A stretch of 64,000 bases of DNA from Eledone cirrhosa (taxonomy: Eukaryota): positions 35,588,001-35,652,000 of the forward strand of contig OZ024753.1 of assembly GCA_964016885.1 (NCBI GenBank). Direction: 5' to 3'. Below are positions 1 to 64,000 of this stretch, in pieces. Both the position numbers and the translations under genes were made by a program. Positions within the stretch are counted from its first letter, which is position 1; the number at the start of each line of letters is the position of its first letter. Below the pieces are notes generated by a model. The model saw nothing but the letters and a program-made list of their open reading frames with translations, had not been told where the DNA came from and searched no databases.

Positions 1-48
<48 letters not shown>

Positions 49-449
49 TATATGTATGTATGTATATATATATAATTATATATATATGTATGTATATATA
101 TAATTATATATATATGTATGTATATATATAATTATATATGTATGTATGTATATATATAATTATATATGTATGTATGTATATATATATAATTATATATATA
201 TGTATGTATATATATAATTATATATATATGTATGTATATATATAATTATATATATATGTATGTATATATATAATTATATATATATGTATGTATATATATA
301 ATTATATATATATGTATGTATATATATAATTATATATATATGTATGTATATATATAATTATATATATATGTATGTATATATATAATTATATATATATGTA
401 TGTATATATATAATTATATATATACATACATATATATATAATTATATAT

Positions 450-490
<41 letters not shown>

Positions 491-494
491 TTCA

Positions 495-530
<36 letters not shown>

Positions 531-703
531 CATATATATACATATACATATATTCATATATATATATATACATATATATATATTCATATATATATATATA
601 CATATATATATACATATACATATATTCATATATATATATATATACATATATTCATATATATACATATATACATATATATATATATATACATACATACATA
701 CAT
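1..703. repeat. TA-rich micro/minisatellite
   Basis: Repeated tatatataattatatatatatgtatg units and (TA)n/(TACA)n. Confidence 0.95.
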
Positions 704-1179
704 AAAAAAATTTGCTCTTGAGGCATGAGCCACTTGTGGGAAACAAGTACCGTCTTATATGTCTTCTCTGTTTGCTACAGCACTATAGCATTGTCAGAAC
801 TATATTTAACCAAGACCTTGCACCCCTTGTCTTGTCTTGTTGGTCCCTTCAAGCATCAACTTCTCTTCACAACTTATTTCAGTCTCTTTACTGTCTCTCT
901 ATATATTTATTTTTTTAAACTCTATCTCTAATTTTTGTCTGGTGCCTGACTTGAAAAATATATATATATTCTAACTTACATTCGTTTGCTAAAAACTGTA
1001 GTATGCTCTTAATTATCTAATAAACTAATTAACTAAAAAAAAATATAGAAAAAAGTGTAAGCATCTATTATCAACTTACCCTCATTTTTTCTTAAATCTT
1101 TTTTTTTTCTTTTGGTACTTGTGTGGGTGGTTGGGCAGTTATGACTTTTGATTAGGGATCTAGGACAAGAGTGTTGAAA

Positions 1180-1395
1180 TTAACCCTTTAGCATTCAAAC
1201 AGGCCATATCCAGCCAGAATACTCTCACCTCTTTCTGTTCAAACCAGCCATAACTGGCTGCTCATACTTATGTTAAGGTATTGTTCTCAAAATAAATAAT
1301 ATCAAAATCTCATAGATTTGATATAATGTGAAATAAAGTGTTTACCGTGAAAATACAATAGTAAATATAGAGTAATGTAAATGCTAAAGGGTTAA
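1180..1395 (+). mobile_element. piggyBac-type MITE (other copies at 21627-21842, 21930-22142 inverted, 25119-25340, partial at 35080-35186)
   Basis: TTAA|CCCTTTAGCATT...AATGCTAAAGGG|TTAA termini; multiple similar copies. Confidence 0.8.
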
Positions 1396-1845
1396 AGCAA
1401 TTACATCATGGCTGCATAATTTTAGCCATTCATAAAACATGCTAAACAATAACTGTAAAACTCACTTTACATTTATGGTGTCAATATTTTCTGTGCACCT
1501 TTTGTGACCTGGTCGCTGACACAGTTCTATTGATTTGCAGTAGAATTATGTTAGAGGCTATGGAGTATGATATCAGTAGCAAGGTCACAAACTGTGCAAT
1601 GGAAAAAATTTTGACATCAAAAAAATAAATGTGAAATGAATTTAAGTTTTTGTAGAGGGTTGGGCAGTTAATGGCTAAAATGACTCTTCCATGATGTAAT
1701 TACTCTTCGTTCTACCATCCAAAAGTCATTGTTATAGAGGATGACCTCCTTAAAATTAAAGAGGGAAACATGAATAAAGGAATATTGATTCCATTGTTAG
1801 AACTTTAGCCATTGTCTCTGATTTTGTTTTGTTTCCTTTCTCTAG

Positions 1846-2430
1846 TTGCTACTGAAAGTCCTGAAATTGTGTTCCGTTTTGATCGTTTGGCAATCCCCCA
1901 TGTCAACCTAGTTGGTCAACCGGATCTGGTCAGCAGCGCGCACGATAACGTCATCCGACTAAATGGTCGTGGTCAGTATATTGATCTGGGAACTGATATC
2001 ACATGCGGTGGTGACTTGGAAAACTGTGTTGACGGCCATGTGATGCGGCTGCATGTGAAGACAAAGAAACTTCTTGACAACACGTACTTCCTTGACAGCT
2101 ACCCTACGACCATTTACTACAAAGATGGCCAACTCCATGCCGAAATGAGAACATCCACCCAGACATGGCATGTAAACACCACAGAGTTTGAAGCCGGAAC
2201 TTGGCAATATATTGAACTAGATTGGTACCCAGACGTTGGTCTGCGATTGTTCCTGAACCGCAGGGAGGTAGCACATGACACTATACCCCGCTTGCATGCC
2301 AGACAAGCTACTTCATCAAAAACCTTCATTGGTCGTTCTTTAAATGATGACGCTAACAAACATTACCTGAATGGTTTGGTGAAACAGATGGAACTCTGGC
2401 GGAGAAACCGAAATTATCATAGACCTAAAC
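1846..2430 (+). CDS. Exon: divergent LamG/concanavalin-A-like (pentraxin-like) domain
   Basis: tctag|TTGCT acceptor, AAAC|gtaagt donor; phase 1-1; [33 protein letters not shown] motifs. Confidence 0.8.
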
Positions 2431-3607
2431 GTAAGTATTTAATGCTTTCAATATTAACCCACCTAAAACTGTCACCTATAATACAAAGCCTCTTATTTTA
2501 AATTGTTTACCATATTTTCTGGCATTAAATATGCTCCCATCATGAATGCATTCCCATTTTAAGTCGCTAAATTTTGATGAAAAATAAAAGAAATATAAAA
2601 ATGAAACTTTCATCTGGGTGCATGGACACTACAAGGATGCTATGGATAAGACATGGTAAGTTTTACATTGAGTAAAGAGAAGGGGATATCGACAAAGAGA
2701 AAACATTTTTTTTTCTCTTTTCCGGTTTGTAAATATACTGACTTCAAATCCCTTTGAGATTAGCTTTGCTTTTTATCCTTACAGGGTCAATAAAATAAAG
2801 TACCAGTATTGCACTGGGGTCGATTTAATCGACTTCTCCTCCCCCAAAATTGTTGACCTTGTGCCTAAATCAGAAACTTTTATTATTATTTCTTAAAGAA
2901 TCAATATTGTATTCTATTTTTTTTTATTTTATTTACATTTGTTTATCTCCCTTGTTTCTCTTCATTTCAGCTGAACAAACTATAACTCTGAGTGGAAACA
3001 ATTATTATGGTTTCAATATATCTGTTAGAGAAGATACTAATCTAGTTTCTTCTCAGAAAGAACAATTCAAACTGAAGTTCACAAATGATAAATCTCAAAG
3101 AGAAGGTCTATTATGGTATGCCTATGATAGCTCACGCAGAATATTTCTCTACATCAAAGTGAGTATTTCCACCAGACATTCTTGAAAAGTATAAAACAGC
3201 ACTATGACTGCTTCACAATAGAAATTAAAGTCTTTACTTTAATACTGCAAATTTTCACACCAATCTGTCCATTTGTAAAGATACTATAAACATTTGAATT
3301 AACATATCCATTTTAAAATATTTTTTTGCTAAATTATTACAGGATGTTAAGAGTTAGTTACTAATATTTTGTAATCAATTCACTTTGGAACTGTTTATTG
3401 TAGGATGGTGATCTGTTCCTCAACATTATTGGACCTAATGGTAAGAAGTACAAATGGAAGATGAAGAAGCCAGCGAATGTTACATTTAATGATGGTAAAA
3501 TGCACCATGTCCTCTTACGGAGAGACGGACAGGAGGTGAGTCTGTTATTTTCTTATATATTAAGTTGTGTACTTAGCAACTGAAGTATAGAATAGGATAA
3601 AGAAATA

Positions 3608-3650
<43 letters not shown>

Positions 3651-6600
3651 AGAATTGAGAAGGCGTCACACCGGAGGGTGTTGAGGGAGATGCGCCAGAA
3701 GAGCCATTCCAGCTCATGAGGTTCATGCCTGCTGGTAGCCAACTCTGTGCCAATGGTGGTGAGTAGGGAAGTGGCCCTTGGGCCAAAGTCACCAAAGACC
3801 AATAAGTTTCAAAAAGCCGGTACAATGCAGTCGAAAAATATGAGAGAGGGTAATGACCCCGAAATATGTTGAAATATATTGGGTAAAACATTACTTTGTT
3901 TTGTTTGTTATACTTTACCCTTTATATATTTCTACTACATTGTAACACCCTTTTGGAACTTATCAGCTAAAATAACGGTTTTTTATCATACAACTTGGGG
4001 CTGTTTCAAGCAGTTTTTATCATACAACTTGGGGCTGTTTCAAGTAGTTTTTATCATACAACTTGGGGCTGTTTCAAGTAGTTTTTATCATACAACTTGG
4101 GGCTGTTTCAAGTAGTTTTTATCATACAACTTGGGGCTGTTTCAAGCAGTTTTTATCATACAACTTGGGGCTGTTTCAAGCAGTTTTTATCATACAACTT
4201 GGGGCTGTTTCAAGTAGTTTTTATCATACAACTTGGGGCTGTTTCAAGTAGTTTTTATCATACAACTTGGGGCTGTTTCAAGTAGTTTTTATCATACAAC
4301 TTGGGGCTGTTTCAAGTAGTTTTTATCATACAACTTGGGGCTGTTTCAAGCAGTTTTTATCATACAACTTGGGGCTGTTTCAAGTAGTTTTTATCATACA
4401 ACTTGGGGCTGTTTCAAGCAGTTTTTATCATACAACTTGGGGCTGTTTCAAGTAGTTTTTATCATACAACTTGGGGCTGTTTCAAGTAGTTTTTATCATA
4501 CAACTTGGGGCTGTTTCAAGTAGTTTTTATCATACAACTTGGGGCTGTTTCAAGTAGTTTTTATCATACAACTTGGGGCTGTTTCAAGCAGTTTTTATCA
4601 TACAACTTGGGGCTGTTTCAAGTAGTTTTTATCATACAACTTGGGGCTGTTTCAAGCAGTTTTTATCATACAACTTGGGGCTGTTTCAAGCAGTTTTTTT
4701 ATCATAGAAATTGGGGCTGTTTCAAGTAGTTTTTATCATACAACTTGGGGCTGTTTCAAGTAGTTTTTATCATACAACTTGGGGCTGTTTCAAGTAGTTT
4801 TTATCATACAACTTGGGGCTGTTTCAAGTAGTTTTTATCATACAACTTGGGGCTGTTTCAAGTAGTTTTTATCATACAACTTGGGGCTGTTTCAAGCAGT
4901 TTTTATCATACAACTTGGGGCTGTTTCAAGTAGTTTTTATCATACAACTTGGGGCTGTTTCAAGCAGTTTTTATCATACAACTTGGGGCTGTTTCAAGTA
5001 GTTTTTATCATACAACTTGGGGCTGTTTCAAGTAGTTTTTATCATACAACTTGGGGCTGTTTCAAGTAGTTTTTATCATACAACTTGGGGCTGTTTCAAG
5101 TAGTTTTTATCATACAACTTGGGGCTGTTTCAAGCAGTTTTTATCATACAACTTGGGGCTGTTTCAAGTAGTTTTTATCATACAACTTGGGGCTGTTTCA
5201 AGCAGTTTTTATCATACAACTTGGGGCTGTTTCAAGCAGTTTTTTTATCATAGAAATTGGGGCTGTTTCAAGTAGTTTTTATCATACAACTTGGGGCTGT
5301 TTCAAGTAGTTTTTATCATACAACTTGGGGCTGTTTCAAGCAGTTTTTATCATACAACTTGGGGCTGTTTCAAGCAGTTTTTTTATCATAGAAATTGGGG
5401 CTGTTTCAAGTAGTTTTTATCATACAACTTGGGGCTGTTTCAAGTAGTTTTTATCATACAACTTGGGGCTGTTTCAAGCAGTTTTTATCATACAACTTGG
5501 GGCTGTTTCAAGCAGTTTTTATCATACAACTTGGGGCTGTTTCAAGCAGTTTTGTGTAAAAATAGTTAATCTTTTGTGTCATCTTTTGCAGATTTACTGG
5601 AGTGTTGATGATATCTACAGACAAGCTTTTAGTCTCCCGATTGCAATCAAACTGTTACTACCAAAAGACTATGTCTTCATTGGCGGTACTCCTGATAATA
5701 GTGACTACACTTTCGGAGATGTTAACAAAAACTTCAAAGGAATCGCAGGCAATGTAAGCTTGTTTTGTTTTCATTTGTTTTTGTTGTTGGTTTTTTCTGT
5801 TGTTTCCTTTTTGAATTTATAATTGGAAAATTGGTGCATCATCAAATTGTACTTGCTTCGTTTCTCTCTAGCATTCACATGTCTTCTGCATTCACATTTC
5901 TTCTACATTCACATCTCTACAAACTTCACATCTCTACAGACTTCACATTTCTTCTACATTTACATCTCTACAGACTTCACTTCTCTTCTACATTCACATC
6001 TCTACAGACTTCACATTTCTTCTGCACTTACATCTCTACAGACTTCACATTTCTTCTGCATTTACTGCCCATGTTTCACTTTCATGCAACAACATGCTAT
6101 GCAGTTCATTAATTCGTTTGTCAAAAATCGTTTCAGTACAACCTGTGACCTTATCAATGACTGTACCCTCCTGCATCCCTTCACTTCTGCTCTCCTTTCA
6201 ATACCTCAGAAATTCCTTTTCACAAGTTCTACTATTTATATTTGTTATACTTTTAGCTTACACCTACTATTATTAGTGCCACTACCTCTACCAATACTAC
6301 GACTAATACCACCATCACCACAACCACCACCACCACTATTACTAATACCACTACCACCACTATTACTAATACCACTGCTACCACCACTATTACTAATACC
6401 ACCACCACTATTACTAATACCATTGCTACCACCACCACCACTATTACTAATACCACTGCTACCACCACCACCACTATTACTAATACCACTGCTACCACTA
6501 CTGCTAATACCACCATCACCACTACTACTAATACTGCCATTACTATTAATACCACCACCACCACCACTACTACTACTTTTAACAACACAACAGTCACTGA

Positions 6601-9600
6601 TTCAACCATTTTTTTATTATTTAATTTATTTTTTTTTTACAGTTGATTTACACATCTGGCCGATTTGACTTGGATATTCTAAACATGGCTCTACGTGTTA
6701 TGCCAGGAGTGACACCAGCACCAACCACAACGCCAATTGACTTCACTCCTTCACCGAAACCACCAAATACATTCTCTCCTATAACATTTATAACTCCTCA
6801 AAGCTTTGTAGAGACCGGAGCCTGGGATGTATCTAAAGGGGGGCAACTTAAGTTCAAATTCTATACTAATGATCCCGAAGGTTTAATATTCTACAACGGT
6901 GATCACCGCTATTATGTTGCTGTTGAAATATATGAAGGCAAACTCTACTTTGTCTATAATTTCGGTGACGGAAGCAAACGGGTCAGCTTTTTTGATAGCA
7001 TCGTCAATGACCGACAAGAACATGAGGCCACAATCACAATTAACCCCCAGAAGACATTCATGAAGGTGGAATTGGATGGCAACAGGAAAGCTGTTCGTCT
7101 TCAACCCAATGAAAGGCAGAACCGTCAGTTAGCAGGCTCCATGTATGTTGGATGGGTGCCAAATGCTGCTAGAATACCTTGGGAACTTTGGGCCACAAAG
7201 GGATTTCAAGGCTGCTTGTTGAATGTACAGGTGAGTTTTTTTTTTTTTATGCTTAACCTTCAACACACTGTGGACGACGAAATGCACTATATGAGTAATC
7301 TCCCCTTAAAAGATATTGCAGTGACAAGGGAAGCAACTCATAAAAACTACTAGCGTTCTAATGGTTAATCTGAGCGGGAGGAACAGTGCATCTATCTAAT
7401 CTAGTCAGCTGTGTTCATCCAATCCGATACCAGACCAGATTTGAGCCAAGCCAATTGATGTATATTTATATAATCTCTCTAAGATGATGTTACATTTACT
7501 ATCTGATGATTTCCTCTTGTTTTAGATGAATCTTGCCAAAGCCGACCTCCTCAAAAGCCTGAGAAGATTCCAGCTTGGCCGAACTATTGAAGCTCGTTGT
7601 TCCCCTATTGTACCCCAGTGTAATAGTAGAACATGTAAAAATGGTAACTGTATTGATTACTGGAATGGCTATAGCTGTGACTGCTCCAACGAACCATTTA
7701 CTGGCCGTAACTGTGATCAGGGTAATTTAACTTTCTTGTTTTGAATACATACCATTGACTTGAACAACATATCAATAACTAGCACTACATACCATTGACT
7801 TGAACAACATATCAATAACTAGCACTACATACCATTGACTTGAACATATCAATAACTAGCACTACATACCATTGACTTGAACAACATATCAATAACTAGC
7901 ACTACATACCATTGACTTGAACATATCAATAACTAGCACTACATACCATTGACTTGAACAACATATCAATAACTAGCACTACATACCATTGACTTGAACA
8001 ACATATCAATAACTAGCACTACATACCATTGACTTGAACAACATATCAATAACTAGCACTACATACCATTGACTTGAACAACATATCAATAACTAGCACT
8101 ACATACCATTGACTTGAACAACATATCAATAACTAGCACTACATACCATTGACTTGAACAACATATCAATAACTAGCACTACATACCATTGACTTGAACA
8201 ACATATCAATAACTAGCACTACATACCATTGACTTGAACAACATATCAATAACTAGCACTACATACCATTGACTTGAACATATCAATAACTAGCACTACA
8301 TACCATTGACTTGAACAACATATCAATAACTAGCACTACATACCATTGACTTGAACATATCAATAACTAGCACTACATACCATTGACTTGAACATATCAA
8401 TAACTAGCACTACATACCATTGACTTGAACATATCAATAACTAGCACTACATACCATTGACTTGAACATATCAATAACTAGCACTACATACCATTGACTT
8501 GAACATATCAATAACTAGCACTACATACCATTGACTTGAACATATCAATAACTAGCACTACATACCATTGACTTGAACAACATATCAATAACTAGCACTA
8601 CATACCATTGACTTGAACAACATATCAATAACTAGCACTACATACCATTGACTTGAACAACATATCAATAACTAGCACTACATACCATTGACTTGAACAT
8701 ATCAATAACTAGCACTACATACCATTGACTTGAACAACATATCAATAACTAGCACTACATACCATTGACTTGAACAACATATCAATAACTAGCACTACAT
8801 ACCATTGACTTGAACATATCAATAACTAGCACTACATACCATTGACTTGAACAACATATCAATAACTAGCACTACATACCATTGACTTGAACATATCAAT
8901 AACTAGCACTACATACCATTGACTTGAACAACATATCAATAACTAGCACTACATACCATTGACTTGAACAACATATCAATAACTAGCACTACATACCATT
9001 GACTTGAACAACATATCAATAACTAGCACTACATACCATTGACTTGAACAACATATCAATAACTAGCACTACATACCATTGACTTGAACATATCAATAAC
9101 TAGCACTACATACCATTGACTTGAACAACATATCAATAACTAGCACTACATACCATTGACTTGAACATATCAATAACTAGCACTACATACCATTGACTTG
9201 AACAACATATCAATAACTAGCACTACATACCATTGACTTGAACAACATATCAATAACTAGCACTACATACCATTGACTTGAACAACATATCAATAACTAG
9301 CACTACATACCATTGACTTGAACAACATATCAATAACTAGCACTACATACCATTGACTTGAACAACATATCAATAACTAGCACTACATACCATTGACTTG
9401 AACAACATATCAATAACTAGCACTACATACCATTGACTTGAACAACATATCAATAACTAGCACTACATACCATTGACTTGAACATATCAATAACTAGCAC
9501 TACATACCATTGACTTGAACAACATATCAATAACTAGCACTACATACCATTGACTTGAACAACATATCAATAACTAGCACTACATACCATTGACTTGAAC

Positions 9601-12600
9601 AACATATCAATAACTAGCACTACATACCATTGACTTGAACAACATATCAATAACTAGCACTACATACCATTGACTTGAACAACATATCAATAACTAGCAC
9701 TACATACCATTGACTTGAACAACATATCAATAACTAGCACTACATACCATTGACTTGAATATCTGTGTATTTAGGTTTTTCGAATAGATGCACCATATTG
9801 CAGGGAGATGTTGTATAGCAACTAAATATCTATATAGTATTCTAAATACAGTGTATATAAGTAAAAGTTTAAAGTCTGTCTCAAGCCCAAGGGCTTATCA
9901 GGCCAGTGATTGTCCTGGTTTCCATAGCGGGAAGTGACTGAGAGTATGACTTCCCCCTGGACAGGACGCCAGTCCATCGCAGGATTAAACCTCCAGCTAT
10001 TGCTGGTACTCATTTTTAGTTAAGTATACAGGAGCAACGTGAAATGAAGTGTTTTGCTCAAGAACGCAGCACACAACCCAGTCCAGGAATTATACCCATG
10101 ACATTATGATCGTAAGTTCAACACTTTTACCACGAAGCCATGCACCTCCATGTACATATGTAAGAGGTGACTAAAAAGGTTGGTGTTAGGAAGGACATCA
10201 ACTGTAAAGCACTGTCTCATAACTTCCTATCCACCCCATGCTAGCATGGAAAAGTGGACATAAAAGCAATGATGATGACTTGAACTACATATGGATTATA
10301 AAGGGGCCTGAGTTAGCAGTTAGTGTTGAACTCATGATTGTAAAGTTGCAAGTTCAATCTCTTGCCATTGGTCATACAATATCAACATTTTTCTATTTCA
10401 TTCATAAATCACTCACATACTTGTTTTACAATATCAAACTTTTGCTATTTCATTCATAAATCACTCACACATTTCTTTTACAATATCAAACTTTTGCTAC
10501 TTCATTCATTTAATCACTCACATACTTGTTTTACAGATGCTCCAGTTTCTGTATTTGATGGTAGTCATGGGAATAAGATTATCTTTGCTGATACTTTGAA
10601 ATCCAATAGAGATGACTTTTCTCTACGTTTTAATACTCACCTTAGAAACACAACATTGTTCCATACAACTGCTGAAAACTCTACAGATAGCATATCAGCC
10701 TTTCTTGACAGAGGAGTTTTGAAACTTGTTGTAAATATTAACGGCCAAAGAAAGGTAAGATGATGATGGTCTTTTTATTATTACTAGTACGGAAAAGGGT
10801 GATGTATTGGCAGTAATCAGTAGAGCATCAGACAACATGCTTTGTGGCATAGAGTTACGACTCTTTACATTCTGCGTTCAAATCCTCTCGAGGTTAGCTT
10901 TGCCTTTCATCCTTATAGGGTCGATAAAATAAAGTACCAGTAATGCATGGACAAGTTGAGAGAGAAACTGGGTATAAGAGGGATCAGTTGTAGTGTACGG
11001 GAGAGAAGACTGAGATGGTATGGACATGTGATGCGCATGGAGGATGACCGCTGGGTAAAGAAGGGCCAAGAAATGTCAGTAGAAGGAAGACGCAGTAGAG
11101 GAAGACCACGAAAAACATGGGCGGAGGTGGTGAGAGTGGACTTCAGATCGCTGAAGCTCATGGAGGAGATGACGAAGGACCATGACAAGTGGAGAGATGC
11201 TGTGCTGAATAGGACCCGTCCCACCCTTGCAAGCAGGGAAAAGCGGACGTAAAATGATGATGATGATGATGATGATGCAATGGGGTTGATTTAATCAAAT
11301 TTCTCCTTCTTTTCAAATTGCTGGCCTTGTGTCAAAAGTAGAAGCCATTATTACTATTACATTACAAGGGTGGTGGAGTGGCAGTATCGGTAGAGGGTCG
11401 AACGCCATGCTTTGCAGCAAAGAGTTACGGCCCTTTATGGTCTGAGTTCAAATCCCGCCGAGGTTAACTTTGCCTTTCATCCTTATGGGGTCGATAAAAT
11501 AAAGTACCAGTAATGTACTGGGTAATTGCTGGCCTTGTGCCAAAAAGTAGAAACAATTATTACTATTACATAAACCAGGGATTCTCAACCTTTTTTTCGC
11601 TGTGGACCACCAAAATAAGTAATTTTTTCCTGTGGTCCACCTAAACTTTTAAATCTTTTGTAATAGAACTGATACTTATAAGCATCAGTAGACGTTTTTT
11701 TTTCAATGAATTAGAAAATGCTATTATCATGTCGCAGTGCCTAAAAATCTACGCAAATAAACAGCTGAAGTCGTACTTATGCGAAGAATAAGAACAGTGC
11801 TTTAAGACAAATGCATGGATCAAAAGAGAATTTGCTATTGAAAATTTTCTGTGGACCACCTGAATTTTCCTGTGGACCACTAGTTGTCCACATGGACCAG
11901 GTTGATAACCCCTGACATAAACCACTGTCTTACAGACAAAATAACCAACATTAGGTTTCTTCATGAAACATTAATCCTTGTAGATTTAATGTAAAAAAAA
12001 CTGGAACACACTCATCATTGAAAGTGGTGGAGATCCATTCATTTTACTTTACTACTGTCATCACAATGTTAATCAATTTCTTAATTTCTAGATTCTTCGA
12101 GCTGGTTCCAACCTGAATAACAGAAAATGGCATACCATGCATTTAAAGAGGAGAGGAAACCGAGTAATACTTAAAGTTGATAATGAGAAAACAGCTGAGG
12201 GTAAATTCTTTTAAAGTATTGATTTTTTTTAATTATAAAATATTTTAATCTTTGTAGTTATCAAATTTTTGACCATCTTGTTGTTGTTTAGCAGTAGTAG
12301 TTCCGTAGAGACGTACAGTGGAATTTCGCTTCACAAACTTAATTCGTTCCCGAAGGTCATTCGTCATCAGAAATGTTTCATAAACTGAAACTATTTTTCC
12401 CATATGAAACGTTGAGAGAGAGAGAGAGAGAGAGACTGTGTGTGAAAGACAGATAGATATCATCATAGTAACTAAGTATGCAGCAAATCATGCTTTCCTG
12501 CCGATACTCCCAGATTGTTGCCAGCTTGCGTGTTCATTACTTGAGACACCATTCATCACCTGAGATGTTTTATGTTCAGAAAAAATGTTTGTGAGCCAAT

Positions 12601-14349
12601 TTGTTCATGATGAGAAGCATTCATGAACCGAGGTTCCATTGTATATGAAAGCATATTGAGGTAGCTGTTGTGACAGTAACAAAAGGATTAAACTAAATAA
12701 CTGAGAGTATACCAGTTTGTCCTAAGGTTAAAACCTTCCAGCTGGTATTCATTATGTTGCAGCCCACACAGGACATGTGTGCGCCACGCAAAAAAAAAGC
12801 ACCCATCACTCACTGTAAATGAGGTTGGTGTTAGGAAGAGCATCCAGCTGTAGAAATCAAGCCAGAATCAGTTTCCGTATGAGCAAGACAAAGTCAGCTG
12901 ACCGGACACTGCCCACAACAGGACAACCTGTCTAACCCATGCTAGCGTGGAAGAACGGACATAAAACGGTGATGATGATGATGATAGTCGATTGACAAGA
13001 TCCCAGACCTCATTTACTTAATGAATGGGGTGGAACTTGTCAAATCGGACCAAGGAAACAATGTTTCCATTGGTCTTTCCAATTGCTAATACTATCTACC
13101 GGTTGCAAATCCAGGCAGAAGGAGCACATGAAGTAAAGTCTCTTGCTCAAGAATATAACAAATCGCCTGGTCTGGGAATTAAACACACAACCTCATGATT
13201 GCAAATTTACTGGATTAACCCATTTCTTAATACCTATTCCTCAAATGTTTATTGTTTAATTTCAGAAACCATCAATGGCAGAGGATTCTACTTCAATTTG
13301 AAACAAATCGACGTTGCTTCACTAAAAGGAGGCAGCCCAAATGACAAATTCTTCATCGGATTTTTACAGAACTTCCTTTACAATGAATACGATGTTTTCA
13401 ATAGTGAAAAATCAAAAGTTGGTAGCAAGTTTGTAATTGTCGATAGTATTAATGATCTGCCTCCTATAGTCTACAACCCCATTACAGTCTCAAACATCAA
13501 AAGCTTCATTCGTTTACCAACACTGGATTCTTTAGGAAACATAGTTGATTTGATGTTTAAAACAAAAGAATCTAGTGGAATTCTTCTCTTCAATGGTGGT
13601 GTCAATGATGAATTCATTGCACTGGAGATCTACAAACGCAACTTGTGGCTAACCTATAACACTGGAAACAACCCAACAGCCATCCATTTGAACTCATTTG
13701 ACGTCAGCGATGACAAGTGGCATTCAGTGAAAATAAAATTCATCACACCCCAACACATTGTTGCTTATGTCGATGGGTCTAAGGTGGATTATAAACAACA
13801 ATCTTCAGGCAAACTTAATTTAGATGGTCCACTTTATCTAGGGGGATTACCTAAGGATGTACTTGAGAGTAACATTGCTAGTAAATTAAGTTCAACTCAT
13901 GGATTTAAAGGCTGTTTTGCTGCCATGCATCTAAATGGCAGGAGTGTTTCAATGAATAGTTTGATTGGTAAAAGTGACAGTATCAAATCTGGCTGTTTAG
14001 GTATGTTAAAACATTTTATATTTTAATTTAATGATGAAGGAGGGACTTAGCTATGTTTTGTTTGTTTGAGTTTTTATGTTTCTAGTGTGTTTCTATATAT
14101 ATCTATATAATATAAAATCAAAAGATGGTTAAAAGAGTTCCATGTATTTTATCATGCGCATTTCAGAAACAAATATCATCATGGGATGATATTTGTTTTT
14201 GAAATGCGCATAATAAAATACATGGAACTCTTTTAACCATCTTTTCATTTTATATTATTTATACTCCAGTCCTATAAACTGTTGAGTGCTACTTATCCGA
14301 TATTTGCATTGCTTTATTGTGCTACAATAAAACTCACCTCCTACATATA

Positions 14350-14393
<44 letters not shown>

Positions 14394-15080
14394 ATGGAAA
14401 ACAAAGATTCAGTGATGCATTGGAACACTATTTATGAGCGCATTACAATTGTTTCCCCAGCGAACAGCTCGAGGTACAACCCATTTGTGGATCGGACCTG
14501 ACTCTGCATTTGCAAGTTTCTCAGATATGTCTAAGCAAATCCTGTCTGTTCATTTATGATATTATTATACTCTGCTCCATTTCTTCCTCTTCTCACTCTC
14601 CTATTTATTTTTTTTATTTCTCATTCTATCCTCTGATAAAGGAGTAACATCCAAAATGTTAAGACTCTTTTCCTACTCTATCAAGTGTTAAACTAATATA
14701 TTTCTTCATTGTACTGTGTTGTTTTCTATTAATTTTTCTTACACACATGTATATACATACGCATAAATGTGTATATATATACATATACACACATGTATAT
14801 ATGTATCTATATATATGTGTGTATATGTATATATGTGTATATATGTATATATATATGTGTGTGTATATGTATATATGTATATATATCTACACATATATAT
14901 ATGTATATACATATATACAGTATATATGTGTGTGTATATAAATACATATATACATATGTATAAATGTGTATATGTATATATACATATGTGTATATGTATA
15001 TATATGTACGCATATATGTTTTATACATATATGTGTGTGTATATAAATACATGTACACACATGTATATACATATGTATAA

Positions 15081-15119
<39 letters not shown>

Positions 15120-15157
15120 TATATATATATATATATGTGTGTATGTGTATATATATA

Positions 15158-15212
<55 letters not shown>

Positions 15213-15464
15213 CGTTTCTGAATTTGTTTAGCAAGATTCTTTATCTGAAATGGCAACATGACCCTCCCAAAGTATAACAATATATATATATACATGTACA
15301 TATATATATAATTCTTTTTATTTTTTTTCCTTAAAGCTTTATCCACTGTTTGTCAGAAAACAACTTGTGCCAATAATGGAAAATGCCATCAGGGACCAAC
15401 TGGTTATCTCTGTGACTGTGACCAAACTGGTTACTCTGGTACCAGATGTACTGAACGTAAGTAT

Positions 15465-15500
<36 letters not shown>

Positions 15501-15647
15501 ATAATAATAAAATTGAAGACTAAAATCCAAAGAGGGCTCGATAAGGAAAATATATATCAAATATATAAGAACCCTAGAGCAAATATTTATTTGCCCGTTA
15601 AGGGTGAAAGCAGCGATTCTTTGCTTAAACTTTAATCTGTTATTTTA

Positions 15648-15705
<58 letters not shown>

Positions 15706-17081
15706 GGAGACCCAAAAAGATGTATACACACTTTCATTACCTCTACAGGCAATATTTATTAGAATGGTGCATACATATTTGGGGACACCCTGTATATTGT
15801 TTTTGAGGAAGATGGTGTGATTGATCAGGAACTTTGAGATTAGAAATAGGTGGTAATGAAACTACTACCTACTAGTCCATATTTTGATCTACCATAATCA
15901 ATCAACCCTCTAAAACGATTATAAATCAATGAAGTAATTAAGAACCCATCTTTAACTTTAGTTTTATTGTCATTGTTCAACACACACACACACACTGATA
16001 TTTAATATCATTGTATATTATACTCCACAAAACTGTTGAGTGCTCTGAAACAGTTATAAACATTTATATTTGTTGAATTACCAACCCTTCTGCTTATATA
16101 TATATATATATATATGTCATGGATGTGCAATAGTAATATACGTGAACGGCAAAGCATAAACGAACTAAGGAAAAAATTAGAAATAAGAGGGATCAGATGT
16201 TGTTTACTCGAGAGAAGGCTACGTTGGTACGGTCTCGTGATGCGCATGAAAGACGACAGCTGTATAACAAAGTGCAGGGCAATAAAGATAGACGGTAGCC
16301 ACGGAGTAGGCAGACCCAGAAAAACATGGGACGAGCTGATAAATTCCGACCTCACACGCTTACACCTCTCCAAGACCATGTCACTGGACCGAGACCTTTG
16401 GCGGTACTCAGTAATAGAGAAGACCCGCCTTACCTAAATACAAAGTAAAAACCTACTACAGTCAGTAGGCATCTCTATCAAAACACACCCCCGTCCCACC
16501 ACCTCCACCCCACCCACACCGCCCCTTTCAATGTAAAGTTATGTTGGTCCCACAACATCCAGGCCGAAACAAATGAGATCGTGTAGGTGTCACGACAAAA
16601 AACACAGTCCACGCTGTAAATGTGGCCGTGTAGGCAACACGGTAAAAACCTCCCAACCCCACACTGTAAATGTGGTTGGTGTTAGGAAGGGCATCCAGCT
16701 GTAGAAAACCCGTCAGACACTCCACGCTGTAATGTGGCCGTGTAGGCAACACGGTAAAAACCTCCCAGCCCCACACTGTAAATGTGGTTGGTGTTAGGAA
16801 GGGCATCCAACTGTAGAAAACCCGCCAGACAGTCCTATGCGAGCAAGACAACCACTCTTGCCTCAAGTGGGAAAACCCCCGTCCAAACCCATGCAAGCGT
16901 GGAACACGGACGCTAAACCTGATGATGATGATGATGTCATCATCATTACCATTTAACATCTGATGATATATATATATATAATGTGATGAAATACCAATGA
17001 TGGTTGGCAAAATCACTGATGAGGGACTAATTTTATAATATGTAATCCATGTGCAACCATGCAGTATTCTTCTTCCCTTTG

Positions 17082-17126
<45 letters not shown>

Positions 17127-17561
17127 CAATATTAAATAAATGGAAACTGTATTTATAAAACCATATTTATTTCATTATACATATTTCAGGGATACCAAAT
17201 TAAAATATGGTATGCCATCATCAGACAAAATACAATATATAAACAGTTTTATAAATAATTTTGACGTACCCTATTAGAAGTGACCATTACTTTTGGAAGC
17301 TGTCTGGATAGTAATGGTCGCTTCTAATAGGGTACGTCAAAATTATTTATAAAAGTGTTTATATATTGTATTTTGTCTGATGATGGCATACCATATTTTA
17401 ATTTGGTATCCCTGAAATATGTATAATGAAATAAATATGGTTTTATAAATATAGTTTCCATTTATTTAATATCGTATATCTACTCGAAAAACTTGTCGAG
17501 TGCTTTATATCAGTTATAAAATATTTACTTGTTGTTTCCCAACAATTTTAAATAGAACTTT

Positions 17562-17595
<34 letters not shown>

Positions 17596-18920
17596 CACCA
17601 TTTAACTTACATGTTTCAACACTGGCATGGGTTAGACGAGTTATCCTGTTGTGAGCAATGCCAGGTCAAAGTGATCATGTCTTGCTCATATATATATATG
17701 GAGGCATATGGCTTAGTGGCTAGAGCATTGGCCTTGCAATCGAAAGATTGTGAGTTCAATTCTCAGACCAGGTCATGTGTTGTTTCCTTGAGCAAGACAC
17801 TTTATTTCACATTGCTCCAGTTTACTCAGCTGTAGAAATGAGATGATAGGGACTGGGGCCCATATCATTCGACTGCAAAGTGGACGTGGAGGTCCCACAG
17901 CAAAAAAGCACCCAGCACTCACTGTAAATGAGGTTGGTGTTAGGAAGGGCATCCAGCTGTAGAAATCAAGCCAGAATCAGTTCCCGTCCCACCCTTGCAA
18001 GCAGGGAAAAGTGGACGTAAAATGAGGATGATGATGTGATGATGATGATATATATATATATATACCATCATCATCATCATTTTACATCCGCTTTTCCTTG
18101 CTTGCAAGAGTGGGATAGGCCCTCTTCAGCACAGTATCTCTCCATTCGTCATGTCCTCTGTCAGCTTCAGCCACCTCCGCCCATGTTTTTCATTATGAAC
18201 ACAACATACAAATATATATATATATATATCAAAGGTATATATTGAATTGGAAACTCAAAATAGTCTCTTACAATTAAATAGCTCAAAGAAAGAGGTTTTT
18301 CTGAGCCGTGTAATATAATTGAATATAAAAGAAAGATAAACACAGATATAAACGAATCTAGTCCCTTACGATTTGAACACAAATATGTTTATATCTGTGT
18401 TTATCTTTCTTTTACATTCAATTATATATATATTTATATATATTATAAAGAAAACGAAAAATCAGTGATGCATCTGGACCTAGTTTATTTCGTGTTACAA
18501 ATGTTTCGCCGGCATGTAGCTCGAGTCATGGTCCTTGTATGGATCTGGCTGATTCTACTTCTGCGGGTTCTTTCAGACATGGGTGTTATGTCCGGACAAA
18601 TTTTATCACATTTTATCACAAATTGTATCACACTCTACTCTGATGAATATCGAGTGTTAATTTTGGCATACCGCCTATGGAAGCACCATAGCTACCACTA
18701 TACACAAATATATATATATATATATATATATAATACAGATTAGAGCAAACATCACGGACACTCTATCTCAAAATTATTTTTGAAAAGCATTAGAAATGCG
18801 CAACCAGTAAAACTTAAAACCAAAACTGAATACTAACTAATACTATTACTAATTCTCACTTATTCCTAATTAAACTATTTTTCACTGTGAACAATTTGTC
18901 AGCATTTTCTTTTCCGTTTA

Positions 18921-18973
<53 letters not shown>

Positions 18974-19125
18974 TCAAATAACAGATTAAAGTTTAAGCAA
19001 AGAATCGCTGCTTTCACCCTTAACGGGATCTTCATTTAGAAGTAGAATAAATATTTGCTCTACGGTTCTTATATATTTGATATATATTTATCCTTATCGA
19101 GCCCTCTTTGGATTTTAGTCTTCAA

Positions 19126-19165
<40 letters not shown>

Positions 19166-19328
19166 GTTCTTTGAGTCTCAGTCATTGATGTTAGTTAACT
19201 GGAAAGTTTGTTGAAATGAATATCAAGCCACTACCTGCAGCCTCAGATATTCAGGACGTATTGGAGGGTTCTTGCTGTTCCCAGCAAGCATGCCTTTTGA
19301 AGCATTCCAAAAAGCGTGGCGGGACCAA

Positions 19329-19365
<37 letters not shown>

Positions 19366-22300
19366 ATATATATATATATATATAATGAGGGTTTATAACG
19401 ATATAGGACAATTTTGATCTCATTGCTTGCAATTTGCTCAACAAATCCATTTGGAGCACACACATAGGGTGAATTGAAAGGCAACATTCCCAGCCAGAAG
19501 CCTTTGCCATGACACGGAAGACAAGTATTGATTCAACATCTTAACTTATGAAAATGTTAAAGTACTCACAATTTGTGTCATTTGAAATGGCCAGTGTCTT
19601 TTTAGTTTATCACCTAAAGTTGTCAGAATATTAATATATATAAATCTGTCTGTGACTCTTTAAAATGTACATCTTAAAGAGTTACAGGCAGATATATGTA
19701 GCATATTATGTTTGTTATTAATTGTAGATAGGAAATATATTGTTTGTGTATGTATGTATGTACGTCCATACGTATGTATGTGTATATATTTTAAAGAGTT
19801 ACAAACAAATATATATAACTATACAAACACACATGGTGTATTATTATGTTTCATTAATGGTGGCTGAAGTGCATTTCTAATATATTATATGTTTACCTTT
19901 ATTTTTGTTTTCCTTTCTACAGAACCTATTGGTTACTACATGGGCAAAAACAACCTAGATGGCATAATAGTGTATACATATCCAGTGGATCAACGTATTG
20001 ACTCTTCTGAAGAGGAGTTAGCTTTTGGCTTCATGACACGTGACACGAATGGTGTACTGTCCCGCATCATTAGTAGTGTCAATGATGACTTTATAGAAAT
20101 ACGAATGGTTTGTTTTCATTTGTTTTTGTAACTGAAGTTTATATATAGCATGCACCACACCACTCACTCCCATACATCCCCCATCAGGTCAAGCTGAAGT
20201 GCACATCCAGTGAAGCACCCAGTCCACACTGTAAAGTGGTCATGTAGGTGTCATGACAAAAAGCACCCAGTCCACCCTGTAAAGTGGTCATGTAGGTGTC
20301 ACGACAAAAAGCACCCACTCCACACTGTAAAGTGGACGTTTAGGTGTCACGACAAAAAGCACCCAGTCGACACTGTAAAGTGGTCATGTAGGTGCCACGA
20401 CAAAAAGCACCCAGTCCACACTGTAAGTTAGGTTGGCACTAGGAAAGTCATCCAGCTATAGAAACCCAAGCCAAAATCAGTTTTGTTTGAGCAAGACATG
20501 GTCACCTGACCTAGCATTGCTCACAACAGAATAACTTGTCTAACCAATGCTAGCATGGAAAAGTGGATGTTAAACAGTGATGATGGTGATTTCAGTTATG
20601 AAACTGTGGCCAACCTCAGGGACCACCTTCAAAGGATTTAGTCAAACATAATGTATAACCACCCTTCCAGTACTTATTTCATTCATGTGACTGTGGGGCC
20701 AACTTCAGGGACCACCTTCAAGGGATTTAACGAATCATAATGTATCCCCACCTTGCGAATACTTTTTTTTTTCGTGTCTACACACATGCATGCTTGCTTA
20801 TGTTACAGCTAATATTAATAGTAACCGAATCACAATTTTGAATATTTTCCAGGTTGATGGTAAAATCCAAGCAATCTATGATACAGCTGGTAGTAAACAT
20901 ATTTTGAGCACCAGTGGTAACTACAGTGATGGCCAATACCATACTTTGTACTTCATGAGGAATTTTACAAACTCTAAACTGGTCATAGATAATTCTGAAG
21001 TTATTGCCAAAGAAAATAAAGGTCAGATAACATTTCTTGCTTCTTCTTCTTCTTCTTCTTCTTCTTCTTCTTCACTCATTCCTGAGAGGGTCATGGGGGC
21101 AGAGTCCTCAAACACTCCTTCCAGCAGGTCTTGTCAGTAGCAACCATCTCCAACTGATCTGGCTGGATCCCCAAGCATGACAAGCCAAATTCTTGGATGT
21201 TATCCGACCATCTTGCTCGGGGTCTCTTGCCAGTTGGTTTTGCCTGTAAAATCTGTCCAGCAATTCTTTCATGCTGCAAAAACTGGCGATGGGCCTGTGA
21301 CCTGTCCTGGGAGGCAGGGGATGGACTCACAAAGGTTGTGTATCTCTAGAGCCCGAAAGAGGGTCCAGAAAGGTACAAACCTTGACAATAGGAATTTGGA
21401 ATATCACAACATTTCTTGCTAATTTATTTAATTTTCACATCCTAGTACCTCATTCTGTTATGTGTATTTCATTTAAAATGAGTAGATTATATCCTTGAGT
21501 GCTATAGAACATCTGAGAGAGGGCACTTGCACTAGCGGTCAACGTTACTTTGGCTTATTGTGGGCTTTCTCAATGAGTGACCCTCAGAGGTATCCCCACT
21601 TTTGGGTAATTTCTTATGTTTTTATTTTAACCCTTTAGCATTTAAACCAGCCATATCCGGCCAGAATTCTCTCACCTCTTTCTGTTAAAACCGGCCATAA
21701 CTGGCCATTCATACTGATTTTAAGGTATTGTTCTCAAGATAAATAATATCAACATCTCATAAATTCGATATTATGTGAGATTACACCTTTATCACAAAAA
21801 TACAATAGTATATATAAAGTAATGTAAATGCTAAAGGGTTAAATGTTTATTTTTAGTCTTCTTTATAAAGCTTTCCCACACACAAAAACATCCACACTGT
21901 ACTATTCTATACCATCCTTATTGTCCTCTTCACCCTTTAGCATTTACTCTAATATTGTACTTTCATGGTAAAGGCCTTATCTCACATAATATGGAATCTA
22001 CGAGATTTTGAAGATGTTATTATTTATTTTATAAACAATACCTCAATGTCAGTATGAGTGGCCGGTTATGGCCGGTGTGAACAGAAAGAGGTGAGGAGAG
22101 AATTCTGGTCGGATGTGGCCGGTTTAATTGCTAAAGAGTTAATATAAGCTATGTGCCTAAATCAGAAAGCATTATTATTATTATTATTATTATTAAGGGC
22201 GGTGGATTGGCAGTATCGGTAGAGGGTCGGACGCCATGCTTTGACGCATAGAGTTACGGCCCTTTCCATTCTGAGTTCAAATCCCGCCGAGGTTAACTTT

Positions 22301-25300
22301 GCCTTTCATCCTTACGGGGTCGATAAAATAAAGTACCAGTAATGTACTGGGTAATTGATGGCCTTGTGCCAAAAGTAGAAACAATTATTATTATTGTAGT
22401 ATTATTGTAGTAGTAGTATTTTCATTATTATTTTTATTGCACATCATTACTGCTTTACCGAGCACAGCTCTGTGTGTCTTGAGTATGTGCAGTGTAGTTT
22501 TTGCTGATGTTTCTATTGTATTGATAGTACTTTTTGTATTGTGTGCAGTGCCTAGTAGTGCTATCTTTTGTATGCTGTATATATTTGTAAGTCCTGGGGT
22601 TTTGGTTATGTATTTGTCTGTGATTTTATCTTTCCTAGAGCACCTATTAATATAGGTATTGTTTCTGTTTACATTTTCCACGTTCGAGTTATCTCTATCT
22701 CTAGATCTTTATATTTGGAGAGTTTCTCTATTTCTTTGGTATTTATTATTATTATTATTATTACAGCTGCATTTATCTTGCTTTATGTTCATACGAGTTA
22801 TCACCAAGTCACAACCAGTGACCTCAAGAGACAACAAGGTCCGCCATGTTCAAGAAAGAACATACATACTCACACATGCATCTTTAGGTGTTTAGACTTG
22901 TGATGTACTTATATTGACAGAATCTTCCTTAGTATATGGGCAGTTACCATTAGTACTATCTTTTGTATTTCTCCTATACCGCTGGTTTCCTGGGATTTGC
23001 GATAAGTAAGCATTAGACCCCTTAGGTATCATTCCTAGAGCGCCTACAACCACTGGTATTGTTTTAGTTCTCAATTTCCACATTTTTCCAATTTCTATCT
23101 CCAGGTCCTTATACTTGCTCAATTTTTCAAATGTTTTTATAGATACATTCTTGTCTATTGGAACGGACATATCAATTAGCAGGCATACCCTCTTTTTAAA
23201 GTCCTTCAATATTATATCAGGTCTATTTGCATCTATTTTTTGGTCTGTTTGGATGCTAAAGTTCCACAAGATTGAGATGTGATCTTTTTCAAGTATGGGA
23301 GGTGGTTGATGCTCCCACCAATTCTTTTGATGGGGCAGGTCAAAATGCTTACACATTATCCAATGTATGTATTGTGCAGCTCTGTCATGCCTGTTTAGGT
23401 ATTCGGTTGGAGCTATAGGACTGCACATTGAAATTATATGATCAATGGTCTCTAGTTGTTTTTTACATACACGGCATAATGGGCTGCATCCATTTTTTAT
23501 TATGTTGGCTTGGTAATTTTTTGTTGGCAGACACTGATCTTGTGCTGATATAATCAGTCCTTCAGTCTCCGATTTCAGTCCAGAGGATGCCAACCACTGA
23601 TGGGTTAAAGTTTTGTCAACATCAGGATTGTTAGCTCGTTCTGGGTATTTTCCATACAGAGGCTTTTCTTGCCATTTCTTAGCCAGTTTCTGTAGCAGTT
23701 CTTTCTTTGCAGTTACTTTTACCTGCTTTGCTTTTTCTGTGTTTTCCATTTCAGCAGTAAATGGGACTTCTGAAATGTGTAGTCCATTACTGTATCTTTG
23801 TGCATCTTTTGTAATGGAGTATGATCTTTTGATGCTTTCGTGTTTCAAAACGAGTTTGATCATCCATCATCATCATCATCATCAGGTTTAGCGTCCGTGT
23901 TCCACGCTTGCATGGGTTTGGACGGGGGTTTTCCCACTTGAGGCAAGAGTGGTTGTCTTGCTCGCATAGGACTGTCTAGCGGGTTTTCTACAGTTGGATG
24001 CCCTTCCTAACACCAACCACATTTACAGTGTGGGGCTGGGAGGTTTTTACCGTGTTGCCTACACGGCCACATTACAGCGTGGACTGTCTGGCGGGTTTTC
24101 TACAGCTGAATGCCCTTCCTAACACCAACCACATTTACAGTGTGGGGCTGGGAGGTTTTTACCGTGTTGCCTACACGGCCACATTTACAGCGTGGACTGT
24201 GTGTTTTTTTATCGTGACACCTACACGATCTCATTTGTTTCGGCCTGGATGTTGTGGGACCAACATAACTTTACATTGAAAGGGGCGGTGTGGATGGGGT
24301 GGAGGTGGTGGGACGGGGGGTGTTTTGATAGAGATGCCTACTGACTGTAGTAGGTTTTTACTTTGTATTTAGGTATTATTATTATTATTATTCCAGATAT
24401 CTACCCAGCTGGTTATTTTGACAAATTGACCACCATAACTGTGGGAGCTGCTAAGAAGATATCTGCTAGTGAATATGAAGAACCATTCTATGGCATTATA
24501 GGAGGTGAGTTTTAGTTTAACCCTATATATAATACCTCACCACCTGAAACTGACCCTGGGTTTGGGATACAAAACTGATAATTTTAAAATGTTTCTGTTT
24601 TGTTTTGTTTTGTTTTATATGATTTCTTATATTTCTATATTTTGTCTTTGTTGGTCAGGTTACAATTTCAATAGATTATTCATGTTTAAAGATACCAATA
24701 AACTAACATTATCTGGTGATGCCAAACCTGCAGATATACCATATTCTCTTGAAGGGTAAGTAGAAATATTTCTCACAGATATTCTGTTCCGTTGTGAAAA
24801 GGGTTTGGTGCTGCCAACAGGTGTCATTAATGGTGCTGCCAACATGGTGTCATCCTGTCTCACACTGTAAATGTGGTTGATGTTAGGAAAGGGATCTTGC
24901 TGTAAAAACCCCAGCCAAATTTACAGTCCCGTCAGAGGTATGATGTGTCTGACCCATGCAAACATGGATTAATGGATGTTAAACAGTGCTGATGGATGTT
25001 AAACAGTGCTGATGGATGTTAAACAGTGCTGATGATGATTCAGAAATCAGTGGTCTAACATTGTGTTGTGTGTTTAATTCCTGTGTTTTTGTTGAAATTC
25101 ACTGTCTGTGTATTTCAATTAACCCTTTAACATTTAAACCGGTCATATCCGGCCAGAATTCTCTCACCATTTTCTGTCCAAACCGGCCATAACTGGTTCC
25201 TCATACTAACTTTAAGTTATTGGTCTCAAAATAAATACTATCAAAATCTCATAGACTCGATATTATGTGAGATATTTATGTAAAGCCTTTTCTCTGAAAA

Positions 25301-26266
25301 TACAATAGTAAATATAGAGTAATGTGAATGCTAAAGGGTTCATTTGGAAAGTTTTTATAAAATAACTGACTTTTTCATTAACTCTTTTGTGACTGAATCT
25401 AAACAGTGGAAACTCAGGTCACAAACAAATCAGTTCATGAGCAATTTTGAGAAGGTTTAGTAATATAACTAACTGGTCATGGTCCCAGCATTCCCAATTT
25501 TACAAGGGTCGGCCGAAAAGTTCATAGGCTGATACTCTCATGGAATGACCAAAATAGGTTTATTTTTCAACAGTCTTTGGAAAGTAACAATGCTGTTATT
25601 AATAAGAAGAGTTGAAATTAATGCATGCAAGATTTCACAGCTCTAGCATCAATACCATTAAATGTAAAATAGTCATGTGACTATATTATAAATATTTGTT
25701 GTTTTGTTTTATATATTTTAATTATATTCTCTTTTGTATTGCAGGGGAACTGATATTGTTCGTCCCCCTGAGAAACCAGAACCCACAACAACACCTGGTG
25801 GTGGTGGTGGTGGTGGTGGTGGTGGTGGAGGAGGTGGTGGAGGAGGTGGTGGTGGTGGTGGTGGTGATGGTGGCGGCGTAGTTGTGCCAGATGTCACTGT
25901 AGCCCCTCCCATTAATTCCGGAATTTTAATTGCTGGCGGCAAAGGTGGTGGTATGGGTGTGGCAATTGATGTGCCTGTTTACTCCCCCCTTGTTGCCGAA
26001 CCTGTCAAAGCAGGACCAGCTGTTGCTTTCAGTGGTGCTGGTGGGGGTGCTAGTATTGCAGAAGGTATCGGTAGAGCCGACCGAGCTGGGGCAGCTGCAG
26101 GAACGTTCTTGGGTCTACTTGTTCTCGGAGCCGGTTTTGCTTTTGGTCTTATAAAATTACTCCAGGGTGGCGGATTTGGTGCGGGCTCATCGACAACGGA
26201 TGGGGGTGGAATTTCAATATCGTCCCCATCTGCTGGGCCTGTTATACAGCAGTCGTCTGGTGGTGG

Positions 26267-26297
<31 letters not shown>

Positions 26298-29260
26298 GGT
26301 ATTGGGGAAGCAAAGGCCGCCATAGCCAATGGTACAGTTGGAAGCGGTGCTGGTGGAGGATCAAGCGCTACATCTGGCTTTACTTACATTGGTAGCAGTG
26401 GAGGGTCGAGTGCTCAAAGCGGTGGAGCAGCTGCTGGCTCCAGTGACTCGGCTACATTGCGAGTCACTGGAACATTCTCAAACAAAGGGACTGTGATTGG
26501 GACCCCTCAACAAGGCCGGGCAGCTACATCATATTCATCAGCTTCTTACTCTGCCAAACAAAGCGCCGTTAATCTGAACACAGACAGCAGCAGCAACCTG
26601 ACAGCAGGGGCAGGAGGAGGCAGTTCTTCAAACTTTGCCTATGTAAACAATACTGCTGGTTACGGTGGTGGTGCTGGTTACGGTGGTGGTGCTGGTTACG
26701 GTGGTGGTAGTGCTGGTGGTGGTGGTGGTGGTGGTGGTGGTGGTGGTAGTGTTGGTAACTACAACTATCAATCTAGTGTTCACAGCAGCAACATGGGTCA
26801 TTCAACAGGAGGTAGTTTCTCACAACAGCAGCAGTACAACAATGCAATGTATTCCACGCTGGGGGCATCAAGTGGTGGTGGTGGCAGTGGTGCATTGCAC
26901 GACAATGTCTTCGCTCAGAACACGCTCGATGCTGCAGGTTATGGTTCCGGAAGTAACACTCTCTCATCATCATACCAGTACCAAATGAAGTCATATTCTG
27001 CATCGAACTTTGAATCTCATGCATCTGGTTACAATACAGGTGGTGGGAGTATGGCATCAATTGGTGGCCCGATGGTTATTGCAGATGGTGTCAGAGTTGA
27101 TTGCTGTCTAATGACATCCGACGGCAAAAGTGTCATCACTGGTTCTACAACAGGCGCCCCACAAATTTGGAACATGCAGGTAAATAAACAATAAGAAAAT
27201 CTTATCTTCTATATATAAATTTGAGCGACTTCTGATTGTGAGGATGTAGGTCTCGTGATCATAAGGTTGTGGGGTTCAATTCTCAGACCAGATGAAGCAT
27301 TGAATTTTGATTGTCTAAATTTTGATTGTCTAAATTTTTATTGTCTAAATTTTTATTGTCTAAATTTTTATTGTCTAAATTTTTATTGTCTAAATTTTTA
27401 TTGTCTAAATTTTTATTGTCTAAATTTTTATTGTCTAAATTTTGATTGTCTAAATTTTGATTGTCTAAATTTTGATTGTCTAAATTTCAGACTGGTGAAC
27501 TTATCCGAAGTATGGATGGCAATATTGCTGGTGCATCAAACCTTCATCTTGCTTGCAATGGCCAACTGCTTGTGGGTTCTGCACATACAGATAACTTGGA
27601 TGTCAATGAATTTTCAACCAAAAAAGGAGTGACCAATAGGAATTTGCAGGTCAGTTTATTTTCTTACTATTTATCATCATCATCATCACATGGAGGCACA
27701 TGGCTTAGTGGTTAGAGCATTGGCCTTGCAATCGAAAGGTTGTGAGTTCAATTCTCAGACCGGGTGATGTGTTGTTTCCTTGAGCAAGGCACTTTATTTC
27801 ACATTGCTCCAGTTTACTCAGCTGTAGAAATGAGATGATAGGGACTGGGGTCCCTATCATTCCACTGCAAAGTGGTCGTGTAGGTGCCACGGCAAAAAAA
27901 CACCCAGCACTCACTGTAAATGAGGTTGGTGTTAGGAAGGGCATCCAGCTGTAGAAATCAAGCCAGAATCAGTTCCCGTCCCACCCTTGCAAGCAGGGAA
28001 AAGCGGACGTAAAATGAAATGATGATGATGATGATGATCACCCATTTTCCATATATATATATATATATATAATATTAAGGATACTATTTATGGTTATGTA
28101 TATACTAAAACTTTTTATAGTTATGTATATTTTAAACCCTAAACAGTGAAGGTCAGTAATTTATTACTACCTTATTACCAGTAAGATAAATAGCTCAATG
28201 TAATAAGATCAGTTGTTCTACAGAGCAGTTATATAGAATTCACAAGAATCAAAGCTATGTTCAAAGCATTTATTCACTTACAATTGTTTCATCCAAACCT
28301 AGGCTTGGAGTCTTAGGAGCATTTTTCAATGTTTGTACACATGATTCACCTCCTTTCCAACGCAAGAGACATACAGATACATATGTATATATTGATGTAC
28401 AGTGGAGTGACATATATTATATTATATTTCTGTATAGCAATTCAAAATCAAAATCCTCATTAAAACAAAATATATATATATAGTGGTAGAACAATGGAAG
28501 GTAATATCCGTAGTGGTAGAGCACTCAGTCCAAGGGACGAGTTAGGTAGAAGTGGTTACACAACAGTTAGTTCACCATACCGAGAACAATTGTTTCAGCT
28601 TAGCGGATCCTCAGCTCTTTGGATTTTATTATTACTATATATATATATAATGGAGGCATATGGCTTAGTGGTTAGAGCATTGGCCTTGCAATCGAAAGGT
28701 TGTGAGTTCAATTCTCAGACCGGGTGATGTGTTGTTTCCTTGAGCAAGACACTTTATTTCACATTGCTCCAGTTTACTCAGCTGTAGAAATGAGATGATA
28801 GGGACTGGGGTCCATATCATTCCACTGCAAAGTGGTCGTGGAGGTGCCACGGCAAAAAAGCACCCAGCACTCACTGTAAATGAGGTTGGTGTTAGGAAGG
28901 GCATCCAGCTGTAGAAATCAAGCCAGAATCGGTTCCCGTCCCACCCTTGCAAGCAGGGAAAAGCGGACGTAAAATGATGATGATATATATATATGTATGT
29001 AAAAGGTAAACAGAAATAACAACACAATCGGTACAGTGTATGGAAGGAATATATTAGTTTAACGCTTAAAATAGCAGGAAGAGGGTCTTAACGTTTCAGA
29101 ATAAAGAATGAGTAATTAGAAAGATTGAAGGGCTGAGCAGGGAAGGGCATCTAACAGTAGAAATCTAGTGAAAATAGTCCTATATGAGCAAGACACAGTC
29201 ACCTGACCAAACATGCCCCTAATGGGACAACCATGTAAAATGGATGTTAAACGATGATGA

Positions 29261-29302
<42 letters not shown>

Positions 29303-30602
29303 TCATCATCATCATCGTTTAATATATATATATATGTACCCCAGCATGGCCTCAGCCGGATGGCTGGAACAGATAAAAGAGTAATATAATCATAACACAA
29401 GTAATACTTCTTTACAGAGTATACTGGGAGCATTTTATTGTGATATTAACGTTACTGATTGCTTTACAGAGTGTACTGGGGGTATTTTATTATAGCAGGA
29501 ACAATAGTCGAGTTTTTTTGTATGTCCTCAGTAGAACCAAATTAATATTTATTTGTATTTTTTTGTTTATCTTTTATTTTTTTATATTCATCTCCATATT
29601 TCGCTTTTTATTTTTTTTTATCTCACAATCCAGATTTGGGATTTCAAGACTGGAAGTCCGTTGGTTATGGCTGATCAAGAATATTGTTCTGCATTGCAAG
29701 TATTGTCCGATGGTGACAAAGTAGCACTGGGAAGAACAGATAAATATGGTAACAGCACCAGCATCATTGTGTGGGATCTGTTGGGAAACCAACCCATCAA
29801 GGAGATGCGCTATGAAGCCAGCGTGGGTAACAGTGATTACATCAGCTTCCTGTGCTTATCACAAAACAACAGATACGCAGTCGCTGGTTTTCACAACACA
29901 TTTGACAACAGCGCTGAATTTGTGGTCTTTGATATGACACTAACCAGCTATAATGTTGTTGAACCAAGTATCTTGAAAATGGATGCCAATCCTGAATGCA
30001 CAGCAGTCTTGCCACATGATGAAGCTGTTACTGGCTTAAGGAATGGGGACCTTGTCATTTGGAACCTTCGTAATGGTCAGCCGAGTCGGCAGCTGGTCTC
30101 CTCTTCTGGAATGCATGCACACACATCGGAGGTGTCTGCTGTAGCTTTGTCGGAGGATTCCAGTGTTTTGGTGTCAGCTTCAGCTGATGGAACTGTCAAA
30201 GTTTGGGATATGAGGAATGAGGTTTTGGGAAGTACCTTAATTGGTCATACACGAGAGGTAGGTTTTGCTTTTTCAAAATAATTTTGTATATGTATATGTA
30301 TTGTCATGTATATCTGTTGTTGTTGTTTTTTTTAAAATAATTGTTTATTGTCATATCATTGTGAAAGCGCATGGCTTAGTGGTTAGAACATTGGGCTTGC
30401 AATTGAAAGGTTGTGAGTTCAATTCTCGGACCAGGTGATGTGTTGTTTCCTTGAGCAAGACACTTTATTTCATGTTGCTCCAGTTTACTCAGGTGTAGAA
30501 ATGAGATGATAGGACTGGGATCCCTATCATTAAATCACCCAAGACACCTCCAACCAGATATACCTTGGAGGAGGCCTGTTAAACCTGCATAGGTGTGAGC
30601 TG

Positions 30603-30678
<76 letters not shown>

Positions 30679-32129
30679 TGCCATCCTGAGCAAATCAGTT
30701 CATGAAAAATTTTTCCAAGCATAAAACATCTCAGGTTATGAACAGTGTCTCGAGTAATGAACAAGCAATCCAGCATCAACAGTTGGCAATAAGCTGAGAG
30801 TAAGGCTGTAAAGCATCACTTGATGTGTAGTTAGTTACTATGATGATATCTATCAGTCTTTCACACACAGTCTCTGTCTCTCTCTCTCTCTCTCTCACTC
30901 TCTCAACATTTCGTATGGGAAAAATAGTTTCAGTTTACGAACATTTCGGGTGACAAATAGCCTTCAGGAATGAATTAAGATCATGAACAGAGGTGTAAAA
31001 GGAAGGTAGGGGATGGTGAAAAAACTATGGCAAAACAGCGGCTGGCATTCCTTTTGCTACGCTGTGTGTAAGTGAATGTGTATGTGTGTTTGTGTAAATA
31101 TTTGCATGTATGTGTTTGTGTGAATGTGTATTTTTGTAAGTGTGTCTGTGTTTGCACATGTATATTTATATACACATACGCTTCAGGCATATATATATGT
31201 GTATATTTATATGCACATGCGAGGCCATAGTATCTAGAATAAGGACGGGCTGGAAGAAGTTTAGGGAGCTGCTTCCTCTGTTAACAAAGAAGGGTTTCTC
31301 CCTGCGTATGAAAGGTCGGTTATATGATGCCTGTGTGAGATGCGCGATGCTGCATGGTAGTGAGACATGGGCAGCAACTGTAGAGGATATGCGACGGCTG
31401 GAGGGAAATGAAGCAAGCATGCTCCGTTGGATGTGCAATGTCAATGTGCGTGAATGACCAAGCATGGATGAGTTGAGAGAGAAATTGTGTATAAGAGGGA
31501 TAAGTTGTAGTGTATGGGAGAGAAGACTGCAATGGTATAGACATGTGATGCACATGGAGGATGACTGCTGGGTAAAAGAAGTGCCAAGAAATGCCAGTAG
31601 AAGGAAGACGCAGTAGAGGAAGACCACAAAAAACATGGCGGAGGTGGTGAGAGCAGACCTCAGATTACTGAAGCTCATGGAGGAGATGACGAAGGACTGT
31701 GACAAGTGGAGAGATACTGTGCTGAATAGGACCCATCCCACCCTTGCAAATAGGGAAAAGCGGACATAAAATGATGATGATAAAAATGATTCAATGTGCT
31801 GAAAAAATCTTAGTTAATAAAAAAAAAAATTTTTTTTCTAACTCTCCATTTTTCTCTCTCTTTTGTCTTTATAGGTTTCCTGTGTTACTGTTTCTTCCGA
31901 CAACGAGATTGTTGTGTCTGGTTCTCAAGACGGTACAATACGTCTTTGGCGTACACAGACAGGCTCACAGATCTGTGCATTCAACACGAACATGGACGTG
32001 TTCTCTGTGACAATGAGCAAAGACAACAGCACAATAGTGGCATTGGGTGATAAATATGGTGCTAGGAAATTAATTATGTTGCAAGTGGTGCGTTCCAAAG
32101 TGCGTAAACACGTGTTGGCCTCAAAATAA
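1846..32129 (+). CDS. Spliced gene (5'-incomplete, 18 exons in window): alpha-neurexin-like LamG/EGF single-pass membrane protein with cytoplasmic low-complexity region and C-terminal WD40 repeats
   Basis: 18 exons bounded by AG/GT with compatible phases sum to 6065 nt (2 nt + 2021 codons including TAA). LamG motifs (PITF.TP.SF, W/MH.V...R, LYLGG, GF.GC), two EGF domains, a hydrophobic TM and WD40 motifs ([23 protein letters not shown]). Confidence 0.9.
2971..3158 (+). CDS. Exon: start of LNS2-like LamG domain
   Basis: ttcag| acceptor, AAA|gtgagt donor; [12 protein letters not shown]...FKLKFT...EGLLWY. Confidence 0.85.
3404..3535 (+). CDS. Exon: LNS2-like, DGDLFLNII...[17 protein letters not shown]
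   Basis: ttgtag| acceptor, GAG|gtgagt donor; phase 0-0; not in the ORF track; LamG NDG.WH.V...R motif. Confidence 0.88.
3650..3830 (-). mobile_element. 3' fragment of a CRE-clade (RLE) non-LTR retrotransposon
   Basis: [12 protein letters not shown]...EWLFWRISL...DAFSIL, homologous to the end of the 43.7-45.4 kb element; abuts (TA)n. Confidence 0.7.
3978..5552. repeat. 34-bp minisatellite (~46 copies), intronic
   Basis: Unit gtttttatcatacaacttggggctgtttcaag(c/t)a. Confidence 0.97.
5592..5753 (+). CDS. Exon: LNS2-like, IYWSVDD...YVFIGG...NFKG
   Basis: ttgcag| acceptor, AAT|gtaagc donor; phase 0-0. Confidence 0.88.
5870..6580. repeat. Degenerate short tandem repeats (cacatctctacagacttc..., then ACC/ACT triplets)
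   Basis: Directly visible periodicity. Confidence 0.8.
6643..7230 (+). CDS. Exon: end of LNS2, Pro/Thr linker, LNS3-like domain
   Basis: tacag| acceptor, CAG|gtgagt donor; [12 protein letters not shown]...[16 protein letters not shown]...GFQGCL. Confidence 0.92.
7526..7721 (+). CDS. Exon: end of LNS3 plus EGF-like domain
   Basis: tttag| acceptor, G|gtaatt donor; [32 protein letters not shown]. Confidence 0.92.
7745..9758. repeat. 40/37-bp minisatellite (~50 copies), intronic
   Basis: Unit acataccattgacttgaac(aac)atatcaataactagcact. Confidence 0.97.
9870..10152 (-). mobile_element. tRNA-derived SINE (related copies at ~36410-36970 with triplicated tail, ~45780-45920 and ~47130-47345)
   Basis: tRNA-like head, cttgagcaa..cactt core, ctgcgatggactggcgtcctgtccagggg segment; several copies. 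Confidence 0.65.
10537..10754 (+). CDS. Exon: start of LNS4-like domain
   Basis: ttacag| acceptor, AAG|gtaaga donor; VFDGS...DDFSLRFNT. Confidence 0.88.
10942..11277 (+). mobile_element. 5'-truncated RTE-type LINE nested in a SINE (10795-11355)
   Basis: [12 protein letters not shown]...GRPRKTW; (GAT)n tail; same family as 55120-56605. Confidence 0.85.
11367..11567 (+). mobile_element. tRNA-derived SINE with gcctttcatcc...gtcgataaaataaagtacca central domain (Meta-domain-like); other copies at ~2750, 10795, 22197, 34815, 37540(-), 37742, 42800(-), 53460, 60308
   Basis: A-box-like tggcagtatcggta, B-box-like gagttcaaatcc; many dispersed copies. Confidence 0.75.
11576..11914. mobile_element. hAT (Charlie-like) MITE
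   Basis: TIR cagggattctcaacc...ggttgataacccctg; perfect 8-bp TSD acataaac on both sides. Confidence 0.88.
12092..12200 (+). CDS. Exon: LNS4-like, [32 protein letters not shown]
   Basis: ttctag| acceptor, G|gtaaat donor; not in the ORF track; phase 0-1. Confidence 0.88.
12316..12642 (+). mobile_element. Tc1/mariner-superfamily (Tigger-like) MITE; antisense partial copy at ~30685-30990
   Basis: TA|cagtggaa...ttccattg|TA termini; second copy elsewhere in window. Confidence 0.65.
13266..14000 (+). CDS. Exon: end of LNS4 and complete LNS5-like domain
   Basis: ttcag| acceptor, G|gtatgt donor; [31 protein letters not shown]. Confidence 0.92.
14107..14345 (+). mobile_element. Fold-back mini-element in (TA)n (Penelope-like end)
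   Basis: 74-bp arms with a 4-nt loop, then a tail containing tactc...ttgagtgct. Confidence 0.6.
15337..15456 (+). CDS. Exon: EGF-like domain ([33 protein letters not shown])
   Basis: ttaaag| acceptor, C|gtaagt donor; 120 nt, phase 1-1; six-Cys EGF spacing. Confidence 0.9.
15701..15794. mobile_element. Short Tc1-like MITE
   Basis: TA|cagggagacccaaaa...tttggggacaccctg|TA. Confidence 0.6.
16114..16940 (+). mobile_element. 3' end of a second RTE-type LINE family with long 3' UTR
   Basis: [12 protein letters not shown]...GRPRKTW, internal repeats and (GAT)n tail; UTR copy at 23862-24375(-), related copy at 40130-40630(-). Confidence 0.8.
17122..17565 (+). mobile_element. Fold-back element with degenerate hammerhead (Penelope-like); non-palindromic antisense relative at ~34300-34525
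   Basis: ~170-bp arms; CTGATGAT-stem-GAAA in right arm; tail tactc...tcgagtgct; flanked by (TA)n. Confidence 0.7.
17699..18050 (+). mobile_element. tRNA-derived SINE with RTE 3' tail
   Basis: tggcttagtgg A-box, gagttcaattc B-box; 3' end matches the RTE LINE end. Confidence 0.82.
19923..20107 (+). CDS. Exon: start of LNS6-like domain
   Basis: tacag| acceptor, ATG|gtttgt donor; GIIVYTYP...EELAFGFMT. Confidence 0.88.
20210..20590 (+). repeat. 45-bp tandem repeat (5 copies) within an RTE-3'UTR-derived repeat
   Basis: aaaagcacccagtccacactgtaaagtggtcatgtaggtgtcacgac units. Confidence 0.8.
20853..21021 (+). CDS. Exon: LNS6-like, [22 protein letters not shown]
   Basis: tccag| acceptor, G|gtcaga donor; phase 0-1. 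Confidence 0.88.
22430..23863 (-). mobile_element. Two tandem 3' fragments of R4/Dong-clade non-LTR retrotransposons (CCHC knuckle + restriction-like endonuclease)
   Basis: AQDQ..CRVC...[29 protein letters not shown]; each fragment ends at a (TAA)n-type tract. Confidence 0.87.
23862..24375 (-). mobile_element. RTE 3'UTR copy, near-identical inverted partner of 16430-16935
   Basis: Reverse-complement match; the spurious ORF translations are nearly identical. Confidence 0.85.
24397..24504 (+). CDS. Exon: LNS6-like, ITVG...EPFYGIIG
   Basis: ttccag| acceptor, G|gtgagt donor; not in the ORF track; phase 1-1. Confidence 0.85.
24659..24755 (+). CDS. Exon: end of LNS6-like domain
   Basis: gtcag| acceptor, GG|gtaagt donor; phase 1-2 exactly bridges the flanking exons. 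Confidence 0.8.
25745..27179 (+). CDS. Exon: Pro/Thr + poly-Gly stalk, TM helix, Gly/Ser-rich cytoplasmic region, first WD40 blade
   Basis: ttgcag| acceptor, CAG|gtaaat donor; one open frame; [26 protein letters not shown] (~26085-26162); ends [20 protein letters not shown]. Confidence 0.9.
27303..27488. repeat. 15-bp tandem repeat (~12 copies) abutting a splice acceptor
   Basis: aatttt(g/t)attgtcta units. Confidence 0.95.
27491..27649 (+). CDS. Exon: WD40 repeat
   Basis: ttcag| acceptor, CAG|gtcagt donor; TGELIRSM...NGQLLVGS. Confidence 0.87.
27691..28037 (+). mobile_element. tRNA-derived SINE with RTE tail (near-identical copy at 28650-28984; partial at 30362-30530)
   Basis: Same sequence as the 17699 copy. 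Confidence 0.85.
29634..30257 (+). CDS. Exon: WD40 repeats
   Basis: tccag| acceptor, GAG|gtaggt donor; IWD, VWD, AH...[14 protein letters not shown]. Confidence 0.92.
31218..31782 (+). mobile_element. 5'-truncated, decayed RTE LINE
   Basis: [16 protein letters not shown]...LHGSETW; same family as 55120-56605. Confidence 0.88.
31875..32129 (+). CDS. Terminal coding exon: WD40 repeats and stop
   Basis: tatag| acceptor; [25 protein letters not shown]...KHVLASK-TAA. Confidence 0.9.
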   Translation, partial: VSCVTVSSDNEIVVSGSQDGTIRLWRTQTGSQICAFNTNMDVFSVTMSKDNSTIVALGDKYGARKLIMLQVVRSKVRKHVLASK

Positions 32130-32335
32130 TTTTTAAAAAAATAGGTCATTTACTGCTTTCTAAATAAAAACAAAAAAATAAACATGTGGGAAGGGGCAGG
32201 AGCAATAAGTGTTATTTATTAATATCATTATTATTAATATAAATATTATTATTATTATTATTTCTTTTTCAAGTTTGTTATTATTTTACTTTTTATTGTA
32301 ATATCAAGCCAGAGATTCACGATGATAAAGAAATG

Positions 32336-32398
<63 letters not shown>

Positions 32399-32738
32399 GT
32401 GTAATTTACGTATATATTTATAAATAATATAAATTAAATGAAATAAAATATAAAATAATTGATCTCTATAGAATTCTGCTGCTCTTGGCTTCGCTACTGC
32501 TGCAACTGCCATTGTCACTAGTGTGTGGGAATGTCTGTGTGTGTGTGGGGGGGGGGGGGGGTCTGTGTGTGTGAGAGAGTGTCTCTGTGGGTGTGAGAAT
32601 GTCTGGGTGGGTGGGTGTGTACTTCATGCACATTCACGATAATTATATGAAAAGTGATTATCAAGAAAATTGCATATATATTGTGCTTGTGTGTATATGT
32701 AGATATATATGTGTGTGTGTGTCTATAAATATATGCAC

Positions 32739-32776
<38 letters not shown>

Positions 32777-33048
32777 AAATACAGAGTGTAAAACTGAGAT
32801 TGCACCATATATATATTTATATATATAAATGAAAGTTTGAGTTAAAAACTCATACTGAAACCTTGTAATTCACAAGCTCAAAGTATAAATACTGAACATT
32901 ATAATAATATATGTAGTAATAAACACAGTAAATTGTGTGTCTAATATTACGAGGGTTGAAGAACCACTTTTGACTTACGGCACACGAGGTGATGAATACA
33001 TTTTTCTGTGTGAACGTTAGTACTAGGTGTTGTCGCATTTAATCAGAT

Positions 33049-33130
33049 TCTCTCGCTGATGATGCCCGTGGATTATCTGTTATAAACACACTCAGGGCGA
33101 AACAGATTAATCCCTAATCTGTCCGAGAGA
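33049..33130 (+). ncRNA. Type I hammerhead ribozyme (probably from a Penelope-like element end)
   Basis: Stem I tctctcg/cgagaga; core CTGATGA(T); stem II gccc/gggc; GAAAC; stem III acagatta/taatctgt; GTC cleavage triplet at 33121-33123. Confidence 0.85.
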
Positions 33131-34255
33131 TATAATTGTTATTGAGGCGGTTTGTATAATATAATTTTATTTTATCTTATCTTTCTGTCTGCTTCATGGT
33201 TAAATATTTCAAACAAATGTGGTTCTTCACCCCTCGTAATATTAGACACACGATTTACTGTGTTTCTTACTACATATATTATATATATATATATATATAT
33301 TAAAATGTTTACTAACTCTGTCGAACATGAAACAGATCAAATTCAGGCTATGCTTGATTCTATTGGGAAGAAATCCCATCTATACGATAGGTATATACAT
33401 AATTTTTATATTTTAATGTAGGTTCATTTTTAACGCCTTTTTTGCTTTGTGCTTTTCAGCCTCCTCTTCTCACAAAGGGCTCAGATATAAATGTACATAT
33501 AATGTGCATGTGTGCATATATTTGTGTTTGTCAACATACATATATATTCTATAATATAGCTAAGTGATGAATCTTGTAACTCTGGAGTTTCACCTTTGAG
33601 TACAAACAGGTGAAACTCAACACAAAGCCATAACATAGAAACTCAGCAACCACTTACATGTTAATTGAATGAGATGGGAGTCCAGTTGACTGAACAACTA
33701 AAACACTTTGTATCAAAACCATCACTGGTCCATTTACTTTTTAAAAAATATTAGAAATAATGATTTCTTTTGTGAAGGCATAAAGCAGTTTTCTAAGAGT
33801 TGAGGGTGAGGACGTTGTGTTATTATTGGAATTACTTCCAGTTTATTTATTGTCTAACTCTGCAAGAATGAAAGGCAAAATTGACTTTGGCAAGATTTGA
33901 ACTAAGATTGCAGCAAGTCAGATTAAATACTGCTAAGTATTCTATCTGGAACTTCTCTGTGTTCCTCTGTTCTTAAAAATGATACATCATTATTATTTTA
34001 AAGGTGTATATGAAAGCATATACAATATATTTATGTATAATAAACACACAAGAGTCTTGCTATGAATTTTTTAAAGTTGTGATCATGTCTCAGCTATCTC
34101 AGTGAAAGTGAGAATACCAGATAGCTATTTCTAGACTATTATCTGTCATCAGTTGCATTTACTCAATCGCTGCTGAGACAAAATAGGCCAACGGTTATAT
34201 GGTTTTTGTATACTGAGATTGATTTAATTGACTGTTCCTCCCGTACCATACACAC

Positions 34256-34293
<38 letters not shown>

Positions 34294-35694
34294 GAGGTTA
34301 TATTTAATTTGTTGGGATTCAACAGGCTTAAAAATGTTATAACTGATATAAAGCACGCAACAGATTAGTGAAGTAAATATTCAATATATTAATAAATGGA
34401 AACTATATTTATAAAACCATAATTATTTTATTATATATATTTCAAGGGCAACCAAGGCAAATTATGGTGCACTTTCATCAGATAAAATACAGATTTGTTT
34501 TATAAATAAATATTGACATACGCGGAAAAAAATATATATATATATATATATATATTGGAGGTGAAATAGAAGATAAAAAAACTGACAAAACTATTTTTGT
34601 GATATTTCTTACTAAAGAAATATCAGTATCTGTTTAAACTAGTATATTTCTACCAATAGCAATGTGAAGTTTTCTTCAACTATCTTTAACTATTTTGATA
34701 TTATACGTAGGAATACCCTTGCTTCTACATTACATAAGCTTTTCACAGAAAATTATAATGGAAAGTTTTATAATGGACATTTTTAAACAGATGGTATTGT
34801 ATCATAAAGAGGTGGCAAATGTCGGATAGAATGCGTTGCGGAATACGTTCCAGCTCTCTGCTCTCTCTCTGAGTTCAAAACCAACCGAGGTCAACTTTGC
34901 CTTTCATCCATTCAAGGTCGATAAAAAAAGTACCAGTCAAGTACTGGAGTCAATTCTTCCTCTATATCTCTTTCACACTTCCATTCTCTCAGTCTCTCTA
35001 TACTTCTCAGGAAGAAATCTGCTGTGTTCAGAGCTGGAGAGGAGATGAGCGCGCCATGTTTTAAAATGCCTTAGAGATGCCGTAACCAGCTACTCATAGT
35101 GATGTTAAGGTATTGTTCTCAGAATAAATATCAAAATCTGAAAATATAATAGTATATATAGAGTAATGTAAACGCTAAAGGGTTAAATAATCTTCCTGTT
35201 CCCCAAATTATGTGTTAATTTATCAATGATTTGCAGAATAGTTAAGGCAAGAGCATCAGTACTAGATCCTCAGAGTGACTTATTTTTCCAAGTGTGTGTT
35301 TGTATTTTAATAATATTTATTGTACATGCATTTTTGTAAACTAATTTCTTTATATGTATATAAGATATACAGTGTAATTACATCATATAGACAGTACAAT
35401 TTCACATCTTAAAGTAAGGTCACATGCATTATATATGTGTATGTATATATATATAATATATATATATATACTTATGTAGATATGTATGTATATATATATA
35501 TATAATATATTTATTAAAATAACAGATTAAAGTTTAAGCAAATATATATATAATATATAACTATATATATATATATAGTTATGTATATGTATATATGTAG
35601 ATATGTATGTATGTATATATATATGTGTGTAGATATGTATGTATGTATATATGTATATATGTAGATATGTATATATATATATATATGTGTGTAG

Positions 35695-35754
<60 letters not shown>

Positions 35755-37864
35755 AGATATGTAGTTATGTATGTATGTATGTATATATATATGTGTAGAT
35801 ATGTATATATATATATATATTTATGTATATATATATATATATAATATATATATATATGTATGTATATATATAATGTATATACTTATGTATATATATATAA
35901 TATATATACACGTGTATATATGTATATATATAATATATATACACATGTGTATCATCATCATGAATGAAATGAAAATGATGATGATGTGTATATATATATG
36001 TATATACACATGTGTATATATATATATGTATATATATAATATATATACACGTGTGTATATATATGTATATATATAATATATATACACATGTATATATATA
36101 TAATATATATATATCATAGTATATGTATGCAAAAGGAACAAGATTATGGTATTTATGCTGTTGTGAGTTCATGTATCACAGTTTAATCTTCTTAACCTTC
36201 AAAACTTTAAAATGATTCTCCTTATCTTTCTTTCGATCAAATACTGTTTTATAATTATTTGATATTAGACAAAAAATTGTGACGAATCTCGTATCTACAT
36301 AATAAACTATGTAGTTGGCTAAAATTTGAAGAAAAGTTACGCTCCTGGTGAGCTGGGTCTGAAATCTGGCTTTGATTCCTAGCTTTAGCCATTTCATTTT
36401 GATTTACTTTGAAGGTCCATGGCCTAGTGTTTAGGGTGTTTGAGCTCATGATTGTAAGGTCATGGCTATGATTCCCAGATCAGGTGGCTCATTGTGTCCT
36501 TGAGCAAGGCACTTCATTTCGATCAGCTGGGAGAAATGAGTCCAGTATCATAGCTGGTGGTGAAGTTAACCTTGTAAAGGACTAGTGTCCTGTCCAGGAG
36601 GAGTGTTTTGTACTCTTAATTGGTTACTGCCAATGAAACCAAGATAAGTTCCAGCCTTATGAACCTCTAGGCTCAAGATAGACTTTGGGTACCAGCAATG
36701 AAGGACCTTGAATAAACTTGCAAAGGACTGGTGTCCTGTCCAGGAGGAGTGTTTTTGTTTTATTTACTCTTAGTTCGTTACTCGCCAATGAAAGCAGGAT
36801 AAGCTTTGGCCAGATGAGCTTTTAATCCTGAGTCAGATTTGATGTGCCAGCAGTGAAACTGGTCAAGGAATTAACCATGTAATGGACTGGTGTGTCTTGT
36901 ACTCTATCACTGCCTGATGAACCCAGGATAAGTTCTGGCCTGATGAGCCTCAAGGCTTGAAACAGACTAATTTTTTTTTTTTTATTATTTTCAATGCTTC
37001 AATGACAAACATAAATATCACATGCAATCCCATTTCTCCCCCACACCTCCACATCCCTTATGAATATGAGGCTTTCATGCCTGTGCAAGAAGAAATCAAT
37101 GAACAACCAACCATAGTTGCTGATACTATTTTCCTCTTAATCATATTCTAGCATTATTTAAAACTGGGGGTGTGAAAAACACCTCCCAGCGACAGTTGTT
37201 GTTATTGTTATCACAATGTAATTTATAAATCTCTGCCTTTTTTGCATAATGAAACAATTTGATACTTGAATGAAATATATTAGCAAAAAAAATAATTTAA
37301 AAAAATATCTTTTTAAATGCATGTTGTTTCTTTAATAAAATATTTATAAAACATTTTTGAAATTATTATTTTTTTTAATCTTTGATTTCTTCAGTTTCAT
37401 GTTATTTAATAACATGAAACTGAAATTATCAATAAAAAGCTGATACTGGAGCCCTCATCATCACTTTACTTCTGCTTTCCCCTTCTAGCAAGAGTTGCAT
37501 AATTTTGTGTCTTAACCCTTTAGCATTTACATTATATAAGTGTTTCTACTTTTGGCACAAGGCCAGCAATTACCCAGTACATTACTGGTACTTTATTTTA
37601 TCGACCCTATAAGGATGAAAGGCAAAATTAACCTCGGCGGGATTTGAACTCAGACCGTAAAGGGGCTTAACTATGCTGGAAAGCATGGCGCCGACTCTCT
37701 ACCGAAACTGCCAATCCACCGCCGTTTACATTATATAATAACGGTGGAGTTACGGCCCTTGCCATTCTGAGTTCAAATCCTGCCGAGGTTAACTTTGCCT
37801 TTCATCCTTACGGGGTGGATAAAAAATATAGTACCAGTAATGTACTGCGTAATTGCTGGCCTTG

Positions 37865-38038
37865 TGTATATATATGTGTACACATATATATATATGTGTG
37901 TACATAAATATATATATATGTGTACATATATATATATGTGTATATATATATATATATATATGTGTATATATATATATATGTGTGTGTGTATATATATATG
38001 TGTGTATATATATATATGTGTATATATATATATGTGTA

Positions 38039-38077
<39 letters not shown>

Positions 38078-38276
38078 ATATATATATATATATATATGTG
38101 TATATATATATATATATATGTGTATATATATATATATATATGTGTATATATATATATATATATATGTGTATATATATATATATATGTGCGTATATATATA
38201 TATATATATGTGTATATATATATATATATATGTGTATATATATATATATATGTGTGTGTGTGTATATATATATATA

Positions 38277-38317
<41 letters not shown>

Positions 38318-38845
38318 ATATATATGTGTGTATATATATATATGTGTGTATGTATATATATATATGTGTGCATATTTATATATGTGTATATATATATATG
38401 TGTGTGTGTATATATATATATGTGTGTGTATATATATATGTGTGTGTATATATATATGTGTGTATATATATACATATATGTGTATATATATCTGTGTGTG
38501 TGTGTGTATATATATATGTGTACATATGTATATATATATATGTGTATATATGTATATATATATATATGTGTATATATGTATATATATATATATGTGTATA
38601 TATGTATATATATATATATGTGTATATATGTATATATATATATGTGTATATATGTATATATATATATATGTGTGTATATATGTATATATATATGTGTATA
38701 TATGTATATATATATATATGTGTATATATGTATATATATATATGTGTATATATGTATATATATATATATGTGTATATATGTATATATATATATATGTGTA
38801 TATATGTATATATATATATATGTGTATATATGAATATATATATAT
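37865..38845. repeat. (TA)n/(TG)n compound microsatellite
   Basis: Direct inspection; similar tracts at 14750-15210, 35430-36130, 39670-40125 and 40630-41530. Confidence 0.95.
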
Positions 38846-39670
38846 CGGTCCTTCATCATCTCCTCAGTGAGTTTCAGCAGTCTGCTCTTACCACCTCCGT
38901 CCATGTTTTACGTGGTCTACCTCTACTGTATCTTCCTTCTACTGGGACTTCTTTACCCAGCGGTCATCCTCCATGCGCATCTCATGTCCATACCATCTCA
39001 GCCTTCTCCCCTGCACACCACAACTTATCCCTCGTATATCCATCATCGTTCACTCACGTTGATATTGCCAACGGAGCATACTTGCTTCATTTCTCTCCAG
39101 CCGTCGCATATCCTCTGCAGTTGCTGCCCATGTCTCACTGCTATGCAGCATCGCGCATCTCACACAGGCATCATATAGCCCTCCTTTCATATGCAGGGAG
39201 AAACCCTTCTTTGTCAACAAAGGAAGCAGCTCCCTAAACTTCTTCCAACCCGTCCTTATTCTAGATACTATGGCCTCGGAACACCCCTCCCCACCCCTCA
39301 CCCCACCCCTCCCATGCAATCTAATCACCTAGGTACCGGAAGCTATCAACCACTTCTATAGAACCCACCTGCATTGGAAAAATGTGTCTATCACTGTGAT
39401 TACTATTGCGACTTTTCCTGTACATCTACTGCATACGCAGATTACCTGTTAGTTTGCCTGCTGTCCCACTACATCTCTTGTGTACCCAACATCTGCATTG
39501 CGTACATTTTATGGAATTTATCTCAGTTCCTTTCCTACATATCGAACATGGCCATTTCCCCGATGGAATCGGAATATTGTCCTCTCTTCTACTTATCAAC
39601 ACTTTTGTCTTAGCTATGTTCACTCTCAGTCCTTTTGATTCCAACTGCTGTTTCCATAGCCAGAATTTCT
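38846..39670 (-). mobile_element. Decayed RTE LINE fragment
   Basis: GKWPCSICRKG..., [13 protein letters not shown] on the minus strand. Confidence 0.85.
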
Positions 39671-40699
39671 ATATATATATGTGTACATATGTATATATAT
39701 TTATATATGTGTGAGTACATAGCTATGTACATATATATATATATATATATATGTGTGTACATAGCTATGTACATATATATATATATGTGTGTGTGTACAT
39801 AGCTATGTACATTTATATATATATGTGTGTGTACATAGCTATGTACTTATGTATATATATATATATGTGTGTGTGTGTGTATGTACATTGCTATGTACAT
39901 TTATATATATATGTGTGTACATAGCTATGTACTTATGTATATACATATGTACATATATATATATATGTGTGTGTGTATGTACATTGCTATGTACATTTAT
40001 ATATATATGTGTGTACATAGCTATGTACTTATGTATATACATATGTACATAGCTATGTACACATATATATATATATACATATGTACATATATATATGTAC
40101 ATATATATATATATATACATATGTACATCATCATCATCATCACCGTTTTACGTCCGTTCTTCCACGCTAGCATGGGTTAGACGGGTTGTCCTGTTGTGGG
40201 CAGTGTCTGGTCGGCTGACCATGCCTTGCTCGTACAGGAACTGATTTGGCTTGATTTCTACAGCTGCATGCCCTTCCTAACACCAACCTCATTTACAGTG
40301 AGTGCTGGGTGCTTTTTCGTGGCGTCTACACGTTCACTTTACAGTATGGGCTGGGTGCTTTTTTGCCGTGGCACCTCCACGACCACCTTGCGGTGGGGGG
40401 TGTGGGGGCATATTGTCTATATGCTTCAGCTTGTACCCATGGGAGGTCGGGTACTCTGTATTACTGCGCGACGCCAGAAGTCACGGTCATGTGTCATTGC
40501 CTTTGAGAGGTGTAATTGGGTAAGGTCGGCTTTTATCACCTCATCCCAGGTCATCTTGGGTCTCCCCACTCCGCGGTTTCCATCAACTTCTAGTGCTCTG
40601 CACCTTTTTATGCAGCTGTCATCCTTCATCTATATATATATATATATGTACATATATATATATATATATGTACACACATATATATATATATATGTACAC

Positions 40700-40730
<31 letters not shown>

Positions 40731-40889
40731 TATATATATATATATATGTACACATATATATATATATATATGTACACATATATATATATATATATGTACA
40801 CATATATATATATATATATATGTACACATATATATATATGTACACATATATATATATGTACACATATATATATATATATATACATATAT

Positions 40890-41090
40890 ATAGGAACCAG
40901 TAAGACCCCGACAGCTGAGCTCAAGCCGTTTCGACGGCTAATTCTGGACGCCAGAATTAGCCGTCGAAACGGCTTGAGCTCAGCTGTCGGGGTCTTACTG
41001 GTTCCTATTACCCACTCTACTACCTCAAGTATTGAGTACTTTGGTGCGTTATGGTCCACCTGGTTCCTTACCACATTTCCTTCGTTATAC
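40890..41090 (+). mobile_element. Perfect fold-back mini-element with half hammerhead; relative at 57660-57780
   Basis: 58-bp perfect arms with loop acg; GAAAC-stem-GTC; tail ...gtattgagtact; flanked by (TA)n. Confidence 0.7.
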
Positions 41091-41121
41091 ATATATATAT
41101 ATATATATACATATATATACT

Positions 41122-41171
<50 letters not shown>

Positions 41172-41204
41172 TATATATATATACATATATATATATGTAC
41201 ACAC

Positions 41205-41261
<57 letters not shown>

Positions 41262-41308
41262 CATATATATACATGTACACATATATATATATATATATAT
41301 ATATATGG

Positions 41309-41352
<44 letters not shown>

Positions 41353-41485
41353 ACACATATATGGATATATATATATATATATATATATGGACACATATAT
41401 ATATATATATATATATGGACACATATATATATATATATATGTGTGTGTGTATATATATATATATATGTGTGTGTGTATATATATA

Positions 41486-41530
<45 letters not shown>

Positions 41531-43545
41531 ACATAGCTAGGCTTCTTAGATGGTGCTGTAGCATGGCCTGGCTGTTTAGATGGAGCCGCGTGGAACGGCC
41601 AGCATACTTGGAACATTGATTTCTAAATTTCGCGCATGCGCATTCAACTCTATCCAAAGCAAGCAGAAAAAAAAAATGGCCGTCAGTTCGTAGAATCTTT
41701 CCAGCTCTACAAAAACTCTTGCTAAATAGTTTCAAAAGAGACAGTTGCAGTTTTCTGAAAGGTAACGTAGATTTTTATATTATGTTGAGATGTTTTGGTA
41801 AATATTTCTTCCTTAGTTCCCTTTATAATCAACCATTTTAACGTCAGTCTTTCTCTATTTACCGTATTTCTAATGAAATACACAGACCACGTGTTCCAAT
41901 TCATGTTGAAAATAAACAATAAAATGTAGGGATTTAATAATAAAATTCAACATGTTTCTTTTTTATTCACAAAAAATGTTTGTAGTGTATTTTTTAAAAA
42001 CTCTTGCTAGTTTTCCCTGTAACAGCTCAGTTGTCTTTAGCAAATATTTTCGATGTAGTGAAATGTTTCTTTCAAGATTGAGATCAAAGACCGTAAATTG
42101 TTCATTCGATTCTTCAGCAGTGTTAAGTATTTTGTGAAACTGTTGTAAATTAATTCAGTATTTTGGAGCAGATTCTACGGGTGTGTGTCTTCTTTGAGGT
42201 TTTCTCGGGTGCTTTAACGATAGGTCCACAGCCCAATTACCCGATCCCCGCCCACATATTCCTGAGAGGGTCGTGAAAGCAAACTCCTAAAACACTTCTT
42301 CCGGCGCGTTCAAGAGTTGTATTACACCCTGTTAAAATGTGTGTCATATATATATATAAATTGATTTAAATATTATCTAAAAGTGTTGTAAATTAATTTC
42401 AGTTTTTAAAGCATTTTAACCCACAGTATGTTCGTTCTACGGGGGTGGTTTGCAAGGTGTTTTAACAAAAGCGTCCGCAGTCTAATTACCCACCGACCCT
42501 GCACATGCACTAACATTTATATATATATATAAACTGGTCTTAAATAACCCGGTGGGTCAGGCCATTATCATGTGGAATCTTACTTTATTTTGATGTATTC
42601 CGTGTAAACAGTTTGTTTTTAGTTCCCTTCTCCGAGCTTGGGACAGAGTTTAGATATCATCAACCATTTGAACAGCCTTTTTTCTGGGACACCAACCCTC
42701 GTACTGCCCTATTTCTAACGAAATACACAGCCTATGAGCCGCGATTAATATTGAAAAATAATGAAAATTTTGAAGGAATTTAATAATGTTTTCTGATTTA
42801 GGCACAAGGCCAGCAATTTAGGGTGTGGTGGAAGTCCATTAAATTGACCCCAGTACATTACTGGTGCTTTATTTATCGACGCGATAAGGCAAGTAGTCTT
42901 GTATTCTTAGATGTTTCAAGGATGGACGGCAAAGCTAACTTCGGTAGAATTTGAACTCAGAACGTAAATGGCCGTAACTCTATGCTGTAAAGCATATTGT
43001 CCGACACTCTACCGATACTACCAATTCACAGCCGTGAAGGAATTTAATAAAACCACCTGGCTATCGTTTACTTGTTGCGTCACTTAATCTGGATAAACAT
43101 CGCCTTTGTTGTTCTTGCACGGTTATTAGAGCAGAGTTAGCTCCCCACAAGTGTGAGCCCCGCCAGTTGCAATGGCTGTTTCAGTACTTCACCCTTGCCA
43201 TTCTCCCTAGCTCCGGAACTACGAGACAGGCTGACCCTTAAGTTTCATTTATGGTGGGGCTATGTAGAACATATTTACTTAAGCATTATTATTGTATTAT
43301 TAAAAAATGAAAAATTTCTGTTTGTTTTTTATTCACAAAATTAATATTGAAACTAAACAATAAAAAGTAGAGATTTAATAATAAAATTCAACATGTTTCT
43401 TTTTTATTCACAGAAAATATATTTAGTGTATTTTGTTTTAAAACTGTTCCTAGTTTTCCCTGTAACAGCTCTGATGTCTTGAGAAAATCTTTCGGTGGAT
43501 TTAAATGTTTCTTTCAAGATTGAAATCAAAGACCGTACATTTATG
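41531..43545 (+). repeat. Left arm of ~2-kb inverted duplication
   Basis: Reverse complement of 52610-54945; ORF 41722-41919(-) translates identically to 54494-54691(+). Confidence 0.9.
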
Positions 43546-43674
43546 GTACAATTATTTCATGAAACCTACAGCTTGACAAATGTAGCCGAACACCCACTGT
43601 CATCGCCTCCATCTCTCTCGCCCTCCCCCATCTCTCTGTATTGTAAGCAAATGGGGTCACGTGCTGGCCTCCCC

Positions 43675-45400
43675 ACAGCCCCGGCGGACTAAATGGAGAA
43701 GGCGTTTCACTGGAGGATGGTAAAGGAGATGCGCTGAAAGAGCCATTCCATCTGGCGAGGCTCACACCTGCGGCTGGCCTGCTCAGGCCTATGGTGGTAA
43801 GTAGGGGGGTAGCCCTAGGGCCAAGGACACCAGAAGTCTCCACGGCCGCAAACCTGACCGATACTTGGAGAGTTTGCCCGAAGTGCAGCAGAATCTGGGT
43901 TAGTCGCAGACTGCACCAGGTTGCGGCTGGAGAAAGTGTCGTGTGAGTGACATCGCAGGTGAGGGGTTTGCCACCGCGAAACGGGAAGATGATCATACCC
44001 ACCGGCTCGAGCTGGGATGGGAAGCCTGCAGCATCCAAGCCATGCTTTATGATCTCGTTGAGGGCGGCCAGCACTGTGGCGACAGGAAATCGGGTGGAGG
44101 CCGAAAGGGTCCGTGGTGGATCCGCAGCGACAAAGTCCCAGCCGGTTCCACGTCTCGCAGGCGGCCTCACGTTCCTCGATCACTGAGGGTTCCATTGTGT
44201 TTAGGAGAACCCTGTTGACGAGAGACGCGGCATGAGGTTACCGACGAAAGAAACGCCGGCAAAGCCTGTTGCCATCCAATGTCGTCAAACTTGATGTTGC
44301 ATATCTCCACAGCTGCCGCTCTGGTACAGGTGTCGAGGTCAGCGAGGAGAGATGCGTGGCTGTAGCACGGAGCGCTGCGAAGGATATAGAGAGCCTTCGG
44401 CATGGCAAAGCAGTTCGTCAACAGGAAGAGGGCTGGGTGGGAATCAATCATGCCCAGTCGGGTCTTGAGTTGCTAGACCTGATGGTGGAGTGGATGGCCG
44501 GCGGGTGGATCGGTGACCAGAGGATGAGGACATCTTTGGGGGTCACCTGTACCTGGTGGAAAATGGACTGCACGTCCGAGACGGAGGATGCAAAGCTCTC
44601 AACATCGTGGTTGACATTCACCACCTCCGACTTGGATGAGTTGACCTGGAGGCCGATTCTCGCCAGAGCAGGAACCACCAATTGTAAGTCGTGGCAGACA
44701 GTCTCTATGGACCCGCCCAACGTAGCATCATCCATGTATCAAACGTTGTGAGGGGCCGGGTAATGTGGTCTATACCTAGAGTAAATAGGAGCGGGCCCAA
44801 AGGGTCACCCTGTTGGACCCCAGTAGCTGAAGGTATGACCGTATCAGCAGCAAGGAGCATGCTCAGCCACCGGACACACCGACACCCAGTTGCACCGGAC
44901 TCATCGCCCAGTTCAGGAGTGATGGACCTGCAGCCACCCTCTTTCTTCCTGGGAGCGGTCAGGCTAGCCGAAAAAAAGATGCCTCGGGTGTGAGGGTCCA
45001 GAGCGCCATGGATGAGCCTATTGGTGAGTGCCACAATTGCACTCAAAAGGCGGCGCCCGGTCTCAGCGGAGAGGGGGGTAACAACTTGAGGTCGCCAGGT
45101 CGGAGGCCATCAGCACCTTCACTGCTGCTGGCTGGGAAGGACCTGATAGCAAACATGATGTCTGCGTCGGAAGCTACAGGATCAGCGGGCAGCCAGGACT
45201 TCCTTGGTGTGTTGGGGGCCAGTGTCCTCCGAGGCAACTACTCTAACTGCAACCGAGACATCACCCAAGATTAGTTTGGCGTTTACGCGGTCGTGTAAAC
45301 GCTTTGCGCTGGCCTCAGGGGTAGAGAATTGGAAACACCCGAGAGCAGAGCCTGTGGCGTCCTGCAGCACACTTGGGATAGGCGCTTGCCCAAAGGTCGA
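43675..45400 (-). mobile_element. Decayed CRE-clade non-LTR retrotransposon (RT + Zn knuckle + RLE); small fragment also at ~52960-53075
   Basis: DGLRP, KKEGGCRSI, GVQQGDPLGPLLF, YMDDATLGG, GLQVNSSKSE, CRCG...HPISC, VETSGVLGP; frameshifted. Confidence 0.85.
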
Positions 45401-48329
45401 AACATTGGTTCAACCCTTCAGCAGTGCTAAATATTTTCTAAAACTGTAATCACAATTTAATATTGTTAGTTGGCGATTGTCTTGTTGCCTTAAATCCCAA
45501 AGGAAGTGGAGGTTCTCTGCAGCAGCGTATAGAAGGGGGGACGACGGTGCGTTGGCCCCGGCCATCCTTTGGGTGGTAGCATCATTTGGGGAAAAGAACT
45601 TAATAAATTTGATTGACTTATTTCAAAATCGAATAAAGCGTTTATATCGTTTCATCTGTGTTTATATATTCAAAATATTTTCCTTTCTCATAATATTTAT
45701 CAGTATATTAGGCCTTATACTTGAGTCTTTGGGGCATACAATCAAGATTTGACCCGGGCATCACCAGAGCTCTGCATGCCGCTGGTTCTCTTGTCTGTCG
45801 CGAGCCCAGAAGCTTATCCCGTAAAGTGACTGAGAGTACAAGACTCCCCCCTGGATAGGACTCCAGTCCATCACAGGGTTAACCACCCCCACCCTTATTG
45901 CTGGTACTCATTTTCAGCTGAATCATACGTAAAAACAATTGTAAATTCATTTCAGTTTTTCGATCACTTATGTTGTATGTTCATCATTGGTTAACTGTTG
46001 ATCAGTGTTTGTAAACATCGATATCGACTAACTTGTGAGTTTATTTCGCTATCATTAAGTCTAAGGTTCGATCACACCCCATGTGAAACTTGGTAGACAG
46101 AAACTGTATAGAAGTCTGTCAGTTGTAATTCAAATGGCCACTCTTATAACGCTGAATCTCCCTGAAAATTACGTATGTTCGTAATTATAGATTAACTTCT
46201 AGTTAGCATGGCCAGGCTGTTTAGATAATGCTGTAGCATGGCCAGGATACTTGGAACATGCGCACTGGGTTTCTAAATCTCGCGCTTGCGCATTCAACTC
46301 CATCCCAAACAAGAAAAAAAAAATGGCCAGTTTGTAGAATTTTACAAGCTTTATTGTTTAACAATGGATAATAGCAGCTTTCCGAAAGGTAGCGTAGATT
46401 TTTATATTATGTTGAGGTATTTTTGTAAATCTTTCCCTCTTAGTATCCTTCGTATGATCTACTGTTTAGACCTACCTAGTTGTTCTCTTATTAACGTATT
46501 CTTAACGAAATACACAATAACATGTTTCAATACATTGCGAATATAACAAAATTTAACAGATATTTTTCATTAATAAATATGCATCTAATATAGTTTTAAA
46601 ATTGTTCCTACTTCTTCCTGGGGTAGTTCCTTTGTCTTTATCAAATCCTTCTGTCGACTATTTCTCCCCATCAATATGTGGCTGTCTTGCTCCAGATCTA
46701 ACTCCCACTTAGCAATCAAAAGTTGCCCACCTCTTGCAATCTTTCCGAGCTACACACAATAAGTCCAGCTGTTCACCTTCTATGTTTTAAACCCTTTTTC
46801 TCCCATTTGACTTTGTCGATTGGGGGAAATCTTACCTTCCGTCTTGTAATGTCGTACATTTAATTCTATACACCTAAGTTTTGTTTTCGTCTTAATAGTC
46901 CAAGAACTGTATGTCTGTTCTGGTAATCAGTGTTAACAGATCGATGTCTATTAACTTTTCTCAATCATTAGGCGAGAGAGTGACATCTTAGGCAAGTGTC
47001 ATCACAACCTTCAGTTGACCCATGTCCTGTGAGTGAAATTTAGTAGACAGAGACTGTCTGTAAGCCTGTAAGATGGACTGTACCTGTAATTGAGTCAGTC
47101 TTTCTGAAACTTCAGTATTTCTTCGCTTAGTACTTACAGGGTTGGACTTAGGATCATAATGTGATAAGTTCGATTCCCGGATCGTGTTGTGTTCTTGAGG
47201 AAAACACTTCATTTCACGTGGCTCCAGTCATATCATGGGGTTACTCTGTGGTAGACTGGCGTTCTGTCCAGGTGAGGTTCCTGTATTTTCAGCTGACTCG
47301 GATAAGCTCCGGTCTAATGAGCCTCCGAGTTTGAGACAGACATTAACCTTGCAATCGACTGGTGTCCTATCCAAGGAAGTCTCTTCTCAACGTATTTCTA
47401 ATGAAATACACAGACTGTGTTCCAATTCGCGTTGAAAATAAACAATAAAATGTAGGGGATTTAATAATAAAATTCAGCATGTTTCTTTTTAATTCACAGG
47501 AAATGTATCGAGTGTATTTTTTTTAAACTCTTCCTAGTTTTAGCAAATATTTCAATGTATTTTAATGCTTTTTTTCAAGATTGAGATCAAAGACCTTAAA
47601 TTGTTGATTCAATTCTTCAACAGTGCTAAATATTTTCTGAAACTGTTTTAAATTCATTTTGTATTCTGGAGCAGCATCTCGGTATATGTGTCTCATGAGG
47701 TTTTCTCGGATGTTTTAACGATAGGGTCCACAGCGCAGTTATTCAATCCCCACAATTACACACATATATGTTAGGTAAGTCCGTAATTAGAGTTACAAGC
47801 GATGTGAATGTGTTTTTGCTCATATAAACTCGCATATCTGATGAGGTAGAGCCGGGCCCCGGTCCGATATCGCTACGATTGCAATATGCCAATAAAGTTT
47901 ATATATATGCTGGAATTGGCTTCGATCCTGCTTATATATATATATATATATGAGCGAGACACGGTGATCCGACCCAACTTGCCTCTAAATGGGACCAACC
48001 CGTGCTAGCGTGGAAGATAGACGTTAAACGATGATGATGATATATATATATAGGCTCAATTATGTCCTCAGGTGCCTCACATCCATTCACCTTCGATGGA
48101 TATAGCCTTGGTCAGGAGGTGTTGATGTCAACTGGCCGTGTCTCAACTATCCGTTCATTGGGAGTTTTGACCCTCAACCGTAACACCCTCTCGCTGGTGG
48201 GTCAGCAGTGGTGGCCAAATTACTGCCCATTATCGCCACCCAGCTTATCTCCTGCTCCAAAGTCAACAGGAGGCCTTTTATGCTACCTCCCTCATCCTGC
48301 GAACTGCAGCCGTCTTCTATCGTCGTGTT

Positions 48330-48715
48330 ATTTCAATGTGAGCCTTCTCCATACTGATTGAGCTGAGAAACCTCTGCAGCTCACCTCGACTGGAAATAGC
48401 CATACCTGCGAACCTTTCTCCCTCACTTCTGCACAAGTTCTTGATATTTGGTCTTCCTGTCACGAACGCCTGTTGAGAGTGATCCTGGGAAGGCGATGAT
48501 CCTTCATCCTAGAGACGTCTCCTGCCCAGCGTAGTTGGGACTTCAGCTTCGTGTTTAATCTTCCACACGTTAGTACAGTCTACCAAATTCACCTTTGTTA
48601 GTTTGTTGTTGATTTCCCTGTCAATCTTGGCATCCGATGTGAAGATACACCCCAGGTAGTCAAGAGAGCTGGGCAGACTCTGCGAAGCTGGAAGTAATAC
48701 GCAGTAAGGCTCTTT
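48330..48715 (-). mobile_element. Decayed RTE (BovB-like) LINE fragment; another RTE fragment at ~51935-52085(+)
   Basis: YLGCIFTSDAKIDREINNKL, QLRWAGDVSRM. Confidence 0.7.
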
Positions 48716-48729
48716 CTCTGTGATAAAAG

Positions 48730-49400
48730 CATGGACCTGCCTGTTAACGTCCCTGATATACAATATACTGTGGAAGCTGTCCCTCGATATGAGGCAGCTG
48801 TTACATCTAAGGCTGTGTTTGTCTTTTAACGCCCCTTATTTACAGTATATTGTGGTAGCTGTCTCTCCATACGACCCACAGTTACATGTAATAAAAATAA
48901 TTGGTCCGTATTTTAATGTCCCTGATATACAGTATATTGTGGTAGCTGTCCCTCGATACGGCCCACTGTCAAATCTAATATAAGTTTGGGTCTGTCTTTT
49001 AACGTCCCCGATATAGAGTACATCGTGGCAGCTGTTCCTCCTTACCGCTCACAGTTCCATCTAAGGATGGGTGTCTTTTAACGTCCCTGATATAGAGTAT
49101 ATTTTGGTAGCTGTCCTTCAATACGGCACACTGTCAAATCTAAAATAAGGTTGGGCCTGTCTTTTAACGTCCCTGATATACAGTATATTGTGGGAGCTGT
49201 TCCTCCACACGCAGACGTGTCACATCTGATATAAGGTGAGGCCTGTCTGTCCCTCCATACGGTCCTTTGTTACATCTTATATAATGTTGGGTCTGTCTGT
49301 TTCTTCATACGACCCACAATTACATCTAATATAAGGATGGGTCTGTCTTTAATGTCGCTGATATAGATTATATTGTGGTAGTTCTCCGTCCATACGGCCA
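48730..49400. repeat. Degenerate ~75-80-bp tandem repeat
   Basis: Recurrent ttttaacgtccctgatatacagtatattgtggtagctgtcc units. Confidence 0.85.
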
Positions 49401-50589
49401 CACCCTTAAACCTGGAATCCATCAAGGTACGTATTAGTCACATTTGTTTCGATATCTTTAATTATTGTAAATTAATATATGTAAACGGCATAAGTGGAAG
49501 TAATTCAGGTGTAAATATACTTTTCATTAGAAAATTGTTAATGCGTTGTTGGTCATGTGGTGACATATGTGTATTGTTGTGGTTGTCAATCGAAAACCGA
49601 TGGTAACTGTCTTGTTCTTCAATTGTGGATCATTTGGTGACTGTACATATGTCAGTCTATACCTCCTTTGGTGACTGTACAGGCAGTACATATGTCAGCG
49701 AAAGTGCTGTGTGTCACGCCTCAGTCTCTTTCCCTCTCGAAGGCTCAATGTCCTGTGGCCAAAGGCATGTAGTGTAAGTACATAAGGTCGCCAAAAAAAG
49801 CGGTTAAAAGACCTGTATAATCTTCTGTGGCTATCGCTTGTTAAAACCTCGCTGGAGGGTAAACAAAGCATTTTAAAGACGTCTAACTTCCGTCTCCATC
49901 GTACGATCTTGCAGTCACCAAAGGATCCTCAATTGTAGAGCAGCGTCACCATCGAACTTCGATAAACTACCAGAATTAAACTCCCTAAACACTCCGTTGG
50001 CAGACATCGAAAACCCCATCTTCACAGCACCACCAATGCGTTAATAATTGTCTTATGAAAAAAATATTTAAATCCAGAATTACTTCCCTTTGTTCTGTTT
50101 GCATATATTAATTTTTTTTTGATCAAAATTTTTCCAAAGTAGCCATAAGTACCACTATTTAACTCAGTAGAATTGCGGCCTTCGCGGTGGCGTGCGAACT
50201 GCGTCTCTGACTACCAGTCTCCCTATCTGGCGTTCGATTCGTAGTGGCGTACGACTGCTAACTGGGCCTGGGACTATTCGGGGCCGGCACATAGATGCAA
50301 GGCCCGTCCCTGACCACCGTGGAGAATTCTTTTTCAAAATTTCATCTAATATGCAAATGAGTTTGAAGTTCATTTACATATTAGAAAGAATCATATAGAG
50401 AGAATCTTAATTACACTCTTGAAGCTTCATTTACATATCTAATTTGTTCATTTGCATATTAGAACAAATTTCTTTTAGAAATATATTAGAGAGAATCTTA
50501 ATTACATTTTTGAAGTTTCATTTACATATTAGAAGGCTCATTTGCATATTAGAAGAAATTTTAAGAAGAACCTTAGAGGTTAATTACAT

Positions 50590-51480
50590 TCTTGGAAGAC
50601 AGTTGGATTGAACCTTCTTAACTTATTTTCTATATACTTATATTCTTGGAACTTAGATTCTTATAACCCTTGAGCTTACACTCTTGGAAGACAGTTAGTT
50701 GGATTCGAACCTTCTAACTTAGATTCTTAAAGGAGAACTTACATTCTTAGAACCCTTGAGGTTACTTACACTCTTGGAAGACAGTTGGATTCGAACCTGA
50801 GATACTTCTACATTCTAAACTTGACTCTTAGATTCTAACCCATGATACTTCTTACAACATTCTTAGATTCGAACCATTGATACTTTCTTTACATTCTAAC
50901 CCTTGATACTTTTTACTACGTTTTTGACTTACTTAGATTCGAACCTTAGATACTTTCTTTACATACTTCAATTACATTCTAACCCTTGATACTTTTTACT
51001 ACGTTTTTGACTTACTTAGATTCGAACCTTAGATACTTTCTTTACATACTTCAATTACATTCTAACCCTTGATACTTTTTACTACGTTTTTGACTTACTT
51101 AGATTCGAACCTTAGATACTTTCTTTACATTCTAACCCTTGATACTTTTTACTACGTTTTTGACTTACTAAGATTCGAACCTTAGATACTTTCTTTACAT
51201 ACTTCAAGGTTCTTATTACATTCTTGATACTTAGAACCCTTGATGGTTACTACATTCTTGGATTCGAACCCTCAATGATACTGTCTACATTCTTTAATGA
51301 TACTTACTTTTCATTCCCTTGATTGTACTTACTATTTTGGGTCGACGGTTAGATTCGAACCCTTGATAGTTCTTTCTTTAATTTTCTTTTCTCATTGTTG
51401 ATATTTTCTTTCCTTAGATTGGAATCATTGATGACATTACATTTTTGGAGCGACTGGTGGATTCGAAACCTTGATGAAGC
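50590..51480. repeat. Complex tandem array built on (g/a)gattcgaacc and ttctaaccct motifs
   Basis: Nine gattcgaacc copies; ~83-bp units at 50880-51200. Confidence 0.8.
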
Positions 51481-52609
51481 TGTTTAAAATATGTTTTACC
51501 TATCATTCCCGGAATAAATAAACAACACAAAGTATATGATAGAATTATTTTATTACAAACTTAGTTCAATCGACGGAACACTTGTGTGACTTGATATCTG
51601 TAGAGAATTAAACAATATTTTTGTCAATAAAAACACATTAAATTTTATTTTACGAAGTTCTTGTAATTTATTGTTGTTCATAATTAATTGAAAGATATTT
51701 ATATGTATCATCATTGTTTTAACGAGGAGCAAGATAAGATTTCTCCCATCGAGAAAGTCAGACTTATTGTGTCTACCTTGGAAGAGGTCAACAATCGAAA
51801 ACCACCATGTTCGATTGCTAGGGACTATTCTGGGCCGTACGCATGCGAAAAGGTAGATTTCAATATGCAAAGCATTTGCTTTACAATCGTGAGTTCGATT
51901 CTCAGACAAGACACTTTATTTCACGTTGCAGAGACTTGAAGGCATTATACAGCACAACCCATTTATTTAAGATGGGAACCTCCTCATCAAAGATCCATCA
52001 GGTATCATGAGTCGGTGGATTGAACACTCTAAAGATCTGTTTGACAACCCATCTGTAGTTGATGAGGAAATTATTAATAACAGAGATGATCCAACCTAGA
52101 TCTCAAAAGATTCTGGTTAATATTAATAACCAGAATATAGCAGTCAACATCATGTGTGACAGCAGCAAGTCCTCCAAAACGAATTTACAACAAAACACAA
52201 GGATATCATAAAGGGAACTAGAAATATACGCTATTTCGTATGGCAGAAGCTAAACAAACCTAACGTTTAAATAAGTATTGCTGACATTATGGAAAGAAAT
52301 AAACATAAAACCGTTCAACATAAAATAAAGTTTTACTTTACCTCTGTAAAAATGGTAAAAATCAAAGTTTTTTTTATTCACGTTGGAAAACATGAAGTTC
52401 TTAAAGCAGCTATTTTCTAAACAGAGTTACCTAATTACGCATGCGCCGAAAAGGTAGACAGCAATGCGCATGCGCAAAGTGTCTGAGACTCGAAATCATG
52501 ATTGTAAAGCCGAAGACTTCACAATCATCAGTTCGATTCTCAGACCGGTTTTGTAAGACTTTATTTCACGTTGTTCCAAATGTTTCTCTACAGAGAGAAA
52601 AGGAAAGGT

Positions 52610-54945
52610 ATTTTCGATCTCATCTTGAAAGAAACATTTAAATCCACCGAAAGATTTTCTAAAGACATCAGAACTGTTACAGGGAAAACTAGGAACAGTT
52701 TTAAAACAAAATACACTAAATATATTTTCTGTGAATAAAAAAGAAACATGTTGAATTTTATTATTAAATCTCTACATTTTATTGTTTAGTTTCAATATTA
52801 ATTTTGTGAATAAAAAACAAACACAGAGATTTTTTATTTTTTAATATAACAATAATGCTTAAGTAAATATATTCTACATGCCCCACCATAAATGAAACTT
52901 AAGGGTCAGCCTGTCTTGTAGTTCCGGAGCTAGGGCAACAGGTACTTGCATTCCTCGACCCGAAGTGCAGCAGAACCTGGGTTAGTCGCAGACTGCACCA
53001 GGTTGCGGCTGGAGCAAGTGGCATCCCAGACGAGGGGTTTGCCACCGCCAAACGAGAAGATGGTCATACCGTCTGGCATATTGCCGTACCCTCAGCTCCA
53101 CGGATGAGAGGGGTTATGATCACACTTACCTAACATGTCACCTCATGATTGATAACTCACTTTAATTGATATCGATCTGTTAACACTGATCAATACTTCA
53201 GTAGGCTTCCAGGTCAAAGTTCTCACCCCACGGGCTGGAGTGAGATGGTTGGTAGAAATATCTGCCTACAACAATCTCATGAAATATCTGAGTATCTGGA
53301 TGGAACAGAACCAAAGTACTAAACACAATAGCAGAGGAGGTGGAGAGGAGTTCCAGTTGGATCTGGTAGAGGAAGAACAACAAAGGCGATCTCCATCCAG
53401 ATTAAGTGACCTACACGCAACAAGTTAGACGATAGCTAGGTGGTTTTATTATTAAATTCCATCATGGGTGTGTATTAGCAGTATCGGTAGAGCGTCCTAC
53501 AATATGCTTTACGGCATAGAGTTACGGCCATTTACGTTCTGAGTTCAAATTCTACCGAAGTTAGCTTTGCCGTCCATCCTTGAAACATCTAAGAATACAA
53601 GACTCCCTCCTGGACAGGGCACCAGTCCTTCGCCAAGTTAACCCACCCCTCCCCCAGCTGAGTATACAGGAGCAACGTGAAATACAATGTTTCCTCAAGA
53701 ACACAACACACAACCCAGTTCAGGAATCGAACCCACCTACCTCTAATGATATTATGAAAAGAACTAAAAATAAACTGTTTACCCAGAATACATCAACTTA
53801 AAGTAAGATTCCACATTATAATGGCCTGACCCACCGGGTTATTTAAGACCAGTTTATATATATATAGAGAGAGAGAGATGTTAGTGCATGTGCAATCTAA
53901 TTAAACTGCGGACCCCTTTTGTTAAAACACCTTACAAACCTCATGTAAAGCACCCCCGTAGAACGAACATACTGTGAGTTAAAATGCTTTAAAAACTGAA
54001 ATTAATTTACAACACTTTCAGATAATATTTAGCAATAATTATCTAAGATCAATTTATATATATATATATAGCACACATTTTAACAGGGTGCAAAATAACT
54101 TTGGACGCACCGGAAGAAGTGTTTCAGGAGTCTACTTTCACGACCCTCTCAGGAATATGTGGGCGGGGATCGGTAATTGGGCTGTGGACCTATCGTTAAA
54201 GCACCCGAGAAAACCTCAAAGAAGACACACACCCGTAGAATCTGCTCCAGAATACTAAATTAATTTGCAACAGTTTCAAAAAATACTTAACACTGCTGAA
54301 AAATCGAATGAACAATTTACGGTCTTTGATCTCAATCTTGAAAGAAACATTTCAATACATCGAAAATATTTGCTAAAGACAACTGAGCTGTTACAGGGAA
54401 AACTAGCAAGAGTTTTTAAAAAATACATTAGATACATTTTTTATGAATAAAAAAGAAACATGTTGAATTTTATTATTAAATCCCTACATTTTATTGTTTA
54501 TTTTCAACATGAATTGGAACACGTGGTCTGTGTATTTCATTAGAAATACGGTAAATAGAGAAAGACTGACGTTAAAATGGTTGATTATAAAGGGAACTAA
54601 GGAAGAAATATTTACCAAAACATCTCAGCATAATATAAAAATCTACGTTACCTTTCAGAAAACTGCAACTGTCTCTTTTGAAACTATTTAGCAAGAGTTT
54701 TTGTAGAGCTGGAAAGATTCTACAAACTGACGGCCATTTTTTTTTCTGCTTGCTTTGGATGGAGTTTAATGCGCATGCGCGAAATTTAGACATCAATGTT
54801 CCAAGTATGCTGGCCGTTCCACGGGGCTCCATCTAAACAGCCTGGCCATTCTACAGCACCATCTAAACACCCAGGCCAGGCTACAGCACTATCTAACAAG
54901 CCAGGCCATGCTAGAGCACCACCTTAGAAGCCTGGGTATGTTACG
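52610..54945 (-). repeat. Right arm of ~2-kb inverted duplication
   Basis: Colinear reverse-complement blocks to 41531-43545. Confidence 0.9.
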
Positions 54946-55119
54946 TATTCTAACATACCTGGCCATGCTACAGCACTATAACTGAGTACATTTTTATCAG
55001 GACACCAGCACTAATGAGGTTGTCATGTCTTTGATACAGTAAGAAAGTCCTCCTGATCCTTTATTTGGAGGGATGCCCTTACGAAAATCACTTTACTGAG
55101 TTTACTATATATATATATA

Positions 55120-56605
55120 TAAGGGGATGCTTTGGAGAGGAGCAATTATAGGGGTATAAAACTGATAGATCAGGTTATGAAAGTGGCAGAAAGGATTTTA
55201 GCACAACTAATTAGAGAAAGGGTCAAACTAAATGAGATGCAGTTTGGTTTTGTGCCTGGGAAGAGTACAACAGATGCCCTCTTCTTGGTGAGACAATTGC
55301 AAGAGCGGTTCTTAGAGAAGAATAGGCCACTATACTTAGCCTTTGTTGACCTAGAGAAGGCCTTTGATAGGGTACCCCGATCTGTCATCTGGTGGTCCCT
55401 AAGGAAGCTAGGTGTTGAGGAATGGCTTGTGAGGACAGTGCAAACTTTGTACAGAGGTACTCTCAGTAACGTCAGGGTAAGAATGGAGTTTAGTGAGGAA
55501 TTCCAGATACAAGTAGGAGTACATCAGGGTTCGGTCCTCAGCCCGCTCTTGTTCATTATAGTCCTCCAAGCCATAACAGAGGAGTTTAAGAATGGCTGTC
55601 CATGGGAACTTCTCTATGCTGACGATCTGGTTCTTATAGCAGAATCAGTAGAGAAGCTAGAGAATAAATTCTGGCTATGGAAACAGCAGTTGGAAGCAAG
55701 AGGACTGAGAGTGAATCTAGCTAGGACAAAAGTGTTGATGAGTAGAAAAGAGGACAAAACTCTGATTCCGTCAGGGAAATGATGTTCGATATGCAGAAAA
55801 GGAACTGGCATAAATTCTATAAAATGCACACAATGCAGATCCTGGGTACACAAGAAATGTAGCGGGATAGCAGGCAAACTAACAGGTAGGGAGAAATATG
55901 TATGCAGTAGATGTACAGGGAAATTAGACAGTAGAAGTCGCATTGATAGACACATTTTTCAAATGCAGGCGGGTGCTATAGAAGTGGTGGATAGCTTCCG
56001 GTACCTAGGAGATCAGATTAGCATGGGAGGAGAGTGTTCCGAGGCAATAGTATCTAGAATAAGGACGGGTTGGAAGAAGTTTAGGGAGCTGCTTCCTCTG
56101 TTGACGAAGAAGGGTTTCTCCCTGCGTACGAAAGGCCGGTTGTATGATGCCTGTGTGAGGAGCGCGATGCTGCATGGTAGTGAGACATGGGCAGCAACTG
56201 CAGAGGATATGCGATGGCTGGAGAGAAATGAGGCAAGCATGCTCCATTGGATGTGCAATGTCAATATGCGTGAACGACCCAGCATAATGTGTTGAGAGAG
56301 AAACTGTGTCTGAGAGGGATAGAATGTAGTGTACGGGAGAGGAGACTGAGGTGGTATGGACATGTGATGCGCATGGAGGATGACCGATGGGTGAAGAAGT
56401 GCCAGGAAATGCCAGTTGAAGGAAGACGTGGTAGAGGTAGACCGCGAAAAACATGGGCGGAGGTGGTGAGAACAGACCTCAGATCATTGAAGCTCACGGT
56501 GGAGATGACGAGGGACCGTGACGAGTGGAGAGATGCTGTGCTGAATAAAACCCGTCCCACCCTTGCAAGCAGGGAAAAGCGGACGTAAAATGATGATGAT
56601 GATAT
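55120..56605 (+). mobile_element. 5'-truncated RTE-clade LINE (RT domain to 3' end), with a premature stop and frameshift
   Basis: NYRGIKL, QFGF.PGKSTTDA, FVDLEKAFDRV, GVHQGSVLSP, LLYADDL, FRYLG; (GAT)n tail; flanked by (TA)n. Confidence 0.93.
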
Positions 56606-58138
56606 ATATATAGTGAGAGTGAAGAATAACATGGTCAGCAGGTCAAAAAGGGATTATTTACAGTATTAACAATTGTTTCATTGATCAGGTGAGTCTAAAG
56701 GCCGCTGATCACTCGAAATTGCATCACTCGACCTTAAATACAGTGCGTGTTTCTGATCAAATCATCGGAATGCTGTACAGCCCACCATGTTATTCTTCAC
56801 TATTGTTACTCCAACTTACTTGTCAAGTTAATTTTAAGATCTTTTGATTCCATGTTATGCTTCCAGATCTGGAATTTCTTCTCTAATTCTGCCATAGATT
56901 TGAATATGACGACTAGATCATTGGCTTATAGGAATTCCTATGGGCAGCCAGTTTTAAATTGTTCCATTATTGCCAGGAAAATGATAATTAACAAGAGAGG
57001 GCTAAGAATAGAGTCCTCATGGACTTGCACACTACAATCACTGTTAATTCTAACTTAGCTGAGTACTGCTCTGTACATGGTTTGTACTGTCTTCACAAGC
57101 CACTCTTTTATTTCTACTTTTGTAAGAGCTTATTTTTAGCTAGGAACTAGCATTTGCCTCACAAGGAAAAAGGTATCAGTGGTACTTTTACTCAACACAA
57201 ATCTGAACTGAATCTCATTTAGGTTTAGTCTCCGGGAGTTAAAGACCCCTAGTTCTTGTTAGGACATCATTCTAGACAATGGAAAACTTTCAAGTAAAAC
57301 CTGTGACTCAATGGCAGCCAATAATGTTGACCTGTTCTTTTTGGATACCTGTCACTGTTATTTATAGAGTGAGATTTGTCCACTCCAAAGCCTCTTTTCA
57401 TTTTAAAAAGTTTCAAGCTCGGGCATCACTTGATCTTAACAACTTTCACCTGTGTTGCGTGAGCATGGCCTTTTCTTTTGCTGCAACATATGCAGAAAGG
57501 AATCTAAGTTTGAGGCAATCACAAAACACTCAATGGAGCAAGAAGTTAATACATTATCGTCCAAAGTAAACATAACAGTTAAAATGTGTGACACCAAGAA
57601 AAATGACAAGGTAGTGGCCATATTTACACCACAACAACGATAAATACAGAAAGGTATATATATAGGAAAAGAGTCAGGACCCCGACAGTTGAGCTCTGGC
57701 CATTTCGAAACGGCCAAAGCTCAGTATCTACTACCCTAAGTATCGAGTACTCTGGTTCCTTACCACACTTTCTTTGTTATATATATATATATGTAAATGT
57801 GGTTGGCATTAGGAAGGGCATCCAGCCAGAAACACCCCTATTTGAGTGAGACATGGTCACCCGACACAACTTGCCTCAAAATAGAACCCTTCTAACCCAT
57901 GCTAGTGTGGAAGATGGACGTTAATCGATGATGATGATATATGCATCAGAAAATATATATTTTAATCAATTCTACGGATTTTTTTTTTTTTTTTTTTTTT
58001 TCTAAATTTTTATTTTTATTTTTAATGATTTTTTAATGAAACTGAAAATATTTCCTTGTTTACATAGTTTTCTTTTTTAATGGTGGTAGTGAAGAATCAG
58101 TGGAGCATCAAGTAAAGTGCCATAAGCTTTATTTTGTA

Positions 58139-58440
58139 GTATAAGAGGGATAAGTTGTAGGGTGCGGGAGAGAAGACTGCGATGGTATGGACATGTGATG
58201 TGCATGGAGGATGACCACTGGGTAAAGAAGTACCAAGAAATCCCAGTAGAAGAAAGATGCAGTAGAGGTAGACCACGAAAAACATGGGCGGAGAAACATG
58301 GTGAGAGCAGACCTCAGATCGCTAAAGCTCACAGAGGAGATGGCGAAGGACCGTGACAAGTGGAGAGATGCTGTGCTGAATAGGACCCATCCAACCCTTG
58401 CAAGCAGGGAAAAGCGGATGTAAAATGATGATGATGATGA
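58139..58440 (+). mobile_element. RTE LINE 3' fragment
   Basis: RRLRWYGHV...; same 3' end and (GAT)n tail. Confidence 0.82.
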
Positions 58441-58638
58441 CCTTTATATCATGAGTTTAAGTCATCCTGACATTGAAATTACCAGTTGGGCAGAGGTGGT
58501 GAGAGTTGACCTCAAATTGCTGAAACTCAGAAAGGAGATGAGGAAGAAATGCAGCGAGTGGAGAAATGTTGTGCTAAGAAGGACCCATGCAACTGTGGAA
58601 GAACGGATGTAAAACAATGGAGATGTATTAATGTATGC

Positions 58639-58712
<74 letters not shown>

Positions 58713-58859
58713 GAAAGTCAGATTTGCGGCTTGTTATGAAACTTTATTACATATTACAACTTACAACTGTTTCGATATCAATCAGCCTGGGTTTGATTAG
58801 GCGATCAGATCTCGACACCTTCACAGATATGCAAGTTTACATGAGTGGTCCCATCCAAA

Positions 58860-58896
<37 letters not shown>

Positions 58897-58898
58897 TA

Positions 58899-59250
58899 TA
58901 TAATTGAATAAACAAGAGAGATGAACACTAATATAAACATACATGTGTTCGAATCGTAAGGACTAGTTTTGCTAGGGTGAAAAATTACAATCGACTGGTA
59001 ACCAGGCGATTGCCCAATATAGGTCTGTTATTTTTCTTAATTTACTACTTAAAATTAAGTCTGACAAACCATATTGCTGTAGTTAGTATTTTTTCACCCT
59101 AGCAAAACTAGTCCTTACGATTCGAACACATGTATGTTTATATTAGTGTTCATCTCAATATTTATTCAATTATATTACACGGCTCGGAAAAGCTTTTTTC
59201 TTAGAGCTATTTAATTGTAAGAGACTACTCTGAGTTTCTAACTCACTATA
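58899..59250 (+). mobile_element. Fold-back element in (TA)n; antisense relative at 18230-18430
   Basis: ~85-bp inverted arms, ~100-bp spacer, tail shared with the 18.2-kb copy. Confidence 0.65.
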
Positions 59251-59400
59251 TATATATATATATATTTCATATAGAAATGGCTTCTACAGGACTAGAACCG
59301 TTTCATTCAATATTTATACTCTGCTATGTATTGAGTACTTTACTTACTGTGGTTACTCCCGATTGAACCCGGGATAAACTTATATATATATACGTATATA

Positions 59401-59812
59401 TACGAGGGTTAACTGAAAAGTTTATAGACTGACTATGATATGAAGGAGTGATGCTAGAGCTGTGAAATCTTGCATGCCTTAATTTCAACTCTTATTAATA
59501 ACTGCATTGTTTTTTCCAGTTGAACTAACATTTGTCTGTTCAAAGACTTCAAAACTAACTAGTAGGAACTTCTCTTTAAAATGGACAAAATTTTGCATGG
59601 TGTTATCAGGTACCTGCAGAAAAAAATTTTAGACCCACTAATGACATGGTTGCTACATTTAGCGATGGCACTTCAAATTTTTCAACTGTGCAAAAGTGGG
59701 CAGCTGAATTTAAGAGGGGAAGGGAGAGTTTTGAAGATGACCCAAGGTTTGGGCATCCTGCAACTGCCTTCACCAAGGAAAACATTGATAGTGTTCTCTA
59801 TATGGTGATGGA
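59401..59812 (+). mobile_element. Mariner transposon 5' fragment (TIR + decayed HTH of transposase); related deleted copy at ~25500-25685
   Basis: TA|cgagggt..gaaaagtt terminus; STVQKWAAEFKRGRESFEDDPR.G.P. Confidence 0.85.
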
Positions 59813-62599
59813 CGCCTGTATTTTTTATATATTATATCTCCATAGTTAATTTATCTGGCAATCAATGTTTATCATTGACTGACCAATGGTTAAAAATACA
59901 GATATAAATATATATAGTCTATCAAAGTCCTTTCGTCTCACACCTGTGGCATTGTATATATATACGAGTGGTTTCTTAATTCTACAACAACCGAATGTTA
60001 TTTGATAAAGTACCGTCGCTACCACCACATTAGGGTAGACGGTTGATTTGCTGTGAATCTACAAATATTTTTAGAACTTTAGATATTAATTTACAAAGAT
60101 TCTAAGCCTTCTGAAAATGAAAGTTTTTAAAACATTTGTAAGATTTACATTTGTAACTAATTTTAGTAAATAAAATTTGTTGCATGCCATCTCTCCTTTG
60201 TAAACAATACAGTTCTGCTACCACCCTTGTTATGACAAATTGAAAATATTGAAATATTATAAATAAATCTCATATTGTCCTTACAATTGCTATCATTTTA
60301 TCTCACTTAGGGCGATGGATTGGCAGTATCGGTAGAGAGTCGGACACCATGATAGGGCGATGGATTGGTAGTATCGGTAGAGAGTCGGATGCCATGCTTT
60401 ACAGCATAGAGTTATGTCTTTTTATGATCTGAGTTGAAATCCATCCGAGGTTAACTTTGCCTTCCATCCTTACGGGGTCAATAAAATAAAGTACCAGTCA
60501 CGCACTGGAGTCAATTTAATCGACTTTCCCCCTCCCCCAAAATTGCTGGCCTTGTGCCTATATAAGAAACCATTATTCTATCTCACTTTGTCTTGTCTAT
60601 CATAACACGTTCTTTATAAACCTATGTAAGCTAATAAAGAGGGTTACCACATGTAACATTTTATTAGCTTCTCGCAATCGGTGATTCCTCATTCTCTCTA
60701 TATATATATATGTATAGCGTTTACTATCTCTATCTCTCCCAGTTTCTCACACACATATACAGATAGCAACGTACACAATCACAATCACATATACATAGTA
60801 ACGTATACACACACATAAAATGGTAAAAATACCAGCCAAAACTACGTGTAAACATATACTCCAGTTTTCGAAATTTCCCTTAAATATATATTTCATTTCG
60901 TAATCTACACATTTTAATACGTATCCCTACAAAATTTCATTAAAAATCATGAATTAATAATATTAAAGAAGTTCAATTAAAATTGCCAGTCGGAGGGGCT
61001 AATTTTATAAATGTTTGTGGTCAAAGGGAAAGAACTCCGTAAATATTTGTCTCAACACAGTTACTTCCCTTTATACCAACGTTCAACTACCCAGCCAGTA
61101 CTACCGTTCAACGTGATAGCCAGTACATAAACCGTTCAACCTGACAGCCAGTACCACTACCGTGTTGAACGTCCCACCAGCCGACCAGCCAAAATGGCTA
61201 CCTTGTACGAGAAATGTTTATGAATAGCAACCAAATCACCCTCAGTCTCTTGTTGCAGAAAATGCTAGAAATAGCAGCTATATACGTACACGTATATATA
61301 TATGTGTATACATATATACATACATATGCTTGTGCGTATATATGTAGATGCACAAACACACACTCACATAAACATATATATATATATATATATATAATAT
61401 ATATAATAAACATATACATAGATACGAAGTTGTACGTGTGTTATATACAATGTATTTTAAATAATAATTATTACTACCAGGGTTTAAAAAATGTACCCTG
61501 CATTTGTAATGAAATTTTCACCCTTTAAAACCCACGTGAAATACTTTTAATATTTTTAATCTGTGAGCGAGAAACTTTCGAAATAATTTTTGCACCCATT
61601 TTTGCGATTAAGTAAGGACGGAGTTATCGTTCTTGAGATTTCGGCTTGGAGAAATTTAAGGAACTGATGTCGCTAAACCGTCAAAGAATTTACCTGCACT
61701 GTTGCATCATGGGAGGGGTAATGGCAGAATTTTATGTTTTTAACGACAAGACAGCAAATTTTTTAATTTCTTGCCCTGCATCTTGTTCTTTGTTTCATAT
61801 AAGTAAATAAATAACATAATTAATTTACTCCCCACCTCTCTTTAATCTGAACATCAAATTACCATGGGGCGAGAGGGCAAGGGTAACATGAAACCCTAAA
61901 CCGGTGTCACAATTAATTTTACACTATTATTCTCAAAACAATGAAGGATATGATTATTTCGAAGTTTTATTTATCTTCTATCGCTGCACTTTCCCCAGTT
62001 ATAATTAAATAAATACATTTAGGGTTTTACTACTTTAAATATATAAAACTTTCAGTTAATTCTCTGGTAGCTTCGTTGGAGTAATGCGTAATAAGGTGAG
62101 GTTCAATCTCTAAAAACATTTTTTTCCAATTCCACCTCGCCCGTCCCTTCGATCTATCTAATTTCTCATTCTTTCTTTTGATGAAGGACTAGCATTAACC
62201 TAATATATTCCTTCTGTACCGATTGTGTTGCTATTTCTGTTTACCTTTTATACACATATATATATATATAGAGAGAGAGAGAGGGGGTATGACATTAAAC
62301 TACCTCCAGTGACAAGGCTCCAGTTCAGGATTTCAGGAGCTGTGGGGAATGTGGAGTTACCCCTTAGTTGTTATCACTCCCAGGTCTGCTCTGGCCTGGA
62401 GTAGTAGTAGTATCTGCTAGGGCCCCATTTATTTGTTAAATAATAACCTTATTCTAGTGGCGTCGGTAAGGTATTTTCAGCCACTGAAGAGTCTATTTAA
62501 CAGCACTAGGGTTAAAGCCCCTAACTACTCTGTCAAGGAGCAGTCTGGTCATTATGACTCTGCTGGCTTAGAGCCAGTGGATGATGGATGTTGTCTCTG

Positions 62600-64000
62600 A
62601 GACAAATATAAAGAATGCAGTTTTGTCCTGCAGAAGAGCCATTAAAAGGGGCACTCTGAATGTGAGGACTGTCAGGAGGCTGGAGAAGAGAGAGGAGTTG
62701 GGTCATCTGTTCAAGGAGAGTGGTATGCAGTCTATGGCTGGGGAGCTTTCAAGGAAGATGATAAACTACAGGAGAGGTTCACAGTAGAAGTGAGGAACAG
62801 GTTCAGTGCTCTGGGTGGAGAGGCAGAAGAGAGAGAGATTGGAGGGACTGAGGAGAGTGGAGGGACTGGTGCCGAGGAGAGAGAAGGGGAAACACGTCAA
62901 CTCTGCAGACCCAAAAGTGTGTGCAGCCAGAGAACACCTGAAAGCTGCCAAGGACCAATTCTATGCTGATCCTACGGAGGAGAGGAAGGAGAATATGGAG
63001 ATGATAAGGGAAGAGCTCTGTACCGCTAACATTGAGGCCAGAGAGGAGGCACTGATAGAGAAGATCAGAAGTGTGGAGAGAGCAGTTGACAGGTCCGGTT
63101 GTAAGGAGAGCTGGATGATCATCAACGAGATCACAGGGAGAAAGAGAAGGGGTTTGAGTCAGATCCAGGAAACAGGGCCCAAGGATAGGAAGAGGAAATG
63201 GCCGGACCATTTCAGGACTCTACTAGGAGTGCCCTCCACAGCCCAGATCACTGGGGAGATCAGGTGGCTGTTTGAGGAACTGGATATTGAGACAGGACAC
63301 TTCACCAGAGAGCCAAGAAGATCAAGGAGGGCAAGGCTCATGGAGAAGATGGAGTGGCATCAGAGGTGATGAAGAGGTGTGATTTTGATATCATCCTGTG
63401 GTTCTGCAACCAGGCACTGGAGAAAGGAGTTGCCCCGAATCAGTGGTGGATCAGTAACATCGTCCCAGTGCCAAAGAAGAGAGATCTCTCTAACACCAAC
63501 AGCTACAGGGGGATCTCACTGACATCACTTGTGGCAAAGACCCTCAACAGGATGATTCTTAACAGGATCCAGCCCGAGATAGAGAAGCTCAGAGAAAACC
63601 AGAACAGCTTCAGAGGGGGAAGATCAACCACCAGTCACATCCTGATTCTAAGGAGGATATTAGAGGGAACTAGAGCAAAGAGCCTTCCTGCTGTCATGGT
63701 TTTCATTGACTTTAGGAAGGCCTTTGATTCTGTGGACCGTCACAGCCTGATGAAGATTTTACAGGCTTATGGAGTCCCCAAGAGGATAGTGGACCTGATA
63801 TCACTGCTCTACACCAATACCAAAGCCAAGGACATTACACCTGATGGGATGACGGAGTTCTTTGAGACACTGGTTGGAGTGCTCCAGGGAGAAACCTTGG
63901 CTCCCTACCTTTTTATCATTGCAGTGGACTATTGTATGCACCTTGCGCTGGAGAAACACCAGGACTCTGGCTTTATTGTAACACTGGCTCAGAGCAGGAG
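62600..64000 (+). mobile_element. Decayed RTE/RTE-X-like LINE (endonuclease remnant + RT), running off the window
   Basis: GTLNVRT; YRGISLTS; FIDFRKAFDSV; GVLQGETLAPYLF. Confidence 0.85.

Follow-up and report, generated by a model that had tools for sequence, protein, structure and literature searches.

A neurexin-like gene of Eledone cirrhosa with a cytoplasmic WD40 propeller, probably a mollusc orthologue of planarian PHRED-1

A chain that joins LamG and EGF domains, a transmembrane (TM) segment and WD40 repeats has already been described under the name PHRED-1, as a family of lophotrochozoans (Adler and Sánchez Alvarado, bioRxiv 10.1101/131789; Dev Biol 2017, 427:165). According to the text of the preprint, planarian PHRED-1 (Schmidtea mediterranea dd_Smed_v6_4789_0_1) is a protein of 2,536 aa, in which SMART recognizes 6 LamG, 9 EGF and 3 WD40 domains; a band above 270 kDa and an 8-kb transcript supported by RACE are reported for it. 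The gene is expressed in muscle, and its RNAi results in thickened, disordered fibres. The same text describes a strongly conserved C-terminal WD40 region among the members and names an Octopus homologue, with 14 homologues listed in Supplemental Figure 2 (10.1101/131789).

We analysed a stretch of 64,000 nucleotides of the Eledone cirrhosa genome (contig OZ024753.1, positions 35,588,001 to 35,652,000), hereafter the window, and number positions from its first letter. An earlier note, made from the letters of the window, had proposed an 18-exon receptor gene of an architecture not known to be characterised. The gene is real; its architecture is known, as the preprint describes precisely LamG+EGF+TM+WD40 with an Octopus homologue in its text, so the claim of novelty falls and no new class is opened.

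Within the window, the gene occupies 1846-32129 on the + strand, where we modelled splicing from splice signals, phase and homologues. All acceptors are AG, the donors of 17/17 introns are GT and the phases are compatible. The spliced frame contains 2,020 codons (2,020 aa) and its sole stop is terminal, after KHVLASK: the proposed phase-consistent ORF of 18 exons is thus upheld. Exon 1 (1846-2430, phase 1-1) encodes the sixth of a series of ConA-like (Laminin_G_3) domains, not a neurexin LNS. Exons 2-4 (2971-3158, 3404-3535 and 5592-5753) form the LNS2-equivalent, placed by alignment to homologues and neurexin-1alpha; its own Pfam match is weak (Laminin_G_2 in exon 3). The LNS3-equivalent is in exon 5 (6643-7230; Laminin_G_2, E 1e-20) and the EGF2-equivalent in exon 6 (7526-7721; EGF, E 1.5e-5). 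The LNS4- and LNS5-equivalents follow in exons 7-9 (10537-10754, 12092-12200 and 13266-14000; Laminin_G_2, E 8e-6 and 6e-25), the EGF3-equivalent in exon 10 (15337-15456; EGF, E 1.7e-6) and the LNS6-equivalent in exons 11-14 (19923-20107, 20853-21021, 24397-24504 and 24659-24755). By exon, the Pfam matches lie in exons 5, 8, 9 and 12 for Laminin_G_2 (E 6e-25 to 8e-6), in exons 6 and 10 for EGF, and in exons 17 and 18 for WD40. The two EGF domains first counted are therefore retained, while the six LamG domains resolve into five neurexin-type LNS and the one ConA-like domain of exon 1.

Exon 15 (25745-27179, phase 2-0) contains a Pro/Gly-rich stalk, the predicted TM helix (~26091-26159), a Gly/Ser-rich linker of ~307 aa and the first WD40 blade (27087-27179); as the earlier note had it, TM and first blade share one exon. 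The linker carries short conserved motifs. Exons 16-18 (27491-27649, 29634-30257 and 31875-32129) complete the propeller (WD40, E 2e-11 and 2e-8) and supply the stop codon. Of 28 candidates scored in the genome, a single one matched exon 17. Just 3' of the stop, in an AT-rich context, two AATAAA hexamers (32163-32182, + strand) are candidate poly(A) signals.

With alpha-neurexin the gene shares the order LNS2-LNS3-EGF2-LNS4-LNS5-EGF3-LNS6-stalk-TM, whose LNS2-LNS6 part the earlier note had proposed and which is now seen in the alignment to homologues and to neurexin-1alpha (3qcw). For the bivalve orthologue P0001, the ectodomain aligns to 3qcw residues 233-1231 with an E-value of 1e-132. The TM segment and the Ca2+ side-chain positions of LNS6 are also similar. 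Contrary to alpha-neurexin, the gene has a ConA-like array, which relatives carry between EGF1 and LNS2, lacks the neuroligin contact residues, and ends in a cytoplasmic part of ~680 aa with WD40 repeats rather than in a KE(Y/W)YV PDZ-binding motif. The canonical neurexin of this genome is a separate gene on another contig (G000:C1, ~302.89-303.16 Mb) and ends KEWYV, where vertebrate NRXN3 ends KEYYV. In a tree of LNS3-LNS6, the window protein belongs to a clade of 13 mollusc rows (98/99) and the neurexins, including the genome's own form, to a separate one (98/93); the annelid Owenia joins the mollusc clade at only 80/71. All this agrees with a neurexin paralogue in which intracellular WD40 repeats replace the PDZ-binding tail. 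CASPR / Neurexin IV has a comparable LNS and EGF ectodomain with a single TM, but it is more distant in the tree and differs by its F5/8 discoidin domain: PF00754 is absent among the listed matches of the window exons and homologues (the best 25 in long tables), and occurs on P0168 and P0169 only.

The most hydrophobic 19-mer of the model, aa 1318-1336, lies in exon 15, with a mean KD of 2.2 versus 1.48 for the next best. Its sum on the Hessa scale is ~0, hence the span is Gly/Ala-rich and marginal. The predicted helix is nevertheless conserved in 13/13 family sequences examined and aligns to the neurexin TM segment without gaps; that of the window is more Gly-rich and divergent, at 25-39% identity to its relatives. 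A secreted form made by simply skipping exon 15 was rejected, since phases 2 and 0 are incompatible.

Conservation is about twofold higher in the propeller than in the ectodomain: identities are 54-67% for WD40 and 28-32% for LNS2-6, in all nine of the homologues compared (molluscs and an annelid). The propeller of a homologue was modelled as all-β, and the strand count of this model suggests about eight blades. As for a donor, none was found among PDB sequence matches, which span only two canonical repeats, nor among Atlas matches, which are generic bacterial WD40 clusters only; an origin from NWD2 reached only E 0.003.

Alternatively, the WD40 part might be a gene of its own, or an artefact of assembly or prediction: a few annotations give WD40 by itself, among them one of eight close matches, and it is split off or absent in others (Potamilus P0138 and P0124, Mizuhopecten OWF43129, Mactra P0139). 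The other seven carry LamG and WD40 in one chain, as do 14 of 15 matches of a second search, the remaining one being partial and ending inside the propeller. LNS-EGF-TM-WD40 is found as one protein in bivalves, gastropods and the annelid Owenia. Full-length homologues align collinearly with the window protein at E = 0, so the fusion is not due to chance. Two homologues lie on Logan contigs of 5.7 and 5.0 kb, probably transcripts since they barely exceed the ORF in length. Together with the open exon shared by TM and first blade, and with the planarian transcript, which the preprint text reports as RACE-extended and accompanied by a large protein, this recurrence of the fusion in molluscs and an annelid has already largely refuted the alternative, which we hold to be extremely improbable; the fusion is real, as claimed at the outset, and not two genes joined.

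Of this gene, whose start is far upstream, only the 3' part lies in the window. In relatives, the alpha-neurexin backbone is otherwise complete, and six ConA-like domains separate its EGF1 from its LNS2. Exon 1 matches PF13385 at E 3.6e-5, under the curated cut-off, and Atlas features at 0.98; it is most similar to the last ConA domain in the long homologues from gastropods, at 34-37% identity. Five further ConA-like domains are located 5-54 kb upstream of the window. LNS1-EGF1 was not found within 200 kb upstream; a candidate exon for signal peptide, LNS1 and EGF1 is present on the unplaced contig C1429, whose ends overlap the flanks of a gap in C13 by repeats only, with no unique overlap. 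We infer that this exon is linked to the window gene, which with the likely upstream LNS1-EGF1 would bring the full protein to an estimated 3,300 aa or so.

Could exon 1 and the upstream ConA-like exons rather make a separate secreted protein, while the receptor carries a signal peptide of its own and begins at LNS2? The missing unique overlap of C1429 would allow it, and so would our junction model, built from splice signals, phase and homologues. Short forms with a hydrophobic N-terminus right before LNS2 exist (P0001, P0003, P0007, P0127, P0137), and the 540-nt intron after exon 1 includes a consensus phase-1 donor, though the peptide preceding it is not hydrophobic. On the other hand, a GTAAGT donor of the correct phase follows exon 1, 540 nt upstream of exon 2, and each of five genera (Bulinus, Lymnaea, Nucella, Mactra, Owenia) provides a gene model that joins array and LNS2. 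Judged by eye, the antigen peptide given in the preprint likewise seems to begin as the end of a ConA-like domain and to continue as the start of an LNS2-like one. We therefore regard two genes as improbable. No more weight is due to the reading as another synaptic neurexin, which would organise the presynaptic side, bind neuroligin via LNS6 and signal via its propeller. Neurexin-1alpha is indeed the nearest solved structure to the ectodomain, orthologues are labelled 'neurexin-1' in databases and the Ca2+ side-chain positions are retained: with residues listed in PMC2570956 and numbering mapped by spacing, the D137-equivalent is Asp/Glu and the N238-equivalent Asp/Asn in 11/11 family rows. 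However, the neuroligin interface residues N103, P106, R109 and R232, of which R109 and R232 make the salt bridges, are kept in 0/11 rows, whereas bee neurexin retains the interface (PMC2570956). The genome already has its canonical neurexin with a KEWYV tail, and the preprint text places planarian phred-1 in muscle, with pharynx neuron numbers unaffected by RNAi. A synaptic role of this kind is thus unlikely.

We favour, with a probability of about 0.8, orthology of this mollusc gene with planarian PHRED-1: its product would be a protein derived from neurexin, with a predicted single membrane span, that likely acts as an adhesion receptor at the surface of muscle cells by analogy with the planarian. 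PHRED-1, too, is described in the preprint text with a LamG and EGF ectodomain, a single predicted TM, WD40 repeats inside the cell and a strongly conserved C-terminus; the lophotrochozoan range described there would agree with our named matches. Compared by description only, the window gene has 5 LNS and 2 EGF (3 with the putative upstream exon), six ConA-like domains and perhaps eight blades, versus 9 EGF in the planarian. All named homologues from our word-seeded, and hence insensitive, searches are molluscs, plus the annelid Owenia. A profile search of 1.84 billion representatives listed 147 multi-repeat WD40 matches and 3 single full-length ones in 150 rows, so distant relatives were crowded out. 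No flatworm sequence was returned by these searches; orthology is therefore argued from the architecture, the single copy and what the paper states.

In such a receptor, the ectodomain would bind extracellular ligands, likely in a Ca2+-dependent manner and likely not neuroligin. The linker may act as a spacer between membrane and propeller. Cytoskeletal or signalling partners would be recruited by the propeller itself, the job of PDZ scaffolds for neurexin. If planarian RNAi can be transferred across phyla, the window gene may set the thickness and arrangement of muscle fibres.

More tentatively, and with rather less than even confidence, PHRED-1 may have arisen from a complete alpha-neurexin backbone through changes at its two ends: phase-1 ConA-like exons would have entered as an array at the hinge of EGF1 and LNS2, and a propeller of roughly eight blades, under high constraint, would have taken the place of the PDZ tail. 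The same gene would then produce a long form and, from a second promoter, a short form starting at LNS2, echoing alpha- and beta-neurexin; with its neuroligin face lost and its Ca2+ site kept, it would serve at the muscle junctions of lophotrochozoans, as a receptor whose ligand is a glycan or belongs to the matrix.

Additional to the preprint text are the presence of only the 3' part in the window, the position of the ConA array, the separate KEWYV neurexin, the conservation of propeller versus ectodomain, and the LNS6 residues; Supplemental Figure 2 may already show some of them. For a family that has received little study, the window supplies a clean exon model, and the propeller is so strongly constrained as to suggest a conserved partner inside the muscle cells of lophotrochozoans. 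Mollusc proteins of this kind that are labelled 'neurexin-1', among them Aplysia XP_012941838, bear a misleading name.

The gene on the forward strand of the window (1846-32129) is real and, exon 1 apart, the earlier note described it accurately. Its exon boundaries were taken by reading from the sequence, in a genome of 3.0 Gb, and then spliced by script. Acceptors are AG in 18/18 exons and donors GT in 17/17 introns, the phases agree, and the spliced product of 2,020 aa has its sole stop at the end, in agreement with the phase-consistent 18-exon frame that had been proposed. Exon 25745-27179 holds the first WD40 blade together with the only segment of strong hydrophobicity, which bears out the placement of the transmembrane (TM) segment and the propeller in one exon. 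Pfam recovers domains of the laminin G, EGF and WD40 types in the exons as expected; exon 1 departs from the proposed domain set, in that it is of the ConA-like type (Laminin_G_3) instead of a neurexin LNS domain. In the intron preceding exon 2, a short frame (2631-2701) starts with ATG and ends at a consensus phase-1 donor; it could be an alternative first exon, and its encoded peptide is not hydrophobic. Long intronic tandem repeats of ~35-nt and 16-nt units occupy about 3990-5550, 7750-9760 and 27300-27490, the last reaching the exon 16 acceptor.

The architecture, which the earlier note took as not known to be characterised, is already known: the family was described in 2017, with a named Octopus homologue (10.1101/131789). 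Planarian PHRED-1, a 2,536-aa protein with LamG, EGF, TM and WD40 domains, is backed by RACE of an 8-kb transcript and by a protein band of >270 kDa; it is expressed in muscle, where fibres are thickened and disordered after RNAi, and its authors designate it a distinct family with homologues in lophotrochozoans only, including Schistosoma, Lottia, Octopus and Capitella (10.1101/131789). Passages of PMC6453901 and PMC8533874 cite this study for muscle phenotypes, by its journal version (Dev Biol 2017, 427:165). No further description of the architecture was found in a literature search that was not aimed at the ConA insertion or blade number. We put the probability that the window gene belongs to the PHRED-1 family at about 0.93; the points of interest left are the intracellular partner of the propeller and the history of the added domains.

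With exon 17 as query, 299 proteins were found at E <= 1e-10; among the 120 listed, at least eight match closely over the whole query (53-71% identity), the others being generic WD40 proteins. Seven of the eight (Sinanodonta, Candidula, Mya, Aplysia, Tegillarca and two Logan proteins) combine LamG and WD40 in a single chain. Searching with the half of the propeller that is specific to the family, we obtained 15 matches among 783 candidates, every named one from a mollusc, and a profile search added the annelid Owenia. Databases call these relatives 'neurexin-1(-like)' or uncharacterised. The WD40 part is split off or absent in some annotations (Potamilus, one Mizuhopecten model, Mactra), which we count against a clean single-chain picture. 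One Mizuhopecten scaffold carries two family genes (P0129, P0133), one of them with an additional LNS2-LNS5 block; two Sinanodonta loci (P0001, P0122) are nearly identical; and LNS5 is multiplied in Owenia P0207.

The ectodomain of the bivalve orthologue P0001 matches neurexin-1alpha (3qcw 233-1231, E 1e-132). The canonical neurexin gene of Eledone lies on contig C1 (about 302.89-303.16 Mb; loci L032, L025, L023 and L030), with LNS1, LNS3, LNS5 and a TM-tail exon, the tail having a Gly/Met-rich insert and ending KEWYV. Our LNS3-LNS6 tree has 21 rows, with each genus or Logan cluster represented once; it omits most NRXN3 matches, isoforms and three additional scallops, as well as the rows for Candidula, Potamilus and tuatara, which are partial. 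The window protein falls inside a 13-row mollusc clade (support 98/99); neurexins form their own clade (98/93), and Owenia joins the mollusc family clade with support of just 80/71. The models behind two rows counted as family, Mactra and Plakobranchus, stop before or inside the propeller. The family TM aligns with that of neurexin without gaps, as judged by eye. With LNS6 residues taken from the portion of PMC2570956 that lists them and mapped by spacing onto NRXN3, both Ca2+ side-chain positions carry an acidic or amide residue in 11/11 family rows, and N103, P106, R109 and R232 are kept in 0/11. The sequence data show the chain of domains, the pattern in which it is conserved and how it stands apart from neurexin. 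Elsewhere in the genome, a syndecan TM and tail exon ends KEFYA (C1:207221047-207221214, minus strand; L029), and an open frame of 1,569 codons contains several LamG domains (C4:222387960-222388475, minus strand; L024).

Across nine homologues, propeller identity is 54-67%, versus 28-32% for LNS2-6. The Gly/Ser linker has short motifs, e.g. [14 protein letters not shown], kept in most molluscs. For the WD40-only homologue P0002, AlphaFold2 (5-sequence alignment, pLDDT 78, pTM 0.78) predicts an all-beta fold of 31 strands, suggesting a propeller of about eight blades. The protein would have type I topology, its ectodomain binding a non-neuroligin ligand in a Ca2+-dependent manner. Glycosylated dystroglycan, a ligand of LNS domains, is a candidate only. 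The propeller may recruit partners, replacing PDZ scaffolds, and the protein would help to organise muscle fibres, a role transferred from planarians; by this analogy, muscle adhesion is a reasonably likely function in Eledone cirrhosa.

Judged from sequence, the gene extends beyond the upstream side of the window, where six further exons on the same strand, 5-54 kb away, encode five ConA-like domains. Their donors are phase 1 in 6/6 and their acceptors in 5/6, the sixth acceptor not having been picked by the filter used; they match, mostly in the same order, the long homologues found in Bulinus, Lymnaea and Nucella. Both Mactra P0139 and Owenia P0207 open with signal peptide, LNS1 and EGF1, followed by the ConA array. 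The best genome match to this LNS1-EGF1 part is an exon on the unplaced 39-kb contig C1429 (42%, E 2.5e-44), the canonical neurexin first exon matching more weakly (35%). The C1429 exon (30735 to about 30010, minus strand; L031), hydrophobic at its start and with a donor in phase 1, is likely the first coding exon of the window gene, encoding signal peptide, LNS1 and EGF1. C1429 may belong in a 200-N gap of C13, the contig of the window, 68 kb upstream (35519781-35519980); we infer this placement, since no unique overlap linking C1429 to C13 was found. Other homologues have the signal peptide immediately before LNS2, and these short forms may be isoforms, paralogues or lineage losses. The possible start of the gene is bounded by upstream neighbours on C13, namely a small membrane protein, presumably TMEM41-like, represented by exons at about 35.506-35.511 Mb (plus strand), and an ORF on the opposite strand (about 35.499 Mb, minus).

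Non-LTR retroelement pieces occur in the window as an RVT_1 with a PHD finger, broken by a stop (55123-56292, plus strand), and as an intronic zf-RVT fragment (22895-23866, minus strand). A 574-nt inverted repeat (41668-42241 and 54172-54745), 98% complementary with its copies 11.9 kb apart, may represent the boundaries of a DNA transposon or two copies of one element.

Follow-up and report, generated by a model that had tools for sequence, protein, structure and literature searches.

What are the short fold-back pieces that lie between (TA)n runs in the 64-kb stretch of DNA analysed here (the window), and what sets their ends? A first-pass annotation, made from the letters alone, described a system of tiny, sequence-diverse, TA-targeting derivatives of Penelope-like elements (PLEs), each a palindrome followed by a short tail carrying GAGT(A/G)CT as a recognition signal. 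The fold-backs of E1–E4 and E6 (Table 1) are real, as is a 20-nt remnant in E5, and all six annotated tails are in place. Two further listed pieces, 59270–59382 and 16010–16100, contain no palindrome, the former being an inverted arm followed by a short stub and a tail. Several arm families are indeed present, but they are not all unrelated, in that 40890/57660, 18230/58899 and 17122/16010 form three families. The annotated hammerhead remnants were borne out by pattern and pairing, each arm of E2 showing the complete type I layout and E1, E4, E5 and E7 retaining 3′ halves; no clear hammerhead was found in the E3/E6 family. Rfam returned no hammerhead among the 150 of 320 window matches listed, nor in two sub-regions, and the matches listed were sub-threshold, miRNA-type and located on palindromes and microsatellites. 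Six hairpin-bearing ends lay beyond the annotated list (15498, 18446, 18968, 28075, 28472 and 34292), bringing the number in the window to 14. The pieces at 14390, 56612 and 58712 are probably tail-less ends, an assignment that does not extend to the clade. A single piece, 32913–33273, is exceptional in having two equal termini at its target, and it lacks the hairpin.

Table 1. Hairpin-bearing ends and other PLE pieces in the window; the last column gives the rank of the hairpin under the model trained on loci outside the window.
Piece	Coordinates	Strand	Structure	Model rank
E1	14104–14345	+	Fold-back 14104–14261 (arm identity 92%), centre just 5′ of hammerhead 3′ half (GAAA 14201); arm end 4 nt before hairpin 14263–14290, MFE fold stem, 2-nt bulge, stem; tail to (TA)n	4
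Probable tail-less end	14390–14570	−	Hammerhead 3′ half (14455), microsatellite 60 nt later; kin of 18446–18710 arm	
15498 end	15498–15655	−	Inverted arm with degenerate hammerhead, ~10-nt stub, hairpin 15533–15580 (GCTC..GAGC-CCT), tail	5
15995 end	15995–16098	+	Stub, hairpin 16022–16044, tail; E2 family	1
E2	17122–17565	+	Fold-back 17122–17479 (95%), minimal type I hammerhead per arm (17369–17434 and mirror), hairpin 17482–17504, tail to (TA)n; high-copy family	7
E3	18230–18430	−	Fold-back 18318–18422, hairpin 18276–18306 (GCTC..GAGC-TAT variant), tail; E6 family	missed
18446 end	18446–18710	+	Inverted arm with hammerhead 3′ half (18507, minus), stub, hairpin 18632–18658, tail; motif GAGTGCT in most reads (18657 T>C); possibly composite, because arm and stub mismatch each other	
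18968 end	18968–19135	+	Second member of 15498 family (88% identity), hairpin 19057–19105	6
28075 end	28075–28350	−	Hammerhead 3′ half (28290), hairpin 28190–28226 (GAGC-TAT variant), long tail	10 (E 1.5)
28472 end	28472–28636	−	Hammerhead 28614–28585, hairpin 28520–28542, tail; TA runs both sides	
34292 end	34292–34535	−	Non-palindromic E2-family copy (78% to E2 over 232 nt), hammerhead 34424–34490, decayed hairpin about 34352–34374, tail	
E4	40890–41090	+	Fold-back 40893–41005 (97%), centre the loop of a 15-bp stem in place of hammerhead stem II (GAAAC 40966), hairpin 41014–41040, tail	3
Probable tail-less end	56612–56760	−	Hammerhead remnant, (TA)n 62 nt past GAAAC	
E5	57663–57780	+	E4-family member with deletion, fold-back remnant 57690–57723, hammerhead 3′ half (57707), hairpin 57726–57751	12 (E 2.7)
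Probable tail-less end	58712–58866	−	Hammerhead remnant, microsatellite 59 nt past GAAAC	
E6	58900–59250	+	Unequal fold-back 58902–59171, joint a 25-nt hairpin; tail hairpin 59182–59210 (GCTC..GAGC-TAT variant)	missed
E7	59268–59384	+	Inverted arm ending at hammerhead GAAAC (59304, minus), 13-nt stub, hairpin 59318–59339, tail	2

The idea of a signal in the tail is supported, but not as a linear 7-mer. The bare motif is not enriched in the window, where its 17 matches compare with 11.1 ± 3.7 expected and 9 of 100 shuffles reach 17. The motif makes up the 3′ side of a longer structure, a bulged hairpin of the form RCTC-stem-loop-stem-TN-GAGY-RCT, and this form occurs seven times in the window against a mean of 0.47 (0/300 shuffles), with (TA)4 at 37–61 nt downstream of six of the seven matches (background 5.4%). 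A hairpin model trained exclusively on Hydra-ORF loci outside the window (the outside loci) and then run on the window placed tails in the top 7 of its 18 matches, and missed 5 of the 14 window hairpins.

The same hairpin is found in elements of the Hydra clade elsewhere. It follows the hammerhead, in canonical or near-canonical form, in four of six published Hydra consensi, and appears twice at the 5′ start of Hydra-1_Ajap (both by eye). The outside loci contain 52 distinct hairpins, of which 33 lie 45–68 nt and 17 lie 109–142 nt past the hammerhead GAAA, the other two being one at 23 nt and a doubtful match at 49 nt; because these loci include close relatives, such counts overstate the independent cases. 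Upper-stem positions pair in 49/52, 37/50 and 33/40 of the outside hairpins (0/5000 shuffles each), a covariation that separates neither RNA from single-stranded DNA nor one strand from the other, the G-U versus A-C counts having left the strand undecided. Only a 2-nt bulge yields this pairing (119/142, versus 34–55 for other sizes), and a separate count agrees for the first upper pair. Five 9-mer search terms gave four matches in Hydra ends and three in the much larger Naiad and Chlamys sets, none of the latter with the 5′ half of the hairpin. The long ORFs of the hairpin-sharing loci carry the signatures RWK (25/28), DKT (28/28) and CxCX5C (24/28), with RWR and DKS allowed; intact elements with ORFs of about 700 aa, such as L012, L025 and L071, are among the outside loci. 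Pfam and PDB sequence searches with the outside Hydra proteins gave no match, and the Hydra motif pattern had 0 matches in a viral collection; in the Atlas, one of these proteins lay near clusters with GIY-YIG (26–50% of members) and RVT_1 (92%). The hairpin is apparently undescribed so far. In the accessible main text and supplement of Craig et al. 2021 (PMC8557442) the terms "hairpin" and "palindrom" are absent, as is "stem-loop"; the hairpin is visible in the consensi of that paper. No description of the hairpin pair was found in the openly accessible text searched.

We conclude that several Hydra-clade PLE families very probably gave rise to the window pieces, as 5′-truncated insertions in (TA)n, so that the annotated PLE origin and TA targeting stand and are narrowed to one clade. 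PLE traits are evident in the type I hammerheads (17369–17434 and 34424–34490, by pattern and stem pairing) and in the inverted 5′-truncated copy set head-to-head with a sense copy, one end being tailed. Insertion into (TA)n is a Hydra trait, and the window pieces share with the Hydra loci a hairpin 45–68 nt past the hammerhead (43–64 nt in undeleted window copies). Because searches by motif, profile and tblastn found no Hydra ORF remnant and no RT plus GIY-YIG ORF in the window, and a single 25-nt stretch is the only DNA match to the outside loci, the case for the Hydra clade is built on motif, spacing and target; the absence of an ORF is expected for truncated stumps. Also counting against the Hydra reading, most hairpins of the window have the form ACTC..GAGT, which has one doubtful counterpart among the 52 outside, and tails run 26–61 nt past the hairpin in the window versus 20–44 nt outside. 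An octopus Hydra family is listed in PMC8557442; this sole published octopus consensus, Hydra-1_Obim, has no tail and no clear hairpin at its 5′ end, and no window family resembles its 3′ end (by eye). A Naiad origin was considered and rejected, since the window has hammerheads and five cephalopod Naiad consensus ends lack such a hairpin (by eye); a search of Naiad ends with hairpin terms gave no match, although line breaks can hide matches.

The hairpin positions coincide with where insertions end. Full-length elements carry two tandem hairpins just before the ATG in 22 of 32 loci, one in six and none in four, and hairpin 2 ends 7–46 nt before the ATG in the outside loci. Tail-less ends stop 0–6 nt before hairpin 1 in 10/10 informative outside comparisons, which leave out 6 of an initial 16 that were cross-family alignments ending 19–47 nt early and take one row with a wrong reference hairpin (L054) at its offset of 0 by eye; in the window they stop 2–6 nt before it. 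Tailed ends stop 1–8 nt before hairpin 2 in 8/8 comparisons. From both positions it follows that the tail is the stretch between the two hairpins. One locus (L008) has a tail at both ends, which counts against the explanation preferred below.

Reads from four public runs contain the E2 family, and those of one run contain the joint from inverted arm to tail. In these data 5887 reads pass from the E2 arm into (TA)n at 17479 and about 13,000 go on into the hairpin, while depth upstream of the hammerhead is 14–46-fold lower in all four runs; neither depth nor the ratio of tailed to tail-less reads was used as a count, because the upstream sequence of other copies has diverged (loose ends) and RAD reads start inside the hammerhead. 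At 17486, 11751 of 12160 reads (+ mates) show a C that restores the first upper pair. A contig joining the inverted arm (17198) directly to the hairpin loop (17494) has a depth of 562, versus 4–14 for the pieces listed in that run. Hairpin 2 itself went unseen in this organism; the E2 reads end short of the tail end. No usable empty-site allele came from the reads, since the joint 17479–18048 more plausibly reflects further copies that end in (TA)n ahead of a SINE tail.

How might such pieces have been made? We consider it likely that they are Hydra-clade stumps produced by hairpin-set RT starts and two-end priming. In the parent, a tandem or read-through RNA would run from ORF end through hammerhead, site 1, hairpin 1, site 2 and hairpin 2 to the ATG; this order is seen in the outside loci. 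It is fairly likely that each hairpin would serve as a docking site for the element protein, with RT starting a few bases 5′ of it. A start before hairpin 1 would give a tail-less end, and a start before hairpin 2 a tail containing hairpin 1. Once the endonuclease had cut the two strands of the (TA)n target, the DNA ends would both prime on same-sense RNA, usually one per site. The two cDNAs would stall early and anneal where they stalled, often within a self-complementary stem, for example hammerhead stem II. In the product, (TA)n would be followed by the inverted tail-less arm, the junction, the sense arm, the tail and a second (TA)n. That two-end priming and cDNA annealing yield the head-to-head stumps has, in our estimate, slightly less than an even chance. 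For a Poseidon PLE, the tail was shown to span the interval between two internal RT starts, sequence 3′ of these starts is required, both strands are cut and extended, and a dimer is predicted (Frangieh et al. 2024, PMC11167929). Still more tentatively, Hydra PLEs from cnidarians to cephalopods may possess a bipartite RNA origin of reverse transcription, made up of two tandem bulged hairpins. Each would hold one subunit of a dimeric telomerase-like RT, which would begin just 5′ of the hairpin and prime from one of the two sides of a double-strand cut.

The observed end positions fit cuts equally well, and the hairpins might act in DNA: the GIY-YIG endonuclease would recognise them in cDNA or tandem copies and cut a few bases 5′, making the tail a resolved intermediate instead of the interval between two RT starts. 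The tail has been ascribed to EN-mediated resolution (PMC8557442), and the D. virilis endonuclease needed it for recognition (noted in PMC11167929). We regard this as unlikely, in that tail ends match RT start sites in the sole in vitro system (PMC11167929), and an upper stem that covaries while its sequence varies, next to a fixed bulge, is more in keeping with a folded single strand than with duplex DNA. In PMC11167929 the tail ends were recovered as starts on RNA that spans the pLTR-ORF junction, which argues against self-priming on an antisense template, proposed for head-to-head repeats with junction palindromes in the rotifer Penelope (PMC3846280). The hairpins would then serve otherwise, for example in translational control, as the nearness of hairpin 2 to the ATG might suggest; this leaves the fixed few-base distance of both end types to the hairpins unexplained, and we think it very improbable.

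The annotated system of tiny elements would consist of short non-autonomous fold-back units copied whole by the Hydra protein in trans, like animal retrozymes. The depth of the 17198–17494 joint suggests that one junction may be multicopy, although depth gives no copy number; the 15498 and 18968 copies have a nearly identical lopsided layout; and non-LTR retrozymes have been argued to be PLE-derived (10.64898/2026.07.22.740005). The units lack hairpin 2, needed in the docking model to remake the tail, and they are not in tandem arrays. Junctions differ within families (40890 versus 57660, 18230 versus 58899, 17122 versus 34292), which later deletion could also cause, and identical layouts occur in L009, where one-tailed fold-backs lie next to Hydra ORF copies, one arm extending into the last ORF codons. 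Copying of whole units is thus a poor prospect, and because of the L009 fold-backs and the differing junctions the window pieces read best as truncated insertion products, a layout of fold-back plus tail that is itself already known for PLEs. With their long inverted arms, their TA targets and their subterminal hairpin, the pieces superficially resemble DNA transposons (MITEs, fold-back elements or Helitron-type terminal hairpins), and assembly fold-back artefacts might also be considered. Both are already largely refuted and scarcely credible: the arms bear polar hammerheads and are 92–97%, not 100%, identical, one terminus has an extra 60–95-nt tail where a MITE or fold-back element would have two equal termini, the hairpin is tied to RT-endonuclease ORFs in the outside loci, and the public runs contain the E2 family and, in one, its arm-to-tail joint.

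If such a bipartite origin exists, this would be programmed twin priming, a single step accounting for both the PLE tail and the head-to-head repeats, and the hairpin would be a portable 25-nt tag that fixes where copying starts inside an RNA. For PLEs, the sister group of telomerase, the accessible text of the sole in vitro study locates two start sites and not the features that determine them (PMC11167929). With a covarying hairpin present in two copies that predict both end types, the way in which tail and inverted repeats are made becomes amenable to a simple mutational test. It also provides a DNA-level signature for short Hydra remnants that resemble MITEs or microRNA hairpins and are dense in the window.

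In L1 twin priming, a single RNA is primed by the two target strands, which leaves an inversion joined by microhomology, the second priming site being variable, whereas in the Hydra pieces both starts appear to be fixed by RNA structure. The C-terminal EN+ PLEs of the Hydra clade described in PMC8557442 share the (TA)n target, the hammerhead near the 3′ end, the inverted 5′-truncated copy and the optional tail, although their tails of 30–40 bp, credited there to EN resolution, are shorter than the window tails of about 60–95 nt. Poseidon PAc of Anolis likewise has a tail equal to the interval between two internal RT starts, an AT-rich target and cuts in both strands, and its hammerhead cleavage is dispensable; its RT starts are located within the ORF, in an AC-rich stem-loop, with no repeated docking element identified in the accessible text, whereas Hydra hairpins lie in the 5′ UTR (PMC11167929). 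Penelope of Adineta vaga shows the same head-to-head inverted pLTRs, junction palindromes and one-end tail, but was explained by antisense self-priming and has visible target-site duplications, which are unreadable in (TA)n here (Arkhipova et al. 2013, PMC3846280). Non-LTR retrozymes, too, are short, non-coding, PLE-related and equipped with type I hammerheads, but they form tandem head-to-tail arrays with active ribozymes (PMC7229834; 10.64898/2026.07.22.740005), whereas the window pieces are single or head-to-head stumps whose ribozymes are mostly broken.

The window is animal DNA rich in introns, with numerous (TA)n runs and SINEs, the latter giving it an octopus-like appearance. Of the fold-back elements proposed by the first-pass annotation, five long ones and one small remnant lie at the proposed places. 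The sequences at 16010 and 59270 are not palindromes. All six of its GAGT(A/G)CT motifs were found in the tails (the stretches 3′ of a fold-back up to (TA)n); the bare 7-mer occurs in the window at chance level. In the window tails, ACTC pairs with GAGT to close a small hairpin (RCTC-stem-loop-stem-TN-GAGY-RCT) whose 3′ strand has a 2-nt bulge. This bulged hairpin is the lowest-energy fold in 6 of 14 window hairpins, the outer stem is kept in most others, and six further hairpin-bearing ends occur beyond those originally listed. The base completing the upper stem of the E2 hairpin is present in reads of other copies. The hammerhead remnants that had been claimed are borne out by pattern and pairing: minimal type I hammerheads, or the 3′ halves of such, are present in the sense arms, in undeleted copies 43-64 nt upstream of the hairpin. 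Rfam gave no hammerhead among the window matches listed, nor in two sub-regions, and no parent ORF for the window families was seen within the 64 kb. PMC8557442 and PMC3846280 describe Penelope-like elements (PLEs) as having inverted 5′-truncated copies with an optional tail, and in PMC8557442 hammerheads and insertion into (TA)n occur together in the Hydra clade. We conclude that the window pieces are real and are remnants of Hydra-type PLEs. Other features of the window are collected in the table; among them, a receptor combining laminin G domains with a WD40 propeller on the cytoplasmic side would, if true, be unusual.

Features of the window accompanying the hairpin-bearing elements
Feature	Position	Strand	Remarks
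Host gene	1809-30281	+	several laminin G exons, an EGF-like exon and a WD40 exon; presumably neurexin-like
Long exon, then WD40 exon	especially 25722-27194 and 29535-30281	+	long exon with probable membrane segment, Gly/Ser-rich stretch and apparent start of WD40 repeat
MITE-like elements	21622-22147; 49577-49975		long inverted termini
LINE fragment (assumed)	22892-23866	-	restriction-like endonuclease
28472 element, left end	28615-28636	-	resembles inverted tail end of 15498 family; right tail from a different family; two RNAs may have been joined by a template switch
(TA)n-flanked element	32913-33273		terminal inverted repeats 60-69 nt; well-formed type I hammerhead 33049-33128; without tail or hairpin; may belong to another PLE clade or be retrozyme-like
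Imperfect fold-back, 310 nt	37556-37866		without hammerhead or tail; presumably two SINE copies head-to-head
Unclassified ~350-nt repeat	~41900-42270; 43400-43550; 47400-47760		three related copies (by eye)
Second RT-like fragment (assumed)	44705-45109		
Hammerhead-like remnant	47820-47910	+	similar to that at 58712-58866; adjoins (TA)n
Short dispersed repeats	50320-50590		several ATTTGCAT sites, presumably octamer-like
LINE reverse-transcriptase fragment	55123-56295		RVT_1
Mariner-like fragment (assumed)	59420-59790		

Is the hairpin conserved elsewhere? We compared an outside set of 11 genome-contig loci, apparently eukaryotic DNA inside bacterial bins, together with the 80 best among 274 confirmed loci from metagenomes. 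Long ORFs of this set bear Hydra signatures, and by eye the hammerheads of L002/L004, L039 and L016 agree with those published for Hydra elements. The search pattern gave 129 matches in the set, 58 of them no more than 200 nt from a hammerhead, of which 52 were distinct. Because the pattern constrained the outer ends alone, pairing in the upper stem could be tested independently: its pairs 1-3 are standard in 49/52, 37/50 and 33/40 outside hairpins, counts inflated by kinship among loci, with all four Watson-Crick types represented. Pairing is lost when the bulge is set to other than 2 nt, a register control that preserves the kinship; pairs 4 and 5 (20/33 and 8/17) are weak or at chance. A covariance model trained on 46 outside hairpins and scanned over the entire window gave 18 matches to E 10, with tails at ranks 1-7, 10 and 12, including all six of the originally listed tails; it missed 5 of 14 window hairpins, and 9 of its matches fit no assigned hairpin. 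A pattern made from the outside hairpin form and its A-T counterpart gave 7 window matches versus 0.47 in shuffles.

The genome-contig loci (L001-L011), filed as bacterial genomes, contain (TA)n arrays and fragments of Hydra-type PLEs, and are most likely host DNA in bins. Different Hydra families lie end to end within one TA run in L010 (1100-1260) and L009 (3760-4130), which shows that a single microsatellite was used more than once. L009 also carries one-tailed fold-backs of the window type (3908-4124 and 4597-4942), whose families have ORFs in L028 and L005; one arm extends to the ORF's last codons.

The hairpin often occurs twice. In the outside set it follows the hammerhead at a distance of 45-68 or 109-142 nt, and before the ATG two hairpins were found in 22 of 32 loci, one in 6 and none in 4. 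Of its 67 loci that include an ORF end, no hammerhead match was found in 26 and 8 were too short; the hairpin was absent in 16, single in 9 and double in 8, and 13 of the 16 hairpin-less loci have a TA-type repeat 33-71 nt after the GAAA of the hammerhead core. Within a few bases, owing to TA microhomology, tail-less ends of the outside set diverge from a longer relative at 0-6 nt ahead of hairpin 1 in each of the 10 informative cases among 16 comparisons (11 nt at the tail-less end of L057), and tailed ends 1-8 nt before hairpin 2 in 8/8 (L012, L019, L020 twice, L024, L025, L028, L071). Tail-less ends in the window lie 2-6 nt before hairpin 1 in five fold-backs and the 15498 copy; hairpin 2 was not seen in the window or in E2-family reads, which end before the tail end. 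L008 has a tail on both ends, so that insertions tend to carry a single tail without always doing so.

Do these ends reflect repeated insertion? Because 5887 reads of one RAD run exit E2 at 17479 into (TA)n, many copies in Eledone cirrhosa or a closely related organism make use of site 1, just 5′ of hairpin 1. One junction contig of high depth and the similar pair of copies at 15498 and 18968 would fit the less likely alternative that some stumps amplify as units.

The layout, covariation, end positions and target form the established part of a mechanism in which each hairpin would dock an RT, copying beginning just 5′ of it, with priming from both target ends; the cDNAs may then stall and anneal at self-complementary stems. 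Fold-back centres lie at the place of stem II in E4, 16-17 nt before GAAA in E1 and on a 25-nt hairpin in E6. The stumps retain the GAAA core, which argues that the template RNA was uncleaved. Stalling and annealing is the weakest step, because folding is a property of every palindrome centre and junctions can be shifted by later deletions. For another PLE clade, PMC11167929 reports that tails end at internal start sites of the RT, that RNA downstream of these is required, that both strands are cut and extended and that ribozyme cleavage can be dispensed with; it also predicts a dimer.

Elements of this kind, with this architecture, have been described before. Text searches of the literature, including passages of PMC13282606, PMC4209133, PMC7229834 and PMC3846280, gave no description of the paired hairpins and their relation to the two end types. 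Of the other PLE clades, Naiad and Chlamys were compared by term search and by eye, without finding the hairpin. The pair is a putative cis signal of Hydra-type PLEs, apparently undescribed and open to direct test. By eye, in PMC8557442, the octopus consensus Hydra-1_Obim has no clear hairpin, and it and Hydra-1_Amil stop short of one; three of the six Hydra consensi carry it at the 3′ end, in the form GCTC..GAGC-ACT or close to it, and two copies stand at the start of Hydra-1_Ajap.
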